A stretch of DNA of 64,000 bases from IMG/VR virus record IMGVR_UViG_3300025009_000052. The stretch is one strand, 5' to 3'. A model generated the notes under the pieces. The model ran no database searches, was not told the DNA's origin, and was given only the letters and a program-made list of their open reading frames with translations. Source of the stretch: a virus. Positions within the stretch are counted from its first letter, which is position 1. The number at the start of each line of letters is the position of its first letter. Shown in pieces: positions 1 through 64,000 of this stretch. The position numbers were made by a program, and so were the translations under genes.

Positions 1-574
1 CGTAAATAATTTCAGTTGAGAATCTACCAAACGAAAGTCCGTTTCTAGCGCTTAAATCTAAAAACTCAGATAGGGTCATTTTTTCGTCTTCTTTAACCCC
101 TTCCGTATTACCACAATTAATCAATAATTTAGTAAAATTATCAATTCTTTCTTGAATTTTAACCATTTGTTCTGGTTCAATAAAATCTTTAAAATCACCT
201 CTTACGTCTACCTTAATACCCACATCAAAGCGGTCTTTTTTAGGGTGACCCATCATTGATAACGCATTGCCTCTAGTTCTTAAGATAGCGGCAATTAAAA
301 GGTTCTTAACCCTAATATCTTTAATTACAGCGTCGGGAAGTAGATCCCTCTTGATCTTATATATCCCAGCATAATTATTGTAATTATTGGGTTTTTCCAT
401 AAAAGCAAGTCTAGGAACATGCTTATTATTGTTGGAAGAACCCGTAGCTTTTTTAATAAAATCCATCATAGTAGGATTAGCAGAAGAACTCTTCATAATA
501 ATATCGTTTAGGTCGTCCTGGGCGTTTTGGATTTCTGATTGAGCATAGGTAATAGTATGTTTTTTATCTGCCAT
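1..574 (-). CDS. Portal protein, N-terminal part (runs off the window edge)
   Basis: Hand translation from ATG 574: MADKKHTITY...NLLIAAILRTRGNALS...INCGNTEG...EFLDLSARNGLSFGRFSTEII, open to base 1; resembles SPO1/Twort-like portals; two genes downstream of the terminase. Confidence 0.75.
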   Translation of the reverse strand, partial: MADKKHTITYAQSEIQNAQDDLNDIIMKSSSANPTMMDFIKKATGSSNNNKHVPRLAFMEKPNNYNNYAGIYKIKRDLLPDAVIKDIRVKNLLIAAILRTRGNALSMMGHPKKDRFDVGIKVDVRGDFKDFIEPEQMVKIQERIDNFTKLLINCGNTEGVKEDEKMTLSEFLDLSARNGLSFGRFSTEIIY

Positions 575-581
575 ATTTCAC

Positions 582-1538
582 CTATTCTGCTGTTATACAG
601 TAAACCCTACAAATATCAGTAGTTGGGTTTTCAATTGTTAAACTAGTTATATTGGATTTAGTTAAAAACATACCTGGCTTAACCACTCCATTGATAGAAA
701 AGGGCTCTATAATATTTGTTACTACTGACCCATTTATTTTAATATTTAATTTACCGTCTGATTCGATATAAACAAATTGTTGGCTAGATTGGTATATTGA
801 AATAGCACTAGGAGAATTACTTACAGCAGTTTCACTTGGCAAAACACCAATTGAACTAAACTCTATATAGTCATGACTTACGTCTGTAATTTCATAAGTT
901 CCTTGACTAACTAAGCTAAACCCATCTACGATGGCTAATTTATCACCAATTTGAACACCGGCGGAAGTATATATATTAACCTGTTGATCAAAATCCGCAC
1001 CTAAAACAATTGATGACTCTTCTACTCCCGTTTCGTTTTCAATACTAAAAGAAGTAGCGCTTCTGGCTATAATTTTAAACTCACCTTGATTACTTTGGTT
1101 AAATAATGTACCGATTCTAACTCTGTCACCAACCTGTACTAATCCGGTGACTAAACTAAAAGCGGTTCCAGAGGTAGAGGTAAATGTCAATACTTTACCA
1201 TTTTTAGTAACGCTAACTTCGGTATCGGCAGCAGCTCCAGAAACCCTAGGTGTTCTAAAAAGAGGGGCGGTTCCTGAATTATGAGAGATTACATATATAC
1301 TGGAAGTACCTGATTTTAAAGCAATATCATATGTAGTGGTAGCGTCGCTATTTAAAGAAACGGATCCAGAAAACAAATTTAAAGATTCTCCAGAAGCTAA
1401 AGAAATCAATTTACTAACCGGTTGATCTATTTCTAAACCTAAATATTCCCTATGCCACTTGAAGGAATTTAAGGTAGGATCGTTTTGATTATCGTTTTCA
1501 TATCCATTCATGTGTACGATTAGATTCATTTTACTCAT
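582..1538 (-). CDS. Beta-rich probable virion structural protein
   Basis: 318 aa, S/T/G-rich; between terminase and portal; preceded by the AATCTTTA motif. Confidence 0.55.
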   Translation of the reverse strand: MSKMNLIVHMNGYENDNQNDPTLNSFKWHREYLGLEIDQPVSKLISLASGESLNLFSGSVSLNSDATTTYDIALKSGTSSIYVISHNSGTAPLFRTPRVSGAAADTEVSVTKNGKVLTFTSTSGTAFSLVTGLVQVGDRVRIGTLFNQSNQGEFKIIARSATSFSIENETGVEESSIVLGADFDQQVNIYTSAGVQIGDKLAIVDGFSLVSQGTYEITDVSHDYIEFSSIGVLPSETAVSNSPSAISIYQSSQQFVYIESDGKLNIKINGSVVTNIIEPFSINGVVKPGMFLTKSNITSLTIENPTTDICRVYCITAE

Positions 1539-1631
1539 TTTTTCTCCAAAAATTAAAGGTCACTAGTTAAAGATTGGTATTATTAACCCAAATACCAATT
1601 AAAATCACTATTTTTTCGATAAAAAACATAT

Positions 1632-4600
1632 TTATATCCACAGAATCTTCTTTTTGTTGACATTTTGAGTAGGTTTAGGACTATTTGTCGCCAAACTACT
1701 AATTTGTTGTTGCATAATTTGTTGGTTAGTGTTTTTAGCAACTTCCTGTAAGGGTTTGTGTGTTTCCACCTTAACAGGTTTAGGAGAAGTTTCAGGTTTA
1801 ACAGTGTGGCACGAAATTTTAACACCACTTTTACAAAAAAGATTCTGAAAAGGATACCTAATCGCATCCATAATATCAGCTATTCCATCAGTATCGTGAT
1901 ATGGCTTACCTTCAACTGTATCTCCACTGCCATCTAAACTCCAACGATATTCACCAAAAGAATTAATAATTATTTGGTTGACCGGTGTTTTTAAAACAAA
2001 GAAAGATCTTTTATTGTTACTATCAACTATCTTACCTTGTACCGCTGCAATACCGTCCTCAACTACTTTTTTAAATTTAGGACATTTCATTCCTTTTCTT
2101 TTAAAAGTTTTAATATAGGCAGGGTAGGCTTGGTCAACAAACCATTTGGATATCCCATAGTTCTCTTGTAATTCAGAGGCGTATTTAACAATATCATCTA
2201 ATTCTAGTTTATTTTCTATAAAAGAGTCTACCAACCAAACATCTCCATTGGGTAATAAAGCCAATACGATTAGGGCAGTATAGTCCGTATATCCCCAGTC
2301 GGCACCACCTATAAATTGAATACCCAAATCTTTTAGTTGCTTAATTAAATACTCAAAAGGATTTAAAACGCCATCTGGAATCTCTTCTCCGATAAACCTT
2401 AAAACAGCTTGCTCAGCAGTTAGGGTGTTTAGTTCATCTATAAATCTAGGATAAACCAGTCCAGAGGCCGAGGGTTTGTTACAGAGTAACTGTGCGTCGG
2501 CCATGTCGATAGGGGTGGTTTTAAAGTTGTTGTGGACGGCAACGGCGGATTTAAACAGACCCCCATGAGCATCTTGTGGTCGGTCAACCAGATAGTTTCT
2601 CATAACAGATAGCATTTTGTGTTTGGCTATTCCGGCATATGCTTCAAATTTTTCATATCTATTTTTTTGCTCGTCGTTAAGGGCTTCCCACTCTTCTGGA
2701 GATAAATTTTCCATAGGAAGGTCACGGGAAATATAGCGAGTAACTTTGGGCTCATCTATTTTAGCGGTTTCGTGAGTAATTCTCTCGCAAACATCTAAGA
2801 TATTCCATCTTAAGATTTCACCACCGGCTTTTTCAACTTCCTTAAGCGTCTTCTCCATGAGACCACCGCTATACTTACGGGTACTTAGGTACACCGTGAG
2901 AGGGAAAAACCCTTGATATGTAGACGGTATCATCTTCGCTTCTTTTAGGGCTGTTGGGTTTTGAACAACGTCAACCTCGTCAATACAGTTATGGACTAAA
3001 TATTGGTTAGCAAAAAAATTATTATTGTCTTGAACCGTAAAGTCATACGAATCCTGTATCCCTATTGATTCTATTTTTAATATCTCACCTATGTGTAGTT
3101 GATTTTTATTAATATTTTGACAAGTTACTGAGTAACAGCTATGTGCATGATTATGAGTTTCCTTAGTGGTAAATTCGTTTCCACAGTATTTACACACTCT
3201 AATTGTCTTTTCAATTACATTTTTAAATTTATATATTAAGTCTGGGTGAATATAGTCTTTACATATTTTATATAATTTGTATTTTTCAGACACTCCTCCA
3301 TGCAGTATCCAATAATCCTCTCCACCCTTGTAATTCTTTCTTGACTGGACAGAGACGTCTATGTTAAAATTCTTCTTTAGAACTTGTCTTAATAAATCAT
3401 TCTGTTCATAAGTAAAAGACTGTGTGTGGAACTCTAAAGACATAGAGTTACTACCATCGTCCATAAACCAAATTGCCAACCCAAATGGGTTTAGCCTCCA
3501 AACCTTTTCGTCTATTTTTTTACGAAAATTAGCCCATTCATTTAACGAAGGTGAATTTCCCGTATACATCCTATATAATGGGGTTGATCCGTATCCCGGC
3601 TTTGTTTGGTAAAAACTTACCTTATATTGTTTCTCAAGAATAGATTGTTTCCATTTTAAATACTGTATTTGGGCTTGACCATGTTGTTCTGCAAAATAAG
3701 CATTATTCCCCTTTCTTTTATAACAGCCTCCATCGCCTAATAGAGAACCTAGTAATAATTGTTCAATCTCACTTGTTTCTATTTTTGGTACACTATACTC
3801 CGTGGACACCTTTTCTTTTACTAACAAATCTACCTTAGAACTCTGCTTTCCTAGTTTAAGTAATTTATCACCAACCTTACAATCTTTTAGTGGTCTATAT
3901 GTACCGTCTATACCACAAACTTCATGACTGGCTCCTAATTGTAATGACCTACCATTCAATAACGTTACTTCAAATAACTCTTGCTGTTGTTTATAAGCAT
4001 GGGTTATTTTTTTAAATTCAAATAAACCTGTTTGGTGGTTTAGAGAATACGCCTCTACATTGTCTCCCCTTATTATTCTTTTATAGAGAGCCATAGCAGA
4101 TACGTTCCTACGAACTCTATTGGTAGTAGAATTAGAGTTTTTACACATTACATCTACATTTCTCCCAATACACAGAATAGGTACATGTTCACTGTTAGCC
4201 CCTTGAATCGTACAGGTTACTATGTTTAAATAAACAGTTTGGTTAGTTTCTGTAATCCATTCAATATATGTCTTACTATCAGAGCTTTTTTTCCAACCAT
4301 GGTGTTCTAAATAAGGCCTAAGTTTTCTAAAAAAAGAGCTTACATATTGAATTGCCTTTGCTGATTGTTGCTTAATAGCTGCCATATGAGCCATTGGTAT
4401 TCTAAGATGTATCATTAATAAAACTTCGAGAGCAGCAGCAGAAAGTGTGTTGTGGCTGATACACCCATTAGACCAATAGGAGTGATCGTCCTCTACTGTT
4501 AGGTCAAAGAAATGCGCCGAATCTATCGTTTCTTTTTTAAATGAGAGCCATTGATTATTACCAACACAATTGCCCTCAATTAGGGGTTGATGACAAATTA

Positions 4601-5108
4601 AGTCATTATCTTGCAGTTCATTTACTTGACACCATTGTTCTGTTCCATTTCTTAATATCCAATATTTATGAATTGGGGTTGATGTTAGTTCTATTCCGTT
4701 ATTTAAAGTTAATTTGATTCCGTCTTTAAATCCGTCATCTATCCAATTAGTAACTTTTTTCCAATTCCAACCTGTCCAAACAATATCTCCTATTTTAATA
4801 TTTTCTATATTTACTAATCCATTTGGAGTTAATAATTTACTACCCTTGACCTGACACTTATAACTATCACGGCTAGCAAGCATAGCTACAGAAGGTATCT
4901 CCGCACTCTCCCCCGTCTTCATTAACTCGTAAATTCTCCACATAGCTTCGACGGGCCCATGTGTAGATGTGGGGTAAACTACCCCCATAGGGAAGCGTAT
5001 ATCTAAAAAAAGATCCATCCAATCCCTTAACTCTTCAGCCGAATTTAAAGGATCGAATATGATCTTCTTTTTATACTCTTCTAGTTCTTTCTTTTGATTT
5101 TCGTCCAT
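1632..5108 (-). CDS. terL: Terminase large subunit with two inteins (about 627 aa after splicing)
   Basis: Spliced Walker A-like ASRDSYK|T and Walker B VPIL|CIDEVD; C-terminal RNase H-like nuclease (GGADWGYTD...DIMDAIRY). Confidence 0.92.
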   Translation of the reverse strand: MDENQKKELEEYKKKIIFDPLNSAEELRDWMDLFLDIRFPMGVVYPTSTHGPVEAMWRIYELMKTGESAEIPSVAMLASRDSYKCQVKGSKLLTPNGLVNIENIKIGDIVWTGWNWKKVTNWIDDGFKDGIKLTLNNGIELTSTPIHKYWILRNGTEQWCQVNELQDNDLICHQPLIEGNCVGNNQWLSFKKETIDSAHFFDLTVEDDHSYWSNGCISHNTLSAAALEVLLMIHLRIPMAHMAAIKQQSAKAIQYVSSFFRKLRPYLEHHGWKKSSDSKTYIEWITETNQTVYLNIVTCTIQGANSEHVPILCIGRNVDVMCKNSNSTTNRVRRNVSAMALYKRIIRGDNVEAYSLNHQTGLFEFKKITHAYKQQQELFEVTLLNGRSLQLGASHEVCGIDGTYRPLKDCKVGDKLLKLGKQSSKVDLLVKEKVSTEYSVPKIETSEIEQLLLGSLLGDGGCYKRKGNNAYFAEQHGQAQIQYLKWKQSILEKQYKVSFYQTKPGYGSTPLYRMYTGNSPSLNEWANFRKKIDEKVWRLNPFGLAIWFMDDGSNSMSLEFHTQSFTYEQNDLLRQVLKKNFNIDVSVQSRKNYKGGEDYWILHGGVSEKYKLYKICKDYIHPDLIYKFKNVIEKTIRVCKYCGNEFTTKETHNHAHSCYSVTCQNINKNQLHIGEILKIESIGIQDSYDFTVQDNNNFFANQYLVHNCIDEVDVVQNPTALKEAKMIPSTYQGFFPLTVYLSTRKYSGGLMEKTLKEVEKAGGEILRWNILDVCERITHETAKIDEPKVTRYISRDLPMENLSPEEWEALNDEQKNRYEKFEAYAGIAKHKMLSVMRNYLVDRPQDAHGGLFKSAVAVHNNFKTTPIDMADAQLLCNKPSASGLVYPRFIDELNTLTAEQAVLRFIGEEIPDGVLNPFEYLIKQLKDLGIQFIGGADWGYTDYTALIVLALLPNGDVWLVDSFIENKLELDDIVKYASELQENYGISKWFVDQAYPAYIKTFKRKGMKCPKFKKVVEDGIAAVQGKIVDSNNKRSFFVLKTPVNQIIINSFGEYRWSLDGSGDTVEGKPYHDTDGIADIMDAIRYPFQNLFCKSGVKISCHTVKPETSPKPVKVETHKPLQEVAKNTNQQIMQQQISSLATNSPKPTQNVNKKKILWI
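2988..4172 (-). mobile_element. Intein (395 aa) with LAGLIDADG homing endonuclease at the terminase Walker B
   Basis: Starts CIGRN, ends YDFTVQDNNNFFANQYLVHN followed by Cys; LAGLIDADG helices LLGSLLGDGG and LAIWFMDDGS. Confidence 0.92.
4449..4856 (-). mobile_element. Mini-intein (136 aa) in the terminase Walker A
   Basis: Starts CQVKGSKLLTPNG, block B TPIHKYW, ends FFDLTVEDDHSYWSNGCISHN followed by Thr; no endonuclease domain. Confidence 0.92.
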
Positions 5109-5115
5109 TGTACCC

Positions 5116-5355
5116 TTAATTTTGGGATAATTTTCCTAATATATACTTACCTTCATAACATATACCATCTATCTCTACATCAGCATAAATTTCCATTTGT
5201 ATTTTAACTACTCGTTTTGCATGAAATTCAAGTTTAAGGAATTTAGCCATTAGTGGTCTATCGTCTAAGAAAACCTCAGTATTGTAACCGGCAGAAATTT
5301 GACCGGGGGCTTTGTTCTTAATTGTTAATTTGTGTACTTTGTTGGTCTGACTCAT
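5116..5355 (-). CDS. Hypothetical protein
   Basis: 79 aa, RBS AGGAG, in operon. Confidence 0.6.
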   Translation of the reverse strand: MSQTNKVHKLTIKNKAPGQISAGYNTEVFLDDRPLMAKFLKLEFHAKRVVKIQMEIYADVEIDGICYEGKYILGKLSQN

Positions 5356-5391
5356 TGGTCTCTCCTATATTTACTAGGCTTAATTGCCTAA

Positions 5392-5613
5392 TTATGGTCT
5401 CAAATTATTTTGTGTACTTTTAATTTTCATCCATAATTTTTTATACCAAGGCAGTTCGAGATATTCCACCCTAGCATGAATATCAACGTATTTTCTAGTG
5501 GTTTGGGCAAATACCTTATTCATTTCAACCACAGACTTAGCCAAGTCGGGGTCGTCGAGTACTTGGGACAATTTAATTTCTAAGTTTTTAAATATAATAT
5601 TACTTTTTTCCAT
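5392..5613 (-). CDS. Hypothetical protein
   Basis: 73 aa, start overlaps the chaperonin stop (TAATG). Confidence 0.6.
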   Translation of the reverse strand: MEKSNIIFKNLEIKLSQVLDDPDLAKSVVEMNKVFAQTTRKYVDIHARVEYLELPWYKKLWMKIKSTQNNLRP

Positions 5614-7376
5614 TATGGCCTCAAATTAGCTTCGTTTACTTGTGATTCTGGATTATCTATTATTCTTTTATGTTCCATTTCGTCAATAGCATGGCTTCTT
5701 TCTAAACTAGCATCTCTTGGGTAAGCCACTATACCGCCCAATGTTCCCATAACCATAGAGATACTTACCGCATTTTTTAAAGCCTGTTCTACGGCCCTAG
5801 TAGCATCTAAAACGCCCATTTTCTTAGCATCTCCAAACTTAGCATTTTCCACATCATAAGTAATATTAGGATCTTCTATCATCCTAGTTAGTATTTCTTG
5901 GATTTCCTCATAAGTATAACCTGCATTATCTAAAAGTCTATAAAACGGTGCAAATAAAGAAGGAATGATTATTTGTTGAGATACTAAGTCATTGTCGTCA
6001 TTAAGGGACATGGCTAAATTAATTAGAACTCGACAGCCGCCAGGTACGCATCCGTCTGTAATTGCGGCTCTAACGGCACAAACTGCATCTTCAGCTCTAT
6101 CAGCTTTTTCTTTTAACTCCCCATTAGACGAGCCAAATATTTTTAGTTTAGCTATTCCATTGGTTAATTTACCCAGTCTTTCTTCTAAAATTGATTTTTC
6201 GAGTTTAGATTCGGAAGTTTCTCTTTGGACCTCGAGTTCTCCAGCCCTGCTTTCAATATTAAGAGCGTCTGGGTCACCAACAATAGTAGTTCTAAAACGA
6301 GAAATTTCAATTCTTTCCATATCTTTGCCAAAATCTTCTATTTTAGCTTCTGTTAATGGATTAGACATATCAAATATTGATGCGCCAGTAAATGCCGACA
6401 CATCCTTTAAAAATTCCAATTCTGAATTTATAATTGGCATTATTGGTGTAGCTAAAGGAACAACGTTGATTGAATTAGGATTTTGAAAGTTAAAACTTAA
6501 TTGGGTTAATACCTGATCGCTAAATTTATGTGCAATAATAACTACGTTTTTAAAATCGGAATTACCACTTACATAGGCCTCGCCAATTCTTTGCAATATA
6601 TCCATTATTTGCACCATATCATTTATCTTACCGTCAAATAAAATAAACAATGGCTTATCCATCGTACATTTTTGATGGGCTTGATCGTTAATAAATGCGG
6701 CGTGAAACTTCCCAATACTTTCCTCATATCCTTTTGAAATTGGAAATCCCTCAATTAATTCAACCTGATAACCTCCTTGGCCAGATAACTCTTGAATCGT
6801 AACGTGTGAGCTTGCTCCGTACCCTACACTATCGAAAGCTGTAATTACGGCGTCTGCCATTTCAGAATCACCATTAGCTGAGATGGTAGCTACTTTTTTC
6901 AATAAAGATTTGTTTTTATCATTAATTACAATTGAAGCCGCTTTTATTTGAGGTATTAACTTATCGTTTAATATTTTTTGGATAAGTCTGGTGGTTTTCT
7001 GTGGACTGTATTTTCGATTATTTTCACAGAAATTGAATAAGTTCTTAATTAAGGCAGCGGCTATAATAGTTGCGGTTGTCGTTCCGTCTCCCGCTTCCGA
7101 TACAGTTCTAACCGCCACATCTCTAGTTTGCTCGGTTATTAAATGTTTATAGGCATTTTCATAGCCTAAAGATCTAAAAATAGTAACACCGTCTTTGGTA
7201 TTTTTGTTAGGAATTTCAGGTAGTTCTGACTCTATAATAACATTCCTTCCACCGGGCCCAAGGGACTTTCCTACAATATCATCTATTTCATCCACAGTAG
7301 AAATTATAATTTTTTTTAAATCCGCCGAATTACTTGTAAACATTTTAGATGGGGTTTTTACTTTTCTTACAGACAT
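5613..7376 (-). CDS. groEL: Phage GroEL-like chaperonin
   Basis: SLGPGGRNVII, NTKDGVTI, AGDGTTTAT, ERLGKL, VPGG motifs. Confidence 0.95.
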   Translation of the reverse strand: MSVRKVKTPSKMFTSNSADLKKIIISTVDEIDDIVGKSLGPGGRNVIIESELPEIPNKNTKDGVTIFRSLGYENAYKHLITEQTRDVAVRTVSEAGDGTTTATIIAAALIKNLFNFCENNRKYSPQKTTRLIQKILNDKLIPQIKAASIVINDKNKSLLKKVATISANGDSEMADAVITAFDSVGYGASSHVTIQELSGQGGYQVELIEGFPISKGYEESIGKFHAAFINDQAHQKCTMDKPLFILFDGKINDMVQIMDILQRIGEAYVSGNSDFKNVVIIAHKFSDQVLTQLSFNFQNPNSINVVPLATPIMPIINSELEFLKDVSAFTGASIFDMSNPLTEAKIEDFGKDMERIEISRFRTTIVGDPDALNIESRAGELEVQRETSESKLEKSILEERLGKLTNGIAKLKIFGSSNGELKEKADRAEDAVCAVRAAITDGCVPGGCRVLINLAMSLNDDNDLVSQQIIIPSLFAPFYRLLDNAGYTYEEIQEILTRMIEDPNITYDVENAKFGDAKKMGVLDATRAVEQALKNAVSISMVMGTLGGIVAYPRDASLERSHAIDEMEHKRIIDNPESQVNEANLRP

Positions 7377-7432
7377 GATTTTACCTCTTATTAATACTTA
7401 TAATAATATATACCATAAAATACTGTAATATA

Positions 7433-8134
7433 TTAAGCTTTATGTGTTTTATCTAAGACCTTTTCCCAATCAAAAACAAGGGCTCCTTCTTTTCTTGGAC
7501 TATAATACTCGTCTAATACAGATGCGTTAACAAATAAACACAACCCCTCCCACTTAGTTCCCCGAGCTTCATGAATATGACCAAATACATGCATTTTTAT
7601 ATTATTGCGCATAACGGTATCTAACAGAAGTTCGCACCCACAAAGATCGCCTCTAACTGTTTCATCTAAGATTCCATAAGGTGGTCCGTGTGTGATCAAA
7701 ATATCCGTATCTATGGGGATTTTATCCCAATCGTCACCAATAAAAGTTTGCCCCAATGCTTTGGCCCTACCCTTATTCGCATCTTCTATTGTTCTACTTC
7801 TGTTAAAAGCCCAATCACAAAAAATTGGCGTAGATGCCGATCCGTGTATTTTGATCCCTTCGATTACAATTGAGGTATTGTTAAGATAAATTATATTGTT
7901 TTTCTTACAAAGATCTTCAAAACTTTGGGGATATTTCTCGAAACCCCAGTCGTGATTGCCAGCACAAAAAATCTTATAGGTATGGGGTAAATTTCCAAAC
8001 CACTCTGTAAATTTCACTACTTCTTCAAAAGTACCTCTACCGGAACAGTCGCCAGCAAATAAAATCATATCGCCATCTGGTACTTTTATTAAATTATGTT
8101 TATTGTGGGTATCGGAAATAGTTACAATTTTCAT
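7433..8134 (-). CDS. Calcineurin-like metallophosphoesterase
   Basis: ISDTH, AGD, AGNHD, THGPP, FGHIHE motifs. Confidence 0.93.
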   Translation of the reverse strand: MKIVTISDTHNKHNLIKVPDGDMILFAGDCSGRGTFEEVVKFTEWFGNLPHTYKIFCAGNHDWGFEKYPQSFEDLCKKNNIIYLNNTSIVIEGIKIHGSASTPIFCDWAFNRSRTIEDANKGRAKALGQTFIGDDWDKIPIDTDILITHGPPYGILDETVRGDLCGCELLLDTVMRNNIKMHVFGHIHEARGTKWEGLCLFVNASVLDEYYSPRKEGALVFDWEKVLDKTHKA

Positions 8135-9123
8135 TTTCCAAATCCTATTGATTTAGTTTCTTTTTTAAAAGCATTTTGGAATCTTTTTTTATGCTTAACT
8201 AATTGATTAGTAGATTCTAATATTCCGATATCGTCTAATTTAGATCGAACAATGACTTCCTGCAAATGAGCTATACTAAAATGATTTTCAGCAGCTAATT
8301 TGGCACTTTGCTTATCTTCCTCGGTAGCTTCGGATATTTTTTGAATAAATACTAGCAATTCCTCACACTCTTTAGTATTAGGGTGTTTTAGTTCAATAAC
8401 CTTATCGAAACGACCGGGCCTGTCTATTAAGGCTTCGACTGAGGTTTCTGGATTATTAGTAGTAGCTAAAATAAATGTCGGAACTCCTTTAAATGGAGAT
8501 CCAACCCCATCTAATAAATTTAGCAATGCCGATTCAGCACCTCGAGGTCCATAATCGCCATCTGTAGAGCCTCCGCCAATATCTTCGATAACCAAAATCA
8601 ATCTGGTAACGGTAGGTAAGAATTTGGCATGGCTTAGGAATAGCGAACTAACTGACTGGGACTTGACCGAAGATGTGTCCCAAATAACAACACAAGTACC
8701 TGGATCTATTAGAAACTTCTTACAAACTTCATTTAAACTAGCAGATTTTCCACACCCTGGCTGGGAACATAATAAGACAGCTCTTTTCTTATCTCTATTA
8801 AGTTGTTCGTAAACATATAGTCTATCGAAAAATGTATTAGCTTCTTTTAAGATAATCGCCGTATTGTCTATTGATTTAAGTAAATCATAGTCTCTTAATT
8901 GAAACGGTTGTAGTTTTAAGCCACACTGTGTATTTTCAAATGAAAAACAGCCAGGCTTAATTTCAACATTTTCTACCCTTTCTTCTTCTTCAACAAATTT
9001 ATATTGAATTATCTCCTCACCTGTTTGAATTGTCAGGTCTGATTCTGGGATACTAGTTCCTTTCCCTAAATCAGACAGTTTTGTAACTTGCAATACTTCA
9101 AATCTGTTTTTTAATTCTGACAT
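8131..9123 (-). CDS. AAA+ ATPase
   Basis: Walker A QPGCGKS, Walker B LVIEDI, ATTN...ALIDRPGRFD second region of homology. Confidence 0.92.
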   Translation of the reverse strand: MSELKNRFEVLQVTKLSDLGKGTSIPESDLTIQTGEEIIQYKFVEEEERVENVEIKPGCFSFENTQCGLKLQPFQLRDYDLLKSIDNTAIILKEANTFFDRLYVYEQLNRDKKRAVLLCSQPGCGKSASLNEVCKKFLIDPGTCVVIWDTSSVKSQSVSSLFLSHAKFLPTVTRLILVIEDIGGGSTDGDYGPRGAESALLNLLDGVGSPFKGVPTFILATTNNPETSVEALIDRPGRFDKVIELKHPNTKECEELLVFIQKISEATEEDKQSAKLAAENHFSIAHLQEVIVRSKLDDIGILESTNQLVKHKKRFQNAFKKETKSIGFGK

Positions 9124-9132
9124 TTAAATCTC

Positions 9133-9357
9133 CTATTTTGCCTCATTTTTTCTAGTATATCTATTAAAAAGGTATTGATGTGGCCGGCTCAATCTATGAT
9201 ATCTTTTATGTGTGCCAACCAACTTCACACTATTTTCGGATCTTCCTACTTCCCAACTAAAACGAAACTCAAATTTATTGATAGACATATTGCGTTTCAT
9301 TATTCGACCGTTTCTTACATATATATGGTTCGATCCTTTAACCTTTGCTTTTGACAT
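9133..9357 (-). CDS. Hypothetical basic protein
   Basis: RBS AGGAG, in operon. Confidence 0.55.
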   Translation of the reverse strand: MSKAKVKGSNHIYVRNGRIMKRNMSINKFEFRFSWEVGRSENSVKLVGTHKRYHRLSRPHQYLFNRYTRKNEAK

Positions 9358-9367
9358 TTAAATCTCC

Positions 9368-9583
9368 TTAAGCCTCGCCCCTATGGAATAAAATTATAAG
9401 ATATTCAAAAATACCAAGTTCCGCTCTATTAATTCTTCTGGATTCTTTTTGGGTTCCTAATTTTACTTCTAATTTTCCTATAGGGTGAAAGTCGCTACAA
9501 GTGTAATGATCGGTTTTTTTGAAATTAGTCCTTCGGCTCTTACCGTACATATCAATAGCGTCTTTGTATTTGAAATATTTCAT
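9368..9583 (-). CDS. Hypothetical protein
   Basis: In operon; weak VKL.GT.K similarity to the neighbouring ORF. Confidence 0.5.
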   Translation of the reverse strand: MKYFKYKDAIDMYGKSRRTNFKKTDHYTCSDFHPIGKLEVKLGTQKESRRINRAELGIFEYLIILFHRGEA

Positions 9584-9601
9584 AAAATCCTGTTTATAAT
9601 T

Positions 9602-9853
9602 TCAATACCACTTTATATAAAAATCATAACAATCTTCAAAATAATTTATTTTATCAACTTCCTTATTAATTCCAAATGTTAATTCGTTGGAGCAATCTGG
9701 TGGTCCGTCACGGTCAGTATTATATATTTCCACACCAATGATATCATTATCAAATCGATATCTTCTCCTATTTATTTCATATGACCACTTATTTTTAATA
9801 CGCTTATTGTGTATGTCAGAGGTTTTCCAAGTAAAGCAGGTGTTTTTAATCAT
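9602..9853 (-). CDS. Hypothetical protein
   Basis: ATGA overlap with the upstream gene. Confidence 0.55.
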   Translation of the reverse strand: MIKNTCFTWKTSDIHNKRIKNKWSYEINRRRYRFDNDIIGVEIYNTDRDGPPDCSNELTFGINKEVDKINYFEDCYDFYIKWY

Positions 9854-10278
9854 TCTTTTCCTTTCAACATACTATCTATTAACTTATCGGATTCACTTAA
9901 TACATCTTCTATATATTGCTCTGGATTTTGTTCGACTTTTTTCTGCTTATCCTCAATTTTGTGTTTTTCGGTATATTTTTTAACTATAATAGCTTTTTTA
10001 TGTTTCATCTCTATTTTAAGCTTTTGTTGGATTTTTCTCAATTTAATTTCATAATACTTAACTCTAAGCCTAGATAGTTCTAGCATATGAAAACATTCGC
10101 TAGCATCCATTTCTAGGTCAGTAGGAAATCCGCTTTTGTATTTTTCGTACTCTTCGCTCACAGGAACTCCGTTGGTCCAATTATGAAGCTCGTCTTGGTC
10201 GCTAATATAATCCCGACCAATAACCTTGGTCTTATAATGAGAATTTTCGCCGGTAAAGATACAATTTCTTTTGCCCAT
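9850..10278 (-). CDS. Hypothetical protein, probably leaderless
   Basis: 142 aa; extended -10 promoter 5 nt before the ATG. Confidence 0.65.
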   Translation of the reverse strand: MGKRNCIFTGENSHYKTKVIGRDYISDQDELHNWTNGVPVSEEYEKYKSGFPTDLEMDASECFHMLELSRLRVKYYEIKLRKIQQKLKIEMKHKKAIIVKKYTEKHKIEDKQKKVEQNPEQYIEDVLSESDKLIDSMLKGKE

Positions 10279-10472
10279 ACCTTATATTACCACAAAATAA
10301 CAATATTTATCAAACTTTTTTGATCTAAAACCACGATTTCCCTATTTATAGATACATAGCGATCTTTGGCTTTTACTAAGGATCTATGTGTAGATGATTT
10401 GTGCTTGGTTAATAAGGAAAGATATAGCATGGTAATTTCGCCATGTAAACACAGGAATTATTATGAAAAAAA

Positions 10473-10586
10473 ATGAAAAAAGTTTCTTTAAACAATTGGC
10501 TACCAACAATACTAACTATATTACAAATAGTCCAAATAATATGGCAGTTGTGGATTGGCATATTACCACATTTTACAATAAAATAG
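10473..10586 (+). CDS. Putative 37-aa hydrophobic peptide
   Basis: Hand translation MKKVSLNNWLPTILTILQIVQIIWQLWIGILPHFTIK; fills an intergenic gap. Confidence 0.35.
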   Translation: MKKVSLNNWLPTILTILQIVQIIWQLWIGILPHFTIK

Positions 10587-12156
10587 ACCATCTTTTTTTA
10601 CCACAATCCCAAATTCTGTATAATTCTAAGGACATGGCTAATTCTTTTTCAGTATTAGCCATAGTTCCTACAGCGCCTTTCTTTAAAAGTAAATCTTTTT
10701 TATTGCTTTGTTTGCTTTGTCTAGTCATATCTGGAGCGACGTAACTGTAATCTGGAAGCAAGTGTTCAACAAGCTTAAAACCGCATTTTTCATAAACAGT
10801 CCCTTCTGAGTATCTATTATCTGACCAGGAGATCAATTCTTTATAGCCCATATCTTTAGCATATTCCGTTAGTTTTTTAACTAATCTAGAAGCCCCTCCT
10901 AATATTTGAACGCCGTCTTTAAAAACTAAACGATTTAAAACAAACGGAGTTCCTTCACCCTTCTGTCTATGGTGAATGTTTCCAGTAACTAATCCTAACA
11001 ATTCGTCTTCAAAATAAAGGCCAAAAGCAATTTTAAAAGTGGTTTTACCTTGTATATGATGGTCGTCTAGGAATTTAGCAGCAATTGATCTTTCAACTTC
11101 TTTTAATTCGCATTTTCTAGCGTAGATTTTTCTATCATAAATCCCTAAAACAGACTTGAGATAGTTTTTAACTTGGGAGTTTCTATCTAACCACTCGTCT
11201 TCAAATATAGTTATAAGGCGAATTCCTTGTTCGTTAGCTTGTTTCATTTTGTCGTAGTGATAGTTGTGGTTTTCAGCATGTTTGGGTATTCGTTCCGAAT
11301 GCCAGTGTAATCCATTATACTCAATGGCCAAATTTAAAGATGGGATGTAAATATCAAGTTCTTTACCTTTAGTTTTCCCCTTAAATCTTAATTTTTCAGC
11401 ATGGAACCCAAATGAAGTTATCCAATTGTGGACTATCCCTTCGGTTTTAGAGGTTCCGTTACAAGAACAATGACCACAATCTTGTGAGTAAAAATTAGTT
11501 AATCTATTTTCTCTTATAAAACCACATTTATCATGTATAGCTTTTAATGGAAACCTTTTTATAGAATAAGACTCTTCTATTAGCGTATATCCTAGGGCTT
11601 TTAACTGATCACGAACTTGATCGATAGTTAGGGTTTTTCCGCATTTGTTTCTAGGATCTCCTTGGAATATTTTAGCAAACGCTTTTTCGTAAATAAATCC
11701 GTCAGGTGCCAATATTGTGACGAATGTATTCTGGGAACTTATTATTTTATGAGATTGGTCTGGTAGTCTTTGTTGTAATATATCTATAGGAAGGGAACAA
11801 TCTTCCTTGTGGGCGTCAAACTTACCTCTTATAACCGCCCTATATTGTGGATGTTGATTTAATATCTTTTTAGCGGTTTCTGGGTGTATTTCTAATTGCC
11901 TAATGGTTTGATTTAATTTTATTTTTTGATTATCTTTTAGGGCTTGTTCTAACACTAATAGAAATTTATTTTGTTTGTCGTAATGCTTTTTGCCTAACCT
12001 ACTGACCATATTTATATTGTATTTTTTTATCCAATAGTTAATGTTTTGTCGGTCAATTTTTAACTCAGCCCCTATTTCATTTTGATTATAGCCCTCGGAT
12101 GCCATTTGTGTAATTTTTTCTAAAATTTCTGGTGTTAGTTGTGATTGATAAGACAT
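10573..12156 (-). CDS. Hef-like free-standing homing endonuclease (HTH + PD-(D/E)XK/Vsr-like + C-terminal domain)
   Basis: ELDIYIPSLNLAIEYNGLHWHSE, LITIFEDEW, IYARKC, SWSDNRYSEG, IWDCGK; start at MSYQ with RBS and own TGTGGTATAAT promoter. Confidence 0.8.
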   Translation of the reverse strand: MSYQSQLTPEILEKITQMASEGYNQNEIGAELKIDRQNINYWIKKYNINMVSRLGKKHYDKQNKFLLVLEQALKDNQKIKLNQTIRQLEIHPETAKKILNQHPQYRAVIRGKFDAHKEDCSLPIDILQQRLPDQSHKIISSQNTFVTILAPDGFIYEKAFAKIFQGDPRNKCGKTLTIDQVRDQLKALGYTLIEESYSIKRFPLKAIHDKCGFIRENRLTNFYSQDCGHCSCNGTSKTEGIVHNWITSFGFHAEKLRFKGKTKGKELDIYIPSLNLAIEYNGLHWHSERIPKHAENHNYHYDKMKQANEQGIRLITIFEDEWLDRNSQVKNYLKSVLGIYDRKIYARKCELKEVERSIAAKFLDDHHIQGKTTFKIAFGLYFEDELLGLVTGNIHHRQKGEGTPFVLNRLVFKDGVQILGGASRLVKKLTEYAKDMGYKELISWSDNRYSEGTVYEKCGFKLVEHLLPDYSYVAPDMTRQSKQSNKKDLLLKKGAVGTMANTEKELAMSLELYRIWDCGKKRWSILL

Positions 12157-12295
12157 AAAACCTCTTTTGTTATATAATCTATTATACCACAAACTAATAT
12201 AAAATGATCTATATTTTATAAAAATAATTTAAAATAAAAACGAACCTTCGCGTCTATTTGTTAATTTAAAGGTCGTAATTGGCTAATTGTTAGAA

Positions 12296-12320
12296 ATAAA
12301 AAAGGGGAGCTAAGCCCCCC
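12296..12320 (-). terminator. Rho-independent terminator after the major capsid gene
   Basis: Minus strand GGGGGGC-TTA-GCTCCCC followed by a T run. Confidence 0.8.
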
Positions 12321-12346
12321 TAAATACTTGAAATTAATAGAATCTA

Positions 12347-13735
12347 TTAACTTAATTGACCAGAAATGTTTTCAAAAAGGACGTTTTTCCTTGGCTGATA
12401 GCCCGCGAGGCATTTGAAAGAAAAGTGCGCCTCGGGCAAGCTTAAATCGTGGAGAGCAAGTTTTAATCGTGAATATGGAGCTAATTGGTGAAAACCAAAA
12501 GTATTGGTTTGGAGCAAGAAACCAGTTACAGAACCTGGCTCTTTAAAGCCCAAATCTACGAAACTAGTTGCGCCTGATCCACTAGCTTTTACTCTACCGA
12601 TAAATTTAGCAGCAGCGGCAGTTCCACCATCAGCAGATCGGTATACGTTAAAATATTTACAACCGGTTACGGCAGCGATAGCTAAAGTAACTTTTTGGCC
12701 AGCAGTAGGAGATACTTGAGCAGAAGATGTAGAAACACTCTCGCCTCTTTCGTTACAAGCGGTAGCTTTATAGTAATAATCTCCAGCAGCCAAAATAGAA
12801 GCTGCATCGTTAGCTGCGGTAGGAGTTACTGTAGCAGGGGCAGCAGGTGAGCCGGCTCTACTTCTAGCAGGAGCGGTTTTACCAGAAAGAAATCTTGAAG
12901 GTTCTAAACTAATTGTACCGTTGGATGTCCATTGGGTTCTTAGGTTAGCGCCCATAGCTTCCTGAGCAGAACCAGCAAGCATGATTCTTTCTTTTGCGTG
13001 AGCAATTTTATTATAAGCAGAAAGAGAAATCGGGTCTAGCATCAATTTATCAGCAGAACCATGATTCATAGCACTTTTAACAGCTCCGTCCTCGATAAAC
13101 GATTCGGTCAAAGTACCGTTAACTGCGATAACTACTGTTTGGTTTGATCCGTATTCTGCAAACATAAGGTCTTGAGTGTTAGAAAGAGAATCTGAAAGTC
13201 TAACTTGCATATCGACGCCTTGCATTCCAGGTACGTCAGCGATTACAGCAGGGTTTCCATCGAAAACACCTGAGTTAGAAAAATCAGCTTGTCCTCTAAA
13301 ACCGTCAAATTCGATATCAGCAGATAGTTTTATAGCAGCGTCGTTTCCGGCTCTGGTTTCAGCTTTTTGGCCATCAAATGCGGCAACTAAATTAGCAGCA
13401 ACACTTACTCTACGAACTGTAGAATAATAAGCCATAGGTATGGTGATTCTTGAATAATTAGAAGTATCCTCTTCGCCAATTCCACCCTCATACTGAGCAG
13501 ATCCGCCGAAAATTCCGTAATCTAATTGACGGTTAAATTGTACCAAAGTACCTTTTGCGTCTTTAACTGAGAACATTTTTTGCAATTTAATTTGTTTGTC
13601 GTCAAAACAAACATTTTCCATAACTGGGGATAGATCTTCAATCTGAAGAGCCGATCCTTGTTGTAAAGAACTTGGTGCTGCGTTGTAACTACCAGCTTCC
13701 AAGGCTTTCATAAGGTCATTCAATTGGTTTACCAT
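12347..13735 (-). CDS. Major capsid protein (SPO1/Twort-like)
   Basis: LMKALEAG...GSALQIEDLS N-terminus, 462 aa, C-terminal Ig-like insertion, follows the scaffold. Confidence 0.9.
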   Translation of the reverse strand: MVNQLNDLMKALEAGSYNAAPSSLQQGSALQIEDLSPVMENVCFDDKQIKLQKMFSVKDAKGTLVQFNRQLDYGIFGGSAQYEGGIGEEDTSNYSRITIPMAYYSTVRRVSVAANLVAAFDGQKAETRAGNDAAIKLSADIEFDGFRGQADFSNSGVFDGNPAVIADVPGMQGVDMQVRLSDSLSNTQDLMFAEYGSNQTVVIAVNGTLTESFIEDGAVKSAMNHGSADKLMLDPISLSAYNKIAHAKERIMLAGSAQEAMGANLRTQWTSNGTISLEPSRFLSGKTAPARSRAGSPAAPATVTPTAANDAASILAAGDYYYKATACNERGESVSTSSAQVSPTAGQKVTLAIAAVTGCKYFNVYRSADGGTAAAAKFIGRVKASGSGATSFVDLGFKEPGSVTGFLLQTNTFGFHQLAPYSRLKLALHDLSLPEAHFSFKCLAGYQPRKNVLFENISGQLS

Positions 13736-13744
13736 GTAATCCTC

Positions 13745-14407
13745 CTATAAAAGATGTTTTATTAATTCAATTGATTGAGTGTTATTATAATAAGTATCAA
13801 TAGCTTCTCTGTCTTTCTTCTCTAACTTTTCAGATCTGATTTTTTCACAAAGAATGTTTGAAATTTCTTTCTGACTTAATTGACTTGCATCTTTTTTAGT
13901 AGGAGCTACGGTAGCTTCAGCTTCGGTCTTTTTGATGTATTCAATTTTAGTAATTGCTTTTCTTTGTGGAGCTTCTTTCTTAATAAATTTTGTAAAAGCT
14001 TCGGTCAGTTTTTCCAAATTTTTCTTAAGCTCAGTGTTTTCTTCTTTAAGAGACTCTATCTCAGCTTTGGCTAATTTGTCTTCTTTCTTTTCAATTTTAA
14101 CTTCCTTTACTTCTTCAGTTTTATTGATAGTGTCAGATCCAAATATAGTCTTTTTAATAGCTTGATAGTGTGCGTCTTGCTCAGCTTTGCTCATTGATTG
14201 GTAGAGTTTGTCCATTTCGGCAAAATCCTCTTCGTCATAATCAAATTCACTTTCTTGTTTAGCTACTTCTTCTGTTTTTTGAACTTTAACTTCTTCAGTT
14301 TTAGGTTCTTCTATTTTAGCCTCTTGTTCGGCTTTAGCTAAAGATTCAGCAAATTGAGTTTCTACCTCACTAATGAGAGCTGCCATTTCTTGTTCTGAAT
14401 ATTTCAC
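13745..14407 (-). CDS. Probable head scaffolding protein
   Basis: E/K-rich coiled coil directly upstream of the capsid gene; many LxKA/xxKT motifs. Confidence 0.7.
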   Translation of the reverse strand: MKYSEQEMAALISEVETQFAESLAKAEQEAKIEEPKTEEVKVQKTEEVAKQESEFDYDEEDFAEMDKLYQSMSKAEQDAHYQAIKKTIFGSDTINKTEEVKEVKIEKKEDKLAKAEIESLKEENTELKKNLEKLTEAFTKFIKKEAPQRKAITKIEYIKKTEAEATVAPTKKDASQLSQKEISNILCEKIRSEKLEKKDREAIDTYYNNTQSIELIKHLL

Positions 14408-14440
14408 GGGCGACTCCTTTGTTAAAAGTTAATGGGTAGA

Positions 14441-14827
14441 TTACATTCCTTTAGTTGGCCACTGAATATCGGCTTCAACTTCAGTAGCGGCGGCAACTTT
14501 GGCATCTGCTAATGTAGCATCTGTAGAAACATACATTTTAATACCAAGTTTTACGACTTCGGCATAAATTTTTGCCAAAACACCAGCATCAATTCCATTA
14601 TCATAAGCAAGAACTAACTTATGGGGTGCGAAAGCAATGAGGTCTTGGCCGAAGATATCTTTGCTCACATTATTGACAGCTTCGATTTGAATGTAGGCTT
14701 GATCTGTGTTAATTGTTAATTCTGGCCATGCATTAGCATCTTTTGATTCAACGATTGTCATGCCTCGAATTACCAACTTGTCTTTAAGATCTCTTGCCCA
14801 AGCATAAGCTTTAGCGGTACTTTTCAT
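14441..14827 (-). CDS. Probable head protein (decoration/minor capsid)
   Basis: First gene of the capsid operon; AGGAG RBS before MKSTAK. Confidence 0.5.
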   Translation of the reverse strand: MKSTAKAYAWARDLKDKLVIRGMTIVESKDANAWPELTINTDQAYIQIEAVNNVSKDIFGQDLIAFAPHKLVLAYDNGIDAGVLAKIYAEVVKLGIKMYVSTDATLADAKVAAATEVEADIQWPTKGM

Positions 14828-15066
14828 ACTTGACTCCTTTATAAAAAGTTGATTAATATACAAGAAATTGTATATTTGTTTACAATATATTACTGATTAC
14901 CATTTTTGTTAATAATTAAACAATTTCAAGTAGTTATAAGTAATAAATGAAATGAGACTAGTTGTGATTTCAATAAATTGCGACGTGAAAATAGGTAATG
15001 ACAATCTTTAATCTATGAAATGTCAAGAAATAGATGGGAAAATATATAAAATCACTAATATGATTA

Positions 15067-15249
15067 ATGGAAAGATCTAATGGGGGAAGTTCTGTGTTTG
15101 CTAAAAACATCGAAACCGGTAAAACAATAGAGTTTGAATCGGTCGCATATTGTTCTAGGGTTTTAAACATCAGGACTTCAGATATATATGGTTGTATTTC
15201 TGGTAGACAAAAGACGGCTAAAAAATATTCTTTTATAAAAAATATATAA
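15067..15249 (+). CDS. Stand-alone NUMOD1-like DNA-binding domain (homing endonuclease remnant)
   Basis: NIETGKTIEFESVAYCSRVLNI...IYGCISGRQKTAKKYSF. Confidence 0.6.
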   Translation: MERSNGGSSVFAKNIETGKTIEFESVAYCSRVLNIRTSDIYGCISGRQKTAKKYSFIKNI

Positions 15250-15262
15250 TAAGAGGAAAACA

Positions 15263-16417
15263 ATGGATACTTTATTAGGTACTTATTTGCATGGCATTGG
15301 GTCTACTACCGATTTGGATTCAAGTGGTGAAAGAGTTAAAATAGAAGGAATTGATATATCTTCAGCTACACAGGATGGAACGATAAACTTTGAGCATAAG
15401 TCCGAAGAGCCATCGCAGATTGTTGGGAAGATCCTTGAGGTTAAAAAAATATTGAAAAAAGACGATTGTGAAAATGAACACCATGAGTATTTTTGGAAAA
15501 AAGCCGGTGAAAGGCCCTATCTATATGTTGCAGGAGTATTGTTCGACAAGTTCAATCACCCCGGAGCTATCAGTATAGCAGCTATGTTAAAGTTCGATCA
15601 GTTAACTGATAAGAAAAATACCAAACATGTTGTTAATTTTAGTATTGAAGGTTCTAGACTAGATAAGAAAGGTATTTGGATAGAAAAATGTATAATGAGA
15701 AAAATAACTGTAACCACCGCTGCATGTAATAAAATGTGTATAGCGGAATTACTAGAGAAACCGTCAAAAACCAAACTTATATCGAAAGAGTCATTATTTG
15801 ACATTTTTAAGAAATGTGAGGAAGTGGAAAGTAATTTAAACAAATCCGACACTCAACCCAAATTTAAAAGTAAACTATCGTTTAAACTAAAGCCAACAAT
15901 TTCACCTAAAGAAAATTTTAAGCCACTAACCCCTATGTCTACCCCGGCAAAAGAGGGCAAACCTATAATACCTAAAAGAACAATATCCTCTCAATCAAAT
16001 AAAGAATGGAAGTTAGGAGACAGGATAGTTCCGTCAAAAACCACTAAACCAAAAACTGGTAAGGATATTTATAGTAATCCTAATACTTGGAAATCTGAAG
16101 GAAAAAAGAAAAAATTCTATATGTCTAATATTCAAAAGGCCTTAATAGCTAGCTGTAGTGACTCTGCCCCATCTAACTTAACAGGTATGTCGGCTCTAAC
16201 TAAAGAATGTTTCGGTAAAAAACAACTTGATAAAATTTTTAAAACACTGTCAGACAGTGCTTTTGAAAGGTTGGACAAAAAAGAAGATTTAGTTAAGTTT
16301 ATTTCGGAAAAGTTACCAAAACTTAATGAAAACGAGGTTTTAGCTATCGCTAAGGCTGTAGCCTATATTAAGGAAAAAAAGAACGAATTGAAATTATCCG
16401 AAATGATTAAGGAATAA
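15263..16417 (+). CDS. Prohead (maturation) protease with C-terminal extension
   Basis: GIGSTTDLDSSGE, INFEH, IVGKI, FSIEG (His/Ser of caudoviral prohead proteases). Confidence 0.82.
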   Translation: MDTLLGTYLHGIGSTTDLDSSGERVKIEGIDISSATQDGTINFEHKSEEPSQIVGKILEVKKILKKDDCENEHHEYFWKKAGERPYLYVAGVLFDKFNHPGAISIAAMLKFDQLTDKKNTKHVVNFSIEGSRLDKKGIWIEKCIMRKITVTTAACNKMCIAELLEKPSKTKLISKESLFDIFKKCEEVESNLNKSDTQPKFKSKLSFKLKPTISPKENFKPLTPMSTPAKEGKPIIPKRTISSQSNKEWKLGDRIVPSKTTKPKTGKDIYSNPNTWKSEGKKKKFYMSNIQKALIASCSDSAPSNLTGMSALTKECFGKKQLDKIFKTLSDSAFERLDKKEDLVKFISEKLPKLNENEVLAIAKAVAYIKEKKNELKLSEMIKE

Positions 16418-16419
16418 TT

Positions 16420-16821
16420 ATGGCTAAGGAAGGAAGGGATTCTAATCGAGTTGCTGCTATTTTAATTAGAGACTGTCTGGACAATATATTAATGGGCCAA
16501 AGGAACGATGGTAGTGGTTGGGCTAATCCTGGCGGTCATTTGAAAGTTGGCGAACAGTATTTTGAAGGAGCGCTAAGGGAACTTAAAGAAGAAACTGGGC
16601 TAGACGCTGTTGAGTTAAAACTAATTAAAATGCATAAATACGGGAAAATATTGGTTTATTTGTTTGAAGCTAAAGTTGGTATAGAACAAGATATAGACAC
16701 ATCTGGTGACCCGGATAAAGAATTTTCCACCCTAAAATACTGTGACCCTAACGATATTAAAGAAGATCTACACGTTCCTTTAGAAAGGAATGCTGTTATG
16801 CAATATTGGATGGAGAGTTAA
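16420..16821 (+). CDS. Nudix hydrolase
   Basis: Nudix box GGHLKVGEQYFEGALRELKEETGL. Confidence 0.93.
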   Translation: MAKEGRDSNRVAAILIRDCLDNILMGQRNDGSGWANPGGHLKVGEQYFEGALRELKEETGLDAVELKLIKMHKYGKILVYLFEAKVGIEQDIDTSGDPDKEFSTLKYCDPNDIKEDLHVPLERNAVMQYWMES

Positions 16822-16994
16822 TTACAACAAAGTTCAATACCCTTCTCATCGTCATTAAGTAATCTTAGAAACGCCTCTTCATATTCTTCTTTTACACAAT
16901 AACTAATATCTATATAGTGTATTTCCTTGTCCAAAACATTGTCGGGCAGATCATTCAGTATTTTTACAAGATCCCTTAATGTTGCAAATTTCAT
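16818..16994 (-). CDS. Hypothetical protein
   Basis: Start MKFATL; last gene of the early cluster. Confidence 0.5.
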   Translation of the reverse strand: MKFATLRDLVKILNDLPDNVLDKEIHYIDISYCVKEEYEEAFLRLLNDDEKGIELCCN

Positions 16995-16995
16995 A

Positions 16996-17277
16996 TTAAT
17001 AGTCTCCCCAATTATAAGAATCAATACCTTTTAACTTACCACTTTCGGTAAATCTAAATACAGTAGTTGCATCGTCACAGTTGTTATTTTCGACTATAGT
17101 TAATATGATTTCAGTTACTGTGTTGGCTGGATATACAGTATCTTGCGTCCAATATCCATTGGTAGATATATAGGGCGCCGAGCATATTGCAGAATGCTCA
17201 ACGGTTTTGTTTTCGATTATGAATTGAATATTTCTTTGATTGAATAGATTTTTTAATATTTCTAAGTCAGTTTTCAT
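16996..17277 (-). CDS. Hypothetical protein, paralog of 17876..18157
   Basis: Shared GYW...TTVF.FTE.G.L..I.SYN.GDY. Confidence 0.7.
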   Translation of the reverse strand: MKTDLEILKNLFNQRNIQFIIENKTVEHSAICSAPYISTNGYWTQDTVYPANTVTEIILTIVENNNCDDATTVFRFTESGKLKGIDSYNWGDY

Positions 17278-17516
17278 GGTGACTCCTTATTTTTTTCTAA
17301 CTTATCTATATCTAGGTATCCTCCATCTTCTGGATTATCCCAGTAAGCCATTTTAAAAGACATTAGATAAAATCCCATTTTTTCTTCTACCTCAATACAT
17401 TCTGATATTAGATCAGTTAACATTTCTTCTAACCCACCGTGTTCCTCGTCATCTGGAAATTTTTCACACAATACCCATCTTCCGTCTATTCCGACGAAAA
17501 CCTTTAGTTTCTTCAT
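17274..17516 (-). CDS. Hypothetical acidic protein
   Basis: Start MKKLKV with ATGA overlap. Confidence 0.6.
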   Translation of the reverse strand: MKKLKVFVGIDGRWVLCEKFPDDEEHGGLEEMLTDLISECIEVEEKMGFYLMSFKMAYWDNPEDGGYLDIDKLEKNKESP

Positions 17517-17671
17517 CTTATTCGCTCTCCTTTGATTCCCATGCACTTACCAAATAACCATGGTGCGAACCCCTTAGGTGTTATTAAATGTACGGGTAAT
17601 TTAAGGTATTCCCCTAATAGTTCCGTAGTGTTCCAAATAAAACAATATATATTATTTATAGGGAGATACAT
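17513..17671 (-). CDS. 52-aa hypothetical protein, paralog of 62707..62868
   Basis: Hand translation MYLPINNIYCFIWNTTELLG...PWLFGKCMG; not in the ORF track. Confidence 0.7.
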   Translation of the reverse strand: MYLPINNIYCFIWNTTELLGEYLKLPVHLITPKGFAPWLFGKCMGIKGERIR

Positions 17672-17874
17672 TATAACTCCTTGGTGTAAATATTATAAAA
17701 ACCATTGGTGATTTCGGTAACTTGTATTTTTCTAAATTTTCCCCTTATTATGCAGATATCGGAATAACGCTCAAAAATTATCATCAGCTCACACCTTGTT
17801 ACAGTGGTATTAAACGAAGGGATAGAGCATAGGTTTCTATATATTCTGTCTGCTGGAGTTTCACATTCTTTCAT
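17671..17874 (-). CDS. Hypothetical protein, paralog of 62868..63086
   Basis: RIYRNLCS...SDICI..GK.RKI...IYTKEL shared. Confidence 0.7.
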   Translation of the reverse strand: MKECETPADRIYRNLCSIPSFNTTVTRCELMIIFERYSDICIIRGKFRKIQVTEITNGFYNIYTKEL

Positions 17875-17875
17875 T

Positions 17876-18157
17876 TTAGTAATCTCCGTAATTATACGAG
17901 CTAATATTTATTAAACCACCGTCTTCGGTGAAATTAAATACCGTAGTACACCCACAATCTAAAGTATCTAGGGTGGCAATGGTCAGCACTATCTGTCGGT
18001 AATTCCTTTCTGGCTCTATTTCCTCTGATTTCCAATAACCGTCTTTTACGTAGTGTTTATGTACAGGCGGAATCGTTACCGTTTGGTTGCCCAATGTAAA
18101 GGCAATTCCTCTTTTGTTAAGCATCTCCCTTAATACCATTAAGTCGTCGGTTCCCAT
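17876..18157 (-). CDS. Hypothetical protein, paralog of 16996..17277
   Basis: See paralog; AGGAG RBS. Confidence 0.7.
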   Translation of the reverse strand: MGTDDLMVLREMLNKRGIAFTLGNQTVTIPPVHKHYVKDGYWKSEEIEPERNYRQIVLTIATLDTLDCGCTTVFNFTEDGGLINISSYNYGDY

Positions 18158-18166
18158 AGTAACTCC

Positions 18167-18460
18167 TTATAAATCAAAGCCTTGTTTTTCCGCTTCAGTT
18201 TTACTGAGCGAGCCTTTTGACTCAGATTCTTTCTTTGTACGGTCGTAGTCTATCTTTTTATACTCTACAAAAGTTCCAGTAGGTTGTGATATTTTATATA
18301 CCAACTTAGTAGCAGGATCTTGAAAATACGTTCCAATGCCAATTTGTTCCATTAGTTGATTCAATTCTGGATTGATCTTTTTCATCTCTTCCTTCAATTG
18401 CTCATATCTTTGGCTAAGTTCTAAAAATTTCTTTTGGGTTTCGGTCAATAAGTTACTCAT
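18167..18460 (-). CDS. Hypothetical coiled-coil protein
   Basis: Start MSNLL after promoter and AGGAG. Confidence 0.7.
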   Translation of the reverse strand: MSNLLTETQKKFLELSQRYEQLKEEMKKINPELNQLMEQIGIGTYFQDPATKLVYKISQPTGTFVEYKKIDYDRTKKESESKGSLSKTEAEKQGFDL

Positions 18461-18486
18461 TTTTAACTCCTTTATTGTGTTAATTA

Positions 18487-18515
18487 AATATACCACAAGG
18501 CGCAGTTCAAGTCAA
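18487..18515 (-). promoter_or_regulatory. Sigma70-type early promoter
   Basis: TTGACT-N17-TATATT with extended TG. Confidence 0.8.
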
Positions 18516-18517
18516 TA

Positions 18518-18706
18518 TTATTGTTCCAAAGAACTATCTTTGTAAATATCTAAAATCATTGAATCTATCACTTTTATTGTCCAAGTAACTACCTTATGGA
18601 CTACAGATAGTTTTTTGTAATAATCACTACAATGTATCTTGTCGCCACAAAGTTCTATTTCCATCAACTGTTTTTGCTTGACTAAAGAATGTTTTACAGA
18701 TTCCAT
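18518..18706 (-). CDS. Hypothetical protein
   Basis: Start MESVKH with GAGG RBS. Confidence 0.5.
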   Translation of the reverse strand: MESVKHSLVKQKQLMEIELCGDKIHCSDYYKKLSVVHKVVTWTIKVIDSMILDIYKDSSLEQ

Positions 18707-18711
18707 ATTGA

Positions 18712-18840
18712 TTACCTCGCACCTGCAAACCACTTAATTCCTTCTAGCGCATTTTGATAGTCTAGCTTAAGGAATTGAATTATGGCGACCACAAAGATAG
18801 TTAAGAAAAATAGAAAAAATAGTTTATCAAATTTATTCAT
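18712..18840 (-). CDS. 42-aa single-TM peptide
   Basis: Hand translation MNKFDKLFFLFFLTIFVVAIIQFLKLDY...; AGGAG RBS. Confidence 0.55.
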   Translation of the reverse strand: MNKFDKLFFLFFLTIFVVAIIQFLKLDYQNALEGIKWFAGAR

Positions 18841-18849
18841 ATAAGTCTC

Positions 18850-19104
18850 CTAAGTTGTCTGTTTACCGCAATTATAAGCAATCCTAGCCAATTCTACTAG
18901 GTTAAAATATTCTTTAAAAACACTATACATATCGTATCTATTTCTACTTTGACTATTATAATTAGCCATTATAAATACCTTATCGGTCATCTCTCTTGGC
19001 CAAGTTTCTATATCAAAATAATCCTCAACAACAAACCTGAATAGAGATGGGCTATTGTCGAATTCTCCATCTTTACAATTTTGTATTATTCTTTTAGTAT
19101 CCAC
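18850..19104 (-). CDS. Hypothetical protein
   Basis: In operon. Confidence 0.55.
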   Translation of the reverse strand: MDTKRIIQNCKDGEFDNSPSLFRFVVEDYFDIETWPREMTDKVFIMANYNSQSRNRYDMYSVFKEYFNLVELARIAYNCGKQTT

Positions 19105-19105
19105 A

Positions 19106-20101
19106 TTAAACCTCGCCCTCTACAAAAACCTTTCTGCACCTTACTTTTGTAATACACTTACTGTAAATTACCATGTCTTTTACTTTTACCCTACACTTCA
19201 ACAACTTACCCTGATTGTAGTTAAGTGCTAATTCTGGGGTTGGAGATAAGTGCAAGCCACCGCCACATTCTCTGTTTTTATCTGGGTCAAAATCTGGGCA
19301 ATCAATTGTTTTACCAATTTCATATTTAATTTTACCTGTTTTAAAGTCTGTTAGGTTAGTTGGGCTAACCGATTTATAGAGAATTATTTCACCGTCTACT
19401 ACGTTTTCTGGGTAAACCTCTTTAAAGGTTTTTAAATTATGCTCTACTTGTTTTTGTCTAACGACAGTAACCGTTTTTACTTTTTTAAATTTAATATTTT
19501 GTCGTAATATTATTACAGAGTTTAAACTAGCTTCTAGTTTAACAGATGTTGATTCTACGGTAATAATACTCATTTCGGTAGCTGTAACCGTTGAGTTATC
19601 GCAAGCTCTAACCGTTGAGTTACCGTAAGCTGTAACCGTTGAGTTACCGTAAGCTGTAACCGTTGAGTTACCGTAAGCTGTAACCGTTGAGTTACCGTAA
19701 GCTGTAACCGTTGAGTTACCGTAAGCTGTAACCGTTGAGTTATCGCAAGCTCTAACCGTTGAGTTACCGTAAGCTGTAACCGTTGAGTTACCGTAAGCTG
19801 TAACCGTTGAGTTACCGTAAGCTGTAACCGTTGAGTTATCGCAAGCTCTAACCGTTGAGTTATCGCAAGCTCTAACCGTTGAGTTACCGTAAGCTGTAAC
19901 CGTTGAGTTATCGTAAGCTGTAACCGTTGAGTTATCGCAAGCTCTAACCGTTGAGTTACCGTAAGCTGTAACCGTTGAGTTATCGCAAGCTTTTCTGATT
20001 TCAATAACTTCTGAGCTTCTAATCTCTATTTCAGTAAATTCTTTGAAAGTTAAGGGTAAATTGTCTAAGTCTTTTTGTGTTTTAATCGTAATTATTTTCA
20101 T
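19106..20101 (-). CDS. Octapeptide-repeat (beta-solenoid) protein with C-terminal ECGGGLH domain
   Basis: 17 x A(Y/C)(G/D)NSTV(T/R); C-terminal YK...CGGGLH...KVRC domain common in phages. Confidence 0.8.
   Translation of the reverse strand: MKIITIKTQKDLDNLPLTFKEFTEIEIRSSEVIEIRKACDNSTVTAYGNSTVRACDNSTVTAYDNSTVTAYGNSTVRACDNSTVRACDNSTVTAYGNSTVTAYGNSTVTAYGNSTVRACDNSTVTAYGNSTVTAYGNSTVTAYGNSTVTAYGNSTVTAYGNSTVRACDNSTVTATEMSIITVESTSVKLEASLNSVIILRQNIKFKKVKTVTVVRQKQVEHNLKTFKEVYPENVVDGEIILYKSVSPTNLTDFKTGKIKYEIGKTIDCPDFDPDKNRECGGGLHLSPTPELALNYNQGKLLKCRVKVKDMVIYSKCITKVRCRKVFVEGEV
19583..19990. repeat. 24-bp tandem repeat, 17 copies
   Basis: Unit GTTGAGTTACCGTAAGCTGTAACC with few variant positions and no spacers. 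Confidence 0.95.
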
Positions 20102-20128
20102 TTTAATTCTCCTTTTATGTGTTAATTA

Positions 20129-20157
20129 AATATACCATACCTCATTTAATATTGCAA
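20129..20157 (-). promoter_or_regulatory. Sigma70-type early promoter
   Basis: TTGCAA-N17-TATATT with extended TG. Confidence 0.78.
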
Positions 20158-20234
20158 GTAAATAATAATCTATATGTTATCAACAGGATAGTCCTCAGAT
20201 TAACTGAGCGTCCATTTTTCCACAGGAGGAAAAA

Positions 20235-20639
20235 ATGAGTCTATCAAGAGAAGCAAGAGACATTCTAATTGTAGCAATGGCCAATAGAGCCAAGGCTAAT
20301 GAAGTAGCGGATGCAATTGACGCCGCTTCAGTCGCAAGTGTAGCTACTGTAGTAGCTGCTATTAGTTCTACCAACATGACCGCCGCTGTAGTTGCTGCAA
20401 CTACCTTTACAGCATCTGCTGGTACATTTGTTAATGCCGCTGAGCCAACTGGTGCCGAAATAGACACCGCCATTGACGAAGCTACCGCTAAGGTAAAAGC
20501 CGTAGTTGATATTAAGGCTGATAATGCAGATTTAGAAACCCTTAGAACAGAGGCCGAAGGAAGACTAGACGCTATTGAAACCAAAATCAATGCTGTTTTA
20601 ACTTCGTTAAAAGCTGCTGGAGTTATGGCGTCTGCATAG
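20235..20639 (+). CDS. Probable head fibre/decoration protein
   Basis: Ala-rich; C-terminal KINAVLTSLKAAGVMA typical of head fibres; strong RBS and own terminator. Confidence 0.6.
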   Translation: MSLSREARDILIVAMANRAKANEVADAIDAASVASVATVVAAISSTNMTAAVVAATTFTASAGTFVNAAEPTGAEIDTAIDEATAKVKAVVDIKADNADLETLRTEAEGRLDAIETKINAVLTSLKAAGVMASA

Positions 20640-20672
20640 TATTTAATAATTTCAAGTATTTAGGTTGTAGGG

Positions 20673-20701
20673 AAGCCCTTCTAAATGGAGGGCTTTATTT
20701 T
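20673..20701. terminator. Terminator between convergent genes
   Basis: AAGCCCT...AGGGCTT hairpin followed by T-rich tail. Confidence 0.7.
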
Positions 20702-21261
20702 AGTAATTTCAGTATTTTACTATGAACATCTAAGGCTTTTTCTTCACAAAAGACTTCCATATGCTCTATGTTAATCCCACTACTTAATATGTGAGAATTA
20801 ACAATTTTATACATATCCATTATTGTTTTCTGTTCTTGAAAGTCCCAAAACAATATATTAGGGATTATAGAGTGTCGTCCCAATAAATTTACCCGACATG
20901 TTTTCAGATTATTAGGTAACAATACTAAATGTAATGATTGAAACTCATGAAGTAAAACCCTGTATCTATATAGACAATCTTTGTATTTTTCTAAAACCAT
21001 TTGGTCAGTACTTCCTTGAGTTAAGTCGTAAATCATTGATTTTATAAAAGTCTTGTCCCACAAAACAATTAAGTCAGGATGTATAGATAATAAATCACGA
21101 ATCAAAATATAATCCTGGATAGATTCGTTAATTTCTCCATGGCCAAAAACCATTACTTTGTATCCTGATTTTTGCAATTCTAATCGCAATAATCGAATTT
21201 GAGTAGAGACACCAACCCCGCTCAGCCCGTCAATGGAAATTAGCCTTTCATTAATCTTCAT
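20695..21261 (-). CDS. Thymidylate-kinase-like protein with degenerate P-loop
   Basis: LISIDGLSGVGVSTQI (Val in place of the P-loop Lys); LWDK in place of DR. Confidence 0.65.
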   Translation of the reverse strand: MKINERLISIDGLSGVGVSTQIRLLRLELQKSGYKVMVFGHGEINESIQDYILIRDLLSIHPDLIVLWDKTFIKSMIYDLTQGSTDQMVLEKYKDCLYRYRVLLHEFQSLHLVLLPNNLKTCRVNLLGRHSIIPNILFWDFQEQKTIMDMYKIVNSHILSSGINIEHMEVFCEEKALDVHSKILKLLK

Positions 21262-21332
21262 ACTTTATATTACCACAATTTACCCTAAAAAGACAATCTT
21301 TAACCAGATATATATAAAATTAAGGAGATAAA

Positions 21333-21740
21333 ATGAGATTATCGGCTAAAATATTGGAAAATGTATCTAGTATAAATCATTGGAATTATGCTAATGAAGC
21401 TTATGTTTATGAGGGCCAAGCCAATACTATTTACTTACAACTAGTTGATTTATCTAAGCCAATTCAAGCTAGTTCGGAATTTCCAATGAGATATTCACCA
21501 ACGTCGGCTACTTTTTCTTTATCGGCTAAGTTTTCATCTGTAGATTCAGCCAAAGAATTTACCATAGTAGCAACTAAACCTTTTGCTGATGATAAATCAA
21601 TATTTAAAATTGATATTCCGTCAACTCAATTTCCTAGAACTGGTAATTTAATTCTTATTTTAACCGAAAACGGAACATCTAAAACATTTTTGGTAAAATC
21701 TGCTATAGTAGCGGAATTATTGAATGTTGGAGGGTGTTAA
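21333..21740 (+). CDS. Probable virion protein
   Basis: AATCTTTA motif and AAGGAG upstream; beta-rich. Confidence 0.55.
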   Translation: MRLSAKILENVSSINHWNYANEAYVYEGQANTIYLQLVDLSKPIQASSEFPMRYSPTSATFSLSAKFSSVDSAKEFTIVATKPFADDKSIFKIDIPSTQFPRTGNLILILTENGTSKTFLVKSAIVAELLNVGGC

Positions 21741-21741
21741 G

Positions 21742-22560
21742 ATGGCTGACTATACTATTTCTAAGGAAATTACAAATAATGTTTATCCCGTTATCAGTTC
21801 GGCTACGTCTGATTTATTGGGTAGGTGTGAGCCCTTAATAACACCGGATAAATTAAAATTGCTTTATTTGAAGGGAATTGATCTTTCAGATTACTCTTCG
21901 GATGATTTAAAAATACTTATCGAATATGCTGTAAATACTTTTGAATCAGAAAGTAAGCTTTTTGTAAATAAAGTACAGATGAAAGAAAGGATTCCATACG
22001 ACCGAGCACTTTATGCAAAGTTTCTCTATATGAAAACCCAACATGGGCCCATAATTTCAGTTGAAGATTTATCGGTAGTTTCAAGTAATGGTGAGAATAT
22101 ATTTAGATTACCAGCTTCGTGGGTAGATATGGGTCAGTCACATAGGCGGCAATTGAATTTACTACCTATTTTAGCCTTATTAGGCGCTAATTCTCTTGTA
22201 GATGGAAGTCAAAATAACGCCGGGTTAGTTTTTTTACAAGCTATAAATGGATTCTCTTGGCTTCCTGCTTTCTGGACAGTTACCTACACGGTTGGATTAA
22301 GTCACATAGAAGGCCAGGTTCCTAAAATAGTTAATGAAATTATAGGTATGATAGCGGCTATCGATATTTTAAGCGCAAAACAAGCCCAAATAAAATACAA
22401 CAGTACGAGTATTAGCCAAGATTCTCTTGCACAATCTTCAAGTGGGCCCGGTAACCAAACCTACCAACCCAGAATTCAAATGTTAGAAGAAAAGAAAGCT
22501 AAAATGATGGGTCAAGTTAAGGCTAAGTTTTTTCAAAAATATTACCTTTCAAACGTATAA
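21742..22560 (+). CDS. Head-tail adaptor/neck protein
   Basis: LITPDKLK..YLKGI, WTVTYTVG...VPKIVNEIIG, STSISQDSLAQSSS resemble SPO1/Twort-like neck proteins. Confidence 0.65.
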   Translation: MADYTISKEITNNVYPVISSATSDLLGRCEPLITPDKLKLLYLKGIDLSDYSSDDLKILIEYAVNTFESESKLFVNKVQMKERIPYDRALYAKFLYMKTQHGPIISVEDLSVVSSNGENIFRLPASWVDMGQSHRRQLNLLPILALLGANSLVDGSQNNAGLVFLQAINGFSWLPAFWTVTYTVGLSHIEGQVPKIVNEIIGMIAAIDILSAKQAQIKYNSTSISQDSLAQSSSGPGNQTYQPRIQMLEEKKAKMMGQVKAKFFQKYYLSNV

Positions 22561-22620
22561 AGTAATTTTATTTATAGTATAAATATGTGGACTTATTCGT
22601 AAAGTATGGTATAATAAGGT

Positions 22621-24489
22621 ATGGGTAGGGGAATCAAAATACTAATAGATAAAGACCGACTAATAGATTTATATCTAAACCAAAACAAGACTATACCCGA
22701 AACAGCTAAGGAATTGAATTGTGGCCACACTAGTATTATAAGATATCTCAAGAAATACAATATTACTAAACCCTTAGAGTTAAAACACCAAAATGTTTCG
22801 AGATCAAATCGAAGAATAGATCATCAAAAGTTAATTGACGACTATTTGGTTAATAAAATGCTTACTCCTGAAATAGCTAAAAAATATAACACCAATGTAT
22901 CGTCTGTTGCAAGGATATTGTCCGATCACAATGTTGATGTGGACGATCGATATAGGCAATACCGAAAAAAAGTAGCCGACGACAATATTCCCTATAAAGA
23001 TATTATTGAATTGTATATTAATCAAAATAAGACAGCTTTAGAGGTGGCAAATATTCTTAAAATAAGTGAATTTAAAATTAGAAAGTGTATGGATAAAATA
23101 GGCACAAAGAAAACGAAAGAAATGTGGACTAAGTTAAATACTAATAAAGACACGCAATGGGATTTACTAAAAAATCCAGAATGGTTTTACCAAAAATATA
23201 TTTCAGAAAACAAGACTATAATTGAGGTTGCTAAGGAGGCTGGGTCAACCATTAGAATGGCTAGGCTTTATCGGATTAAGTATGGTTTTAAAAAGAGTAC
23301 CGAGCAGAAGGGTAGTTTTTTACAAAAAAATAACAGTAATGTTAAAGATAAAGAATGGCTATATCAAAAGTATATTGTAGAGAATACTAGAATTATCGAA
23401 ATAGCCGAACAGGAAAATATTAGTATGTGGTTGGTTGAATATTATATTCATAAGTTTAACCTACACAAAAGCCATGCGCTCAAAAGAAAGCTTAGGATAG
23501 AAACTAATATAAGCAGGGGGAACCAGACTTGTATTTTTGGGCAAACGATCGATGAATTGGCGGAACAATACAAATTATCACATTCTTTTACTTGGTCTTT
23601 GTTTAAGAGGAATTCCTTCTCCACCTATGAAGAATTACACTCTTTTTTGGCTAAAATCAGTATAGATAGATTTACTAGTTTAGAACTGTATACCAATAAG
23701 CTTTTGGGGCTAGAGAATTATAATCAAAAAGCACACCTCACATTAAACTATAAGCCGGATTTCAAAATAAGTGACATTTTATATTTAAACGTTGATGGTT
23801 TGTATTGGCACTGTGAAAAAGAGGTGGACGATAGTTACTATCATTTTACCATGAGACAAAAATATGAGGAGTTAGGTCTGCAAATTCTCCAATTCCGTGA
23901 AAACGATATTTATAAAAATCCTGAAATAGTCAAGTCTATTGTGAATAATAAGACAAATACTAATATTGCAACTATCTACGGTCGTAAAACTGAAATTAAA
24001 GAAGTAAAAACTGAGGACGCTAAAGAATTCCTAACTAGGTGCCATTTAAAGGGCTATTTTTCGGGAAAACACATAGGTCTGTATTATAATGGCAATCTTA
24101 AGAGTGTGCTAAGTTATAAGATTTACGATAAAAACACCCTTAAAGTTGAAAGATTCTGTACAGATTTGAATACTAGAATTATTGGTGGGTTCTCTAAGTT
24201 ATTAAAATATTTAGAAAGAAATGAGAGTTTTAAAGAAGTTTATTATTGGGTTGATTTAAAGTATGGAACTGGTAAATTTTTAGAGCAATTGGGATTCCAA
24301 CACTCTCACGATACTTTAGGTTGGGAATGGACGGATAAGTTTGATACCTTTAATCGTAGAAGGTGTCGGGCTAATATGGATGAGAGGAAGCTTAAAGAAC
24401 GTGAATATGCCAATGAATTAAAATGGTATAAGATTTACGATGCTGGTCAGAGGTTATTTGTGAGGAAATATGTACAAACTACTACTTAA
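22621..24489 (+). CDS. Second Hef-like homing endonuclease with repeated HTH modules
   Basis: Repeated LYQKYI..NKT..EIA units; KPDF...NVDGLYWH, IYGRKT, YWVDLKYGTG, IYDAGQ. Confidence 0.78.
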   Translation: MGRGIKILIDKDRLIDLYLNQNKTIPETAKELNCGHTSIIRYLKKYNITKPLELKHQNVSRSNRRIDHQKLIDDYLVNKMLTPEIAKKYNTNVSSVARILSDHNVDVDDRYRQYRKKVADDNIPYKDIIELYINQNKTALEVANILKISEFKIRKCMDKIGTKKTKEMWTKLNTNKDTQWDLLKNPEWFYQKYISENKTIIEVAKEAGSTIRMARLYRIKYGFKKSTEQKGSFLQKNNSNVKDKEWLYQKYIVENTRIIEIAEQENISMWLVEYYIHKFNLHKSHALKRKLRIETNISRGNQTCIFGQTIDELAEQYKLSHSFTWSLFKRNSFSTYEELHSFLAKISIDRFTSLELYTNKLLGLENYNQKAHLTLNYKPDFKISDILYLNVDGLYWHCEKEVDDSYYHFTMRQKYEELGLQILQFRENDIYKNPEIVKSIVNNKTNTNIATIYGRKTEIKEVKTEDAKEFLTRCHLKGYFSGKHIGLYYNGNLKSVLSYKIYDKNTLKVERFCTDLNTRIIGGFSKLLKYLERNESFKEVYYWVDLKYGTGKFLEQLGFQHSHDTLGWEWTDKFDTFNRRRCRANMDERKLKEREYANELKWYKIYDAGQRLFVRKYVQTTT

Positions 24490-25681
24490 AACAATCGAAA
24501 AGCAAAAAGAAGATAAACTCAATTTTATCAACAATTTACATAAAAGTATTGGTGAAAAACCCAATGCTATTTTAAATCGACAACCTCACTTTATATTTTC
24601 CACTGAAAATCCCAGATACCCTACTAAAACCAAAATGACTCATGAGGATGTCTTAGATCTTTTGAGAGACAAGGGTTATGATGCTCACGAAATGTATGGG
24701 GTGGATGAGATTGAGGGAAAATATGGAGATAAAGAAAAAAGTATTTTAATTCACAATCCACATATTAGATCAATACCTCATTTACACCAATTAGTTCAAG
24801 CACTTGGACAAGAATCAAGCCTATATTCTTCAGGACTAAACAGCGAACTTCACTTCCATTCAGGCCCAAATGCCGGTCAACATATGAAAGGAACTGGAAC
24901 AGATATTCCTAAAGTTAAGCCAAATGATAATTATTCCGAAACAAAAGACGGTATGGTTTTCCAACACAACATGGATCACGAAAATCTATATCCGATGTCC
25001 GAATCTATGTTAAAAATGAAACCTACTAAGATTAACAAATCAGAGTTTTATGCTAAAAATGGATTTTATTTATGTAAAAATCAGGATAAGCATCCTTTAG
25101 AAGACCATAATCCAGATACTAAATTGATCCACTACTCCCCCCAACAAGGATTAACCGAATTGGATCCAGAACATCACGGGGTCAGGGGAATAGGTTCCGA
25201 AGCTAAACAAGGTAAACCGGAACATCCAATGTCTTTCTTTTATTTAGAAAATACTGAGCCAGAACATATTGTAACATCTGGATCTAAAAGTAAATACATT
25301 ACTTCTTTAGGTAGTAAAAAACTTTATGATATTGGCAAAGATAGTCATAATTTGTGGAGTCAAGCTGAAGAAATTGCTCAGAAAAGACAGACCAATCCTG
25401 GTGTAGTTAGAAAAGAAGATTTCCACAATGCTATTAGAAATGCTGGTTACCATGGAATCTATAATTCTAGCTTAGGCGATACCATGAAAAATGTGGTCGG
25501 GATGTTTGAAAAAATGCCAATTGAAAAAGAAGTTCCAATGCATCCGATGGATTTTAAAAGAACTACTAGTTTTGATCACAACAGTAATAAACAGATTCAC
25601 AGTAGTGCAGAACAATACGCTAATGAATTTGGACACCACGATCCTAAGTTTTTGGCAAAATTGAAAATGTCCTTGAGGTAG
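24470..25681 (+). CDS. Putative internal head protein: SAM-lyase-like + ART-PolyVal-like domains
   Basis: FIFSTEN..H..VL..LR..EGKYG..EKSIL..GQESSLY; then LIHYS...LDP...FFY...LYD...AGYHGI; LHKS/INKS junctions. Confidence 0.55.
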   Translation: MYKLLLKTIEKQKEDKLNFINNLHKSIGEKPNAILNRQPHFIFSTENPRYPTKTKMTHEDVLDLLRDKGYDAHEMYGVDEIEGKYGDKEKSILIHNPHIRSIPHLHQLVQALGQESSLYSSGLNSELHFHSGPNAGQHMKGTGTDIPKVKPNDNYSETKDGMVFQHNMDHENLYPMSESMLKMKPTKINKSEFYAKNGFYLCKNQDKHPLEDHNPDTKLIHYSPQQGLTELDPEHHGVRGIGSEAKQGKPEHPMSFFYLENTEPEHIVTSGSKSKYITSLGSKKLYDIGKDSHNLWSQAEEIAQKRQTNPGVVRKEDFHNAIRNAGYHGIYNSSLGDTMKNVVGMFEKMPIEKEVPMHPMDFKRTTSFDHNSNKQIHSSAEQYANEFGHHDPKFLAKLKMSLR

Positions 25682-25683
25682 TT

Positions 25684-28491
25684 ATGGCAGTTAGAAAAAT
25701 AAAACACCCTATATTGAATCCCGATAAATCTATTAACCATACAAAAGTTAGGAAACATATTAAATCCGACCTGTTTACTCCCGAGGAATATGTCAATATG
25801 CTTTCTGGGCATTATCATGACGACCTTACTGCCGATGCGGTTCCAGAGCCATATTTAAAAAACAAACACAATACACCAGAAAACAACGCAAAGGTTTTAA
25901 ACAAGTATCTAAAAAGATTAAAAAATAGCGGTAAAAAGTCTGAATATGGGAACCCTAATTCAGAAAATATCAATAAACTAATTAGGCGATATAAGCTACC
26001 TAGTTCCACTATACATAAGTTTATTGAGAATCCAAAGTCTTTTGGAAGTAATCCTAAAGATAAGTACTGGACACCTCAAGTATCGGAGATAAATCCAGAT
26101 AGCTTGGAAAAAGAGCACCTATATAAAATCGCAGCTAAACATCCTGATAAGTTAAGTGATTATATTGACCATCAACATTTTGACGATAATTTAATTAAAA
26201 ACCATTTACTCCACAATAACAAATCTCTAGGTGGTTTAGATAGTGGTGTTATTTCAAAACTGGCCGCTAATCCAAATTTACACGGTGGAGATGCTTTAAA
26301 AATCTTAGAAAGTTCGCCTACCCATCAGATTAGTAGTGAGACGGCAGGGAGGTTATTAGATAAAATACCTGAAAACGAACGTCACGAATTTATCGATAAA
26401 ACCTTAGGTATAACTGGTGGACACCACAATGACGAATTTGATGAAGAAAGCCTGAGAGAGGGTGGGGTAAGTGAAGAAGATATTCAGAAGGCTAAGGATA
26501 ATTGGAATGAGGATGATAATTGGGACGCATGGAGAGATGGAATTAATCATAGCCCACAATTAAGTGCTAAATTTGCTGGTTACGATAAATTAAAAGACCA
26601 TCAAATAGACCATATTATGAGACATGGAGATACTGACTCTAAGATCAAACTGTACCACAATGAAAAAATAGATCCTAAATATGGCTCTAAAATGTTGGAA
26701 AAATGGTATAACGACGATAGTCATCATGGTTATGACTCAGAACATTTGAAGGATTTTTTAAAAGAAGAAAATAGAGATTTTGTTTGGGAAGATTCTTTTG
26801 AAGAGGGTACTGAAAAAGCTAGGAATGATTATTCGATAGGTGAATATCTTAGTGATAATAGAAACGATGGTATGAGTGATGAGGATATTGCGGAATATGA
26901 AGAAAATGGGAATCTCCCAGATCATGTCTATGAGGGCTATGATCAAGTTATAGACGAAAGAGCTCAGGATTATATAGACGGCATTATGGACGATCATTTT
27001 GATAATTCTTTAGAAAACGAAGATTATATTCCCAATCATATTAAAGAACACTCACCGATTGTAAAGCAGCTTAGAGAAAAAAGAAGAGCTAGGGAAGATA
27101 ATAAAGCCCTAGAACAGGCCCAAGAAGAAGAGGATAACAATAAAGACTTTTTGGACCAGTCTGTACCAAAAAGAACTCACGAACATGAATACGGCGAAAA
27201 TCTACACCAACATGAAATGCTTAAGGATTATGCAGATCAAAACGGTGGTTCTATTGATGTAGGTAAAATGCACAAAATGTTTCCTAATTTAAAAGATACT
27301 TGGAAGCAAATATTTGGAAACCAAGGGAAGCTTTCTTCTAAGGAAATTCAAGAAAAGATAGACCAAATTCCTAAAACCAAATACAACGTATCCTATCGGA
27401 ATTGGGATGGAATGCAGAGAACCAATGGTAATGAGCAGGTGGTTTTTAGATTAGACCATAGTCCAGAATCTTTATCTAAGCTAAAGGAAGATCCTGAATT
27501 GTACGATACTTTTAAGAAAGTACAAGAGGTTTCTCAAAGAAGCGGTCACCCAACTAACTTAAATACTATTGGATGGGCTCGGGTTGACACAAGTAATCCA
27601 AAACACTGGCTTACAGATGAATTACAAAGCGACTTCGGGTCCACTGCTAGGGATTATTTAAAAAGAGAAGGAGCCCATGATAAGGCTGGACACATGGATA
27701 AGATAATTCAACACCATAAAGATTGGCGTGAAAATTTATTAAATTTAGTTATCAAAGAAGCTAAAAAACACGGTGTTGAGAAGGTATCTACCCATTCTCC
27801 TGAAAGTAAAGCCGCCCATACTGGAGCCGATAAAGCCCATTCTGTCTACAATGATAGTTACAAGAAAGTACCTCGTAAGATGGGTTTTTTACCATCTAAA
27901 GCTGATAGCTTACCATTAGATGACGAAGGTAGGGAAGTTTTCATGAGTAAGAAGGGAAATGCAGATGATTTTGAAAATCACCAAAATGCTTTTAATTTTC
28001 ACAATAATATGTACCACGCTCACCATAGTAATAATCTAGATCAAGGTGCTTTTGACGATCCTCATATGGGTACTAGATTTAGTTTAGCAAATAGCCATAA
28101 AACATTAGCTACTCAGCATTTAGATAGGATGCGACAAATTGATCCTACTATTAAATACAATAGTTTAAAAAATCAATTAAAACCCGAAGCTATTAGTTTT
28201 AACTCAAAGCCATATGCTGGTGAATATAAAAACAGGGCTGACGAAAATCTATCTGCTAATAAGGTAGAGAGCCATAGTCATGACCTCCTATTAGAAAACA
28301 AACCTATTGTAGCCGAATCTCACCCAGCCCATACCCTTGACCTAAGACCTAAAATAATGCAAAAAACTATGCAAATAGCTGATTTATTGTTAAAAACGGA
28401 ATTAGCTTACTTCTTAGGCAAACAAAAGAATTTAGAAGTTAACCATTTGCTTAAGAATGTGGTAGAATTAAGGAAGAGCTTAGGTTATTAG
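25684..28491 (+). CDS. Large putative internal head protein: helical repeats + GNAT-like domain
   Basis: KLAANPNL-type repeats; IGWARV...DELQSD...LLNLVIKEAKKHGVEKV...RKMGF; C-terminal MQKT/LLKT/LRKS. Confidence 0.5.
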   Translation: MAVRKIKHPILNPDKSINHTKVRKHIKSDLFTPEEYVNMLSGHYHDDLTADAVPEPYLKNKHNTPENNAKVLNKYLKRLKNSGKKSEYGNPNSENINKLIRRYKLPSSTIHKFIENPKSFGSNPKDKYWTPQVSEINPDSLEKEHLYKIAAKHPDKLSDYIDHQHFDDNLIKNHLLHNNKSLGGLDSGVISKLAANPNLHGGDALKILESSPTHQISSETAGRLLDKIPENERHEFIDKTLGITGGHHNDEFDEESLREGGVSEEDIQKAKDNWNEDDNWDAWRDGINHSPQLSAKFAGYDKLKDHQIDHIMRHGDTDSKIKLYHNEKIDPKYGSKMLEKWYNDDSHHGYDSEHLKDFLKEENRDFVWEDSFEEGTEKARNDYSIGEYLSDNRNDGMSDEDIAEYEENGNLPDHVYEGYDQVIDERAQDYIDGIMDDHFDNSLENEDYIPNHIKEHSPIVKQLREKRRAREDNKALEQAQEEEDNNKDFLDQSVPKRTHEHEYGENLHQHEMLKDYADQNGGSIDVGKMHKMFPNLKDTWKQIFGNQGKLSSKEIQEKIDQIPKTKYNVSYRNWDGMQRTNGNEQVVFRLDHSPESLSKLKEDPELYDTFKKVQEVSQRSGHPTNLNTIGWARVDTSNPKHWLTDELQSDFGSTARDYLKREGAHDKAGHMDKIIQHHKDWRENLLNLVIKEAKKHGVEKVSTHSPESKAAHTGADKAHSVYNDSYKKVPRKMGFLPSKADSLPLDDEGREVFMSKKGNADDFENHQNAFNFHNNMYHAHHSNNLDQGAFDDPHMGTRFSLANSHKTLATQHLDRMRQIDPTIKYNSLKNQLKPEAISFNSKPYAGEYKNRADENLSANKVESHSHDLLLENKPIVAESHPAHTLDLRPKIMQKTMQIADLLLKTELAYFLGKQKNLEVNHLLKNVVELRKSLGY

Positions 28492-28538
28492 CTATCTATT
28501 AAATCTTAATCTATAATCTATTGTGAGGATTTATTAAA

Positions 28539-31500
28539 ATGGATAAGTTACAGGATTTACTAGAAAAAATAGAAGAAGTAATAGAGCAAGATCTTCAGAA
28601 ACAACATATTTCCGATCTCTTCAAAGGTGGTAAAAAAGCTAATATCGGCGAAACCAGAACTTGGGATGGAAAAGACTATATCAAAACCCAAGATGGTTGG
28701 GACTATGTTGCTCAGGGGCATGAGCCAAAAACTAATGAGCAGCCTAAACAACCTCCAGAAGTTCAAAAACCAGTTTCAGATATTAAAACTCCTCATGAAG
28801 TAAAATCTCCAGAGCCTCAAGTATCAAAGCCCCAGGAAGAAACAGAACAAACGAAAGAAGTTGTTGAGTCACCAAGACAAGAAATTTCCGAAACCTCAGA
28901 AGAAAAACAAGAAGAATATGTAAACGCTCGTAAATCCAAGGTTTCTAACTTGGGTAAAGATATAAAAGGCTCAGCTAGACATAAAAGACAATATAGCTCT
29001 ATTAAAGATATGGGAACTGCCGAAATATCCGATATTACCGTTAAAAACCTATTGAAACAATTCCCTATCAATCTAATAGACGATGTAGCTAAGGACAATC
29101 CAATTATCCCCTATGTAGCCAACCAAATTTTAAATAGATTTCCTGCTAGTCCAAAACACGAAGTTCAAAAAGAAATGTATTTGGAAACTTTTGAATATGT
29201 TAGAAATAGAGTTCAAGAGCTGTCTAAACAAAAAGACTTATTATTTACCGACGTTATTTCAGCTATCCAAAAAGAAATTGTTGCTAAGATTAAAGAAAAC
29301 AGGGCTTCTGAAAACTATGTAAGAGGTTCCGACGACTTCTTAGTTCCCTATGTAAATAAAACCTTAAATTTTAGAAAAACAAAGGGCTCTGTTGGTCAAG
29401 ACGTTGAGGATTTAGTAAATGCTTTTGCTAGAACACTACCTGAATCCGATCAGGATGGGTTAAGTGTTGGTTATATGCTTAAGGAAACTAGACAAGCTGC
29501 TATGGCTGAATTTTATACCGAAGAGGGCGTAAGAAAAATAAAAGACTTGGTGGAAGGAAAGTCTTTAAGTAAAGTTTTTGAAATAGTCTCAGAAGGTAAA
29601 AAATCTAAAAAGTTTTCTGTAGCCGAGATCTATACTCAAGACGCTAAAAGAACTGGCCCAGATACTAAATTAACTACCGAAGAAGACCAAGCTAATTTTA
29701 TTATAAAATCCTGTGAAATGAAGGGTTTACAGTGGGGAAATAGTGTTACTGACGAAGAAAGAAAACACCATTTGAAAATGTCTTCCGAAGCCTTTAAGGA
29801 TTTGGCAGATATATTAGACTTACCCGAAAAAATGATTTCATTTAATGGTAGGTTAGGGTTAGCAATTGGAGCCAGAGGCCACGGAACTGCTTTAGCTCAT
29901 TATGAACCAAAAGAAATTGCTATTAATTTAACTAGGTCGAAAGGTGTCGGATCATTGGCTCATGAATGGGGCCATTTTTTAGACAATATTTTATCCAAAA
30001 CTCATGGTGTAAATGCTCACCCAGAAAATCAATTCTTATCCGAATCTGCTGTTTGGAATATGGGTGATAAATCTCCGGTTCAAGAATCTATGAAAGAATT
30101 GGTTAAATCAGATGCTTGGAAAAGCTTTAAAGACTCTACCCGTGATGCTCTTAATGATTTAGCTAAACACGGAATTAAGGAAAAGCCTAGCTATTGGATG
30201 TCACCTAAGGAATTATTCGCCAGAGCTTTTGAAGGATATATTAGTTATAAATTAAAATCCAAAGACAGAGAAAATACATATTTATCTGGTGGCAGCGAAG
30301 GTTTAATGTGGTGTACCAAGGAACAAAAAGAAAAATTGGCACCATATTTCGATAAATTTTTTGAAGAATTGAAAAAATCAGATCATATTAAGAAGGCTAT
30401 GGATTTAGAAAACGATTTGCAGAAAGGAAGTCTTCAAAGTAAAATGGGTAATCCCAAAAAACAATTAAGACCTCAAGAGACTAATACTATGATCAATTGG
30501 GTATCAGAGCAGCAACCTAGGGAAAATATCCCAGAAGCCACCAATAAAGCCAAACAGAGGTTTTTTCATAAGCTACATTCTCAAACAGAAGTAAAAAAAC
30601 ATCCTAAAACTGGGGAGAGAATGTTTTTAATGCATAGGGGTACTGAGACTGATTCGGACACACACAATACATCACTATCATCTTGGACGCCAAACTACAA
30701 TATAGCTAATGATTTTGCCGACAGTATTGACGACGATGGTACGAAAAGTACAGTTCATTCTGCTTGGATACCAGAAAGTGCTATTCATAATTACATACCG
30801 AATTCAATTGATAGAGATATTAAAGAATACGATGAGTTAATCCCGAGAGAGCAGGAGTACATCGTTAAGCCACATAATTTTTTACATGCTAATTGGCAAA
30901 AATTACCTAACAAAGAAGGACTTGATCGTAAGATAAACTGGAAACAGCGAATATATGGTAAAGGGGGTAGGCTGGCAGCCGGCGAAAATATAGAAAATGA
31001 TTTGACTAAATCTAAAATTAACGCAGATGAAGAAGGTGAAATAATTAAGAAAAATAAAGAAAAAGCTGAGGCCAAAAGAAAACACAAATTTAAAGCTGCT
31101 CAGTGGACGCACCCAAATGGACACCCAAGATGTATTATTTGTGGTGACGAAGAAAGGATTGATGGATATTGTAGTCCATCTTTAGATAAATCCCAAACTA
31201 AATGGCATAAAAGAAACGGTATTTTACAGAAAAGTTGGAGAAAAGCTATTGCAACAGGAGCCGCCCTATCAACAATGTTAGTGGGAGCCCACAATATGGG
31301 TCAAAACAAAGAACCTGGCAGGCAACCTTCTTCTGTTGATCAGTCTCAAATAAACCAAGTAAAAATTGCCCCAGACCATGGTTTAAAATCTGACATGTTA
31401 CATAATATTAAGAATAATCCTATTGTTGAAAACAATGTTTTACCTAAAGGTAGGTTTGGACAATATAGCCTGTCTCAAAACGCTATTAAAAGTGTTTTTA

Positions 31501-31781
31501 ATAAAAACCAAACATTAGGTGAAAGGTATGGCCATTTATTAAAACTTTCCCCCAATGAATTAGATCAACAACTAAAAAACGATCCTAATTTAGACCATCA
31601 ATTGGCAGATTCTCATTGGCATAATTTACAGAGTGAGTTTGGAAACAAACCTGACCATATAGCCCATGCTTGGTATCAAAATCCAGAGAATACCAGACAG
31701 GAAAGCCAACTTAAGGGAGGTGATTCTAATTTTAATAATCACTTCTATGTGTCCAAAATCATTAAGAATCTTAAAAAATAG
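28539..31781 (+). CDS. Large polyvalent protein: DdrB/LPD1 zincin + R-S-E ADP-ribosyltransferase + lysozyme-like domain
   Basis: LQWGN...LAIGARG...AHYEP...SLAHEWGHFLD...ELFARAFE; HRG...SSWT...EQEYIV; FGQYSL...AHAWYQ...YVSKI. Confidence 0.75.
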   Translation: MDKLQDLLEKIEEVIEQDLQKQHISDLFKGGKKANIGETRTWDGKDYIKTQDGWDYVAQGHEPKTNEQPKQPPEVQKPVSDIKTPHEVKSPEPQVSKPQEETEQTKEVVESPRQEISETSEEKQEEYVNARKSKVSNLGKDIKGSARHKRQYSSIKDMGTAEISDITVKNLLKQFPINLIDDVAKDNPIIPYVANQILNRFPASPKHEVQKEMYLETFEYVRNRVQELSKQKDLLFTDVISAIQKEIVAKIKENRASENYVRGSDDFLVPYVNKTLNFRKTKGSVGQDVEDLVNAFARTLPESDQDGLSVGYMLKETRQAAMAEFYTEEGVRKIKDLVEGKSLSKVFEIVSEGKKSKKFSVAEIYTQDAKRTGPDTKLTTEEDQANFIIKSCEMKGLQWGNSVTDEERKHHLKMSSEAFKDLADILDLPEKMISFNGRLGLAIGARGHGTALAHYEPKEIAINLTRSKGVGSLAHEWGHFLDNILSKTHGVNAHPENQFLSESAVWNMGDKSPVQESMKELVKSDAWKSFKDSTRDALNDLAKHGIKEKPSYWMSPKELFARAFEGYISYKLKSKDRENTYLSGGSEGLMWCTKEQKEKLAPYFDKFFEELKKSDHIKKAMDLENDLQKGSLQSKMGNPKKQLRPQETNTMINWVSEQQPRENIPEATNKAKQRFFHKLHSQTEVKKHPKTGERMFLMHRGTETDSDTHNTSLSSWTPNYNIANDFADSIDDDGTKSTVHSAWIPESAIHNYIPNSIDRDIKEYDELIPREQEYIVKPHNFLHANWQKLPNKEGLDRKINWKQRIYGKGGRLAAGENIENDLTKSKINADEEGEIIKKNKEKAEAKRKHKFKAAQWTHPNGHPRCIICGDEERIDGYCSPSLDKSQTKWHKRNGILQKSWRKAIATGAALSTMLVGAHNMGQNKEPGRQPSSVDQSQINQVKIAPDHGLKSDMLHNIKNNPIVENNVLPKGRFGQYSLSQNAIKSVFNKNQTLGERYGHLLKLSPNELDQQLKNDPNLDHQLADSHWHNLQSEFGNKPDHIAHAWYQNPENTRQESQLKGGDSNFNNHFYVSKIIKNLKK

Positions 31782-31816
31782 TTTGATTTGAATTAGCTTC
31801 TGTGGTAATATATAGT

Positions 31817-32299
31817 ATGGGATTTAAATATTTTTTAACCACCGCCTTATTATTAGTTACAATATGTACTTTTGGGGAAAACGATAACCCAAAACGAACC
31901 TACAGACAGATCTTAAAAAATAAGCCCAATATAGATAAGAAATATGCGACTAAATTAGCTAAACTTATTGATAGACATAGCATAAAACATAAGATACCAG
32001 CCCATATCTATACCGCCATATTAATGCAAGAAAGTGGGTATAAATTGGGCGCTAAAAGGTGTATTAAGAAGTGTACTGATTTTGGGATTAGCCAAATTAA
32101 CCATAGAACAGCGAAAAGCTACAACCTAGATAGGTCTAAATTACTGAAAGACTTAGACTATTCGATTTGGGCCGGTGCTATGGTGTTGGCAGATTTTAAA
32201 AGATACAAAAAAACTGAAAAGCGTTGGTGGTCAAGATATAATGCGTCAAGTAAACATAAAAGACTGGAGTATGAAAAACTAGTTAAAAGGTATTTTTAA
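31817..32299 (+). CDS. Lytic transglycosylase (SLT) with N-terminal signal peptide
   Basis: AILMQESGY (catalytic Glu), DFGISQIN, RYN; MGFKYFLTTALLLVTICTFG leader; own leaderless promoter. Confidence 0.88.
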   Translation: MGFKYFLTTALLLVTICTFGENDNPKRTYRQILKNKPNIDKKYATKLAKLIDRHSIKHKIPAHIYTAILMQESGYKLGAKRCIKKCTDFGISQINHRTAKSYNLDRSKLLKDLDYSIWAGAMVLADFKRYKKTEKRWWSRYNASSKHKRLEYEKLVKRYF

Positions 32300-32550
32300 T
32301 GAACAAAAAAGATCAAGCTATTGTGGATAAAGCTATCTCTATGGATTGGGACGATCTTGCCCATTCTATTATTAAATTAGAAATAGAATCAGATAAGATA
32401 CAGTCTGGTGAAATAGAAGGGAACTTAAAACTAATACTTAAAACAATTTATATTTATGAATCTGTTAAATATCACAGAATACTGGAAACTTCTGGCCAAT
32501 GGAAAGTGCCTGAATTTGAGTTTCCTTATGGCGACGATTTCGACCTATAA
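32299..32550 (+). CDS. Hypothetical protein
   Basis: TAATG coupling to the SLT gene. Confidence 0.6.
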   Translation: MNKKDQAIVDKAISMDWDDLAHSIIKLEIESDKIQSGEIEGNLKLILKTIYIYESVKYHRILETSGQWKVPEFEFPYGDDFDL

Positions 32551-32608
32551 TCCTTAAGAATCAAATAAATACGGTTAAAAGACAATCTTTAGCGTTAAGG
32601 AGATAATA

Positions 32609-33136
32609 ATGGATATTAAACCAGCAGATATAGAAAAAATTGACGTTTTAGGTGAACTAAATGATGAAAACGTAAAAATCATAAAAACCTTTGGTGGCTA
32701 TTTCCTAGCAGTTGGCAATAAAAAGAAAGGTCAAAAAAGCCCCGAAGTATTGGCCGCAGGTAGTCATCCAGCCTTAGTATCTCATCAATTATGTAAGGAG
32801 TTTGAATCTTTTAAACCAGCCTTGCAGAAGTCAGAGCATACAAATACTATTGTTGAGGAGGTTACCTCTAAGCTTGACCCTACTATTGTAAATAAAGGAT
32901 TTGAAGCTTTTATCTTATCTGAAAATAACAAAATTAACTTTATAGTTTCTAGGTTTAATTTGGATATTGTTAAGTACGAGGCTGAAATTAGCAATAACTG
33001 TTTATCTTTTTCTAAACATAGTAGTAACGATATCGCTAAGAATTATCCCGAATTACAAAAAAACTTAGCATCCATTATGAACGATAAGTGTACGGAATTA
33101 AACATAAATAAGCTGGATTTAATTAAAGGCAAATAA
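32609..33136 (+). CDS. Hypothetical late protein
   Basis: AATCTTTA and AAGGAG upstream; internal LQKS. Confidence 0.6.
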   Translation: MDIKPADIEKIDVLGELNDENVKIIKTFGGYFLAVGNKKKGQKSPEVLAAGSHPALVSHQLCKEFESFKPALQKSEHTNTIVEEVTSKLDPTIVNKGFEAFILSENNKINFIVSRFNLDIVKYEAEISNNCLSFSKHSSNDIAKNYPELQKNLASIMNDKCTELNINKLDLIKGK

Positions 33137-33137
33137 T

Positions 33138-33398
33138 ATGGCGGTTGATTTTAAAAAGATCTATGAACTTAGAGAGCAACTAAATGAGTTGCTAGAACAA
33201 AGACCTGAGATGAAATATTATCAGGAATTTATTGATAAAGAATTGGAAAAAGCCGGTGATAATCCACATAATAGGTGTGCGGTTCTAGAAAACCTTCTAA
33301 GAGATAATCAAAAAAAGCTAAGAGAGGCCTGGCAAGAATTACAACATGATTGTAAAAAACTTAAAAAATTAGCAGATAGACTAAAAGAAGATGAGTAA
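33138..33398 (+). CDS. Hypothetical coiled-coil protein
   Basis: In operon. Confidence 0.6.
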   Translation: MAVDFKKIYELREQLNELLEQRPEMKYYQEFIDKELEKAGDNPHNRCAVLENLLRDNQKKLREAWQELQHDCKKLKKLADRLKEDE

Positions 33399-34266
33399 GA
33401 TTAACGTACTTCCAATCGAAATACCAGATATCGGCTTCACTTTTGAGGCTCAAGAGCAGTTTGCTACAGACAAGGGAATTTTACTTGAGCATTGGGTAGC
33501 TATACCTTCTCCTATTGGTTTAAAAGATAGGGGTGACTATCGAAGATCTGGCGAACTAGACGTTGTTTCTGAAAACGGGTTTATCTATAAAAAAGTAGGT
33601 GAATTTAAGGGTACTATTGTTAGTAATAGTAAACACAATACCAACACAGACGGTGGAATTTACGATAATTCAACGGCTAGATTAGTATTGCCTAAATATT
33701 ATCAATGTCATATTAATGGCCCAGACAAAAAAGAAATATCTCTATTGCCTGGCGATCGTATTTATGCCAAAAATATAGAATTAAAAGTAGATAACTATCA
33801 AAGAGCTGAATATGGTGTTAAACATAATGACTATCTACAATTTCCAGCTAAATGTGTAAGTTACTTAATAGATTCTCAAAATATTGAGTACATATACAAT
33901 GTCGATTTCACGACCGACCAGTATGGTAATATTCAGTGGATATCTGGTAATCGAAATCCAGGTATTGATATTTCTACAGGAAAAGGTAGGGTTTATTCTA
34001 TTAGATATACATATTTAGCATATTGGTATGTTTCCCAACTAATAAACGAAATTAGAGTTACTAATGATGGTGTAAATCCAGTTAGGCTCCCTTATCAATG
34101 TATGATTCAAAGAGAGTATGTTTACCATAACGCAATTAGAAAGGCAACGGAAAATATCAATTCAACCAAAGAACAGCCGAAAAGTAGAACGCAAGTTAAA
34201 CCGGACGATTCTTTAGATCCTAATAAATATGATGTAAAGGTTGATATGGGGCAGTTTGAGGAATAA
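33391..34266 (+). CDS. Probable neck/head-closure protein
   Basis: PSP.G...G.IY, DRI, RVYSIRYTY...WYV motifs resemble SPO1/Twort-like neck proteins. Confidence 0.55.
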   Translation: MSKINVLPIEIPDIGFTFEAQEQFATDKGILLEHWVAIPSPIGLKDRGDYRRSGELDVVSENGFIYKKVGEFKGTIVSNSKHNTNTDGGIYDNSTARLVLPKYYQCHINGPDKKEISLLPGDRIYAKNIELKVDNYQRAEYGVKHNDYLQFPAKCVSYLIDSQNIEYIYNVDFTTDQYGNIQWISGNRNPGIDISTGKGRVYSIRYTYLAYWYVSQLINEIRVTNDGVNPVRLPYQCMIQREYVYHNAIRKATENINSTKEQPKSRTQVKPDDSLDPNKYDVKVDMGQFEE

Positions 34267-34309
34267 TACTAATCTTTAGAATAGTAAAAATAATGGAGTT
34301 AACATAACT

Positions 34310-34726
34310 ATGAAGCTAAAAAACAGAAGAAAAGCCAACAATAATTATGACCCATCTAGTGTAGATTCAAATAGTTACAACGATGCTGCTGGGGCTAGAA
34401 AAACTATAGAAGTCGGCCACCACCTAAAGCCTATTAAAACAGGGGCTACCACCTTTACTACTGACTGTTCTACAAAAACTAAAGTTGGGAAAGGCATTTC
34501 TCTAGCTATTTTTGGTGTAGCAGACGGAAGTGTAACTATTGGCGACTCAACTGTCGCTATATTAGCTACTGGGGTTACGGACGCCAATGGATTTGTAGGG
34601 ATTCCAGTAATGGCGGAACATTGGATATACCTTAACACCTACACTTATGACTATATTATTACAAGCTCTGCCGATATTAAAGTTTTTATAATTGAAGACG
34701 ATACTTATATAATAAATACACCATAA
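34310..34726 (+). CDS. Probable virion protein
   Basis: AATCTTTA upstream; beta-rich. Confidence 0.5.
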   Translation: MKLKNRRKANNNYDPSSVDSNSYNDAAGARKTIEVGHHLKPIKTGATTFTTDCSTKTKVGKGISLAIFGVADGSVTIGDSTVAILATGVTDANGFVGIPVMAEHWIYLNTYTYDYIITSSADIKVFIIEDDTYIINTP

Positions 34727-35619
34727 TGAAAGAAAAAGAAAGAAATCTAATTAAAAGACTCTTAGGAGAGGATATCCTAGACAAATTGGAGAAATCTGAA
34801 ATTTCTGGTGGTATTCTTAAGCTTAATACAAATACAGTTACCGACCCTAACGATATTAAAATAGCCTTACAAATCGTACCTAGATCTGTTTTAAGCTATC
34901 TGTTTATGAACTTAAAAGATAAACAAATAGGCGATATTATTGATTTGGACTTGCCATTTGCTGAAGCTAAGCTACATATTAATAAACTATCTCCTGATAA
35001 TTATAGTGGCGATTTAGTTAAAGAGGGTAAGAAAATAGCAGAATTTAAATATAGATCATTGCCATCTATTGGTTTGATCTTAATGTCCAGTTTGGAACTA
35101 TATGATACTGATCAGCTTAACAGATTGGGACCTGCCGACTATCAATCCGATAAGGCTGAAAGTTTACAAAATCTAATAGATGAAAGACTTAAGCTATACG
35201 ATTTGGTTCATAGTGTTGTTGATAAGAAGATTTCAGAAAGAGAAGCTATAAAAGATTTAATTCATCAAAGGATTACTTCTGAGTTATTTAGACCTCAAAT
35301 AACAATTGCTCCACAACCTGAAGAGCCAGAGCCTGATAAGAAAAGTAAGTTAAAACAATTCTTAGAAGATAGAGTAAATAGGGCTCCAGTAAAAGAAGAA
35401 TCTATTGAAATGGACAAGAAAGAAATTAAATGTCCTGATTGTGGTGGGATTTTATGTAAGGGCGATGATAAGATAAGTCCCTGTATTTGCTTTGGTGAAA
35501 ATATGGGTAAAGAGATAAAGGTAAAAAAAATAGAAAACGGTAGGGTAAAAATAAAATTCCCCAAAGATTTTGGTGCTGAAAATATTGAGATGTTACTTGA
35601 AGCTTTAAAAAATAAATAA
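34726..35619 (+). CDS. Hypothetical protein with C-terminal Zn ribbon
   Basis: CPDCGG...CIC; N-terminal LEKS. Confidence 0.6.
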   Translation: MKEKERNLIKRLLGEDILDKLEKSEISGGILKLNTNTVTDPNDIKIALQIVPRSVLSYLFMNLKDKQIGDIIDLDLPFAEAKLHINKLSPDNYSGDLVKEGKKIAEFKYRSLPSIGLILMSSLELYDTDQLNRLGPADYQSDKAESLQNLIDERLKLYDLVHSVVDKKISEREAIKDLIHQRITSELFRPQITIAPQPEEPEPDKKSKLKQFLEDRVNRAPVKEESIEMDKKEIKCPDCGGILCKGDDKISPCICFGENMGKEIKVKKIENGRVKIKFPKDFGAENIEMLLEALKNK

Positions 35620-35629
35620 GGATCGATAT

Positions 35630-37042
35630 ATGGATAAAATTTATGTTAGTATTAATGGTGATAATATCGGTTCTGAACTTGGCCAAGCTATTGCTTCTGA
35701 CGATCACGAAGGTCTGGGCAAATTATCCCAATCAATTAAAGATAACCATTCTGAAATAGACCAATGGGTTGAATCTAAACAAGGTCGAGTGATAGTGTCG
35801 TCTGGGGACGAATCAATATTTGAGATTCCAATTGAAGCTGCTCAAGAATTAGAAGGAATTCGTGATAGATATAAAGAGATGTCTGGCCATAGTTTAACTA
35901 TTGGCGTTGGTTCAACAATGAGCGAGTCTTCCAAGGCTTTAATCTACGGTAAGATGAATGGAAAGAACCAAATTGTTGAGTATTCACCAGAAGTAGATAA
36001 ATTTTTAGCAGAAAACAATGTAGATGAAGATTCTGAAATTCCAGAAGATGAAAATATTCAGGAAAATGCAGATTCCTCAATTGAGGACGACTCCGATGTT
36101 CCAGAAGAGTCAGAAGATAGTGATTTAGAAGGTATACCTGAGGAAGATAATATTCCAGCAAGCGAAGAAGTCTCTGAAGAAGTCTCTGAAGAAGATATGT
36201 CCGAAGGTGATACTGTTCCAGAAGATGAAGTTAAGGAAACTGGTTTTGACGAGGAATCTACGGAACCAGAAATTGACAATATTGATGAGTCCACAGAAGG
36301 CGAAGAAATGCCTGAAGAGGATGTGTCCGAGGAAGGTGAAGAAAATTCAGAGGAAAATTTAGAAGATATATCTGAAGAAGCTCCAGAATTATCCGAAGAT
36401 GACGAGAATTATTTCGATATAAATCCAGACGAAATAGAAGAATTAAAACCCGAACACGTTGCTAATGGTGACTTAACATATCAAGGCGATCAACAAGAAA
36501 ATTCAAAAGACGAAGAGGACTATGTTGGCCCACAAGATGAGGATGGTTTAGAGGGAGACTCTGAGGGTGAAGAGATGCCTGAAGAAAATTCAGAAGAAGG
36601 TGGCGATAGATATGATATGTTATCTAATATGATACATGGCCATTTATCTGACCAACAAGACCCTAATGAATCCGAAGAAATGTCAGAAGGCGAAGAAATA
36701 CCTGAAGATATGCAAGACGGTCAAGAAGATAATAGTTCTGAATTAAAACAAGATATTTTCAATGCATTGCAGGGTTTTAAGCAAAATAAGGCTATGTTAG
36801 AAGACGCTAAAGAAAATAATCCAGAATTATATCAATCTCTCATTACTATGCTTAGGTCTATGATTCAAATGGCCAAACAACTAAATGGTTATGATCCAGA
36901 AGAAGATATGCAAGATGCCGATGGTCGTAGTGAGATTGAAGAAAGTTTACCTCATGCTGGGGAGTTTCAAGATGATTCTGAAATGCCAGAAGATGCTTTA
37001 CAAAACCCAGATGACGTAAAAAAAAACCCCTTAAATCAATAA
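35630..37042 (+). CDS. mCpol-like palm domain + acidic disordered linker + helical C-terminal domain
   Basis: YVSINGDNIG...GRVIVSSGDE...LTIGVG.TMSES.KALIYGK.NGKNQI. Confidence 0.7.
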   Translation: MDKIYVSINGDNIGSELGQAIASDDHEGLGKLSQSIKDNHSEIDQWVESKQGRVIVSSGDESIFEIPIEAAQELEGIRDRYKEMSGHSLTIGVGSTMSESSKALIYGKMNGKNQIVEYSPEVDKFLAENNVDEDSEIPEDENIQENADSSIEDDSDVPEESEDSDLEGIPEEDNIPASEEVSEEVSEEDMSEGDTVPEDEVKETGFDEESTEPEIDNIDESTEGEEMPEEDVSEEGEENSEENLEDISEEAPELSEDDENYFDINPDEIEELKPEHVANGDLTYQGDQQENSKDEEDYVGPQDEDGLEGDSEGEEMPEENSEEGGDRYDMLSNMIHGHLSDQQDPNESEEMSEGEEIPEDMQDGQEDNSSELKQDIFNALQGFKQNKAMLEDAKENNPELYQSLITMLRSMIQMAKQLNGYDPEEDMQDADGRSEIEESLPHAGEFQDDSEMPEDALQNPDDVKKNPLNQ

Positions 37043-37332
37043 GTTCACTTCCAGACAATCCAACTAAACACATTCCTATACCACAATCTCCAGTAGGTGC
37101 TGAAAAAGACGGTAAAATGAAAGTGGTTGATGGTACAACGGGGCGTGAATCCTGGAGAGGCGTGAGGCGTGGAATTCTGCGTGATTTTGATTCTGATCCT
37201 ACCTCTAAAAACTACAATAAATCCCAAATGAAAAAAGCTCCTCACCATTCTGCCCACGAAGGTGGGAAGCGTAGAGGGTCGGTTCCTCATATGGGATATA
37301 GGGATACTAAAGAAGGGCCAGAGGAACAATAG
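37021..37332 (+). CDS. -1 frame extension of 35630..37042 (probable frameshift product)
   Basis: The -1 frame opens just after TGA 37012 at the A9 run and reads KKPLKSISSLPDNPTKHIP...GPEEQ; weak RBS for the internal ATG 37117. Confidence 0.6.
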   Translation, partial: KKPLKSISSLPDNPTKHIPIPQSPVGAEKDGKMKVVDGTTGRESWRGVRRGILRDFDSDPTSKNYNKSQMKKAPHHSAHEGGKRRGSVPHMGYRDTKEGPEEQ

Positions 37333-37335
37333 AAG

Positions 37336-38091
37336 ATGTCTAATTTAAAACTTGATATTGATATTGAATCTATTGTAAAAGACTTCAAAGAAGTTAAGAA
37401 ACAGGTTGAAGCTGAGTTGGTGCAGGGGGTACAAGCGTTGGCTTCGATGACAAACGCACGACTTTATGAGGTGTCAAGAGACGGTTTAAAATCCCTTAGA
37501 AAAAAATACCAAGATGCTATAGAATTTACCAACCCTGAGGCTAATCTATGGATAGTTTCACTAAAAGAAGAAGCTATGTTTATTGAGTCGGGGAGGAAAA
37601 GTGGATGGATGTCTGAATTACTTAATGGTAAATCTGCTAAAACAAGTAAAGATGGAAAAAAATATGCTATTATCCCATTCGAGATGTCTAAAAATCCATC
37701 GGAACAAACACCAAAAGCCCAGGACTTAACCAATCAAATCAAAGCTTTTTTAAAGCAGCAAGGTGTTAGTTATAAGAAAATAGAACATAATCAAGATGGT
37801 AGTCCTAGACTTGGATTACTCCATAAATTTGATATAGACTCTGCTAGGCCTAGTCCGATGGCTAAAGATCCGGCATTGAAGGGACTTTCTATTTATCAAC
37901 ATAAAATGAGTGATGGAAGTATTAAAAGACAACATATGGTTTTTAGAATTATACACGAATCTCACCAATCTCAGGGGAAATGGGTCCATCCTGGTCTAGA
38001 GGCGAAGAATTTTATGGATTCGGTGTTTTCATGGGCGTGTGAGCAGTGGGAACAAACCATCCTACCGTCTATCTTAAAAGACTACAAATAG
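37336..38091 (+). CDS. Virion morphogenesis/neck protein
   Basis: A.FIE.G...GKKYAIIPF...FR.......W.HPG...NFMD pattern of SPO1/Twort-like structural proteins. Confidence 0.6.
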   Translation: MSNLKLDIDIESIVKDFKEVKKQVEAELVQGVQALASMTNARLYEVSRDGLKSLRKKYQDAIEFTNPEANLWIVSLKEEAMFIESGRKSGWMSELLNGKSAKTSKDGKKYAIIPFEMSKNPSEQTPKAQDLTNQIKAFLKQQGVSYKKIEHNQDGSPRLGLLHKFDIDSARPSPMAKDPALKGLSIYQHKMSDGSIKRQHMVFRIIHESHQSQGKWVHPGLEAKNFMDSVFSWACEQWEQTILPSILKDYK

Positions 38092-38119
38092 CAATCTTTA
38101 ACAAAACAAAGGGATTAGA

Positions 38120-39118
38120 ATGTCTATTTTTGCCGGAGATCTTATCGTAAAAACAGCAATCGAACTTGCTATTGAGGACATGCGTAAAAATCCTTGGCTT
38201 ATTGAGGATATTTTCAGCTCATTAATAGAAAACCCATTTTTAAAAGAAAAATACGGATTAGCCGAAATCAATAGAGCCAAAGAATTTATTTTAAATAATA
38301 AAATACCGGTATATTTAAAAGGCCGTATAGATAAAGAGGAATTCCCTTGCATAACCCTATCTATTGGGTCTAGTGAAGAAATGGACTCTTTAGCTACTTT
38401 GGGTGATTTATCCGATGAAGTTGTTGATTTACTACCTAGCAATATTAACAAGTCCATTAGATTTATAGTTCCTCCGTTTAATATCGTTTCTTACGATAAA
38501 GACAATGGAATTGTTGAAGTACCTGAATCTATTGAAGAATATAGATATATTGGTGCGGGAATGATTTTAGTTGACCCAAATACTGGTGAGGGATTTACAG
38601 TACTAGATAAAGCAGGAACTAATGGATTACAAATAGCTGCCGGGTCTGATTTAAAAAGCAGTAAAATGGGAATTATTCCGCAATATCAACTATATAGGGC
38701 TAGAAGAGAAAGAATAATTTCCAAAGAATCCTATAACATTGGATGTCATGCTCATGGTGATCCCAGTTCTTTGATTTTTCTATATTCTGTCGTAAAATAC
38801 GGATTGTTGAGATATCGAGAGTCTTTATTGGAAAGAGAGAATTTTCAATTATCTTCAATATCTTGTACGGATATGGTTCCAAATGAAGCTTTTGGAGTAG
38901 AAAATGTATTTTCTAGATACATAGTGTTAAGAGGCCAAACAGAAGAGTCTTGGATTAAAGGGCCCAAGAGAATAATTGAGGCTGTTGATCTTTCTGAAAA
39001 TATTGGAATTAACGAAGTCGTTTTAGATAAGGGTATTAAGATATTAAGTCAAGATGCTCCAGAAGAATATAGTGGGGACGATCAAACTTGGATTACAATT
39101 GACGACGATGAGGAATAA
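38120..39118 (+). CDS. Probable tail completion/terminator protein
   Basis: EFPCITLSIG, YNIGCHAHGDP; position before the sheath. Confidence 0.55.
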   Translation: MSIFAGDLIVKTAIELAIEDMRKNPWLIEDIFSSLIENPFLKEKYGLAEINRAKEFILNNKIPVYLKGRIDKEEFPCITLSIGSSEEMDSLATLGDLSDEVVDLLPSNINKSIRFIVPPFNIVSYDKDNGIVEVPESIEEYRYIGAGMILVDPNTGEGFTVLDKAGTNGLQIAAGSDLKSSKMGIIPQYQLYRARRERIISKESYNIGCHAHGDPSSLIFLYSVVKYGLLRYRESLLERENFQLSSISCTDMVPNEAFGVENVFSRYIVLRGQTEESWIKGPKRIIEAVDLSENIGINEVVLDKGIKILSQDAPEEYSGDDQTWITIDDDEE

Positions 39119-39171
39119 TAATCTTTAATTTATATTTATTTACGAAAATAATAAGGTAACTGGTTGAATTT

Positions 39172-39453
39172 ATGGATAAAAAAACCTATACACCGTTAGA
39201 AGTCGCTTTAGAACTCAAAAAAAGCCTATATAAATCTGTTAAAAAAGCCCTAAATTCTAAGGAAGGCTATAAAGAAAAAACTAAAGATGTGGTAGCCGAT
39301 GTTCTAGATCCTGATTTTGTAGCGGAAGCCCCAGCTAGTGATGTTCCACCTTCCAAAGAAGGTGTTTTGTGGAAAAACAAAGGAATTGGTAAGCTTAAGA
39401 AGTTTAAAAACAATATAAAAATCAAGAAAAGTCAAAATAATAGTAATCTTTAG
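39172..39453 (+). CDS. Small putative internal head protein
   Basis: Dense LKKS/LYKS/VKKA/IKKS motifs; leader similar to the next gene. Confidence 0.55.
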   Translation: MDKKTYTPLEVALELKKSLYKSVKKALNSKEGYKEKTKDVVADVLDPDFVAEAPASDVPPSKEGVLWKNKGIGKLKKFKNNIKIKKSQNNSNL

Positions 39454-39479
39454 GAAGTTACAAATAACGAGGATAAAGT

Positions 39480-40781
39480 ATGGAAAATATTAACAAAAAG
39501 TATACAGCAGCAGAAGCGGCTATTAAGATTTTAGACCATGTTAAAAAAATGTATCAAAATAGTAACTTAAAAAAATCAAATACTGCTCATGAAATTGAAG
39601 CTGGATCGGAGCCCGTTACTCAAAATACTGAATGTCCCGAGCAATTAGCTGCTAGTAAATCACTTAAATCTGCTAAGAAAAAACATAATGATAGTGGAAA
39701 TACTGAATTAGATGGTGAGTCAGAAGACATTGATAATGAAGATGTTGAGTCAGAAGATGGTGAAGAGATTCCAGATCATGAGCAAGGCTTATCTCCTGAG
39801 GAAAAAGAAATTCATGACTCTACCGAGTCCGAAAGTGACGAAGAAGAATTAGAACAGCAAGCAGATGCGGAAGCTCACGAAAGAGACGAATATGACGACG
39901 ACGATATTGAAGAGGAAAGTGAGTCTCCAGAACAACAAGAGGGTGACGAGAACGTAGAAGAACATGAAAAATTAGAATCCGAAGTGGAAGACAATGAAAA
40001 AGATGAAAAAAAAGACGGCGAAAAAATAATTGATAAAGTAACTAAGGACAAAAAACCAGCTTTTATGAAAGCCGAAGTAGATAAAGCTTGTGGATTAAAG
40101 TCCCCTAAATTAGGTTCTTTTTTAAAAAAGAGGGAATTAAAGAAAGCTATAGTTGACGAGGGCAAGTCCGATGATAAAAAAAGAGAAGATAGAATAAAAA
40201 GAGGAAACGATAGAATAGTTGTTGGTTCTCAGAAAGTTTTTGGTAGAGATAAAGGTGTTCATAAGCCGTACCATGGAGAAGGATCTTCAAACGTAGGTGA
40301 AAAAACCAGATTTTCTAGGAAATATAAAGAAGTTCCTGCGATTAGACGTGCAACACAAGAATCTGCCAAGGATGAGGTTAAATTAAAAATAAATGAACAA
40401 AAACAAATGAAAAAACCCAACCTTCCTAAGTCAGAAGAGGCTAGTTTAGAAAAAGCTAAGCCAGCTAATAAGCCAAGTAAGGATATTAAACATATTTCTG
40501 AAAAAAGATTACAAGATAGGGATAAATTTAAAGAACAAAGAGAAGCTGGCAAAGACCCTATCCAACAAATGAGAATTGCCAATAATAAAAAGAAAGCTGC
40601 TAAAAAAGTAGTTATTGTAGATAAAGAAAGGGGTAATAAACAATCAAGAAAAGTGGTAGCCACTAAGAAAGTGGAAAAAATGTTAGGGATGAGTAATTTA
40701 CCTAGCAATTCTGGTAACCCCAAAGATGCTTATAAGAAACCAGAAACCCCAAAACCACCTAAAGTAAACGAAGGGTATTAA
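39480..40781 (+). CDS. Disordered acidic/basic putative internal head protein
   Basis: LKKS, FMKA, VDKA, LKKA, LPKS, LEKA punctuate low-complexity segments. Confidence 0.6.
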   Translation: MENINKKYTAAEAAIKILDHVKKMYQNSNLKKSNTAHEIEAGSEPVTQNTECPEQLAASKSLKSAKKKHNDSGNTELDGESEDIDNEDVESEDGEEIPDHEQGLSPEEKEIHDSTESESDEEELEQQADAEAHERDEYDDDDIEEESESPEQQEGDENVEEHEKLESEVEDNEKDEKKDGEKIIDKVTKDKKPAFMKAEVDKACGLKSPKLGSFLKKRELKKAIVDEGKSDDKKREDRIKRGNDRIVVGSQKVFGRDKGVHKPYHGEGSSNVGEKTRFSRKYKEVPAIRRATQESAKDEVKLKINEQKQMKKPNLPKSEEASLEKAKPANKPSKDIKHISEKRLQDRDKFKEQREAGKDPIQQMRIANNKKKAAKKVVIVDKERGNKQSRKVVATKKVEKMLGMSNLPSNSGNPKDAYKKPETPKPPKVNEGY

Positions 40782-40782
40782 T

Positions 40783-41067
40783 ATGGCAAAAATAAGAAAA
40801 ATAGAGAAAATTGAGGAAAATATTATGAGTCCTGAAGATAAAGTAAAGATAGCTAGAGATAGAAGGATTAGAAAAGCTGGTCTAACTATTAAGCAAGTTG
40901 AAGAAAATGTTAGAGAAGAGTTTAGAAAGTATTTTAGCAAAGTTAAAAGACAATTAAAACTTTCTAACGAACTAGAAGAAATAATCTGGCTACACTTTAA
41001 AGCTATGGGTTTTGATAGTTCAAGTAAGTTTAACGAAGGTTTATGTCATTTTGGGTACAAAATATAA
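40783..41067 (+). CDS. Hypothetical pre-sheath protein
   Basis: In operon directly before the sheath. Confidence 0.6.
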   Translation: MAKIRKIEKIEENIMSPEDKVKIARDRRIRKAGLTIKQVEENVREEFRKYFSKVKRQLKLSNELEEIIWLHFKAMGFDSSSKFNEGLCHFGYKI

Positions 41068-41085
41068 TTAATAAGGAGATATAAT

Positions 41086-43671
41086 ATGTCACAACGCTTA
41101 ACAGAATCTTTTGTAAATACGAATTTACCCGGTTCATATATTGACCCAAAAGTAAAATCGACACCAGTTGGAGTCTCTAGTTCTGGTAATATTGTTATTA
41201 TTGGTGAGGCTTCTGGTGGAGCTGTTTGTAAAGGAATTGATAGTGTAAATGGAGATATCTTAAAAGATAATTACTTTACACCAACTCAAGCCGATAGGGT
41301 TATTCGTAAATATATTAGTGGCCCAATCGTAGATGCTTTTATGGCTTTAGCTTCTCCTAGCTCAGACGCCAACATTAGTGGATCGGCTAATAAAATTTAT
41401 ATCGCTAAAACCAATCAAGGCGAACAGGCTTCCGCACTTATGGACGCTAGTTATGGAACACTTACTGATAAAAATTACGGAATTGATGGTAATAAATATT
41501 ACTACAATGTAACCCAAACAAAATCAGAAGTCGCCCCCTCTATTACTTCAGACGCCATTACTTTTAATGCTACGGAAGAAGAAGGAAGTATTTCTGTAGA
41601 TCAAGCAGGAATGGCTGATGGGGATTATTTTTATATTGCAGCTCAAGATGGCACTAAATATGCCGTTGCTTTAGATACTACTGGTGGAGCCCTTGTAGTT
41701 CCTACCGGCGCACATTATGTTGCTGCTACCCATAAAGTAGTTTTAGATGTTTCAAGTATTGGAACGGACGCCGATTTAGCAACTGCTATTATTGGTGCTT
41801 TTAATGGACTTACTAGTTTTACGGCTAAAGTAACTCTTGTAGATAATACCTCCGCTGTAATTGGAATTAATCAAATAGTTGCTGGTGTTGTTGCAGAATT
41901 ACCAAATGCTTATGATGATAACGATTCTGTCAGTGGCGCTTCTGTTGGCGCATGTGCAGTAGCTTATGTTGCTTCACAAACTGGTGATAGTGCAGACGGC
42001 TCAATTTTTAACGGACTATCTTTTTCAGTAAGAGTTAATGGCGGTGCAATTACCGTGGTTACCTTAAGTAGTGTTGAATCTGCTCACGATACTGTAGCCG
42101 AATTAGCTTCTGAAATAGATGCATTGCTTCCTTCTGGTATTTCATGCGTTGCTTCTGGAAACCAATTGGTATTTGCTTTAGATACTTTAACTGACGATCA
42201 AGCAAACGTTCTAGGATATGGAAGAAGTTTTGAATTAATCGATTCTTCACTTGGTGATTTGGCCGCTATAGAATTAGCCGCTGGATTAGTAGTATCTAGT
42301 CAAGAACCTGAAATTCAATTAGATATTAACAGAAAAGACAATAATACTAATGAACAATATTTGGTAGCTGCTGAAATAGCTATGAAAATTGGATATGCTG
42401 GAACTACCGCTACTTGTACTATTAATAGTACGAATTTAACCACTACTGTAGTTGGCGGAGCTGGGGCCAATTTAAACATTATTCTTTCTCAATTTAATAC
42501 TATTAAAGATTTGGCTGATTTTATCAATTCACAAACCGACTATACCGCTTCTGTGGTAGAATCTTCAACACAAAAATCTCCATCTGCATTAGATCAGGTT
42601 TCTGCTGTAGGAATTTGTGGGGATGAAGCTGGTAGAATTAAACGAGCTCTTTATAATTTTGAATCTAAAGTCGGTGAGTCTTCTGTATTGGATTTTGTGG
42701 CTATAGCCGTAAAAGGATTACCTTTAAAGAAATCTTCTGTTTCTTACTTAGAAGATGGAGAAAAAGGTGCTACTTCTGCCTCTAATATAGTTTCTGCAAT
42801 AGCTGATTTGGAAGGTATTAAAGCTAACTTTGTAATTCCACTGTTCTCAAGAGACGCTTCTGATGATATTGCTGATGGATTGACGGATTCCGCATCTACA
42901 TACTCTATCGATGCTATTAACGCATTGGTTAAATCCCATGTGTTAAAAATGTCTACTCCTAAGATTAAAAAATATCGACAAGCTTTCTTGTCTTTCTGGG
43001 GATCTTATGCAGACGCTAAAGCTAAATCTAGCTCATTAGCACATTATAGAGCTGCGGTTTGTATGCAAAAAACCAGTCAAGTTAATAGTTTTGGAACAGT
43101 AGTTAGCTATTTACCGTGGCATACTGCATGTATAGCTGCTGGAATGCAAGCTGGCGGTTTCTACAAGGCAATTGTTAATAAATTTGCTAACGTAATTAGC
43201 TTTGAAGACCCAACCGGTTTTGATAGTGGAAATCCAAGTGATTTAGAAGACGCTTTGGATGCTGGACTTTTAGTTCTTGAAAAAGCTGTTGTTGGGAATA
43301 AATTCGTAAGTGATCAGACCACCTACGGTGTTGATACAAACTTTGTGTACAATAGTATCCAAGCCGTTTATGCTGCTGATTTAGTTTCTCTAGATTTAGT
43401 AGAAAGTTTTGGAGCCGCTTTTGTTGGTCAATCACTAGCAGATGTAGATGCTGCAACTGGACTTTCATTTTTAGCCTATAAAATGGATAGTTATAAAAAA
43501 CAAAAACTTATAGCCGCAAGTAGTGATGCTCCATTGGGTTTTAAAAATGCTAAGGTTGAGTCTGTTGGGCCAATTTTAAGAGTTTCTGTTGAGATAAAAT
43601 TGGCAACAGCGATATATTTTATTCCTATTAATTTAGATATTAGTCAAATATCAAGTAGCGCAGAAGCGTAA
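41086..43671 (+). CDS. Tail sheath protein
   Basis: PGSYID...IVIIGEASGG N-terminus; DQTTY...FVYNSIQ...IYFIPI C-terminus; followed by the tube gene. Confidence 0.92.
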   Translation: MSQRLTESFVNTNLPGSYIDPKVKSTPVGVSSSGNIVIIGEASGGAVCKGIDSVNGDILKDNYFTPTQADRVIRKYISGPIVDAFMALASPSSDANISGSANKIYIAKTNQGEQASALMDASYGTLTDKNYGIDGNKYYYNVTQTKSEVAPSITSDAITFNATEEEGSISVDQAGMADGDYFYIAAQDGTKYAVALDTTGGALVVPTGAHYVAATHKVVLDVSSIGTDADLATAIIGAFNGLTSFTAKVTLVDNTSAVIGINQIVAGVVAELPNAYDDNDSVSGASVGACAVAYVASQTGDSADGSIFNGLSFSVRVNGGAITVVTLSSVESAHDTVAELASEIDALLPSGISCVASGNQLVFALDTLTDDQANVLGYGRSFELIDSSLGDLAAIELAAGLVVSSQEPEIQLDINRKDNNTNEQYLVAAEIAMKIGYAGTTATCTINSTNLTTTVVGGAGANLNIILSQFNTIKDLADFINSQTDYTASVVESSTQKSPSALDQVSAVGICGDEAGRIKRALYNFESKVGESSVLDFVAIAVKGLPLKKSSVSYLEDGEKGATSASNIVSAIADLEGIKANFVIPLFSRDASDDIADGLTDSASTYSIDAINALVKSHVLKMSTPKIKKYRQAFLSFWGSYADAKAKSSSLAHYRAAVCMQKTSQVNSFGTVVSYLPWHTACIAAGMQAGGFYKAIVNKFANVISFEDPTGFDSGNPSDLEDALDAGLLVLEKAVVGNKFVSDQTTYGVDTNFVYNSIQAVYAADLVSLDLVESFGAAFVGQSLADVDAATGLSFLAYKMDSYKKQKLIAASSDAPLGFKNAKVESVGPILRVSVEIKLATAIYFIPINLDISQISSSAEA

Positions 43672-43676
43672 TATAA

Positions 43677-43698
43677 GGGGCTTCGGCCCCTATTTTTT
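43677..43698 (+). terminator. Terminator after the sheath gene
   Basis: GGGGC-TTCG-GCCCC-TATTTTTT. Confidence 0.88.
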
Positions 43699-43706
43699 GA
43701 TAAAAT

Positions 43707-44675
43707 ATGGTAATATATAAAATTACAAACACTATCAATGGTAAGATCTATATTGGTCAAACCGTCAACTTAAAGATGAGGTGGAAAGCTCACTTGAAAT
43801 GTGCATTAAAATCTAAATACCCCCTCTATCGGGCTATGAGAAGATATGGAACCCATGTTTTTAAAATAAGCCAAATATCAAAATGCGACAGTAAAGAAAT
43901 GATGAACCATCGTGAAATATATTATACTAATTTATTTAATAGTACTATTCCTAATGGATATAATATATCTATCGGGCCCAACGATCGTTCATCTGATATT
44001 GCTTTAAAATGGAGGAAGTGTAGGTGGTTTAACATATGGTCTTTAGAAACGGGACATATTATAAATATGATGAGAAATCAGTCAGAAGCTGCTAGAAAAT
44101 ATAATGTCCAACAAAATGGGATTTACTTAAATCTAAATAAAAAACAGCCTTATTGTGGTAGGTATATTTTTTCATATATAGAAGATAAGGAAAAAATAGA
44201 ACATAGTATTAAAAGTACGATGTTAAAAGCTAGGCACAGAAAATTCAAAGTGTTTGATTCTAATAAGAATTTTATCGGAGAGTGGTCTAATATTAGTAGA
44301 TGTGCCAATTATTTAAAAATTTGCTTATCTGAATTATCCGAGGTAATGACCAATAATATTGGTTTTTACCATAATTACATATTTATATACTCCAACACGC
44401 CTAATTTCGAGCAAGTTTTGGTAGAAAAATTAGAACAGTCTAAAAAATATGTAAACAAACACTCAGATAAAAAAGTTAGGGTGTTTAAATCGTTATTACT
44501 AGTTAAACCAACTGTTAAAAATAAAGCAGTATACTCCAAAGGACAATTTGTTGGCGAATGGCTAAGTGTAGATGAGTGTTCCAAATCAATCAATATTAAT
44601 AAGGGATATGTGAAAGATTGTTTGTCTGGTCGAAGAATACATCGCAAGGGCTATATGTTTGAATATATTGATTAA
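43707..44675 (+). CDS. GIY-YIG homing endonuclease with NUMOD1-like repeats
   Basis: VIYKITNTINGKIYIGQT...RWKAH...GYN; three GEW/HTH modules. Confidence 0.9.
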   Translation: MVIYKITNTINGKIYIGQTVNLKMRWKAHLKCALKSKYPLYRAMRRYGTHVFKISQISKCDSKEMMNHREIYYTNLFNSTIPNGYNISIGPNDRSSDIALKWRKCRWFNIWSLETGHIINMMRNQSEAARKYNVQQNGIYLNLNKKQPYCGRYIFSYIEDKEKIEHSIKSTMLKARHRKFKVFDSNKNFIGEWSNISRCANYLKICLSELSEVMTNNIGFYHNYIFIYSNTPNFEQVLVEKLEQSKKYVNKHSDKKVRVFKSLLLVKPTVKNKAVYSKGQFVGEWLSVDECSKSININKGYVKDCLSGRRIHRKGYMFEYID

Positions 44676-44763
44676 TTAACAAAAACAACTAAGAAAGGTA
44701 ATCTTAAACGTATAATTGACTTTAAATAACAATCTTTAACTTAATATTTTAAGGAGTTTAGAT

Positions 44764-45219
44764 ATGGGTAAAGTATTAGTTGGACCATCGGCTGTAATAA
44801 AAGTTGATAACGTAACCGTAGGTCTTTTTGATAGTTGTAATTGGGCGGTTAATCACGGTGCAGAGGCAATTCATATTTTAGGTAGATTTAGTCCTGCTGA
44901 GATTGCTCTGACAAGTTACGAAGCTATTACTGTTAATTGTTCTGGATTTAGAATAGTTGGCAATGGTGGTCATATACTTCCTAAAGTACCGAAACTTCAA
45001 GATCTTCTAAACTTAGAAGGTGTAACTATTTCTATAGTTGATAGACAGCACCCAGAAAAACCCATTATGACCGTTATTGGTTGTGTACCTGTTAATTACG
45101 CTACTGGGGTAAATGCAAAAGCAACGTCTAGAATTCAAGTTACTTATTTGGGCCTAAAGCACTTCGACGAAAGCTCGGATTCCCAAGACGAATCTGCTGG
45201 CGCATCTAATCTTCCATAA
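44764..45219 (+). CDS. Tail tube protein
   Basis: 151 aa after the sheath; IHILGRFSPAEI...CSGFR pattern. Confidence 0.8.
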   Translation: MGKVLVGPSAVIKVDNVTVGLFDSCNWAVNHGAEAIHILGRFSPAEIALTSYEAITVNCSGFRIVGNGGHILPKVPKLQDLLNLEGVTISIVDRQHPEKPIMTVIGCVPVNYATGVNAKATSRIQVTYLGLKHFDESSDSQDESAGASNLP

Positions 45220-45231
45220 TTATATTTATAG

Positions 45232-45606
45232 GTGGATAAAATGGATAACCAAGTGCTTTACGATTTACTGAAAGAAGTTAGAGACGAACAAAGACGACAC
45301 GGCGATGAGTTAAGTTATCAGAGTGCTGCTTTGAATTTTATTCGTGAAGAAGTTAAAGTAAATACGGTAGATCTTAAAGAACATAAAGAAGGGGTTATCC
45401 AAAATCGTGAAGCATTAAGGATATTGAAAGAAGATTTTGAAAAGTCTAAAAAAGAAATAGATTCAGAAATAGATAAATTAAAAGAACCAGATAAATTTAA
45501 AAGTTGGATGTACGGTAAGTATGTTAAAATAGCTGGTATTATAACAGTTACGACAGGGGTCATAGCCGGTATATTTAAAGTTCTATCTTATTTTAAAGTA
45601 ATTTAA
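45232..45606 (+). CDS. Coiled-coil protein with C-terminal TM segment
   Basis: IAGIITVTTGVIAGIFKVL terminal helix. Confidence 0.6.
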   Translation: MDKMDNQVLYDLLKEVRDEQRRHGDELSYQSAALNFIREEVKVNTVDLKEHKEGVIQNREALRILKEDFEKSKKEIDSEIDKLKEPDKFKSWMYGKYVKIAGIITVTTGVIAGIFKVLSYFKVI

Positions 45607-45628
45607 GCCCTTTAAGTAGGGCTTTTTT
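45605..45628 (+). terminator. Terminator
   Basis: AAGCCCT-TTAAGT-AGGGCTT followed by a T run. Confidence 0.75.
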
Positions 45629-45661
45629 CGGAACTGAAGGGTCAGTTCTTAGAGGTTTGGG

Positions 45662-46372
45662 ATGGCGTTTGAAAAGACTTGGCTTCAAGTGGGGCCTCAA
45701 GTATTTATAGTAGATGGAAACGCCAACGGAACCGTCATAATATCTTCCACTAGTGGCTTCAAAGTAAAGCAAACCGTTAAAATTACAGCAATTGGTGAAA
45801 CCACACTAACTCTTGAAGTTAAAAGAGTCTTATCGCCTACCACACTTTTAGTTGGACCTAGAGATAAAGATTTCAATACCAGAACTGATTTAACTAATTA
45901 TACATTAGCTAAGTTTAGTTCTATTAGCGCAGAAGAACAAAGAAAATCTACACCAGTTTTAAATGATCGTGAAGCTGCAATCTATGAGCAAGAGCCTACT
46001 GTTGCTAAAAGAGTTATCCAAGTTGATGAGTGGGGTAGATTTTATAACAATAACAATCCAATATCAGTCAATCCAGTCGTAGATAACTCCATATCCGAAT
46101 CATATACCGGACTAATAATAAGCAATATTACTGTTGTTAATATATCACACACTTCAGGAAATAATATTAGATTCTTTTTCTTAGAATGTCCTAGTACTAG
46201 AGATCCTGATTTACCAAATGGAATTAATGACGCAATTAAATATAGTTTGGATGGGGTGGTTTATTTAGCTTTAATGAGCGGAGAGAGTATTTTTTTACCA
46301 GCTAATTGCACCAATATAAAACTTATGACTAATTTGGCAAATACTAGTTATAGAATTATAATTTGGGGATAA
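45662..46372 (+). CDS. Probable tail/fibre-associated protein
   Basis: Beta-rich, upstream of the fibre gene. Confidence 0.5.
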   Translation: MAFEKTWLQVGPQVFIVDGNANGTVIISSTSGFKVKQTVKITAIGETTLTLEVKRVLSPTTLLVGPRDKDFNTRTDLTNYTLAKFSSISAEEQRKSTPVLNDREAAIYEQEPTVAKRVIQVDEWGRFYNNNNPISVNPVVDNSISESYTGLIISNITVVNISHTSGNNIRFFFLECPSTRDPDLPNGINDAIKYSLDGVVYLALMSGESIFLPANCTNIKLMTNLANTSYRIIIWG

Positions 46373-46373
46373 T

Positions 46374-46625
46374 ATGAAAACAGGTGGAAAACAAAAAATA
46401 CAAACAGCTATTGAGACCCCTTTTGATAATAGTACAAACGGTATGGAGTCAGATAACGTTCAAGATGCTATAGAAGAGGCGTCGATAGATAATTTTTCTT
46501 ATGACGTTGTTGATGAAGATAGTATTATTACTATACCTGCTGGCCAACAAATGATAGTGGATGAGGCTATAGATATTGAAGGTGTGTTAGATATTGAAGG
46601 TAAATGTGTGATTTTAGGAGAATAA
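46374..46625 (+). CDS. Small fibre-associated protein
   Basis: FDNSTNG...NVQDAIEE motif common in tail fibres. Confidence 0.55.
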   Translation: MKTGGKQKIQTAIETPFDNSTNGMESDNVQDAIEEASIDNFSYDVVDEDSIITIPAGQQMIVDEAIDIEGVLDIEGKCVILGE

Positions 46626-46626
46626 G

Positions 46627-49600
46627 ATGAGCGAAATTAGATTTAGAAATAAAATTCCACCTAGTGCTGCTGCTTTAGGGAAAACAAAGGTTTTTGTAGA
46701 CTCTACTACAAAACAGTTAGCCTCTATTGATGAGAACGGCTTAGTATCTTACTATGGCGCTAATATTAACGACCCTAAAGTAATCACTGTTGCTAAAGTT
46801 GGCGGAGAATTTACTACAATCTCAGCAGCTTTAGACTCTATAATAGATTCAAGCATTACTAATCCATATGTCGTTATGGTTGGTCCTGGGGAATTCGTAG
46901 AACCTTTGTTGGTTGTTCCAGACGGAGTAGTGGTTACTGGATTTGATAATATATCTACAATAGTTGTGAGTGATGGTGGGGCACATAGTGTGTTTGACTT
47001 ACAAGGTCAAAGAGCATCCCTATCGTTTTTATCTATAAAAAATACTGCCTCTGGATATGCCGGTGTTATTCGTACTGGAAATTCTGAATGGGCACTAATA
47101 CACAAAATATCTTTTTATAATTGTGATATTGGGGTTCTAATTGATGCTAGTGGTGGAGATCAAGAATTTTATTTAGAATATGTAGATATGAGTGGTTCTT
47201 ATACAAATGCTGTAAAAATCACATCTTCTGGTGGAAATTATGCGTTTTGTAATCTAGAGAATTTTTATACTTATCCTACCGGAACCGGAACTAGCCCAGA
47301 AATACATTTAGAGGGCGTTAACTCTTCATTAGAGATCATAGGGGCTGCCATATCGGGCAACACAAACAATTGTGGAATATTAGTTACAGATGGTGCTTCG
47401 CTATTTGGAAACTCAATAGTATTCAATAATTGTGATAAGGGTGTCTGCTCGGACACTTCTGGAACTGGGGCTAGTATAATACTAACCGGAACTCAATTTC
47501 GTAATTGCACATTGAATTTAGATATAGATAACGCAAATACAGTTGGATACTATTCCGGCTATATGGAATATAGTAAAGCAAATATTGATTCGGACTCTGT
47601 ATTTTTCATAACCAATCGAGATACTAAGATAGTTACGGTTGCAAAAAAAGGTGGAGATTTTATTTCTATAGAAGATGCTTTAGATGCGATAGTAGACTCA
47701 TCTAATTCAAATAGGTATCTTATCACTATTGGGCCAGGAACTTTTACAGAAAATCCCTTGATTTTTAAAGAAGGTATAAGCTTAGAAGGTGCGGGCGAAA
47801 AAAATACAATAATTTCTTGCAATACATCTACGGGTACGGCAATTACAGGTATCCCCAGAGGTTACATTTCTAATTTGACACTTACTGGAACTTCAGGTGT
47901 AGGTGGAAAATTAATACAACTTTATGGCTCAGCTTCTTTTGATTCGATGACGATATCCCGATGCACAATTGATAGTGGAGAAACTTTAGTAAATTTAGAT
48001 TCTAGTTTAGGTGGTGTTGGTCAATTATTATTCAATGATTGTACCTTTGGAACAGATTGGACAACTTGCTTTAAAATTGTTGGGGCTGGAAATCCAGCAT
48101 ATCCTTCTATTATAAGTGTTATTAATACAAATATGAGTAATACTAATACAAGTGGATCACCAGTTGGTATTGATATTTCTGGCTTAGGTGTTCAATTCAT
48201 TTTATCTACGGCGTTATCAGCACAATATAGTGGTTTAGGTACTTTTGCTAAAGTATCTGATGGTGCTGTTTTAAGGAGTAGTGGTATAGGCGTAGAAGGT
48301 TTTAATATAGGAATTAATACATTAAATCAAGGTAGTGCCCCTGTAATTCAGTTTTTAGGAGATATAAATTGCATTTCATATGATTATTTAATAGATCATC
48401 CTGGTACAACAGGATTTGGCTCTGGCTCTGCTCACAAAGAGAAAATATCAGTTGATGAAAGTTCAAGTTTTGCTTTAAATATTTCTGGTGGAAACGATGC
48501 TGGACAGGTTGTATTACAAAGCATATATCAAGGAGATAGATACGATAGACTTATTAATTTAAGTAAATTGGTTCGTGAAGAGGCTACTGTTGGTTTAATA
48601 TATGGAGGAGAATTAACAGTTGGAAGTGGAGAAAGAGAGGTAGATATTGCTGCTGGATCAGGATTTTTAATTGATTCTACTGGCAATTTTATTAAAGAGA
48701 TTATGTGGGAGGATACTACGCTTATAGTACCAGCTTTATCAGAATCTTATATATATATCAATACAAACTCAGTTGTTTCTCAATCATCTAGTCAGCCTAA
48801 TACCTTGAATAACATTTTTTTAGGAAGAGTGTTGTCTGATACTACAGATTTTGACATCGTTGCTCAGTCTCCCATAATTATGAAACAAATGAGCAATAAT
48901 GTTGAGGATATGCTAAGGATTGCATTTGGCGGTATCTTTGTTTCTGGTAGTATTGTCTCTGAAAACACCACAACTCCAAGACAATTAGATGTATCTAATG
49001 GTCAATATTATTTTGGAACATTAACTTTTAACCCTTCTGGAGGTACATCTGTACCTTTCATTCAATATTATAAAACAGCAACAACTGGGTATCACCATAT
49101 TGATAATGTAACTACAATTAATGATAAGTACGATGACGGTAGTGGTACTTTAGCTGATTTGGGTGCTGGTGAATTTGCCAAACATTCATTATACTTGGTT
49201 GGGGATGGGGTTAATGAAAAATATCTTTTTGTTTATTCTCAAAATAAATACGCAAGTTTAGTTTTAGCTACAAACGCTGGTATTCCTATACCCCCATCTC
49301 ACATAACAGACTCTATAGTCTTAATAGCTACAATAATTACTCAAGGCGGAGAAGTAAATTTAGAGCAAATTTCTGATGAGAGACCTAGATTAGGTTTTAA
49401 ACCTAGTAATTTAAGTGCAGTATCGAATCATGGTGATTTAACTGGTTTGACAGCCGATGACCATACTCATTATTTCTTAGTCTCTGGTGGTAGGGCTATG
49501 GCTGGTACTTTAGACATGGGAACTAATAATATCACTAATGCTGGAACAGTTAACGGTGTTACCATTGAAACACACCAATCCAGACACCTTCCTAATGGTG

Positions 49601-50418
49601 GAGATCCCTTAACTACAGCAGCTCCAACAACAAATTTAACCTTATCTACCACTAATGGAGAGGGTAATGCAAATTCATTGGCGAGATCAAACCACTCTCA
49701 TGCCTTAACCGCTGGTGTTGTATCTAGTCAGATTCCAGATCAAGCCAATGCAGAAGGTTCTAGCGCCAATATAGCTAGGGCAGATCATATTCATAATATT
49801 CCCACTGCTACTGTAAGCTCCGTAGGTTCCGCAAACGCTAAAGGAAGTGCTGCTAGTTTTGCTCTTTCTGATCATGTACATAATCATGGAGACCAAACAG
49901 TTACTACTCACCATGCTGTTGCCACTACAAGTGCTAATGGTTTTATGTCTAGTACTGACAAGACAAAACTTGATAATATGCAAGCATTGGTTACATCTAC
50001 AACGCAAGCATCTACAGTAATTACTTATGAAAGTATAGTTCAACTTACCACCCCATCTCTTGCTATAGGGACATACACATTCAAAGCTATTGTAATAGCA
50101 CAAAGCGTTGCAACACAAACAGGTAGTGGTTTTAGATTAGGAGTAGGTACGGCTAGTATAGGCTCAGTAGGAGCAAAATGGCACCTTCCACAGTCAGGAA
50201 ATGGCACAGATCAAGCATATGTTTATGACCAAACTTCACCGACAGACGATGTTTCTTCTACTACTTTTCCAGCAGCTAATACTAATCAAATAGTTATTGG
50301 AGATGGTGTATTTACTATTTCCTCTCCAGGTACTATTGCTATACAATTTAGAAGTGAAACTGGCGGTGCAATTACTGTTCAAACAAATTCTGTATTTCAG
50401 TTATGGAAGGTAGCTTAA
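46627..50418 (+). CDS. Tail fibre/spike with two pectin-lyase-like beta-helix modules
   Basis: Duplicated ITVAK.GG.F..I..ALD.I.DSS..N.Y....GPG.F.E; HGDLTGLTADDH, ARADHIH, GFMSSTDKTKLD fibre motifs. Confidence 0.8.
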   Translation: MSEIRFRNKIPPSAAALGKTKVFVDSTTKQLASIDENGLVSYYGANINDPKVITVAKVGGEFTTISAALDSIIDSSITNPYVVMVGPGEFVEPLLVVPDGVVVTGFDNISTIVVSDGGAHSVFDLQGQRASLSFLSIKNTASGYAGVIRTGNSEWALIHKISFYNCDIGVLIDASGGDQEFYLEYVDMSGSYTNAVKITSSGGNYAFCNLENFYTYPTGTGTSPEIHLEGVNSSLEIIGAAISGNTNNCGILVTDGASLFGNSIVFNNCDKGVCSDTSGTGASIILTGTQFRNCTLNLDIDNANTVGYYSGYMEYSKANIDSDSVFFITNRDTKIVTVAKKGGDFISIEDALDAIVDSSNSNRYLITIGPGTFTENPLIFKEGISLEGAGEKNTIISCNTSTGTAITGIPRGYISNLTLTGTSGVGGKLIQLYGSASFDSMTISRCTIDSGETLVNLDSSLGGVGQLLFNDCTFGTDWTTCFKIVGAGNPAYPSIISVINTNMSNTNTSGSPVGIDISGLGVQFILSTALSAQYSGLGTFAKVSDGAVLRSSGIGVEGFNIGINTLNQGSAPVIQFLGDINCISYDYLIDHPGTTGFGSGSAHKEKISVDESSSFALNISGGNDAGQVVLQSIYQGDRYDRLINLSKLVREEATVGLIYGGELTVGSGEREVDIAAGSGFLIDSTGNFIKEIMWEDTTLIVPALSESYIYINTNSVVSQSSSQPNTLNNIFLGRVLSDTTDFDIVAQSPIIMKQMSNNVEDMLRIAFGGIFVSGSIVSENTTTPRQLDVSNGQYYFGTLTFNPSGGTSVPFIQYYKTATTGYHHIDNVTTINDKYDDGSGTLADLGAGEFAKHSLYLVGDGVNEKYLFVYSQNKYASLVLATNAGIPIPPSHITDSIVLIATIITQGGEVNLEQISDERPRLGFKPSNLSAVSNHGDLTGLTADDHTHYFLVSGGRAMAGTLDMGTNNITNAGTVNGVTIETHQSRHLPNGGDPLTTAAPTTNLTLSTTNGEGNANSLARSNHSHALTAGVVSSQIPDQANAEGSSANIARADHIHNIPTATVSSVGSANAKGSAASFALSDHVHNHGDQTVTTHHAVATTSANGFMSSTDKTKLDNMQALVTSTTQASTVITYESIVQLTTPSLAIGTYTFKAIVIAQSVATQTGSGFRLGVGTASIGSVGAKWHLPQSGNGTDQAYVYDQTSPTDDVSSTTFPAANTNQIVIGDGVFTISSPGTIAIQFRSETGGAITVQTNSVFQLWKVA

Positions 50419-50807
50419 TGATTGTAAATGGGATCACCATATTATCTCCTACACATTTAGAACAAATTATTGTTGATATGGATAATCCAAATAAAGACTG
50501 TTTGAGAATGTGTTATTGTAAGGAATTAGAAGAAATTACACTAAAGATAAATGATAGAATCCAATACTTTCAATCTGTAGCTACCCCATTGTTAATAGAT
50601 TTATATTCTACAAATACCACAGCAGGAATTACATTAGAACAATCAGATCAGATGTTTGATGATTATGCAGATGTATTAACTAGAATAAAAGAAGGCGCTT
50701 TTCCAACAGCTTATTATAGATTGTGCCAAAAACAACCTGAAGGGTTTGTAACGCAAGGTCTTATTGATTCTTGGAAATCCAAGATTTTGAAATACTTACA
50801 AGGATAA
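50418..50807 (+). CDS. Probable tail fibre assembly protein
   Basis: Coupled (TAATG) to the fibre gene. Confidence 0.5.
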   Translation: MIVNGITILSPTHLEQIIVDMDNPNKDCLRMCYCKELEEITLKINDRIQYFQSVATPLLIDLYSTNTTAGITLEQSDQMFDDYADVLTRIKEGAFPTAYYRLCQKQPEGFVTQGLIDSWKSKILKYLQG

Positions 50808-50809
50808 TT

Positions 50810-51304
50810 ATGAAAAAAATGATAATAGGATTCTCAAGACCTAAGGGAAAAGCTTTTCCTTGGTTTAGTTGGGTAATAAGGGCTAAACAGGGATTTACTC
50901 GATATTCTCATGTGTATGTAAAATTCTCTTCATTATCTATCCAAAGAGAGATTATATATCAGGCTAGTGGAACACAGGTTAACTATATCGGTAGTGTTTT
51001 ATTTTATAAGCACGTTCATGTTGTTGAGGAATTTGAAATAGAAATCAGTGACGAGCAATACCTTAAAATGATGCAATATATGGTGGATAATGCTGGAAAA
51101 CCGTATAGTATAAAAAATATACTTGCCAATGTTTTTAGAAGCGAAAAATTACTAGACGGAGATGAAGGATTTGTTTGTTCTGAATTGGCAGGAGATATTT
51201 TAGAAAAATTTAAAGGACTTGTTTTTGACAAGCCATTGGATATAATACAGCCAAAAGATGTTTATATCGTTTTAAAAACACTCCAAAACAACGACCTTAT
51301 TTAG
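50810..51304 (+). CDS. Permuted papain-like (NlpC/P60, YiiX-like) amidase/peptidase
   Basis: RYSHVYV (His), AGKPY, FVCSELA (Cys). Confidence 0.8.
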   Translation: MKKMIIGFSRPKGKAFPWFSWVIRAKQGFTRYSHVYVKFSSLSIQREIIYQASGTQVNYIGSVLFYKHVHVVEEFEIEISDEQYLKMMQYMVDNAGKPYSIKNILANVFRSEKLLDGDEGFVCSELAGDILEKFKGLVFDKPLDIIQPKDVYIVLKTLQNNDLI

Positions 51305-51677
51305 CGGCTTGGCCAATAGCCCAACCACTTAAAATTGTTAAAACAACCCCACCACCAAAGTATAGATAATCATTGTAGGTTGACCAACGTTTTTGTTTCA
51401 TAACTCTTTCTTCTAATTCATAACTAGTATCTCTCCAGTTCTTAATTCTTTCGTCGGCTATTTTAATAGTCAAGTCCTTTAATTCTATGGACTTATTAAG
51501 TTCTTGAACCTGTTGTTCCCTTAGCTTACTTTCTTCAACAAGTTTACCCACCTTCAAATGACAGTTTTTGGGATAAAGAAACCCGTCTTTTGTTTCTACT
51601 ATTGCTGACCATTGACACTCAGCTAAGCAATTAAAACTCAGAAACATTGTTAATAATACTATTATTATTTTTTTCAT
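51297..51677 (-). CDS. Secreted coiled-coil protein with C-terminal TM (spanin-like)
   Basis: Signal peptide MKKIIIVLL..., coiled coil, C-terminal YLYFGGGVVLTILSGW. Confidence 0.5.
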   Translation of the reverse strand: MKKIIIVLLTMFLSFNCLAECQWSAIVETKDGFLYPKNCHLKVGKLVEESKLREQQVQELNKSIELKDLTIKIADERIKNWRDTSYELEERVMKQKRWSTYNDYLYFGGGVVLTILSGWAIGQAAK

Positions 51678-52278
51678 TTTCTTTCTCCTTATTTTCTATT
51701 TTTGAGATTAAACTAGCTACCTCATCTTCACTAACAAATCTTCCCCAAGCATCCCACCCCACATGGATCATATTGTCTTTTACTTTTTCTAAAGAATGAA
51801 CATGACCGTGAATCAATATATTGCCATTATCTATGGGCATTAAATCTTTAAACCTTACCTTATCTAAATCAAAAGCCCCTTCTAATTCGGGCGTAGTTTT
51901 CATATTGATATAGTACTTGAGATAAGGCAAATGACTAATTTTAACCAAACGGCCCTGTATTTTAATTGTCATTTCTTCACAAACCCAATCGAAACCTAAG
52001 GATAACATTCTGCTAGATGATCTATCATGATTACCCCTCACAAGTATTTTTTTTCCTGGCCTATCGTGAATATCTGGATAATCGCTAGAACCAAAAGTAA
52101 AGTCCCCTACAATTATGATTGTATCTTCTGGTTTTACGATTTTAAACCAATGATCCCTAATTGCTTTGTCCATTTCTTCTATAGTACTAAACTTACGGTT
52201 AGGACAGTACTTCAAAATATTTTTGTGTTTTTCGTGCAAATCAGAACTAAGCCATATTCTGCCTATTTTTTGTGCCAA
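51631..52278 (-). CDS. Calcineurin-like metallophosphoesterase
   Basis: SSDLH, VGDF, RGNHD, SHLP, IHGHVH. Confidence 0.92.
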   Translation of the reverse strand: MAQKIGRIWLSSDLHEKHKNILKYCPNRKFSTIEEMDKAIRDHWFKIVKPEDTIIIVGDFTFGSSDYPDIHDRPGKKILVRGNHDRSSSRMLSLGFDWVCEEMTIKIQGRLVKISHLPYLKYYINMKTTPELEGAFDLDKVRFKDLMPIDNGNILIHGHVHSLEKVKDNMIHVGWDAWGRFVSEDEVASLISKIENKEKENEKNNNSIINNVSEF

Positions 52279-52547
52279 TTTACATCTCCTTCTGAATTAT
52301 TACTACTGTTTATTTGATTTTGAATACCTTGAGCGTTTTCTTGATGTACACTTGCGGCTCCAGTAGCCGAAGCTTGTTGTTGAGCCAACGTGTTATCTGT
52401 CTGTTGGGTATTATTAATAGTATCAGTAGCTTTACCTGAATTATAATCTAACACTAACTTAACAATAAAACCAAAAGCTACTAAGGGTAAAAAAACATAA
52501 AACAAAACTCTATTTTTATTCCATAAATTTGTTAACCACTCTATCAT
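52263..52547 (-). CDS. i-spanin-like membrane protein
   Basis: N-terminal TM followed by a Q/N-rich helical segment. Confidence 0.45.
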   Translation of the reverse strand: MIEWLTNLWNKNRVLFYVFLPLVAFGFIVKLVLDYNSGKATDTINNTQQTDNTLAQQQASATGAASVHQENAQGIQNQINSSNNSEGDVNWHKK

Positions 52548-52557
52548 AATTTACTCC

Positions 52558-52803
52558 TTAAGGTTTAACATTAGTACTATCCTGTTTATTTGTTGGATCG
52601 GTATTTCTTCTTAAAACGTATACCCCACCTAAGGCACATACCGATGCTGAGAAGTCTACTCCAGTAAAGACCGCAAAAGAAAAACCCTTGATGGTTAATC
52701 CAGATAATAACAATTTAATACAGACCACAATAAATCCTAAAACAAAAGCTGTCATGGTTACAGAAGGATCTCCCTTAGAATCTTTAATTAAAGGTAAGCT
52801 CAT
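52558..52803 (-). CDS. Holin-like protein with 2 TM segments
   Basis: DSKGDPSVTMT + TM, second TM, charged tail. Confidence 0.55.
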   Translation of the reverse strand: MSLPLIKDSKGDPSVTMTAFVLGFIVVCIKLLLSGLTIKGFSFAVFTGVDFSASVCALGGVYVLRRNTDPTNKQDSTNVKP

Positions 52804-52814
52804 TTTTATCTCCT

Positions 52815-53024
52815 TTAGGCTACCAAATCATATTGAAAAGTACTAGTTCTTTCATTTTCTTTTTCTTTCATGCTAATAGCTAGATTACAACACTCTATGC
52901 CCTGATTAATATAAGTCACTGCGATATCAAAACAACCCTTATTTTGCATTGCTTTGGCTATAAGCATGTATGACCTAGCCTGGCCTTCTAGAAGCTCAAT
53001 TTTAGTCCATTTTTCATCTTTCAT
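52815..53024 (-). CDS. Hypothetical protein
   Basis: AAGGAG before MKDEKW. Confidence 0.55.
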   Translation of the reverse strand: MKDEKWTKIELLEGQARSYMLIAKAMQNKGCFDIAVTYINQGIECCNLAISMKEKENERTSTFQYDLVA

Positions 53025-53068
53025 ACAATCTCTCCTTACGGAGATCTTACCACACAAAAGTAATTTAG

Positions 53069-53578
53069 TCAAATTCGCCTCCAATTTGGCTCTTTTGCTT
53101 CAAAAATCCATTTACTAGAAAACGTCTCAATTAAGAATTGAACATTCAAATAAGAACCTGGGGTATGGGCCAATTTAGTAATCTCACTAGGAACTTTTCC
53201 AAACTTAGCTTTAAGCCAATTGTCAATCCAAGGATCTTCGATCAATAAAATATTAGATTCTTGCACTTGTTCTTCTTTTTTGGGAGAATCTAATTCAACA
53301 TATTCACTTGCTAAGGCCCCTCGATAGTCGTCTTCAACACATTCTTTCCATCCGGCATGTTTTCCTTTTCCTTTTCTCCCTTCTTCTGTTGTAAGGGCTA
53401 AGACAACTTTTTTTAAATAAGATAGGGCTTCTTCGTAGGAAATATCGCCAGACTTAAAACTAGAAGCTAATTCTCCTACTATTTCAAGCCTTTCTTTATG
53501 GATATACCGAATGTTATCATTTTCTCTAACATAATTAAGCCATAAATCAAATAATTGGTCGGAGGTATACTTACTCAT
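53069..53578 (-). CDS. Hypothetical protein
   Basis: Coupled to the upstream gene. Confidence 0.6.
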   Translation of the reverse strand: MSKYTSDQLFDLWLNYVRENDNIRYIHKERLEIVGELASSFKSGDISYEEALSYLKKVVLALTTEEGRKGKGKHAGWKECVEDDYRGALASEYVELDSPKKEEQVQESNILLIEDPWIDNWLKAKFGKVPSEITKLAHTPGSYLNVQFLIETFSSKWIFEAKEPNWRRI

Positions 53579-54134
53579 CTTTTTTATTCCTTAACTCTTC
53601 CTTAACTTTTTTCCACTTTTCAGTAGCGGTCGTCTTTTTGGTTTTATTAGTTTTTTTAGCGTAAGACAATCCGGTGTCATAATAAGCCAATACCTTATCT
53701 TCCTGAGCTTTGAAAAAATCCCTAGAACACTTTTTATTTAAAATTTCTACGGTATTTGGGTGAATTAACTTATAAACACCACCTTTTCTATTAGTAGGTT
53801 CCCTAAGAGTTTCAATATACTGAGACTGATGTAATTTACTTTTAAAGTCAATATATTTGCTACCGGATATTTTATCGCCTCTTCCATTAGTGTCTTCTTT
53901 TAAAAGCTTAATAAACCCTCTTTGTGATAAAACAAAGGTCATACTTTTTTGGGTAAAGATAGAGTTTAGTAGGGTTGCTAATAATCTTCCATCTACATTG
54001 TCTGATGAATAAGCTTCTTTTAAAATCAACATAAGCTCTGGATCTTTAATTTCAGACAATTTAGTTGTGTATTTAAGTAACAAAGAATTGGTCTTGTCTA
54101 AAAAGTCTCCAAAAATATCGGTGTATGTGAACAT
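53571..54134 (-). CDS. Hypothetical basic protein, possible winged-helix origin-binding protein
   Basis: Helix-rich with wing-like IETLREPTNRKGGVYKL; adjacent to iteron-like repeats. Confidence 0.4.
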   Translation of the reverse strand: MFTYTDIFGDFLDKTNSLLLKYTTKLSEIKDPELMLILKEAYSSDNVDGRLLATLLNSIFTQKSMTFVLSQRGFIKLLKEDTNGRGDKISGSKYIDFKSKLHQSQYIETLREPTNRKGGVYKLIHPNTVEILNKKCSRDFFKAQEDKVLAYYDTGLSYAKKTNKTKKTTATEKWKKVKEELRNKKDE

Positions 54135-54189
54135 AAAACCCCTTTCAAACTAATATACCACAAATTTACAAAGTTTTTAATTTTTTACA

Positions 54190-54350
54190 TAAAGTAAGTA
54201 AATTAAAATAAAGTATAAATATATATAAAGTAAAGTAAGTAAAGTAACATGAACAAAATCGTCTACCAAATCAACACTTTTTCTTCTACCCAACTCACAC
54301 TTTTTCTTCTACCAAATAGTCTACCCAGATGTCTACCCAGATGTCTACCT
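54190..54350. repeat. AT-rich AAAGTA repeats plus six TCTACC iteron-like repeats (putative origin)
   Basis: TCTACC at 54262, 54285, 54308, 54320, 54332, 54344; between divergent promoters. Confidence 0.7.
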
Positions 54351-54468
54351 AAAATTGTGTTCCATTTCTTCTTTGAAGTCTTACATTAATTAACGATGGT
54401 TCTCAATAAATCTTATTGTATATCTATTTTACTAATTTTTGTGGTATATAGATGTATATGGAGGAATT

Positions 54469-54912
54469 ATGTCGAAAATTTCCTTAAATGACGATGGAAC
54501 TGCAACGTTTTATATCAATGTAGTTGGTGAAAATTCTAAAGAAACATACTTAGGTACATTTACTGTAAAGTGTTTTTTATCCCCTTTAGAGTTTGTAAAG
54601 GCCGATAAGCTTTATAGAGATTTACTGGGCCCAGATTTACAGAATGCTCATTCAGTAGCTAGAAGTACTAGTTTTGCGTTCGCCCAATTACAACAAAGAG
54701 TTATTAAATGTCCTCCCTTTTGGGAAAATAAAGAGATTGGCGGTGGACATATAAAAGATAATAACGTTTTATCAGAAGTTTTAGAGCTATCATTCATGGC
54801 CCAAGACGAGTTTGTAAAAAGTAAAGAAAGGGAAGTTGAAGATATGCAGAAATCTTTAACAGATAGTATAAGAAACGGCAAAATAGCTAAGGAAGATACT
54901 GGCGATGAGTAA
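54469..54912 (+). CDS. Probable tail assembly chaperone
   Basis: Y.GTFTVKC.LS......D...R.LLG...L..RVI..P.FW pattern of myophage pre-tape-measure chaperones. Confidence 0.5.
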   Translation: MSKISLNDDGTATFYINVVGENSKETYLGTFTVKCFLSPLEFVKADKLYRDLLGPDLQNAHSVARSTSFAFAQLQQRVIKCPPFWENKEIGGGHIKDNNVLSEVLELSFMAQDEFVKSKEREVEDMQKSLTDSIRNGKIAKEDTGDE

Positions 54913-55297
54913 GAGTTTTGACATTTTTTATGCCTCTCAGTTGGAAGCTATTTACCATAAGTTAAATAGTTCCGATATTACACTTGAAGGTAAGGTTCGT
55001 AGGTGGTACGCATCTACCCTAGGAATATCATTTTCGGATACATTTAATTTGAGTTGGCCACATTTATTACAACAGTATTATCAAAATCAGGTTGAGAGTT
55101 CTGATTATAATAAGATTTACGATTTAGCTATACAAACTTATATTCCAGAATTAGCTACCGAAATTGAAGAGGAATTGCAAGATTTTGCAGATTCTTTAGC
55201 TGACGAACAAGAAAGAACTCTCAATAGGAAAAACAAAAAGGAATTGAAAGTACCTGAGTATAATATTGATTTTGAGGAGGAAGATTTAGATGAGTAA
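54905..55297 (+). CDS. Probable second tail assembly chaperone
   Basis: RRWYA..LGI......L....LL..YY plus acidic tail. Confidence 0.4.
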   Translation: MSKSFDIFYASQLEAIYHKLNSSDITLEGKVRRWYASTLGISFSDTFNLSWPHLLQQYYQNQVESSDYNKIYDLAIQTYIPELATEIEEELQDFADSLADEQERTLNRKNKKELKVPEYNIDFEEEDLDE

Positions 55298-55568
55298 TGA
55301 ATCTTATTTGTTTCGTGTTGGTATGAAGAAAATGAAAGAAGGCGAGTATTTTTCTGAGATAGTTATTTCTAACGAAATTTTCGAGAAACTTATTTGTGAG
55401 TCTAATAATCAAAGAACCTATAGAAACAGAGGTTTCAAAGATATTATTGGAGAATCATATTTTCTTGAAACCGAAGTTGGTCAGATATATAAAACAGAAG
55501 TTGTTAGGGTTTGGAACGAGGATAAGTTATTGGAATATATGAAAACAGGAAGGAAGGTCTGCTCATGA
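55290..55568 (+). CDS. Hypothetical protein
   Basis: Overlap-coupled in operon. Confidence 0.55.
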   Translation: MSNESYLFRVGMKKMKEGEYFSEIVISNEIFEKLICESNNQRTYRNRGFKDIIGESYFLETEVGQIYKTEVVRVWNEDKLLEYMKTGRKVCS

Positions 55569-56455
55569 TAAATATACTTTCTTTATTTTCTGGTATAGAG
55601 GGAACTACTTGTAATTTACCTAAAGATAAGTTTAAGGTAGTGGCTTTTTCTGAAATATGGGCACCGGCTATTTCCGTTCTAAAGTACAACTATACCCAAG
55701 TCCCTAACCTTGGAGATATAACTAAAATTGATGAGAAATCTCTGTCCAATATTCCTAAAATCGATATGATTACAGGGGGTTGGCCATGTTCGGGGAATAG
55801 TTATCAAGGGTCTAGGCTAGGACTAGATAATGTTGAGACCAAGCTATTTTACGAGATTGTTAGGCTATTAAAATTAATTCAGCCCAAGTATTTTTTATTA
55901 GAAAACGTTAAGGGATTGATTACCGTAAACGGAGGAAAAGATTATGAAATCGTCCAAAGAGAACTTAGAGATGCCGGATATGAAATCGATTGTGAGTTAT
56001 TCAACTCAGTACATTTTGGAACAAGACAAGCAAGGGAGCGAGTGTTTATATTGGGAACCAGAAAAGACCTTGAACAAGTTAGATTATATCGCACTTTACA
56101 TGATTACGAAGAGCCTAAGCAAATTAAAAATAAGAAAATAGTTGCCGTTTCTAAATCTAATAGAATAGATCACTTGGACGCTAGAATTCGTGAAGACGGA
56201 TATATAAATACTCTAACTAAAGGAATAGGAGGTAGAGGACAAAGTACCTGCAATTATGTTGTAGAAGGTAGTAAAATCAGACTGTTGAATACAGAAGAAT
56301 GTGAACTACTAATGACACTTCCAATTGAATGGACTAAGTTTGGCTTAACGCCGGATTTAAAGATCGTTGAAATATCAGAAATAAATCGGTATAAAATGCT
56401 TGGAAATTCTATTGTAGCAAATATTCCCCCACATATTCTTAAAAATATTTCTTGA
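55565..56455 (+). CDS. DNA (cytosine-5) methyltransferase
   Basis: LSLFSGI, GDIT, GGWPC, LENV, QARERVF, LGNS motifs. Confidence 0.93.
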   Translation: MINILSLFSGIEGTTCNLPKDKFKVVAFSEIWAPAISVLKYNYTQVPNLGDITKIDEKSLSNIPKIDMITGGWPCSGNSYQGSRLGLDNVETKLFYEIVRLLKLIQPKYFLLENVKGLITVNGGKDYEIVQRELRDAGYEIDCELFNSVHFGTRQARERVFILGTRKDLEQVRLYRTLHDYEEPKQIKNKKIVAVSKSNRIDHLDARIREDGYINTLTKGIGGRGQSTCNYVVEGSKIRLLNTEECELLMTLPIEWTKFGLTPDLKIVEISEINRYKMLGNSIVANIPPHILKNIS

Positions 56456-56480
56456 CTTTTTTATTGATTTCGGTTAGTAT
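56452..56480 (+). promoter_or_regulatory. Sigma70-type promoter
   Basis: TTGACT-N17-TAGTAT. Confidence 0.7.
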
Positions 56481-56497
56481 TAAATAACGGAGTCAAT

Positions 56498-56644
56498 ATG
56501 AAAGAAAATCAAGAAAATATCGTTTATGTAGTAGATTTTAAAAACAAACAAGTTCTTATGGTAGTTAAAGATGCATTACCTAGGGATGTTGAAACCATCA
56601 ATCAATTGGTTGAAAAACTAGAAGAAGAATTGAAAGCAGCGTAA
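56498..56644 (+). CDS. 48-aa hypothetical protein
   Basis: Hand translation MKENQENIVYVVDFKNKQ...EELKAA; GGAG RBS. Confidence 0.6.
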   Translation: MKENQENIVYVVDFKNKQVLMVVKDALPRDVETINQLVEKLEEELKAA

Positions 56645-56663
56645 TAGTTAATAGGAGGAACGT

Positions 56664-57029
56664 ATGATGAAATTAACTACAATTGCTTTATTATTACTTA
56701 TGGTATCTTGTGGACAACAGCAAGGAATTAACGGAATTAATGGCTTAAATGGAACTAATGGCCAAGATGGTATCGATGGCATTAATGGACAGGACGGTCA
56801 AGATGCTCAATTAGAAACTATTAAGTTTTGCCCTGATTTAGAAGATGTTTATCCAAAATCGTTCCCTGAGTATGGACTTTGTATAGGCAATAAAGTATAT
56901 GCTGTCTACTCGACAAATAACACGGCTTTTCTGTCTTATTTGACCCCAGGAACTTATATAACAACTTCAAATGGTATTAATTGTAGATTCCAAGTCGTTG
57001 TAGATAGTTGTGAAGTAATTAATTTATAG
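56664..57029 (+). CDS. Collagen-like lipoprotein
   Basis: Lipobox LMVS-C, about 10 G-X-Y triplets, Cys-containing C-terminal domain. Confidence 0.75.
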   Translation: MMKLTTIALLLLMVSCGQQQGINGINGLNGTNGQDGIDGINGQDGQDAQLETIKFCPDLEDVYPKSFPEYGLCIGNKVYAVYSTNNTAFLSYLTPGTYITTSNGINCRFQVVVDSCEVINL

Positions 57030-57037
57030 GAGATCTT

Positions 57038-57292
57038 ATGGAACAAGAAGACAAATTCGACGATAATGACACCAAATTATTTGATATTTTAAATGATAGT
57101 TGTTTACAATGGAATAGATCAACTGAAGATGAAGTCTATGTCTGGGTAAGTGGATATAAAATGCCAGACTGTTATACTGTTGAGAAAGCCGCAATGAGTT
57201 GTAGATACGTATGTATAGATATGCAATACGACAGTCATTCAATGAAAACACTGGTAACCCTTAAAAAGAGAAAAACTAAGGAGTCCTTATGA
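57038..57292 (+). CDS. Hypothetical protein
   Basis: AGGAG RBS, in operon. Confidence 0.55.
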   Translation: MEQEDKFDDNDTKLFDILNDSCLQWNRSTEDEVYVWVSGYKMPDCYTVEKAAMSCRYVCIDMQYDSHSMKTLVTLKKRKTKESL

Positions 57293-57810
57293 TGCCTACG
57301 GCAAACCATACGTTGGAACAAATGAAGAAATATATTGGACATGTGGCTATATATTCAGACCCCCTAATACCAGTTGGCCTAATTCCATATAGAATAGAAG
57401 ATTTTGAAGAAAGATGGATAGGCTACGATCTTCATATATTTATTACCCTACATAGTATACCATTAAACAAAATAGTTGCTCTACAATCAATTCGCTTAAT
57501 ATCGGACTACAAACCCGAACAGATAGTAGAACATACAGATAGCTATATTACCACGATAGAGAGTGTTGTTTATAAGGGTCTTGATGTTTTTGAGTATAGG
57601 GTGATTCAAGCCAATTCCTCAGACGGCAGTAAGTTTGTAGCCACCTACACAGCACAGGACATAGCCGATACTATTAAGCGAGGTAAGGCTCCGATAGATC
57701 TGTTTATGTGCCATAATCAGTGTTCTCACCCCAACAAACGTGAAGTTCACTTAATAACTAGTAAATATTTGTATTGCCCCGACTGTAAACAGGATTTAGG
57801 AGATATATGA
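57289..57810 (+). CDS. Hypothetical protein with C-terminal Zn ribbon
   Basis: CSHP...YCPDCKQD. Confidence 0.6.
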   Translation: MMPTANHTLEQMKKYIGHVAIYSDPLIPVGLIPYRIEDFEERWIGYDLHIFITLHSIPLNKIVALQSIRLISDYKPEQIVEHTDSYITTIESVVYKGLDVFEYRVIQANSSDGSKFVATYTAQDIADTIKRGKAPIDLFMCHNQCSHPNKREVHLITSKYLYCPDCKQDLGDI

Positions 57811-58100
57811 AAACACAAAAAGAACTATGGGATGGACTGGAAGAGGTGTTTAAAAACAAAGACAACCCTAAGTATTGGAAATATATGATATGGGATATCT
57901 ATCTATTTGGCCAATCTATCTCCATCTACAATAGCTCGAATGGACTTAAAATATATCTATGTGAAACATATCCATATAAAACAGATGGAGAAGTACCTCT
58001 GATCTTCATAGATCTGTGGTATATTAATATGACGATCGATAGTTTATTTCTATATAAAATAGCTTATTGGCTTAAATATAGGGAGTGGATTAAGGATTAA
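57807..58100 (+). CDS. Hypothetical protein
   Basis: ATGA overlap. Confidence 0.55.
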   Translation: MKTQKELWDGLEEVFKNKDNPKYWKYMIWDIYLFGQSISIYNSSNGLKIYLCETYPYKTDGEVPLIFIDLWYINMTIDSLFLYKIAYWLKYREWIKD

Positions 58101-58101
58101 C

Positions 58102-58338
58102 ATGGGAAAGCGTGAAATATATAAACTAATAAATAATGGTGAAACCTTTCAAGAGTGGGATATGTCTGACTGGCAGTGCAGTGGGGCATTGGGCTACCAA
58201 CCTATAAATGAATCCTGTGGTGGGTGTGTAGGATGTTTATTAGCTCAAGCTATATATGCTGGAATTGAGTTTGAGGTAGAGTACGAAGACAATGAAAGAA
58301 TAGTGTATAAAAGCACTGAGGATTTAAATGAGGGTTAA
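58102..58338 (+). CDS. Hypothetical Cys-cluster protein
   Basis: C...CGGCVGC. Confidence 0.55.
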   Translation: MGKREIYKLINNGETFQEWDMSDWQCSGALGYQPINESCGGCVGCLLAQAIYAGIEFEVEYEDNERIVYKSTEDLNEG

Positions 58339-58519
58339 TATAGAAGTAGTTCTATTCCGTAAATCTATCCCCGGCTTAATCAATATTTTTCATATCGAGG
58401 TAAATAGGTTACGGTTTACAATAACATATTGTAAAAACTTTAATCATCTCTTGATTAGTGTAAGTATTTGGAATTACTATAGAAGGAAGGTATTTAAGTT
58501 GAATAATAAAAAACATTGA
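58328..58519 (+). CDS. Hypothetical protein
   Basis: In operon. Confidence 0.45.
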   Translation: MRVNIEVVLFRKSIPGLINIFHIEVNRLRFTITYCKNFNHLLISVSIWNYYRRKVFKLNNKKH

Positions 58520-58544
58520 CGGCTTAATTATCGTATGTTATTAT
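58516..58544 (+). promoter_or_regulatory. Sigma70-type promoter
   Basis: TTGACG-N17-TATTAT with extended TG. Confidence 0.75.
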
Positions 58545-58565
58545 TAAGATAACATAGGAGATTAT

Positions 58566-58913
58566 ATGAGAATGTGGATGGTTGATCCTAAAATTCTTTG
58601 TAAAAATCATTTGTTAGGGGAACACGGCGAAATACACAAGTTCTTTAAACAGTTTGTTAAGAAATATAATATGAACGGTAGGGCTGGCCAGATTGAACCC
58701 AAAAGCATGAAACAAAGACACGATGAATTGGTTAATGAAATGATAAACAGAGGCTATAACCATAATTCACCCTATAGCCAACCTGATGTAGATTATTTAA
58801 ATCATATGTGCTCTGTTGATAAAGATAAGTCATTAGAGCTGTTACTAGATAGATGTGAACATTGTAGTGAGAGACTTAGGAGGATGAATGAAAATAGTAT
58901 TGGGAGACGGTAA
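58566..58913 (+). CDS. Pyrimidine-dimer DNA glycosylase (DenV-like family)
   Basis: MRMWMVDPKILCKNHLLGEHGEIH...RHDELVNEMINRGYNH. Confidence 0.8.
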   Translation: MRMWMVDPKILCKNHLLGEHGEIHKFFKQFVKKYNMNGRAGQIEPKSMKQRHDELVNEMINRGYNHNSPYSQPDVDYLNHMCSVDKDKSLELLLDRCEHCSERLRRMNENSIGRR

Positions 58914-59112
58914 ACATTCTATTAGTGTAAATCTAAATACACTTATTATTGAAGAATTGCCTGAGCAATTAGATGTAGGAGATATAGTTCCTAATTTTGT
59001 TGAAAAGAAAGAGGTTCTAAAAATCGCAGTTACCGACTTAAGTGTTTTTAAAATATTAAGAGATGCTGTAGACCAAATGGAAAAAAACTCAATAAAAAGT
59101 ATGGCATGTTAG
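58888..59112 (+). CDS. Hypothetical protein
   Basis: AGGAGG RBS. Confidence 0.55.
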   Translation: MKIVLGDGKHSISVNLNTLIIEELPEQLDVGDIVPNFVEKKEVLKIAVTDLSVFKILRDAVDQMEKNSIKSMAC

Positions 59113-59119
59113 GATAAAA

Positions 59120-59908
59120 ATGATTAATCTAATCCATGGTGACTGTATAGAAAAATTAAAGGATATTCCTAGTGAATCCGTAGATTTAGTTGTTACCTCA
59201 CCGCCTTACGATAATTTAAGAACTTATAATAATTCGTCAATGTGGAATTTTGATCTCTTCAAGCAAATAGCCCAAGAGTTAACCCGCACACTAAAACAAG
59301 GTGGTGTAATCGTATGGGTAATTGGAGATGCTACAGTTAAAGGAACCGAAACTCTTTCAAGCTTCAAACAAGCTATTTTCTTCAAAGAGCAGTGTAATTT
59401 AAATCTACACGATACCATGATTTATCATAAAGATAATCCACCTCCAGTAGGTGGAAGTAACCGATATTATTCAGCTTTTGAATACATGTTTGTATTCTCC
59501 AAGGGTAAGCCTAAAACCTTCAACCCAATCATACAGCCAAGAAGAAATAAGCACTGCGATAAAAGAACCCATAGAACTAAGGTAATGAATAGAGAATCAG
59601 ATGGCACCTTCAAAATAAAGAACGTTAAAATCAATGAAAACGTTAAAGTACAAAATGTCTGGACATATGTGGTAAGTGGTGGCTCAAGTTCAACGGATAA
59701 AATAGCGCACCAGCATCCAGCTATATTCCCAGAAAAACTGGCTCAAGACCATATCTTAAGTTGGTCAAATGAATTGGATTTGGTTTTGGATCCGTTTATG
59801 GGATCTAATACAACGGGTAAGATGTGTAAGATTTTAAATCGTAACTTCATAGGGATTGAAATAGACGAAACCTATTATAACATAGCTAAGCAAAGATTGG
59901 AGTTGTAA
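59120..59908 (+). CDS. Beta-class N4-cytosine/N6-adenine DNA methyltransferase
   Basis: VTSPPY, HPAIFP, VLDPFMGS, FIGIE. Confidence 0.93.
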   Translation: MINLIHGDCIEKLKDIPSESVDLVVTSPPYDNLRTYNNSSMWNFDLFKQIAQELTRTLKQGGVIVWVIGDATVKGTETLSSFKQAIFFKEQCNLNLHDTMIYHKDNPPPVGGSNRYYSAFEYMFVFSKGKPKTFNPIIQPRRNKHCDKRTHRTKVMNRESDGTFKIKNVKINENVKVQNVWTYVVSGGSSSTDKIAHQHPAIFPEKLAQDHILSWSNELDLVLDPFMGSNTTGKMCKILNRNFIGIEIDETYYNIAKQRLEL

Positions 59909-60255
59909 TGTTATTTTGGACATTTGTAATACTGAATACGTTACTATATGGATTTTATTCTTATTTAGGATATCAAACTTCTTTTAAATCAAGTATTTAC
60001 TATATACCCCTATGCTTGTTCATAGCACTAATAGGAAATGCCATGTGGCTAATATTTACTAAAGTAGAAACCCAATCTAATCAAATATTCGTAGGTGGAA
60101 TAATATGGGACTTTTTACTAAGTCTTTCATTTATAATAGTTCCATTTTTGTTTTGTAGTATTAAGTTAAATAAGGTTTCTTTAGTAGGATTATTTATTTG
60201 CATAATCGGTTTAATCCTATTGAAGGGCGGAGATTGGATAGAACAGAATTTATAA
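59908..60255 (+). CDS. 4-TM membrane protein (SMR/DMT-like)
   Basis: Four hydrophobic helices; terminal GLFICIIGLILLK. Confidence 0.6.
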   Translation: MLFWTFVILNTLLYGFYSYLGYQTSFKSSIYYIPLCLFIALIGNAMWLIFTKVETQSNQIFVGGIIWDFLLSLSFIIVPFLFCSIKLNKVSLVGLFICIIGLILLKGGDWIEQNL

Positions 60256-60270
60256 ACAAAGGAGATTAAA

Positions 60271-60711
60271 GTGAAATTAGGATATTCAACAAATATTATG
60301 GAATTAAGGTGTTTTATAGGAAAATACGTTTGTTTCCGTAAAAGTAGAGAGTATGGAGACTCCAAGACAATTGACAATTACGCTGTGGAACAGATAGATT
60401 CGTTTCAAATTTATGCAAATCCACTATTAGTAACTTGTCTTGATAGTCGTATTGATTTTAGCGATATTATGGGAATATCTATTTTTAGTCCGGGCGAAGT
60501 AATGGATACAGGGAAAACGCTCTATACAGTATTGGATATACGACAGGTATTTGTGGGCAACCCTGTCCGACAGATGAAAAATATTCATACTTTTGAATAC
60601 TTGGTAAGAAGGGAGCCTTATTTTAAAGAAGATGATGAGGTTACAGAGTATTGGTTCACAGAGCGGGAGCTTGTTCGTCTAACTCAACATGATGATAATG
60701 AGGAAGCTTAA
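60271..60711 (+). CDS. Hypothetical protein
   Basis: AAGGAG RBS, GTG start. Confidence 0.55.
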   Translation: MKLGYSTNIMELRCFIGKYVCFRKSREYGDSKTIDNYAVEQIDSFQIYANPLLVTCLDSRIDFSDIMGISIFSPGEVMDTGKTLYTVLDIRQVFVGNPVRQMKNIHTFEYLVRREPYFKEDDEVTEYWFTERELVRLTQHDDNEEA

Positions 60712-60712
60712 G

Positions 60713-61003
60713 ATGATAGATAAACTAAAGAAAATACTTAGTGCTGTTAAAGAAATGACAGTAGAAGATTTAAATGATAGGTTAGTAAATGTGCCTAAAG
60801 AAGAATCTATGATTGATCTAGCAAATAAATTAAACAATGAGGTTATCGCTTACGAACACGAATACTATATAGGTTCAACACATTGCTGGGCAGTTAACAC
60901 TTGGACATGGGAGGAATATAGAGACGATAGCTATGGCCAGCACTACCCCACGGTAATAAGACATATAAGAACTAGAGAGTTAGTATATAAACAAACTTTA
61001 TAG
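60713..61003 (+). CDS. Hypothetical protein
   Basis: Last gene of the + strand array. Confidence 0.55.
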   Translation: MIDKLKKILSAVKEMTVEDLNDRLVNVPKEESMIDLANKLNNEVIAYEHEYYIGSTHCWAVNTWTWEEYRDDSYGQHYPTVIRHIRTRELVYKQTL

Positions 61004-61699
61004 TAATCCTTATAATTAGCTAAAACTACTAAATAATCTACCATACTAAAATAAGTTTTTTACGTTAAAAACATATTTAACATCTATTTTTACTTAATAA
61101 TTTTTACTTAATAATTTATACTTTAAGCATAGTTATGACTAAAAACCTATACTATGTATGTATAAAAGCAATTTAAGTTAACCGTATCAGTTGGAAATCA
61201 TTTGGTTTTAGGAATTATACATACATTTAAACAACTATGCCTAAGCCATGTATATACATCATAATGCTTATAGTTATAAATAAACAGCATTATCTTGCTT
61301 ACAATTACAATCTTTAGATAGCCTAGATAAAGAACCATTTACTTGACATCACGAAAATGGTATAACAGGTAAAGCATTTTGTTGACCTCGACAATATGGT
61401 TTAATCACGATGAGGGCTATAGGTAGGTTTACAGTAAACTATAAACTATAAACCATTAGCGGTAAGTAAGCGGTAAGGTAAGGGATAGTGGCGGTAAGGT
61501 AATGAGGGGTTTATGCAGGTAGATAGCCTGGCCAGAGTGCGAAGTAAGCTAACTTGTTGATTATACGACTACTAAAGATTTTACTGAGATTAACAATATC
61601 GCTAATATAGGTAAAAAGTTTAGTTTGCTAAATTCCACCTAATTTCAACTACTTAGCAAGATCACCTTTTAAGCCGTGATTTTGTATTCGTGCGCCTAA
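61004..61699. other. Structured non-coding junction between convergent gene arrays
   Basis: No long ORF; nested inverted repeats, GCGGTAAG x3, IHF-like sites. Confidence 0.7.
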
Positions 61700-61915
61700 C
61701 TACGTCTTATTACAGACATTTCTTTGAATATAATCTTGGTACAATATCACTACAAAACTAAACACCCTAAATATCAAAACTATAGAGAAAATCAATAAAA
61801 CTCTATTATCTGGGTGTAGAATAACATCTTCGATAACTTTAAGTATCTTACCCCAGTAGGCTACAAGTAATATGATCAATAGCAAAATTGACGATTCTGA
61901 TATAAATTTAAGCAT
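61700..61915 (-). CDS. 2-TM membrane protein
   Basis: Two hydrophobic segments; GAGGAG RBS. Confidence 0.55.
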   Translation of the reverse strand: MLKFISESSILLLIILLVAYWGKILKVIEDVILHPDNRVLLIFSIVLIFRVFSFVVILYQDYIQRNVCNKT

Positions 61916-61918
61916 AGA

Positions 61919-62191
61919 TTACTCCTCTAGTTTTATATATTTAGAAATACCATCAACTATCGCTCTTTGAAGTTGTTCAATACTCAACTCATTTTTTGTC
62001 ATAATTTGGTGACAAAGAACGGTAGCAAGTGTTTTACAGGTAATATCTTCTTTAGATCTGTCATTAATAACTTGGATATTTTCGCCTAGTTTAATCAATA
62101 TTCCTATCTCTTCTAGGGTCACATATTTACCTTGAATGGTATCGTAAAGTTTACGGTTTTGGTATCTTTTAATAAGATGTGTATTTTTCAT
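61919..62191 (-). CDS. PhaR-like (PHA accumulation regulator) DNA-binding domain protein
   Basis: IKRYQNRKLYDT...YVTLEEI...DIT..TL signature. Confidence 0.88.
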   Translation of the reverse strand: MKNTHLIKRYQNRKLYDTIQGKYVTLEEIGILIKLGENIQVINDRSKEDITCKTLATVLCHQIMTKNELSIEQLQRAIVDGISKYIKLEE

Positions 62192-62376
62192 AAGTCCCTC
62201 CACTGGTTATAGATATCAATGACCACATATCCTAATACCCAACCAGATACTAAAATAGTCACTACTAAAAAGGCCATATATAGTAAATCACCCGGTATGA
62301 GACTTAGTAGAAGATATATCCCAAGAAATACAGCAAAAACTACTAATCCAACTAATGGAGCCCATTTAAAACTCAT
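62188..62376 (-). CDS. 2-TM membrane protein
   Basis: Hydrophobic MSFKWAPLVGLVVFAVF... Confidence 0.55.
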   Translation of the reverse strand: MSFKWAPLVGLVVFAVFLGIYLLLSLIPGDLLYMAFLVVTILVSGWVLGYVVIDIYNQWRDL

Positions 62377-62536
62377 AATCCCCCACATATTCATAATCAT
62401 CCAACCATTTTTTAAAATTATTATTGTAGTATAATATACAGCAATCGCTGTACGTTACGAGTCCTAAATCATCTTGGGGGTCATAATCTACACATACTAT
62501 CTCGTCCTTTATTTTATGCACATAAATTTTAATCAT
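62366..62536 (-). CDS. 56-aa hypothetical protein, tandem paralog of 62533..62697
   Basis: Hand translation MIKIYVHKIKDEIVCVDYD...DYEYVGDYEF. Confidence 0.6.
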   Translation of the reverse strand: MIKIYVHKIKDEIVCVDYDPQDDLGLVTYSDCCILYYNNNFKKWLDDYEYVGDYEF

Positions 62537-62697
62537 AATTCCCCCACTAGTTCGTAACCCTCTAATATTCTGTTGAAATCGTGGTCATCATAGACTTGAA
62601 CCGTATATTCACTAAATCTGATATAGCCAGTATCTAGGTAGTAATCGTAATCGGTTACTATAATTTCATCGCCTCTTTTATGTATGTAGATTTTCAT
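62533..62697 (-). CDS. 54-aa hypothetical protein
   Basis: Hand translation MKIYIHKRGDEIIVTDYD...GYELVGEL; AAGGAG RBS. Confidence 0.65.
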   Translation of the reverse strand: MKIYIHKRGDEIIVTDYDYYLDTGYIRFSEYTVQVYDDHDFNRILEGYELVGEL

Positions 62698-62706
62698 AAC
62701 TACTCC

Positions 62707-62868
62707 TTATTTAATCTCTTGACCTTCACACCCAATACACTTGCCAAATAGCCAAGGTATAAGGCCGGGACACATCTTGTGAATAATTGTTAATTTAATA
62801 CCCACTGAGCCTAATAATTCAGTGGTGTTCCAAATAAAACAATAAATATTACTTATAGGAAAGTACAT
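62707..62868 (-). CDS. 53-aa hypothetical protein, paralog of 17513..17671
   Basis: Hand translation MYFPISNIYCFIWNTTELLG...PWLFGKCIG. Confidence 0.7.
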   Translation of the reverse strand: MYFPISNIYCFIWNTTELLGSVGIKLTIIHKMCPGLIPWLFGKCIGCEGQEIK

Positions 62869-63086
62869 TAGAGCTCCTTGGTGTAGATTTTAAATAAATC
62901 CGTAGTTATTGCCTCAGACCGTATCTTTCGGCACTTTCCATTTACGATACAGATATCAGAAAAACAACTATACAGGACCTCGAGGTCCGTCTTGGTTATT
63001 GTGGTGCTAAAGCAGGAAGCACTGCATAAGTTACGGTAAATACGCCTCACATTCTTTTCTTGTTTTGGATTTTGTGATTCTTTCAT
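62868..63086 (-). CDS. Hypothetical protein, paralog of 17671..17874
   Basis: Start MKESQ; shared motifs. Confidence 0.7.
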   Translation of the reverse strand: MKESQNPKQEKNVRRIYRNLCSASCFSTTITKTDLEVLYSCFSDICIVNGKCRKIRSEAITTDLFKIYTKEL

Positions 63087-63538
63087 TTTCTTATCCAGTT
63101 GGGTTTTAGTATTATATTTAAACAATCCGCACAGGGTTTGTCATAGGCCGATAAGCGAACGAACTTACAATCACCACATAGTCTTAGAATATCGTTTGGA
63201 GATTGTTTTTCTGGAGTGATTTCTGGGGGAACGTCAGCTTCTTTAGCCTCAAATTTAGTGTAACCACCAATCCACATACACAAACCACATACACCTTCGC
63301 CAGGTGAATTGTCAGAAAACTTACAATCACAACAAACACAAGGTGTTGTTTCTTCATCTATTTTTGGAACATCGACGACCACATTGTTAATTTCTAGAAG
63401 CTTGTCAACTGTTTTCTTAGCCCTATGCTGTAAACCATAATCTTGGTCTATATACTCATTATTAGTCCCTTCTTTAGCCACAATCCCACCTAATACAGTA
63501 GCTTGTAGTTTTAAATAGGCTTCTATTGAAATTTTCAT
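63083..63538 (-). CDS. Cys-rich hypothetical protein
   Basis: Two C..CKF.......C..C modules. Confidence 0.6.
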   Translation of the reverse strand: MKISIEAYLKLQATVLGGIVAKEGTNNEYIDQDYGLQHRAKKTVDKLLEINNVVVDVPKIDEETTPCVCCDCKFSDNSPGEGVCGLCMWIGGYTKFEAKEADVPPEITPEKQSPNDILRLCGDCKFVRLSAYDKPCADCLNIILKPNWIRK

Positions 63539-63561
63539 AATGATCCCCCTTAACAATATTT

Positions 63562-63831
63562 TTACAATCTAATCCCTGCATATGCACAATCTTGCCTTTG
63601 TATGGTCTTCCATTTTAAATAGTCTTTTTCTATACCAGCTTGACTATAAGCTGCGACAACAAAACCAGCCTGTACACATATTTCTATTTTATCTCCGCTT
63701 TTTATAGCTAATTTATATTGGTTAAGGAATTGTTTTATGACCTTTTCGTGAACGCCTTTCATAGTGGAGTTGGAATTGACACACCCTGTTAATACAATTG
63801 TCACGATCAATGCTAATAAAACACTTTTCAT
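63562..63831 (-). CDS. Lipoprotein
   Basis: Lipobox VLTG-C. Confidence 0.65.
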   Translation of the reverse strand: MKSVLLALIVTIVLTGCVNSNSTMKGVHEKVIKQFLNQYKLAIKSGDKIEICVQAGFVVAAYSQAGIEKDYLKWKTIQRQDCAYAGIRL

Positions 63832-64000
63832 ATTTTTTCCTTTATTTAGCGGTAATTATTTACTACTCTCCACAATATATCATCCTTTTAATAATATTTT
63901 TCTTCAAATTTATCTTGGCTCATACATAAAAGAATTATTAAGTCTATAAGGACTATAAAGAGTGGTAGAAAAGTCCAGAAGAAAAACAAGAAGAAAAAAA

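Follow-up and report, generated by a model that had tools for sequence, protein, structure and literature searches.

A hydrophobic-x-Lys-Ser/Ala motif as the likely head-protease signal in head proteins and effector polyproteins of an Mx1-like myophage

The window analysed here, 64,000 nucleotides in full, covers the head-to-tail region of an Mx1-like myophage whose genome is 155 kb. A short motif, hydrophobic-x-Lys-Ser/Ala(-Glu), is found at the N-terminus of its capsid protein, in its scaffold, in the tail of the head protease itself and in the linkers that join enzyme domains in multi-domain proteins of the virion module (Table 1). The motif is most likely a signal for the head-maturation protease to cut packaged effector polyproteins into separate enzymes. 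On balance, we favor the full reading that the 15263 prohead protease processes the head proteins and also cuts packaged polyvalent cargo that is later injected.

Table 1. Features of the window, with candidate cut sites (slash, candidate cut; nt, window position; aa, residue)
Feature	Coordinates	Strand	Sites and layout	Basis or remark
Portal protein, N-terminus	2..574	-		tblastn to Mx1 portal; gene continues beyond window
Major capsid protein	12347..13735	-	Candidate maturation site LMK/A, aa 8-11, nt 13703-13714	PHROG 752 at 1.9e-46
Scaffolding protein	13745..14407	-	Three strict sites: LAK/AE nt 14327-14341; MSK/AE nt 14180-14194; LAK/AE nt 14060-14074	Homologous to Mx1 gene upstream of capsid gene
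Prohead protease catalytic domain, aa 1-175	15263..15787	+		Assemblin fold; H45, S127 invariant (alignment A1)
Lys-rich protease tail	15836..16417	+	LNK/SD nt 15836-15850; capsid N-arm copy behind IQK/A, aa 290-315, nt 16130-16207	LNK/SD and capsid N-arm copy
Stand-alone Nudix protein	16420..16821	+		Matches Nudix part of Mx1 1479-aa protein
24470, two-enzyme cargo candidate	24470..25681	+	N-terminal helix aa 2-26; LHK/S nt 24536-24547; SAM-lyase-fold domain aa 29-175; linker with INK/SE nt 25031-25045; ART-fold domain aa 211-366	AF2 model, homology chain, junction statistics
25684, conserved 935-aa protein	25684..28491	+		80 homologues, 40-47% identity, mostly without Pfam domains
28539, polyvalent protein	28539..31781	+	Leader; LFK/G nt 28617-28628; conserved N-terminal region; zincin HEWGH plus LPD1 aa 368-614; junction cluster IKK/A and LQK/G nt 30369-30428; R-S-E ART-like domain aa 630-815; LTK/S nt 31002-31013; Cys/His mini-domain aa 826-880; LDK/S and LQK/S nt 31182-31235; conserved C-terminal domain aa 896-1080	Pfam LPD1 at 6.5e-14; PHROG 616; module boundaries from homologues
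31802, SLT lytic transglycosylase, separate ORF	31802..32299	+		Pfam SLT at 4e-07
32609, two-domain small protein	32609..33136	+	LQK/SE between halves, nt 32822-32836	
34726, conserved protein	34726..35619	+	LEK/SE aa 21-25, nt 34786-34800	Cys-rich C-terminal part
39172 and 39480, two Lys-rich ORFs (93 and 433 aa)	39172..40781	+	Include LKK/S nt 39567-39578; FMK/AE nt 40062-40076; LPK/SE nt 40422-40436	Just upstream of sheath module

The structural model of 15263 identifies its product as a serine prohead protease with an assemblin fold, the function that a first-pass annotation of this DNA had proposed. The modeled catalytic domain (AF2 pLDDT 88.6) matches T4 gp21 with a VIA Z of 10.3 and herpesvirus assemblins with Z of 7-9.4, compared to 5.0 for the next unrelated match; the N-terminus of the 'prohead protease' of Mx1 is a further match. 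The capsid mimic in its tail, h-x-K-[AS]-L-x-AGS..AP..L.GGAAL (h, hydrophobic), was observed in the protease tails of 33 of 40 relatives, in Mx1 and in the Herelleviridae phage CP-51.

The sites in the other head proteins are largely conserved. The capsid protein is 52% identical to that of Mx1, and its predicted N-terminal site lies in a stretch, L-x-K-A-L-E-A-G, that is invariant in 48 relatives plus Mx1 and aligns with LNK/ALSAG of CP-51. A Lys-Ser precedent exists in HK97 gp5, and the Herelleviridae-type capsid protein Cps of Listeria phage A511 is reportedly cleaved at a Lys-Ser bond near its N-terminus. The proposed scaffold and protease-tail sites are likewise kept in relatives, those of the scaffold family in conserved columns separated by variable spacers. 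Of the two portal sites suggested earlier, IMK/S (aa 26-29), in an N-terminal extension ahead of the conserved core, is kept as h-x-K-[SNAG] in most relatives, but IKKA (aa 40-43) lies within the core, is not kept and is a poor candidate for a cleavage site. The CP-51 portal carries LNKSM and IMKSE.

Every tetrapeptide listed in the first-pass annotation is present in the protein it was assigned to; whether such motifs exceed a Lys-rich background depends on how the motif is defined. As originally defined, the loose motif [LIMFV]xK[SAG] was only marginally enriched over composition-preserving shuffles in the block from 13.7 to 40.8 kb (50 observed versus 39.1 expected, p=0.05; 156 versus 164.5 in the rest of the genome). 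Per-protein shuffles placed it above chance only in 28539 (10 versus 5.1, p=0.02), 39172 (4 versus 0.9, p=0.01) and 39480 (6 versus 2.3, p=0.014), and at background in the capsid protein, the protease, 24470, 25684 and 34726. Within the first 45 residues, sites showed no significant excess in the block (8/29) over the rest of the genome (24/132). The strict form h-x-K-[SA]-[ED], in contrast, was enriched in the block (11 versus 4.3, p=0.004) and depleted outside it (8 versus 14.0). A preceding D, N or S had a similar effect, with [DNS]-h-x-K-[SAG] found 18 times versus 8.2 expected in the block plus portal (p=0.01) and 31 times versus 31.1 in the rest of the genome.

At the level of sequence, comparison with relatives renders the motif signal unambiguous. 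Across 55 related phage contigs, observed strict motifs exceeded shuffled expectation in the families of the scaffold (318 versus 14.3), protease (69 versus 12.7), 32609 (30 versus 3.2), 28539 (23 versus 4.8), 34726 (20 versus 4.0), 24470 (16 versus 2.4) and portal (8 versus 2.1), with the family z-scores overstating independence because sequences within a family are related. In the same contigs the strict motif was at or below expectation in the TerL, GroEL, capsid body, 21724, 33391, 34310 and 35630 families and was not enriched in neck proteins; 25684, 31802 and 35630 lack enrichment despite lying within the same block. An unbiased logo around all scaffold lysines recovered L or M at -2 (3-fold), S at +1 (2.4-fold) and E at +2 (2.3-fold), and the 318 Lys motifs of the scaffolds have no Arg counterpart (0 R-motifs). 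Motif positions are held at 30-50% identity and the Lys is retained even in high-GC Mx1, with a variable P1' residue (S, A, G, N, T or H; F or V in the 34726 family). Conserved ends of mobile domains, such as DLxK-GSLQ, could account for some of the signal instead of a protease site.

Among the candidate cargo proteins, 24470 offers the clearest domain arrangement. Its model (AF2 pLDDT 89) falls below 50 only at aa 24-28 and 192-197, and these two disordered segments coincide with the two motif sites first noticed by eye, which bracket a T3-SAM-lyase-fold domain that is followed by an ART-fold domain. The structure matches T3 SAM lyase (Z 10.3), MbcT (Z 6.7) and the cyanophage A4 pre-ejectosome (Z 6.3), and homologue P0005 reaches Pfam PF23780, in agreement with the SAM-lyase-like assignment made earlier. 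Among 148 diverse homologues (representatives at <=50% identity), the motif lay within 40 residues of 70-88% of the boundaries of domains A and B, compared to a 25-34% background, and its strict form within 40 residues of 27-48%, compared to 7-9%. Relatives shuffle the domains of both 24470 and 28539, and the sites lie in the linkers that join these domains; the earlier placement of the sites at domain junctions is upheld.

The polyvalent protein 28539 contains the zincin (HEWGH plus LPD1) and, as the second of the two ARTs that had been predicted, an ART-like domain with the R-S-E pattern HRG..SWTP..ExE conserved among homologues. The sequence [DE][LI]xK/GS directly precedes this ART-like domain in 20 of 20 distinct copies. 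The motif also flanks the Cys/His mini-domain in most close homologues, but not outside this phage lineage. The seven motifs originally listed for 28539 are all present; the list was selective, however, as there are ten matches in all. The three left off, IIKS 388 and LVKS 521 (zincin region) and LPKG 968 (C-terminal domain), fall within domains defined by homology, and LKKS 611 is not conserved as a site in relatives.

Support varies among the remaining ORFs. The LQK/SE site of 32609 is conserved in 30 of 32 relatives. Relatives of 34726 keep h-x-K-x-E, yet most have F, V or T as P1', which makes this protein, with its proposed LEKS site, ambiguous as a substrate. At the position of 39172/39480, five of five complete relatives have a syntenic gene with h-x-K/[AS]-E/D/Q at aa 15-30, with no sequence homology to 39172/39480 detectable. 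We rejected 25684 as a motif-bearing polyprotein: its 80-member family shows no enrichment (strict, 40 versus 40 expected; loose, 241 versus 311) and the suggested LRKS site is not kept. The expected lysozyme-like enzyme exists as an SLT domain, but in a separate ORF, 31802, which has a weak PHROG match to 'internal virion protein with endolysin domain' and 0 motif sites versus 1.1 expected. The 16420 Nudix protein also matches the N-terminal NUDIX domains of P0009, P0012 and P0021; in relatives, this domain type is fused into polyvalent proteins. A GNAT-like cargo domain was not found in the window, where the only GNAT/Mom match is in the mobile-looking ORF 10573.

Could the pattern be an artefact of Lys-rich, helix-prone phage proteins from which tetrapeptides were picked by eye? 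The background levels of the loose motif in most listed proteins, the in-domain matches left off the list and the lack of significant N-terminal enrichment would fit this explanation. Composition-preserving shuffles nevertheless leave the strict motif 2.6-fold up in the block and depleted in the rest of the genome, its positions hold at 30-50% identity, boundaries are enriched in 148 diverse proteins, and Arg versions are absent from scaffolds. The family counts, the strict motif in this genome, the boundary statistics and the Lys specificity largely refute the artefact, which we regard as very improbable.

A motif under selection could instead remain uncleaved, as a short linear docking motif or a conserved linker or domain-cap element that directs proteins to the scaffold, the protease or the inside of the capsid and travels with shuffled domains. 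The protease-tail motif does sit in a longer capsid N-arm copy resembling a binding element, DLxK-GSLQ could be merely the conserved start of the ART-like domain, and 34726 retains h-x-K-x-E with bulky P1' residues. This role is nonetheless unlikely, given the many copies per scaffold in otherwise unconserved spacers, the placement in disordered segments of the 24470 model, the strict Lys followed by a small residue, which is a typical protease subsite pattern, and the parallel with systems whose such motifs are proven cut sites (PMC10052503). Another peptidase might also do the cutting, either a host protease or, acting in cis or in trans, the zincin (MPTase) found in polyvalent proteins such as 28539. 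Besides the HEWGH and LPD1 of 28539, the proposal by Iyer et al. 2017 of MPTase autoproteolysis in polyvalent proteins, for example P1 DdrB-like proteins (PMC5512222), favors this route. We consider it improbable, as the motif is strongest in the classic prohead-protease substrates (scaffold, capsid N-terminus, portal and protease tail) and is also found in the scaffold, capsid protein and protease of CP-51. Moreover, a zincin in cis is not required because only 40 of 148 motif-bearing representatives have any HExxH.

Processing by the prohead protease would have close parallels. The T4 cut motif is L/I-x-E. T4 gp21, phiKZ gp175 and SPN3US gp245, like the protease proposed here, combine one assemblin fold with one short motif common to capsid, scaffold or core, portal, internal or ejection proteins and the protease itself. 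Those systems cut after Glu, whereas the sequence here predicts Lys at P1, a small P1' and an acidic P2'. Nearly all of their cuts remove N-terminal propeptides. Propeptide removal takes place inside the prohead, and SPN3US gp245 processes the capsid and portal proteins, the ejection proteins and its own chain at A-x-E (PMC10052503). Here, the motif also lies between successive enzyme domains, which would imply true polyprotein dissection. In Herelleviridae (SPO1, A511, CP-51 type), the capsid protein is homologous (~27% identity), and CP-51 shares the N-terminal h-x-K-A-L-x-A-G site, likewise repeats the capsid N-arm in its protease tail and has a scaffold dense in h-x-K-[SAG] (13 in 273 aa), but its P2' is not acidic.

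The cargo candidates resemble the polyvalent proteins of phages and conjugative elements described by Iyer, Burroughs, Anand, de Souza and Aravind in 2017 (PMC5512222), being extensively domain-shuffled, multi-domain effectors whose genes lie among the late virion genes, with zincin MPTase, LPD1, ART, NUDIX, GNAT, SAM lyase and mCpol as domains in common. That work credits processing to peptidase domains within the proteins themselves, the MPTase and others (PMC5512222); here, in contrast, junctions are marked by a prohead-protease-type motif common to capsid and scaffold, and most motif-bearing relatives lack a zincin. The P1 Dar system and T4 Alt and IPs, which serve anti-restriction and host takeover, are head-packaged, injected anti-defence enzymes, as we propose for this cargo (T4 Alt being an ART and P1 DdrB carrying an MPTase; PMC5512222), but each is one protein with a single maturation cut at most, unlike the several enzymes per chain and repeated candidate cut motifs seen here.

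We propose that the 15263 protease would cut after the Lys of [D/N/S]-hydrophobic-x-K, followed by S/A/G and often then E/D. Such cuts would take ~10 residues off the capsid N-terminus, dice the scaffold at several sites, trim the portal N-terminal extension and sever the protease's own tail, in which the capsid N-arm copy is probably a docking or recognition element. The same motif in disordered linkers at domain junctions of polyvalent-type proteins whose genes lie between those for head and tail would make substrates of 24470, 28539, 32609 and 39172 plus 39480. Co-assembled in the prohead, these proteins would be cut into single-domain enzymes that exit with the DNA at infection, which by analogy may extend the T4/phiKZ processing theme to polyvalent proteins.

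The motif that recurs through the head-to-tail gene block of this Mx1-like phage (13.7-40.8 kb) is most economically read as a substrate signal of the prohead protease. The first-pass annotation had proposed that this protease cuts packaged polyproteins at hydrophobic-x-K/S, A or G (a slash marks the candidate cut), yielding free enzymes that are injected. The motif is real once sharpened, and near background as first defined. Every tetrapeptide listed for it was found, although three matches within domains of the large protein 28539 (ORFs are named by start coordinate) had been left out. Relative to shuffles preserving each protein's composition, the loose form, [LIMFV]xK[SAG], is above chance in 28539 and in the Lys-rich ORFs 39172 and 39480, and in no other listed protein. 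Across the whole head block its excess is marginal (50 observed, 39.1 expected, p=0.05), and the remaining genome holds 156 against 164.5 expected. Taken alone, this result is close to a failure of the proposal, which was to fall if the motif did not exceed the Lys-rich background.

Between Mx1 and the window some sites are kept at ~30% identity and are then followed by Glu, for example LAK/AE and LAK/SE in the scaffold. An unbiased tally of all scaffold Lys residues gives L or M at -2, S or A at +1 and E at +2. The corresponding strict form, h-x-K-[SA]-[ED] (h, hydrophobic), occurs 11 times in the block of the window's own genome against 4.3 expected (p=0.004), and 8 times elsewhere against 14; [DNS]-h-x-K-[SAG] has 18 matches in the block where 8.2 are expected, and 31 in the remaining genome where 31.1 are expected. 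A census by gene family across 55 related IMG/VR loci, whose capsid proteins are 63-77% identical, gave excesses in seven families. Their z-scores are inflated because sequences within families are related, but control families that are equally related are without any excess. The strict motif was at or below expectation, in the same 55 loci, in the TerL, GroEL, capsid body, 21333, 21724, 33391, 34310 and 35630 families and in the mobile ORFs.

Strict motif in gene families of 55 related loci (z-scores inflated by relatedness within families)
Family	Observed	Expected	z
Scaffold	318	14.3	85
Protease	69	12.7	16.9
32609	30	3.2	15.2
34726	20	4.0	9.5
28539	23	4.8	8.6
24470	16	2.4	7.7
Portal	8	2.1	4.1

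The motif is Lys-specific. Scaffolds contain 318 K-forms of the strict motif and no R-forms, and the best 148 of 503 clusters of 24470 homologues contain 232 K-forms against 22 R-forms at a K:R residue ratio of 2.3. Avoidance of the motif in the capsid body (52 vs 73.6) was rejected as evidence, because non-head proteins are similarly depleted and the effect is therefore non-specific. An N-terminal helix ending in h-x-K-small is found in 24470, 28539, 34726, 39172 and 39480; the excess of N-terminal sites is non-significant genome-wide (8/29 in the block vs 24/132 elsewhere in this genome).

In 24470, the first-pass annotation had placed the sites at junctions between domains. The AlphaFold model of this protein (pLDDT 89.0) falls below 50 solely at aa 24-28 and aa 192-197, segments that overlap or adjoin LHK/S and INK/SE, and so bears that placement out. 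Close orthologues keep h-x-K/SE within an otherwise variable linker, and in other relatives the two domains recur in different architectures with the motif again at their bounds. A search of 1.84 billion representatives for 24470 homologues returned 503 clusters, and in the best 148 of these (131-2963 aa) h-x-K-[SAGNT] was found in 70-88% of the 40-residue flanks of the ends of domains A and B, compared to 25-34% of random windows; the strict motif was found in 27-48%, compared to 7-9%. The junction logo reads L/I/F at -2, K at 0, S at +1 and E at +2. This domain-boundary test supersedes an earlier one on HSP boundaries, which gave a two-fold difference only (41% vs 21% within 5 residues). Neither half of 24470 has a direct Pfam match at E<=1. 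Domain A is nevertheless predicted to have the T3 SAM lyase fold, in agreement with the SAM-lyase-like domain annotated earlier: its model matches 8bb1_E at Z 10.3 (127/147 residues aligned) and 7ock_J at Z 10.1, with the next match at ~4.8, and a domain A homologue (P0005, E 8e-22 to aa 39-174) matches Pfam S-AdoMet_lyase PF23780 at 36.1 bits (cutoff 28). Domain B matches ART-fold proteins, namely MbcT (Z 6.7) and a domain of the cyanophage A4 pre-ejectosome protein (9k3a_B, residues 1419-1607, Z 6.3), and more weakly diphtheria toxin, NatT and PARPs (Z 4-5). The match to the A4 protein hints that similar domains are also carried by the ejection proteins of unrelated phages.

Homologues of 28539 delimit a conserved N-terminal region, a zincin with LPD1, an ART-like domain, a Cys/His mini-domain and a conserved C-terminal domain. 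LPD1 is matched in Pfam at 6.5e-14 (52 bits, cutoff 27) and HEWGH is present; the non-zincin parts have no Pfam match at E<=1. The candidate ART-like domain (aa 630-815) contains HRG, SWTP and E-x-E in that order, conserved in 28 copies. It is often found in tandem repeats, and 20/20 distinct copies begin directly after [DE][LI]xK. An Atlas lead to DUF4765 for this domain (score 0.93, 157 shared features) was too weak and was set aside. The mini-domain, of ~65 residues, has the motif on both flanks in most close 28539 homologues; among 51 copies from other viral contigs the motif is present in only 19/51 on each side, so that this flanking is specific to the present phage lineage. The mini-domain belongs to no Pfam family, and its core reads HKFKAA.WTHPNGHPRC..CG.EE....C. 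Identity is 60-82% across >30 polyvalent proteins, whose other domains are NUDIX, SAM lyase, mCpol, GNAT, DNA ligase, methyltransferase, S78_2 protease or portal domains, and copies are spread over 60 IMG/VR contigs that differ greatly in size. In relatives, many proteins of 350-500 aa end with the C-terminal domain, and a site immediately precedes it.

Several particulars of the proposal do not fit. The conserved 935-aa protein 25684 is removed from the list of substrates, because its family (1000-1300-aa proteins) shows no enrichment. IKKA of the portal falls inside the conserved core, LKKS 611 of 28539 is unconserved, and the window lacks a GNAT-like cargo domain. Relatives of 34726 keep the Lys and the Glu, but have F, V or T at P1'. 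The SLT transglycosylase 31802 and the mCpol protein 35630 have no motif sites. Neither 39172 nor 39480 yielded sequence relatives, a search for loci related to 39480 included; the syntenic gene of five complete relatives is always Lys-rich, with h-x-K/[AS]-E/D/Q at residues 15-30. The 25684 protein has no Pfam domain (E<=1) and 80 homologues of 900-1600 aa in large phage contigs; a PI3/PI4-kinase-like domain is found in a few longer homologues and likewise in the 619-aa 'kinase' that Mx1 encodes at the corresponding position. The N-terminal 118 residues of 35630 form an mCpol (minimal CRISPR polymerase) domain (Pfam 7.2e-16) amid virion genes, and this domain is also fused into two polyvalent proteins of relatives (P0021 and P0030).

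The window is contained in a single 155,481-bp virus record. Its closest named relative is Myxococcus phage Mx1, with 52% identity in the capsid protein, followed by Herelleviridae at ~27%. Polyvalent-type proteins are encoded, co-oriented, between the head genes and the tail sheath gene. At the place of 24470, 25684 and 28539, Mx1 encodes a 1479-aa GNAT + ART-PolyVal + NUDIX protein (ART-PolyVal at 2.8e-16) and a 619-aa kinase-like protein. The 1158-aa TerL contains a LAGLIDADG homing-endonuclease segment at aa 446-629, and Mx1 TerL aligns to it in three separated pieces; the insertion suggests an intein. ORFs 10573 and 22621 are paralogues with an N-terminal HTH and a PHROG 3339/559 'homing/HNH endonuclease' family match, the former with an additional Mom/GNAT-like domain. 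Both break up the head module and are missing from the syntenic region of Mx1, and so are probably mobile elements. Between the sheath and tube genes lies a homing endonuclease gene of the GIY-YIG/HNH type.

Features of the window, mapped by tblastn against the whole Mx1 genome and by PHROG and Pfam scans
Feature	Coordinates	Strand
Portal N-terminus	2-574	(-)
TerL with putative intein	1632-5108	(-)
GroEL	5613-7376	
HTH/endonuclease ORF, probably mobile	10573-12192	(-)
Capsid protein	12347-13735	
Scaffold	13745-14407	
Protease	15263-16417	
Capsid N-arm copy (protease aa 290-315)	16130-16207	
Small Nudix protein	16420	
Conserved genes	21333, 21724	
HTH/endonuclease ORF, probably mobile	22621-24489	(+)
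Three large proteins	24470-31781	
ART-fold match (24470 aa 211-366)	25100-25567	
Conserved 935-aa protein	25684-28491	
Cys/His mini-domain (28539 aa 806-886)	30954-31196	
SLT transglycosylase	31802	
Conserved virion-module genes	32609-39118	
mCpol-domain ORF	35630-37042	
Two Lys-rich ORFs	39172, 39480	
Sheath	41086	
GIY-YIG/HNH-type homing endonuclease	43707-44675	(+)
Tube	44764	

The product of 15263 is predicted to have the assemblin (herpesvirus-protease / T4 gp21) fold. Its first 185 residues, folded with 27 homologues, gave a model of pLDDT 88.6 that matches T4 gp21 (5jbl_B) in VIA at Z 10.3 (rmsd 2.5 Å, 123 residues); 36 herpesvirus assemblin entries follow at Z 6.2-9.4, with the next unrelated fold at 5.0. 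Searching PDB sequences with a profile of the protease alignment gave no meaningful match, and Foldseek returned weak E-values (1e-3), so that the clear match came from VIA re-alignment alone. H45 and S127, invariant in 27 aligned sequences, are candidate counterparts of gp21 H85 and S140. The gene is on the opposite strand from the scaffold gene, whose start (14407) is ~860 nt away, and from the capsid gene, at a distance of ~1.5 kb; its position next to them is syntenic in Mx1 and 42 relatives. The Lys-rich tail of the protease copies the capsid N-terminus (IQK/ALIASCSDSAPSNL..SAL vs capsid LMK/ALEAGSYNAAPSSL..SAL), as do the tails of 33/40 relatives and of the 1239-aa Mx1 'prohead protease'. 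Among relatives the gene ranges from ~300 to 1239 aa (Mx1 L001:13002-16721; L029, L058, L014), one 177-aa ORF being truncated by a contig end; the differences come from extensions beyond the copy, which have no Pfam matches.

The structural part of the system is common to Herelleviridae, as follows from the sites in phage CP-51. Its capsid protein has LNK/ALSAG at aa 24-30, its scaffold 13 h-x-K-[SAG] in 273 residues, its portal N-terminus two, and its protease a capsid N-arm copy, VEK/ALSAGYETNP. This pattern fits the Lys-Ser bond at which the A511 capsid protein (Cps) is reportedly cut, and HK97 is said to be cleaved at Lys103-Ser104. The prohead proteases of T4, phiKZ and SPN3US cut capsid, portal and ejection proteins, and themselves, at Glu-ending motifs (PMC10052503). 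Here too, at the level of sequence (enrichment, conservation and junction position), one motif is common to capsid protein, scaffold, protease and cargo; however, the motif is specific for Lys instead of Glu, and its sites separate enzyme domains that follow one another in polyvalent-type proteins. Traits of the polyvalent proteins of Iyer et al. (2017) recur here: unrelated effector domains share one chain in 24470, with its predicted SAM-lyase and ART folds, and in 28539, with zincin/LPD1, an R-S-E ART-like domain and further modules; 28539 has the LPD1 and MPTase-type HEWGH signatures; and the genes lie among late virion genes.

The copy in the protease tail may mimic the capsid for docking, or may serve in substrate recognition. 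That the motif at large is a docking site, left uncleaved, is unlikely in our view. It is quite improbable that the motif is cut by a different protease. To our knowledge, self-cleavage by their own peptidase domains is the sole published proposal on the processing of polyvalent effectors. Specifically, processing by their own zincin has been proposed (PMC5512222), and 28539 does carry such a domain. Any HExxH is present, however, in only 27% of the motif-bearing representatives (best 148 of 503), which argues that a zincin in cis is not needed.

With the motif read as the substrate signal of the prohead protease, we infer cleavage at the motif, packaging and injection. It is possible, at somewhat less than even chances, that the large, mostly uncultured Mx1-like clade uses this Lys-specific motif as a general cut signal in polyvalent proteins, and that for structural proteins Herelleviridae do so too. 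Such proteins would string together enzymes for anti-defence and takeover (SAM lyase, ARTs, NUDIX, GNAT, mCpol and others), which would be packed into the prohead and released by cutting. The protease would enter the prohead through mimicry of the capsid N-arm, the Cys/His mini-domain would be released as a free internal peptide, and domains could be swapped freely between phages because each brings its own cut sites. The idea is directly testable in Mx1, a cultured phage in which the motif likewise marks the portal, the capsid protein with LRK/A at aa 12-15, the scaffold with LAK/A and LAK/S, and the giant protease with FAK/A at aa 240-243. If true, the cargo of an uncultured phage would be predictable from sequence, as motif-punctuated proteins in the head-tail block, together with the start and end of each mature enzyme. 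The rapid domain shuffling of polyvalent proteins would be explained, and a Lys-specific branch would join the Glu-specific prohead proteases.

Follow-up and report, generated by a model that had tools for sequence, protein, structure and literature searches.

A candidate packaged effector joining a T3-type SAM-lyase fold to an ADP-ribosyltransferase fold in a large Mx1-like myovirus

Why would a phage place an apparent two-enzyme protein among the genes for its own particle, and could such a protein travel into the host together with the DNA? These questions are raised by an open reading frame of a large Mx1-like myovirus from groundwater, whose 155-kb genome is complete with direct terminal repeats and of which a window of 64,000 nucleotides was analyzed. 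The ORF (24470..25681, plus strand) encodes 403 residues from a start that is backed by an N terminus, MYKK, conserved in homologues; its 5' end overlaps the end of an upstream homing endonuclease by 20 nt, and its stop lies 2 nt from the next gene. On the same strand, residues 1 to 26 (24470..24547) constitute a leader that is predicted to be helical from residue 2 to 26, ends in L-H-K-S (residues 23 to 26), and may serve as a capsid-targeting or propeptide segment. Domain 1 (residues 39 to 168; 24584..24973) is modeled as a T3-type SAM-lyase fold of eight strands and two helices. It is followed by an interdomain linker (residues 169 to 212; 24974..25105), with pLDDT values below 50 at residues 188 to 205, and by domain 2 (residues 213 to 365, or about 211 to 365; 25106..25564), modeled as an ADP-ribosyltransferase (ART) fold. 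A helical extension of residues 370 to 403 (25577..25678), with helices at 372 to 387 and 392 to 402, closes the protein. A preliminary description had proposed a SAM-lyase-like and an ART-like half from short strings, all of which are present in the translation: LHKS (23 to 26), FIFSTEN (41 to 47), THEDVLDLLR (57 to 66), EGKYG..EKSILI (82 to 94), GQESSLY (113 to 119), NYSE (154 to 157), and INKS (188 to 191) for the first half and LIHYS (219 to 223), LDP (231 to 233), FFY (256 to 258), LYD (285 to 287), GYHGI (326 to 330), and VGMF (343 to 346) for the second.

Together with the tail sheath gene, a tail-fibre-like gene, and genes for giant LPD1 and SLT proteins, the gene forms part of a co-oriented late structural block, and relatives at about 50% identity have the same gene order. 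Upstream of the sheath, the block encodes a 433-aa protein for which a 559-aa protein of Mx1 was considered as a homologue but turned out to be unrelated. Two giant genes immediately downstream (25684..31781, plus strand), coding for 935 and 1,080 aa, share the operon and carry the hydrophobic-x-K motif described below, and the 1,080-aa product contains Pfam LPD1, a polyvalent-protein domain. With two unrelated enzyme folds in a structural-gene context, the 403-aa protein itself corresponds to a polyvalent protein as defined by Iyer et al. (2017). We found 503 relatives, in which the two domains occur, alone or together, in proteins of up to 2963 aa alongside GNAT, NUDIX, mCpol, RelA/SpoT, LigT, VTC, and LPD38 domains. 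Both domains recur separately in giant multi-enzyme phage proteins, and both also exist as small stand-alone proteins of 131 to 222 aa. A Flavobacterium phage "structural protein" is among the matches. In 185,579 prokaryote genomes the family was essentially absent, the single match being a 3.3-kb contig.

Given its location among particle genes and a linker that resembles a head-protease site, the protein may ride in the particle. The I-N-K-S-E sequence of the linker (residues 188 to 192; 25031-25045, plus strand), which we propose as a prohead-protease site, is nearly invariant amid otherwise variable and disordered residues, and to judge from its sequence it looks like a head-protease cutting site. 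A candidate prohead protease is encoded at 15263-16417 of the window. The earlier observation that the first half is bounded by LHKS and INKS has proved to be a real signal, as the motif marks module borders across the family and is enriched in scaffold-like proteins of the phage and a relative. Across 73 large relatives, [LIMVF]xK[SN][EDS] occurred 162 times versus 42.5 expected, and this roughly fourfold enrichment of the strict motif was located at module borders, in proteins that are unrelated outside these modules. An acidic scaffold-like protein that adjoins the capsid gene (13745..14407, minus strand) contains seven copies of hydrophobic-x-K-[AT]-E (1.9 expected), and the scaffold-like protein of a relative contains eight copies of the hydrophobic-x-K motif (1.8 expected). 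Likewise, the major capsid protein (12347..13735, minus strand), which is 51.7% identical to that of Mx1, carries L-M-K-A at residues 8 to 11 as part of a conserved N terminus, LNDLMKALEAG, and this occurrence goes together with the scaffold-like copies in two diverged phages.

Possibly, the protein is a late cytoplasmic enzyme that is never packaged and that stops methylation, blocks superinfecting phage, or remodels metabolism, the motif then being a linker or coiled-coil feature. Such a role would fit the lack of any match in Pfam or PHROGs between the 403-aa protein and a family of packaged or internal virion proteins. It would also fit the frequency of the loose motif in this lysine-rich proteome, where 29% of random 47-aa stretches match by chance, and the scaffold copies could be mere internal repeats. 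The enrichment of N-terminal motifs in the structural block is modest (12/34 versus 23/151). Against it stand the enrichment of the strict motif at module borders, its near invariance within a disordered linker, its sharing with the scaffold-like protein and the capsid N terminus, and the conserved order of the structural block. Furthermore, cyanophage A4 has a packaged ejection protein of solved structure that contains a domain of the same fold as domain 2 (Z of 6.4 in the domain 2 fold search). We consider a purely cytoplasmic role unlikely, and we find it plausible from the sequence context, as had been suggested before, that the lyase is prepackaged and acts at injection.

As to what would be delivered, profile comparisons, the modeled fold, and the conservation of active-site residues agree that domain 1 is a distant T3-type SAM lyase, with SAM cleavage itself predicted, and the earlier reading of the first half as SAM-lyase-like is borne out on all three counts. 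Structure prediction and a Foldseek comparison with T3 SAMase, both proposed in the preliminary description, gave a match (E, 5.7e-4; probability, 1.0). In the VIA structure search, Z scores were 10.9 to 8bb1_E (128 of 147 residues aligned), 10.7 to 7ock_J, and 10.3 to 7ock_L, with alignments of 127 to 128 of 147 to 152 residues at an rmsd of about 4 Å. T3 SAM lyase (gp0.3; PF23780; 8BB1, 7OCK) was the only strong match in this search, the next folds having Z scores of at most 5.6 and Svi3-3 scoring 5.3 to 5.6. The model has the beta-barrel/PII-like core with two outer helices that is seen in the T3 enzyme, and its BFVD matches include annotated SAM hydrolases and proteins of about 130 aa from T7-like phages. 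A complex prediction with three copies of residues 27 to 190 scored 0.01; a trimer was the wrong expectation for this segment, since T3 SAMase is a monomeric barrel in the SAMase-MetK complex (bioRxiv 2023.02.27.530186).

At the sequence level, single-sequence comparisons, including hhalign of profile A1 against T3 SAMase, were uninformative; profiles were needed on both sides. Alignment by hhalign of 168 family N-domains with 40 T3-like SAMases yielded an E value of 5e-4 (single comparison) over 129 collinear columns, spanning T3 residues 2 to 151. It pairs HFIFS with YVLVSA, sHe.vl..L with rh..lv..L, GkY...EkS with GcY...EeRT, and GQES with eQDC, reproducing the parallel to the T3 motifs that had previously been drawn by eye. 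An hmmsearch of the domain 1 family against T3 SAMase as a single target gave an E value of 9e-4. Of 40 close homologues, 29 matched PF23780 (best E, 1.5e-10), and P0009, P0068, P0074, and P0213 scored above the 28-bit gathering cutoff (30.0, 29.7, 31.9, and 34.1, respectively). The 403-aa protein itself did not match PF23780, even at an E of 10, and nothing in Pfam or PHROGs matched it directly; nothing was found among PDB sequences with phmmer and profiles A1 and A3, or with PF23780 in the phage's own genome. In a tblastn search of a phage database, Mx1 was the sole match, via the lyase module; among isolates, this module is carried by Myxococcus phage Mx1 alone (WNM70344).

The profile alignment places G83 (24716-24718), Y85 (24722-24724), E89 (24734-24736), and Q114, the first residue of Q114-E115-S116 (24809-24817, all on the plus strand), opposite T3 G55, Y57, E68, and Q94, and these residues are conserved in 95%, 96%, 99%, and 99% of 168 relatives, respectively. 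The activity of the T3 enzyme requires E68, the equivalent of Svi3-3 E69, and Q94, the catalytic glutamine, which is Q104 in Svi3-3 (PMC7877911; bioRxiv 2023.02.27.530186). Peculiar to this copy are a six-residue insertion at residues 72 to 77 and S125 in place of the histidine carried by 158 of the 168 relatives. Although domain 1 has the T3 fold, aligns collinearly with the whole T3 protein, and conserves the substrate-binding G-x-Y, E, and Q, identity is only about 12 to 18%, the MetK-binding residues of T3 (N-terminal tail, Q103, and T104) are not recognizably kept, and the hairpin from Y85 to E89 is seven residues shorter in the profile alignment. In addition, the T3 enzyme is a free early protein of 152 aa and the first protein to be made after infection, whereas the module described here is internal to a multidomain protein of a late operon.

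The short hairpin corresponds to the T-loop, whose position differs between SAM and SAM-AMP lyases (PMC12255297), so that the substrate could be SAM or SAM-AMP. Domain 1 might cleave SAM-AMP, the signal molecule of type III CRISPR systems, or some other sulfonium compound, and act as an anti-CRISPR-type signal degrader similar to the candidate AcrIIIB4. What the two kinds of lyase have in common is limited to the catalytic Glu and Gln, specificity arising from an extended AMP-binding site and a differently placed T-loop (PMC12255297). Svi3-3 (6ZM9) and the SAM-AMP lyases of Clostridium botulinum and phage (9GAB; candidate AcrIIIB4) belong to the same PII-like superfamily as domain 1 and have this Glu and Gln. 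Moreover, the SAM-AMP lyase known from phage also has an additional domain fused to it, and mCpol and other nucleotide-signal enzymes accompany the lyase module in giant relatives. Two DNA methyltransferases, one of the N6/N4 and one of the C5 type, are also encoded by the phage; both need SAM, which makes wholesale SAM depletion awkward and argues against destruction of the SAM pool. In contrast, the fold match is specific to T3 SAM lyase and weak to Svi3-3, the Pfam matches are to a family built on T3, and the conserved G-x-Y contacts the ribose and sulfonium of SAM in Svi3-3. Svi3-3 and the SAM-AMP lyases form trimers, in which the active sites lie where subunits meet, and the C-terminal strands that complete the barrel of domain 1 are of the T3 type, unlike theirs. 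[quoted passage not shown] On balance, we consider a substrate other than SAM quite improbable and proceed with the T3-type SAM lyase as the preferred reading.

For domain 2, a divergent ART fold, distantly related to the ART-PolyVal clade and predicted to be catalytic, is supported at the fold level. A model of this domain alone reached a pLDDT of 92.9, and the fold search returned Z scores of at least 2 for 75 of 48,161 chains, the best 50 of the 75 all belonging to the ART superfamily (Z, 6.8 to 3.3). MbcT (6.8), the diphtheria toxin group (5.2 to 5.6), ParT (5.1), and AcrIF11 (4.8) were followed, in order, by PARPs, RES, Arr, Tpt1, and DarT. As each single Z score is only middling, it is the uniformity of the list that supports the assignment. 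Foldseek against the PDB gave no significant match for domain 2. The ART-like second half of the preliminary description is borne out at the level of the fold.

The more specific link to ART-PolyVal (Tox-ART-HYD2 clade; PF18760; Iyer et al. 2017, PMC5512222) is weak. The second-ranked BFVD match is an "ART-PolyVal-like domain-containing protein" (E, 1.8e-7), the ESM Atlas gave further weak leads, and hhalign against seven genuine ART-PolyVal domains gave an E value of 0.0038 and a probability of 9%, with GYHG confidently aligned to GYDG. No match to PF18760 was obtained among 79 relatives (40 family members scanned with an E limit of 1 and 39 giants with a limit of 0.001) or, with a limit of 10, in the genome of the phage itself. 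A C-domain profile compared with the RPP1 ART-PolyVal region by hmmsearch and hhalign was uninformative, no homologue in the near-length range was retrieved with the RPP1 ART region as the query, and the C-domain was unmatched by tblastn in the phage database even at an E of 5. The motif order proposed earlier does match that of genuine sequences (VVYHG / GFYFT / VYLKI / GYDGII / YVVF), with a strand 1 His, a strand 2 aromatic-Tyr, G-Y-x-G in strand 5, and a hydrophobic strand 6, but the statistical support from hhalign is weaker than for the first half. The ART-PolyVal triad consists of His in strand 1, Tyr in strand 2, and Asp in strand 5 (PMC5512222). Domain 2 has H221 and Y258 at the inferred strand positions, whereas H328 takes the place of the Asp in GYDG; position 328 is His in 144 of 176 sequences (82%), Asp in 3, and occasionally Q, S, K, or L. 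H221, S223, Y258, E265, Y276, D287, D291, G326, and G329 are near-invariant, and H221, Y258, Y276, and D287 are 99% conserved. E265, Y276, D287, and D291, a helical insert, and the C-terminal helical tail are additions relative to ART-PolyVal, with which domain 2 shares its habitat in giant multi-enzyme phage proteins. NAD+ probably binds through H221 and Y258.

The replacement of the ART catalytic acid, the middling ART matches, and H125S with the insertion in this copy of the lyase might suggest that catalysis has been lost in one domain or in both, which would then serve the inner head or ejection apparatus in a structural or cargo-packing role, but this is very unlikely, as active-site-type polar residues (E89, Q114, H221, Y258, Y276, and D287, at 99%) are almost invariant in about 170 diverged relatives per domain, which is rare for pure scaffolding, and both modules also stand alone. 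Mono-ARTs that have no catalytic Glu, for example those of the PARP10 type, are nevertheless active.

Building on the domain assignments, the conservation of key residues, the modular make-up, the synteny, and the enriched motif established here, we propose a two-enzyme effector of a T3-type SAM lyase and an ART that is packaged, processed, and injected. Its activities, packaging, cleavage, and timing are what we infer, and we judge the proposal about evenly balanced between right and wrong. The protein would be made late alongside the structural genes and would probably be taken up into the prohead, where the head protease would cut at hydrophobic-x-K-S motifs, one at the end of the leader (after about residue 26) and the other near residue 190 in the linker. 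The two enzymes would thus be freed as separate polypeptides and would exit the capsid with the DNA. At entry, the lyase, a self-contained beta-barrel, would convert SAM into methylthioadenosine and homoserine lactone by means of G-x-Y, E-x-S, and G-Q-E-S, and the lowered SAM would blunt SAM-dependent defenses (type I and III restriction and BREX), while the ART domain would use up NAD+ or act on a host target by modifying it. Somewhat more tentatively, and a little short of an even chance, the approximately 500 representative clusters of the family may be "beads on a string" effectors joined by hydrophobic-x-K-S-E protease sites, in which a late polyprotein gives rise to free capsid enzymes, a T3-type lyase and an H-Y-H ART among them, that are ejected with the DNA.

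The logic proposed here is that of T4 Alt, the T4 internal proteins, and the P1 Dar proteins, which are packaged in the head and injected to act against the host or its restriction: the protein would be made late with a leader at its N terminus, be trimmed by the head protease, and be delivered with the DNA, and the proposed likeness extends to action before any phage gene expression. The site of the T4 head protease is L/I-x-E, as opposed to hydrophobic-x-K-S/A/T(-E) in this phage. T4 Alt is an ART too (PMC5512222), but it is of the R-S-E type and unrelated in sequence to domain 2.

In the literature searched, we found no description of a packaged SAM lyase, and a SAM lyase as a polyvalent or virion-associated module is absent from that literature as well as from the 2017 catalogue of 131 polyvalent-protein domains. 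Among phage SAM lyases, the characterized ones (T3, Svi3-3, and Orf1) are free proteins of small size, and that of T3 has to be expressed when the DNA has already been exposed to restriction and BREX. If the proposed mechanism is true, a capsid-borne lyase would be active from the first second of infection; it would be the first prepackaged SAM lyase and, needing no early gene expression, would overcome the problem of timing that SAM-dependent restriction and BREX pose. Furthermore, the compact T3-type lyase domains form a set for testing SAM versus SAM-AMP specificity, and the family offers an ART-fold clade in which His replaces the catalytic acid. Finally, the candidate head-protease motif could predict packaged cargo across a group of uncultured large myoviruses.

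The 403-aa gene (24470-25681, + strand) belongs to a phage whose source record is complete (155,481 bp, with direct terminal repeats) and which has turned up repeatedly in metagenomes of groundwater and soil. Its capsid protein and tail sheath share 51.7% and 43% identity, respectively, with their counterparts in the contractile-tailed Myxococcus phage Mx1; SPO1-like capsids bear a more distant likeness to the capsid protein. The 403-aa protein has 73 metagenomic homologues (37-69% identity; almost all are of 390-415 aa), and because these have the N terminus MYKK... in common, the start of the ORF can be considered fixed. Each of the strings quoted in the preliminary description is found in the translation. 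An AlphaFold2 model built with 40 homologues as input (mean pLDDT 83) comprises an N-terminal helix (residues 2-26), an alpha/beta domain of eight strands and two helices (domain 1, residues 39-168), a linker that is disordered at residues 188-205, a second domain (domain 2, residues 213-365), and two C-terminal helices.

Profiles and the model identify domain 1 as a SAM lyase of the T3 type, with predicted activity, as had been proposed by eye. The 403-aa protein itself finds no match in Pfam or PHROGs. Among 40 homologues, 29 match PF23780 (S-AdoMet_lyase) over nearly the full profile length (best E 1.5e-10), several of them above the curated cut-off; T3 gp0.3 scores 143 bits on this profile. 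The top PDB match of the model in Foldseek is the T3 SAM lyase (8bb1_E; E 5.7e-4, probability 1.0). The T3 enzyme also gave the only Z score of at least 8 (10.3) in an exhaustive VIA search of 48,161 chains. In a second VIA run, two T3 entries scored 10.9 and 10.7, Svi3-3 5.3-5.6, and PII proteins approximately 5. Profile-profile alignment of 168 N-terminal domains with 40 T3-like SAMases gave 129 collinear columns at E 5e-4, a value for a single comparison, and reproduced the motif pairing originally made by eye. In this alignment G83, Y85, E89, and Q114 (95%, 96%, 99%, and 99% conserved among the 168 relatives) correspond to T3 G55, Y57, E68, and Q94, and S91 and E/D115-S116 are conserved to the same extent. 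The Svi3-3 equivalents of these four T3 residues, including E69 for E68, are the few conserved SAM-binding residues (Guo et al., PMC7877911), and a T3 E68Q/Q94A double mutant is inactive (Andriianov et al., bioRxiv 2023.02.27.530186). In complex with MetK, the T3 enzyme is a monomeric nine-stranded barrel, which suits a domain inside a larger protein, and Svi3-3 is trimeric (bioRxiv 2023.02.27.530186). The window copy has a 6-aa insertion of its own at residues 72-77 and Ser at residue 125, a position occupied by His in 158 of the 168 relatives.

The assignment of a substrate is complicated by the phage's own DNA methyltransferases, one of the C5 type (55565-56455, +; PF00145, E 5e-53) and one of the N6/N4 type (59120-59908, +; PF01555, E 8e-48). 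Both are SAM dependent and share their genome with the SAM-lyase-like domain, so that wholesale destruction of SAM would starve them. Conceivably, a packaged dose of lyase would be active only briefly, at entry, or the methyltransferases might act ahead of SAM exhaustion. Alternatively, the true substrate might be SAM-AMP, the type III CRISPR signal, or some other sulfonium compound; a SAM-AMP lyase from a phage, likewise fused to another domain, has already been described. The Tyr-Glu hairpin, which is 7 residues longer in the T3 enzyme than in domain 1, corresponds to the T-loop, an element placed differently in SAM and SAM-AMP lyases (PMC12255297). Given that the fold is specifically of the T3 type and that G-x-Y is conserved, we consider SAM the more likely substrate and SAM-AMP the less likely one.

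For domain 2, modeling and sequence comparison point to an ART fold that is distantly ART-PolyVal-like, with His in place of the catalytic Asp. Modeled alone (pLDDT 92.9), it reached a Z score of at least 2 with only 75 of 48,161 chains, and the best 50 of these 75 all belong to the ADP-ribosyltransferase superfamily. MbcT scored highest (Z 6.8), followed by a domain of the cyanophage A4 pre-ejectosome (6.4), diphtheria-toxin homologues (5.2-5.6), ParT (5.1), and AcrIF11 (6KYF; 4.8), with PARPs, RES toxins, Arr, Tpt1, DarT, pertussis toxin, and exotoxin A further down. It is this uniformity of the match list that supports the assignment, the individual Z values being middling; Foldseek returned nothing significant for domain 2 in the PDB. 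Top BFVD matches of the full model included proteins annotated as "Large polyvalent protein associated domain-containing" (E 5e-8) and "ART-PolyVal-like domain-containing" (E 1.8e-7). The cyanophage A4 domain (PDB 9k3a chain B, residues 1419-1607; 124-125 residues aligned) places a fold of this type in a solved packaged ejection protein, and the paper on that structure does not mention an ADP-ribosyltransferase.

The preliminary description was sound in its observation and in both fold assignments, while its label "ART-PolyVal" (PF18760) has to be softened. The Pfam model found no match in 40 family members, 39 giant relatives, or the phage's own genome, and membership of that family is not supported. 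Genuine ART-PolyVal domains read VVYHG / GFYFT / VYLKI / GYDGII / YVVF, and domain 2 shows the same order of motifs (LIHYS / FFY / KYI..L / GYHGIY / VVGMF); hhalign aligned the two only at E 0.0038, with GYHG on GYDG within the confident stretch. The ART-PolyVal clade is defined by His in strand 1, Tyr in strand 2, and Asp in strand 5 (Iyer et al., PMC5512222), whereas 144 of 176 sequences of the domain 2 family carry His at the strand-5 position. Seven residues (H221, S223, Y258, E265, Y276, D287, and D291) are 96-99% conserved in this family, as might be expected of a functioning active site.

HMMER, run over the full set of 1.84 billion representatives, identified 503 relatives, of which 298 reached E ≤1e-10. 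Among 150 listed clusters of these, 60 contain both domains, whereas the lyase occurs without the ART domain in 42 and the ART domain without the lyase in 48; among the matches listed, the lyase precedes the ART domain in 48 of the 60 two-domain clusters and adjoins it in 35. The hosts of these modules range from stand-alone proteins of 131 aa to giants of 2000-2963 aa that also bear GNAT, NUDIX, mCpol, RelA/SpoT, LigT, VTC, kinase-like, and LPD38 domains. This architecture follows the polyvalent-protein pattern described by Iyer et al. (PMC5512222), whose paper does not mention a SAM-degrading domain; in the literature searched, we found no report in which a SAM lyase was tied to a polyvalent or packaged protein. 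The family is virtually missing from 185,579 prokaryote genomes, which indicates that it belongs to virulent phages. Mx1 is the only cultured phage with a lyase module: WNM70344 (559 aa; L001:5185-6861 of the Mx1 sequence), adjoining the tail sheath upstream, carries it at residues 273-414 with G-x-Y, E-x-S, and GQES retained, flanked by P-A-[ST]-K-E repeats and with F-G-K-S-E near the C terminus. A protein with mCpol, the minimal CRISPR polymerase, is encoded at 35630-37042 (+); each of the three phages compared (this one and the relatives represented by L005 and L006) has kept it a few genes further downstream. mCpol also accompanies both modules in giant relatives, for example P0098.

In the 403-aa family, I/L/M-x-K-S-E is nearly invariant in the disordered linker, and a similar L-x-K-S ends the N-terminal helix. 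The suggestion that LHKS (23-26) and INKS (188-191) bound the lyase is borne out in 73 large relatives, in which [LIMVF]xK[SN][EDS] occurs 162 times (42.5 expected) and is placed at lyase and ART module borders. Prohead proteases classically act on scaffolds and capsid N termini. Hydrophobic-x-K-[SAT]-E is found seven times (1.9 expected) in an acidic scaffold-like protein (13745-14407, -) adjoining the capsid gene and eight times (1.8 expected) in that of a diverged relative (L006:3963-4682); the two capsid proteins (12347-13735, -, and L006:2571-3953) both start ...LNDLMKALEAG, with one copy. We therefore read the motif as a putative prohead-protease site and a candidate consensus for this phage group, noting that its loose form is common in the Lys-rich proteome of this phage. 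A candidate protease is the 384-aa protein encoded at 15263-16417 (+), which weakly matches a head maturation protease family (phrog_1028, E 1e-6) and is followed by a NUDIX hydrolase gene (16420-16821, +), a pair kept in relatives.

The 403-aa gene lies in a co-oriented block, preceded by genes for a 135-aa protein, a 278-aa tail-fibre-like protein, and a homing endonuclease, in this order, and followed by those for a 935-aa protein and a 1080-aa LPD1 protein; genes for structural proteins of the virion and for the tail sheath come after these. Its start overlaps the upstream gene by 20 nt, and its stop lies 2 nt before the next gene. Relatives retain the gene order at about 50% identity without the endonuclease (622 aa, phrog_3339, with HTH repeats; 22621-24489, +), which lies between the 278-aa and 403-aa genes and, being absent from L006 and L005, is a recent insertion. 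Elsewhere are a paralogous homing endonuclease (539 aa; 10573-12192, -), a GIY-YIG type endonuclease (43707-44675), and an 1158-aa large terminase (1632-5108, -) with an internal LAGLIDADG homing-endonuclease segment (residues 445-628) that looks like an intein. The phage also encodes a GroEL-type chaperonin (5613-7376, -; phrog_5725, E 4e-93) and a 331-aa protein (19106-20101, -; phrog_15773) that bears about 20 tandem octapeptides, NSTV(T/R)A(Y/C)(G/D), and weakly matches baseplate and tail-lysozyme families.

From these sequence features we infer that the 403-aa protein may be packaged head cargo, which the head protease would cut at the motifs into leader, lyase, and ART pieces. The pre-packaging proposed in the preliminary description is a hypothesis, if a reasoned one. 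A T3-type SAM lyase would here serve as a cleavable module of late multi-enzyme phage proteins that are probably packaged.

Follow-up and report, generated by a model that had tools for sequence, protein, structure and literature searches.

A putative polyvalent polyprotein with candidate head-protease junctions in an uncultured Mx1-like phage

Introduction

The bacteriophage T4 protein Alt is packaged in the head. It is an R-S-ExE ADP-ribosyltransferase (ART) that is injected with the DNA, and the internal proteins of T4 carry a capsid targeting leader that the gp21 head protease removes at a hydrophobic-x-charged site. In large myoviruses of the phiKZ/SPN3US type, numerous head and ejection proteins, and the gp245 prohead protease itself, are cleaved by gp245 at AXE, and some SPN3US-type propeptides are reported to be cut at several sites (PMC10052503). 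The main text of Iyer 2017 describes polyvalent proteins, found in phages and in conjugative elements, as large late-gene products that join an MPTase/LPD hub to unrelated effectors and are predicted to be delivered with DNA (PMC5512222). The 2811-aa gp47 protein of phi24B, which contains LPD5, LPD1, LPD38 and MuF-C, is reported to be present in virions on the basis of proteomics and has been proposed to be an ejection protein (10.64898/2026.04.10.717836).

Here we analyse a 1080-aa protein encoded in a 64,000-nucleotide stretch of phage DNA (the whole stretch is called the window below). Judging from its sequence, the protein appears to fit the polyvalent class: it has at least two unrelated effector-type domains, an MPTase/LPD hub and a virion/late gene setting. 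A zincin/LPD1 block, a predicted ART fold, a modelled transglycosylase-like fold and a His/Cys module are combined in this one chain.

Results

The window comes from a virus record of 155,481 bp that is complete and has terminal repeats. The uncultured phage is a 155-kb Mx1-like myovirus related to Myxococcus phage Mx1, and its major capsid protein (MCP) was 51.6% identical to the Mx1 MCP. Residues 9-183 of its prohead protease were 30% identical to the N-terminus of the Mx1 protease. The 1080-aa ORF, the sole full-length match in its own genome, belongs to a run of genes on one strand that also includes an SLT gene, a tail-fibre-like gene and one for a virion structural protein, and the MCP, protease and terminase genes also lie within the window, giving the 1080-aa gene a late/virion context (Table 1). 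The domains of the 403-aa and 935-aa genes upstream occur in one chain with ART and C modules in the relatives P0185, P0193, P0093, P0103 and P0112, and the 165-aa downstream protein also matches phrog_342, an internal virion protein with an endolysin domain. Promoter and terminator scans scored no better than shuffles, and a sequence search of the whole 1080-aa protein against the PDB gave no match.

Table 1. Features of the 1080-aa gene and its surroundings. Nucleotide positions are those of the window; a slash marks a candidate cut site.
Feature	aa	Position (nt)	Strand	Remarks
Major capsid protein		12347..13735	-	phrog_752; NDLMK/ALEAG 10 residues from start
Prohead protease, candidate cutter		15263..16417	+	phrog_1028 head maturation protease
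Two upstream genes, 403 aa and 935 aa		24470..28491	+	drawn from the same module pool
Putative polyvalent polyprotein ORF (P0001)	1-1080	28539..31781	+	RBS-like GAGGA ~10 nt upstream of ATG
Leader	1-29	28539..28625	+	ends DLFK/G; motif at border
N motif	30-60	28626..28718	+	GGKKANIGETRTWDGKDYIKTQDGW; present in 12 relatives
Low-complexity P/E/K/Q-rich linker	61-135	28719..28943	+	read from sequence; without family match
Helical A domain	136-365	28944..29633	+	opens with conserved N-x-G-x-D-x(4)-A-R-H
Zincin metallopeptidase with LPD1 C-terminal part	366-613	29634..30377	+	HEWGH at 29961-29975
Junction cluster	614-629	30378..30425	+	ELKK/S, IKK/A, DLQK/G; between zincin and ART
Predicted ART-fold module	630-824	30426..31010	+	ends RLAAGENIENDLTK/S; R700 30636-30638; S715 30681-30683; E771 and E773 30849-30857
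His/Cys module	825-884	31011..31190	+	60 aa; ..HKFKAAQWTHPNGHPRCIICGDEERIDGYC..; ends SLDK/S
Spacer, 14 aa	885-898	31191..31232	+	between SLDK/S and ILQK/S
C-terminal module	899-1080	31233..31778	+	G/A/S-rich hydrophobic helix (31245-31289), then predicted lytic-transglycosylase-like fold (31434-31778)
Downstream SLT-domain protein, 165 aa		31802..32299	+	Pfam SLT PF01464, E 4e-7

An earlier note, made from the DNA letters, had described the protein as a string of separable effectors. Every motif that it listed was found where it had placed it, within one continuous 1080-aa ORF: LFKG at aa 27 (nt 28617), HEWGH at aa 475 (nt 29961), LKKS at aa 611, IKKA at aa 617, LQKG at aa 627, HRG at aa 699 (nt 30633), SSWT at aa 714 (nt 30678), EQE at aa 771 (nt 30849), LTKS at aa 822, the HKFKAAQW.. 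peptide at aa 849, LDKS at aa 882 and LQKS at aa 896. The note had ended the protein at 31200, leaving out the last 581 nt of the ORF, and had thereby missed the C-terminal module.

The N motif, the helical domain and the HExxH/LPD1 zincin formed one unit spanning aa 30-613. The earlier proposal that ANIGETRTW..GW is an independent module was not borne out, as the N motif lay N-terminal to the helical/zincin block in all 12 relatives that carry it. Before it, h-x-K was present in 10 of these 12, and the leader that precedes it differed in length among relatives (11 aa in P0003 and none called in P0002) with the same closing motif. Residues 9-85 of the N-terminal segment matched phrog_4272, a family of unknown function (E 6.4e-5). 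The helical domain, which had no Pfam match, adjoined the zincin directly upstream wherever it occurred in relatives and showed invariant columns in the alignment.

The zincin was well supported by known families. Pfam LPD1 (PF18796) matched aa 548-614 (E 6.5e-14; 52.2 bits, cut-off 27), PHROG 616 and 18947 spanned aa 368-622, and NCBIfam CLCA_X (NF041907) matched aa 371-611 over profile positions 3-245 of 250 (E 1.1e-30). Since the CLCA_X score of 106.9 bits was below the family cut-off of 260, the zincin appears to be related to CLCA_X and not a member by that threshold. H475, E476, H479, E558 and E565 were invariant in 12 of 12 aligned sequences, and homologues in Stx phages were ~37% identical in the zincin/LPD1 block over aa 371-582; searching PDB sequences with the zincin profile gave chance matches only (E>=0.21). 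The LPD1 match and the invariant HExxH..E residues thus uphold the HExxH/LPD1 zincin. Its proposed likeness to P1 DdrB was weak: hhalign aligned the zincin profile to DdrB around HExxH with E 0.13, and DdrB had no Pfam LPD1 match. By Pfam, DdrB carries PF18763 (ddrB-ParB), whereas the 1080-aa protein does not; PF18763 occurs together with LPD1 in the relatives P0046, P0050 and P0069.

The ART-like module had 274 representative relatives (clusters) at E<=1e-3. Across 106 copies, R700 and W716 were conserved in 100%, E771 and E773 in 99% and S715 in 98%, and the motifs H-R700-G, S715-W-T and E771-Q-E773 were accordingly retained in 98-100%. In the predicted structure of the module (pLDDT 78, pTM 0.70), the Arg lies in strand 67-75, the Ser at the start of strand 87-90 and the second Glu, after a loop, at the start of strand 146-149. 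This placement fits the ART pattern of Arg on strand 1, Ser-x-Ser/Thr on strand 2 and Glu-x-Glu after the ARTT loop. Fold matches of the model were weak (best Z 4.6 in a wide search and 4.9 in a second look), and 38 of the best 50 VIA rows were ART-type by title (ARTs, PARPs, diphtheria-/pertussis-type toxins and Tpt1). Because the key residues are invariant or nearly so and the weak fold-match list is dominated by ART-type entries, aa 630-824 is probably an R-S-ExE ADP-ribosyltransferase, in agreement with the R-S-E reading proposed earlier. The ExE motif points to arginine as the target of ADP-ribosylation.

Searches with other tools and databases placed the module in no described family. 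Foldseek of the model against PDB and BFVD gave nothing at E<=1e-3, the segment had no Pfam match at E<=10, and no Pfam ART family was found in 28 relatives or in 25 members of the module alignment; Pfam, PHROG and NCBIfam hold no model for it. The ART profile matched no PDB sequence, and tblastn of the segment against 50,697 GenBank phage records gave no match. Nothing was found with the ART profile in the whole Mx1 record, with the phage's own genome as positive control. DUF4765, the nearest named ESM Atlas cluster (0.94, 165 shared features), was below the reliability level and was not confirmed by Pfam. No likeness to T4 Alt was detected at the sequence level, the only hhalign match of the ART profile to Alt being a spurious one of 16 columns (probability 0.07).

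The His/Cys module, which is probably zinc-binding, had relatives in 29 proteins (47-82% identity), and 27 of them retained an HPxGxPxC core. It was found fused to portal, MuF, S78 protease, ligase, NUDIX or GNAT domains. Upstream of it, h-x-K was present in 25 of 27 proteins, against a background of 0.38 per 24-aa window. The module has no Pfam, PHROG or NCBIfam family, and nothing in the ESM Atlas scored above 0.89.

Of 23 relatives, 21 had the C-terminal module at the very end of the chain. In its structure model, residues 80-165 were confident, and the modelled fold is lysozyme-like, all-helical and lytic-transglycosylase-like: ranks 1-9 of the fold matches were lytic transglycosylases throughout, with MltC best (Z 8.3, rmsd 2.7, 103 aligned) and Slt70 and Cj0843c at Z 7.0. 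Foldseek of the model found no match at E<=1e-3 (Slt70 at E 4.7), the module did not match Pfam SLT at E<=10, and no family model exists for it in Pfam, PHROG or NCBIfam. An E-S catalytic motif was present in 12 of 24 aligned modules, and the other 12, including the query, were without it. The candidate catalytic Glu, E964 (IVEN), lies in a poorly modelled stretch and its placement is ambiguous; the alignment does not settle whether it is equivalent to the IVES of the relatives. In phage Mx1, the C-module profile identified aa 1060-1228 of a 1480-aa protein, directly after ELSK/S, and phmmer of the modules against six Mx1 proteins gave nothing at E<=0.01.

We compared the order of the modules in 246 relatives, collected in a homologue search spanning lengths of 594-1890, using N for the N motif, A for the helical domain, Z for the zincin, R for the ART module, H for the His/Cys module and C for the C-terminal module. 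The orders included R, R-R, R-C, R-R-C, H-R, R-H, C-R, Z-H and N-A-Z-R, among more, and single chains carried as many as 4 ART copies; the full order N-A-Z-R-H-C was found in none of the 246. The ART, His/Cys and C-terminal modules thus recur in other orders, copy numbers and carriers, which supports the mosaic of separable modules that the earlier note had pictured and the variation in domain order that it had expected among homologues.

The borders of the modules are marked by [DN]-L-x-K/[GSA]. In its strict form, [DNES][LIMF]xK before G/S/A, the motif occurs six times in the ORF against 1.14 expected, and none of 400 shuffles reached six; for the loose form [LIVMF]xK[GSA], the count is 10 where 5.05 would be expected, and 10 was reached in 2.65% of 2000 shuffles. 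One of the strict sites, ELVK/S (aa 520-524), falls within the zincin domain and is unlikely to be a junction. Before the ART module, L-x-K/G (as h-x-[KR]/[GSA]) was present in 70 of 82 aligned copies. The motif is shared by the leader and domain borders of the 1080-aa protein, the MCP N-terminus and the prohead protease: the MCP has NDLMK/A at residue 10, the Mx1 MCP has ELRK/AMEAG, L-x-K-A is kept in 55 of 55 IMG/VR MCP relatives, and NLNK/S lies at aa 191 of the prohead protease, just after the protease domain. Because the same motif is found near the MCP start and after the protease domain, we infer from the sequences that cutting by the head protease would be its best reading. Several observations count against this. 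The L-x-K-G that precedes the ART module continues without a break into a conserved GSLQRR and could be the domain's own sequence; in close relatives, the MCP N-terminus shows conservation to either side of the motif, with no contrast between a variable leader and a conserved site; the strict motif is also present in proteins that are improbable head components, among them ORF 54439-54912 (3 sites) and an HNH-type endonuclease (2 sites); and the loose motif often arises by chance, at the background rate given above.

Discussion

We consider it reasonably probable that the 1080-aa protein is a late polyvalent polyprotein that is packaged, cut by the prohead protease and ejected with the DNA; packaging, cleavage, ejection and all of the enzymatic activities are what we infer from the comparisons above. 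The protein would enter the prohead, where the prohead serine protease would cut after L-x-K at K29, at K613 and/or K629, and at K824, K884 and K898. The products would be (i) a unit of ~66 kDa comprising the N motif, the helical domain and the zincin, (ii) an R-S-ExE ADP-ribosyltransferase of ~22 kDa, (iii) a 60-residue His/Cys peptide, probably zinc-binding, and (iv) a membrane-helix and lytic-transglycosylase-like piece of ~20 kDa. At infection, the pieces would exit with the DNA; the ART may modify a host protein, the zincin may act on host or cargo proteins, and the site of action of the transglycosylase-like piece may be the membrane or the wall.

The chain could instead be packaged and delivered whole, in which case L-x-K would reflect a habit of linkers or past recombination between cassettes. 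In the main text of Iyer 2017, N4 vRNAP, which also has an MPTase, is described as packaged unprocessed (PMC5512222), and both the chance frequency of the loose motif (0.38 per 24-aa window) and the possibility that the motif before the ART module belongs to that domain agree with an uncut chain. We nevertheless regard this as fairly unlikely, given that the same motif borders unrelated modules (N, ART, His/Cys and C) across many lineages, recurs near the start of the MCP and where the protease domain ends, and is enriched in its strict form in the ORF (6 against 1.14 expected). Cutting might also be the work of the protein's own zincin, either before packaging, on the model put forward for P1 DdrB, or in the host after ejection, freeing the effectors with the prohead protease uninvolved. 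The zincin covers almost the entire CLCA_X profile (positions 3-245 of 250) with its HExxH..E residues intact, and CLCA proteins are self-cleaving metalloproteases. Autoproteolysis by the MPTase is also what Iyer 2017 proposes, citing the processing of DdrB to 76 kDa (PMC5512222). This explanation seems improbable to us, as the chain lacks a zincin in most of the relatives that bear the junction motif (83 R-only, 33 R-R and 13 R-C proteins among the 246), although a packaged zincin could still cut in trans, and as the MCP and the protease bear the same motif.

That the protein is no virion component at all, and acts as a late cytoplasmic or envelope factor with accessory enzymes, for example in lysis or superinfection exclusion, we hold to be highly improbable. 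Signal-anchor-release endolysins have a hydrophobic helix followed by a muralytic-type fold, and the G/A/S-rich hydrophobic helix and muralytic-type fold of the C module resemble this arrangement. The gene, however, sits among virion genes, other phages have modules of the protein joined to portal, MuF and prohead-protease domains, an LPD1 homologue is reported from phi24B virions, and a separate SLT protein adjoins the gene.

We offer, tentatively and with less than even confidence, the picture of a cargo train in Mx1-like and many uncultured phages. In it, L-x-K/G/S/A would be both a head-protease site and the joint at which cassettes are swapped, duplicated and divided among adjacent genes; the usual end would be a membrane-helix and transglycosylase-like piece; and the cassettes would include a large unnamed R-S-ExE ART family and the His/Cys module, 47-82% identical in widely differing carriers, which could be an adaptor between cargo and the portal, the DNA or the protease. 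The analysis defines three modules for which there had been no family model, namely the R-S-ExE ART-like module, the highly conserved His/Cys peptide and the membrane-helix and transglycosylase-like end. The proposed cleavage is open to laboratory testing, because both the terminal module and the motif in the capsid protein are retained in the cultured phage Mx1.

The protein shares features with several described systems and differs from each. The polyvalent proteins of Iyer 2017 likewise include an ART and a peptidoglycan-cleaving domain, heavy domain shuffling and multi-copy ARTs, but their ARTs are of the H-Y-D type (Tox-ART-HYD2) instead of R-S-ExE (PMC5512222). As the route of release, that paper proposes MPTase autoproteolysis; its main text names 'prohead protease' only in the references, and the word 'linker' is absent from the main text (PMC5512222). 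The C-terminal 115 residues match MltC, Slt70, MltE and phiKZ gp144 (Z 8.3 to 5.5) and the N-terminal domain of T7 gp16 (Z 4.5); relative to family-1 lytic transglycosylases, the C module differs in having no Pfam SLT match, an ambiguous E-S and a preceding hydrophobic helix. With phi24B gp47 the protein shares a homologous zincin/LPD1 block, but phi24B is a podovirus whose protein has other accompanying domains, and the account of gp47 reports no ART, His/Cys or C module and describes no junction motif in the portion on which we draw.

The likeness to T4 lies in a head-packaged R-S-ExE ART and a short N-terminal leader, packaging and cutting being presumed for the present protein. The T4 site ends in Glu, whereas the motif here ends in Lys, and T4 has one leader per protein, whereas several cargo modules would ride on one chain here. 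The earlier note supposed that a single leader might serve to package all of the activities. In SPN3US, 13 of 14 mapped sites remove N-terminal propeptides (PMC10052503), whereas the sites described here would part functional domains; the SPN3US-type motif and protease lineage also differ from those of this phage. Polyvalent proteins and head-packaged ARTs were already known, with self-cleavage so far the proposed means of releasing domains. This locus and its hundreds of relatives provide a testable alternative, a sequence-defined junction that matches a candidate cut site in the MCP and the protease.

Modular organization of the polyprotein

P0001, the 1080-aa polyprotein of this virus, is very probably a polyvalent virion protein of a known kind. 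What it adds, as a variant of that kind, is an ART-like R-S-ExE family that lacks a family model and that tblastn does not find in cultured phages, together with a conserved His/Cys cassette, a membrane helix plus transglycosylase-like piece at the end of the chain, and a junction motif common to the polyprotein, the major capsid protein (MCP) and the protease. The protein is encoded by a single ORF with a GAGGA ribosome-binding site 5' of the start. All motifs listed in the earlier note were recovered where it had placed them, but its end at 31200 left out the final 180 residues, which make another module.

Positions of the polyprotein modules and of other genes discussed (a slash marks a putative cut)
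Feature	Position	Strand	Remarks
Leader	aa 1-29		terminates in DLFK/G
N motif (N)	aa 30-60		G-G-K-K-A-x-I-G-E-x-R-x-W-x-G-x-x-Y-x-K-x-x-x-G-W
Linker	aa 61-135		low-complexity sequence
Helical domain (A)	aa 136-365		in relatives always immediately N-terminal to zincin
Zincin (Z)	aa 366-613		HEWGH at 475-479
Junctions	aa 614-629		ELKK/S, IKK/A, DLQK/G
ART-like module (R)	aa 630-824		
His/Cys module (H)	aa 825-884		between DLTK/S and SLDK/S
Spacer	aa 885-898		terminates in ILQK/S
C module (C)	aa 899-1080		G/A/S-rich hydrophobic helix, then helical domain
Terminase large subunit	1632-5108	-	1158 aa; LAGLIDADG homing-endonuclease-type insert, aa 446-629
GroEL-like phage chaperonin	5613-7376	-	phrog_5725, E 4e-93
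HNH/homing-endonuclease-like paralogues, two, large	10573-12192; 22621-24489	-; +	phrog_3339, phrog_559
Prohead protease	15263-16417	+	
NUDIX gene, stand-alone	16420-16821	+	directly 3' of prohead protease
403-aa gene	24470-25681	+	
935-aa gene	25684-28491	+	product ends in VELRK/SLGY
P0001	28539-31781	+	
Second muralytic gene	31802-32299	+	165 aa; N-terminal hydrophobic segment; Pfam SLT E 4e-7
433-aa protein	39480-40781	+	low complexity; highly acidic, then basic
157-aa ORF	54439-54912	+	outside virion run
Mx1 1480-aa 'NUDIX hydrolase' gene	24404-28843 of OR576727.2		

The window belongs to a virus record that is complete at 155,481 bp and has direct terminal repeats; GC is ~34%. Among the products of the window are a terminase carrying a LAGLIDADG-type insert, which is probably an intein, a GroEL-like chaperonin, the MCP and a prohead protease; tail-fibre-like proteins, virion structural proteins, methyltransferases and a protein with an mCpol domain are also encoded. 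The MCP is 51.6% identical to that of the cultured Myxococcus phage Mx1. The P0001 gene lies within a same-strand late run, with the 403-aa and 935-aa genes upstream and the SLT-domain gene downstream; one of the two HNH/homing-endonuclease-like paralogues sits just 5' of the effector genes.

The zincin had been described as DdrB/LPD1-like. The LPD1 part of this assignment held, the Pfam LPD1 match covering the C-terminal part of the domain only (aa 548-614, E 6.5e-14), whereas the likeness to P1 DdrB was weak (profile comparison E 0.13), Pfam showing only ddrB-ParB in P1 DdrB. PHROGs 616 and 18947 span aa 368-622, and NCBIfam CLCA_X spans aa 371-611 at 106.9 bits, under its cut-off of 260. 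Glu-558 and Glu-565 were invariant in 12/12 sequences.

The ART-like module

When 1.84 billion representatives were searched exhaustively with HMMER, the ART-like module had 274 relatives at E<=1e-3, of which 94 reached E<=1e-10 and 14 reached E<=1e-30. The 150 matches listed and three earlier relatives gave 210 domain matches in 153 proteins, with one match in 104, two in 43, three in 4 and four in 2; these copy counts are upper bounds, a few "two-match" proteins being one domain split in two. No Pfam family was matched by the query (E<=10), by 28 relatives or by the 25 members of the module alignment, nor was there a match in PHROGs, in NCBIfam or, by tblastn, in 50,697 GenBank phage records. 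The module is single-copy in its own genome and was not found in Mx1.

Conservation over 106 aligned copies was nearly complete at Arg-700 (100%), Ser-715 (98%), Trp-716 (100%), Trp-743 (100%), Glu-771 (99%) and Glu-773 (99%). An AlphaFold model built from the 25-sequence alignment (pLDDT 78.1, pTM 0.70) placed Arg-700 within a strand, Ser-715 at the opening of the next strand and Glu-773 at the opening of a strand that follows a poorly ordered loop, which is the layout of R-S-ExE ARTs. Foldseek gave no match to the model at E<=1e-3. With VIA-align, the highest Z among 48,161 chains was 4.6, and a second look, again dominated by ART-type entries, gave Z up to 4.9; the scores are weak, but the matches point one way. 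The tool itself cautions that a Z under 8 can reflect a common arrangement. By title, 38 of the best 50 rows of the first VIA-align search were ARTs, PARPs, diphtheria-/pertussis-type toxins or Tpt1/KptA, the other 12 not being classifiable in this way. The longest fold alignments, of 112-123 residues including the N-terminal helices, were with R-S-E toxins (Vis, iota-like, C2-I, VIP2, C3 and Certhrax). Because of the limit on Z, we grade an ART fold of the model as likely, not proven; that the module is an ART-fold enzyme is a reading we hold with good confidence. A profile comparison of the module with T4 Alt, which the earlier note had cited as a packaged R-S-ExE ART, was negative.

The His/Cys and C-terminal modules

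A search with aa 826-1080 found 29 proteins of 47-82% identity. The core WTHPNGHPRC..CG..E....G.C was present in 27/29, with a helix A-D-x-E-[ST]-x-x-I-x-x-N-K-x-x-P-E-A before it. The carriers bear portal, MuF, S78 prohead-protease, DNA-ligase, 2H/LigT, NUDIX, GNAT, mCpol or LPD1 domains, and the His/Cys module occupies an N-terminal, internal or extreme C-terminal position in them. A hydrophobic-x-Lys motif lay within 24 residues upstream in 25/27 cases (background, 0.38 per window) and downstream in 15/24. The module had no family match in Pfam, PHROGs or NCBIfam and no ESM Atlas lead; because it contains three His and three Cys, we infer that it would bind metal.

When the 248 collected proteins were searched locally, the C module turned up in 23 besides the query, in 21 of which it lay <=30 residues from the C-terminus; the exceptions were P0061 (near the N-terminus) and P0102 (internal). 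The C-module model had a pLDDT of 67 overall and 83-95 over segment residues 80-165. Its fold matches were family-1 lytic transglycosylases, and ranks 1-9 were all lytic transglycosylases: MltC (Z 8.3, rmsd 2.7, 103 aligned), Cj0843c and Slt70 (Z 7.0), MltE (Z 6.8), phiKZ gp144 (Z 5.5) and T7 gp16 (Z 4.5) were among the matches. V-E-S-S-G-G...Y-G-L-[TM]-P, containing the E-S and G-L-M-Q equivalents, occurred in 12 of 24 aligned C modules. The query has I-V-E964-N-N and G-Q-Y-S-L, the equivalence of Glu-964 to the E-S Glu being ambiguous in the alignment. By its modeled fold the query module is transglycosylase-like, and, its catalytic Glu being ambiguous, any activity is putative. Since the 165-aa SLT gene directly follows the polyprotein gene, the phage has two transglycosylase-type units side by side.

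Exchange of modules among relatives

When the six modules were mapped on the 246 relatives gathered, many architectures emerged: R, R-R, R-R-R(-R), R-C, R-R-C, H-R, R-H, R-H-R, C-R, Z-H, A-Z, N-A-Z, N-A-Z-R and N-A-Z-R-R. The query order N-A-Z-R-H-C was found in 0/246, a set biased by having been gathered using these same modules, with whole-protein relatives sought at 594-1890 aa only. The idea that the protein is a string of separable modules was right, as they recur in many orders and copy numbers. The N motif lay upstream of A/Z in 12/12 N-motif relatives and was absent from all proteins gathered via the ART or His/Cys modules; N, A and Z thus behave as one unit.

In P0185, P0193 and P0093 the 935-aa product, which had no Pfam or PHROG match, is fused N-terminal to ART and C modules, and both halves of the 403-aa protein are found with ART and C modules in P0103, P0112, P0094 and others. 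Both neighboring genes belong to the same module pool as P0001; they are split versions of modules that are single-chain in relatives.

Junction motifs and the candidate protease

The strict junction motif ([DNES][LIMF]xK before G/S/A) occurred six times in P0001 against 1.14 expected, a count reached in 0/400 shuffles, and the loose motif 10 times against 5.05 expected. The strict motif is, however, also present in an endonuclease-like gene and in the 157-aa ORF (three against 0.17 expected), which argues against head-protease cutting. Relatives have an extended linker, K-L-A-A-[SN]-E-x(3-5)-[DN]-L-x-K/[GSA], whose query counterpart is RLAAGENIENDLTK/S. Before the ART module, Leu was at -3 in 66/82 copies, Lys at -1 in 72/82 and Gly at +1 in 77/82, with the full motif in 70/82, but this motif could belong to the domain itself. 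The MCP begins MVNQLNDLMK/ALEAGSY (Mx1 counterpart, MANGLIEKLEELRK/AMEAGNF), and L-x-K-A lay 9-13 residues from the start in 55/55 IMG/VR MCP relatives; among close relatives, however, conservation extends over the whole capsid leader.

Over aa 9-183 the prohead protease shares 30% identity with the Mx1 protease, and NLNK/S comes just after the domain. Its aa ~288-352, ..NIQK/ALIASCSDSAPSNLTGMSAL.., resemble the MCP N-arm, ..DLMK/ALEAGSYNAAPSSLQQGSAL.., and an internal MCP-arm copy of this sort is also found in the Mx1 "prohead protease" of 1240 aa (..SFAK/AMEAGNFNAAPS..); this stretch may mimic the capsid and serve in targeting or docking. Other window genes have short leaders ending in the junction motif. 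Together, the motif common to MCP and protease points to head-protease polyprotein processing, and, on what is pattern evidence only, we lean modestly toward the prohead protease as the enzyme that cuts at L-x-K. The C-module profile matched the Mx1 1480-aa "NUDIX hydrolase" internally (aa 1060-1228, E 1.1e-21), directly after ELSK/S, and cultured Mx1 could therefore serve for testing cleavage. The 433-aa protein had no family match and carries four strict L-x-K sites where 0.57 are expected; it could have a role as scaffold or as an internal protein of the head.

Relation to known systems

Iyer et al. 2017 (PMC5512222) define polyvalent proteins with MPTase as the main hub, propose MPTase self-cleavage and note lysozyme/transglycosylase and ART domains; in the main text, "linker" is absent and "prohead protease" occurs only in a reference title. 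Viral NAD-ADPr systems were surveyed in 2022 (PMC9503650); that work describes Alt/VIP2 ARTs fused to MuF and ARTs as often head-packaged. In the phi24B preprint (10.64898/2026.04.10.717836), proteomics places an LPD1-bearing giant protein in virions. We found no published protease-punctuated effector polyprotein in the open-access literature. Because the motif is shared by the MCP, protease, leader and junctions, it fits head-protease cutting at a short motif, which would resemble that in T4, whose site is L/I-x-E, and in SPN3US. The SPN3US head protease cuts at AXE (PMC10052503).
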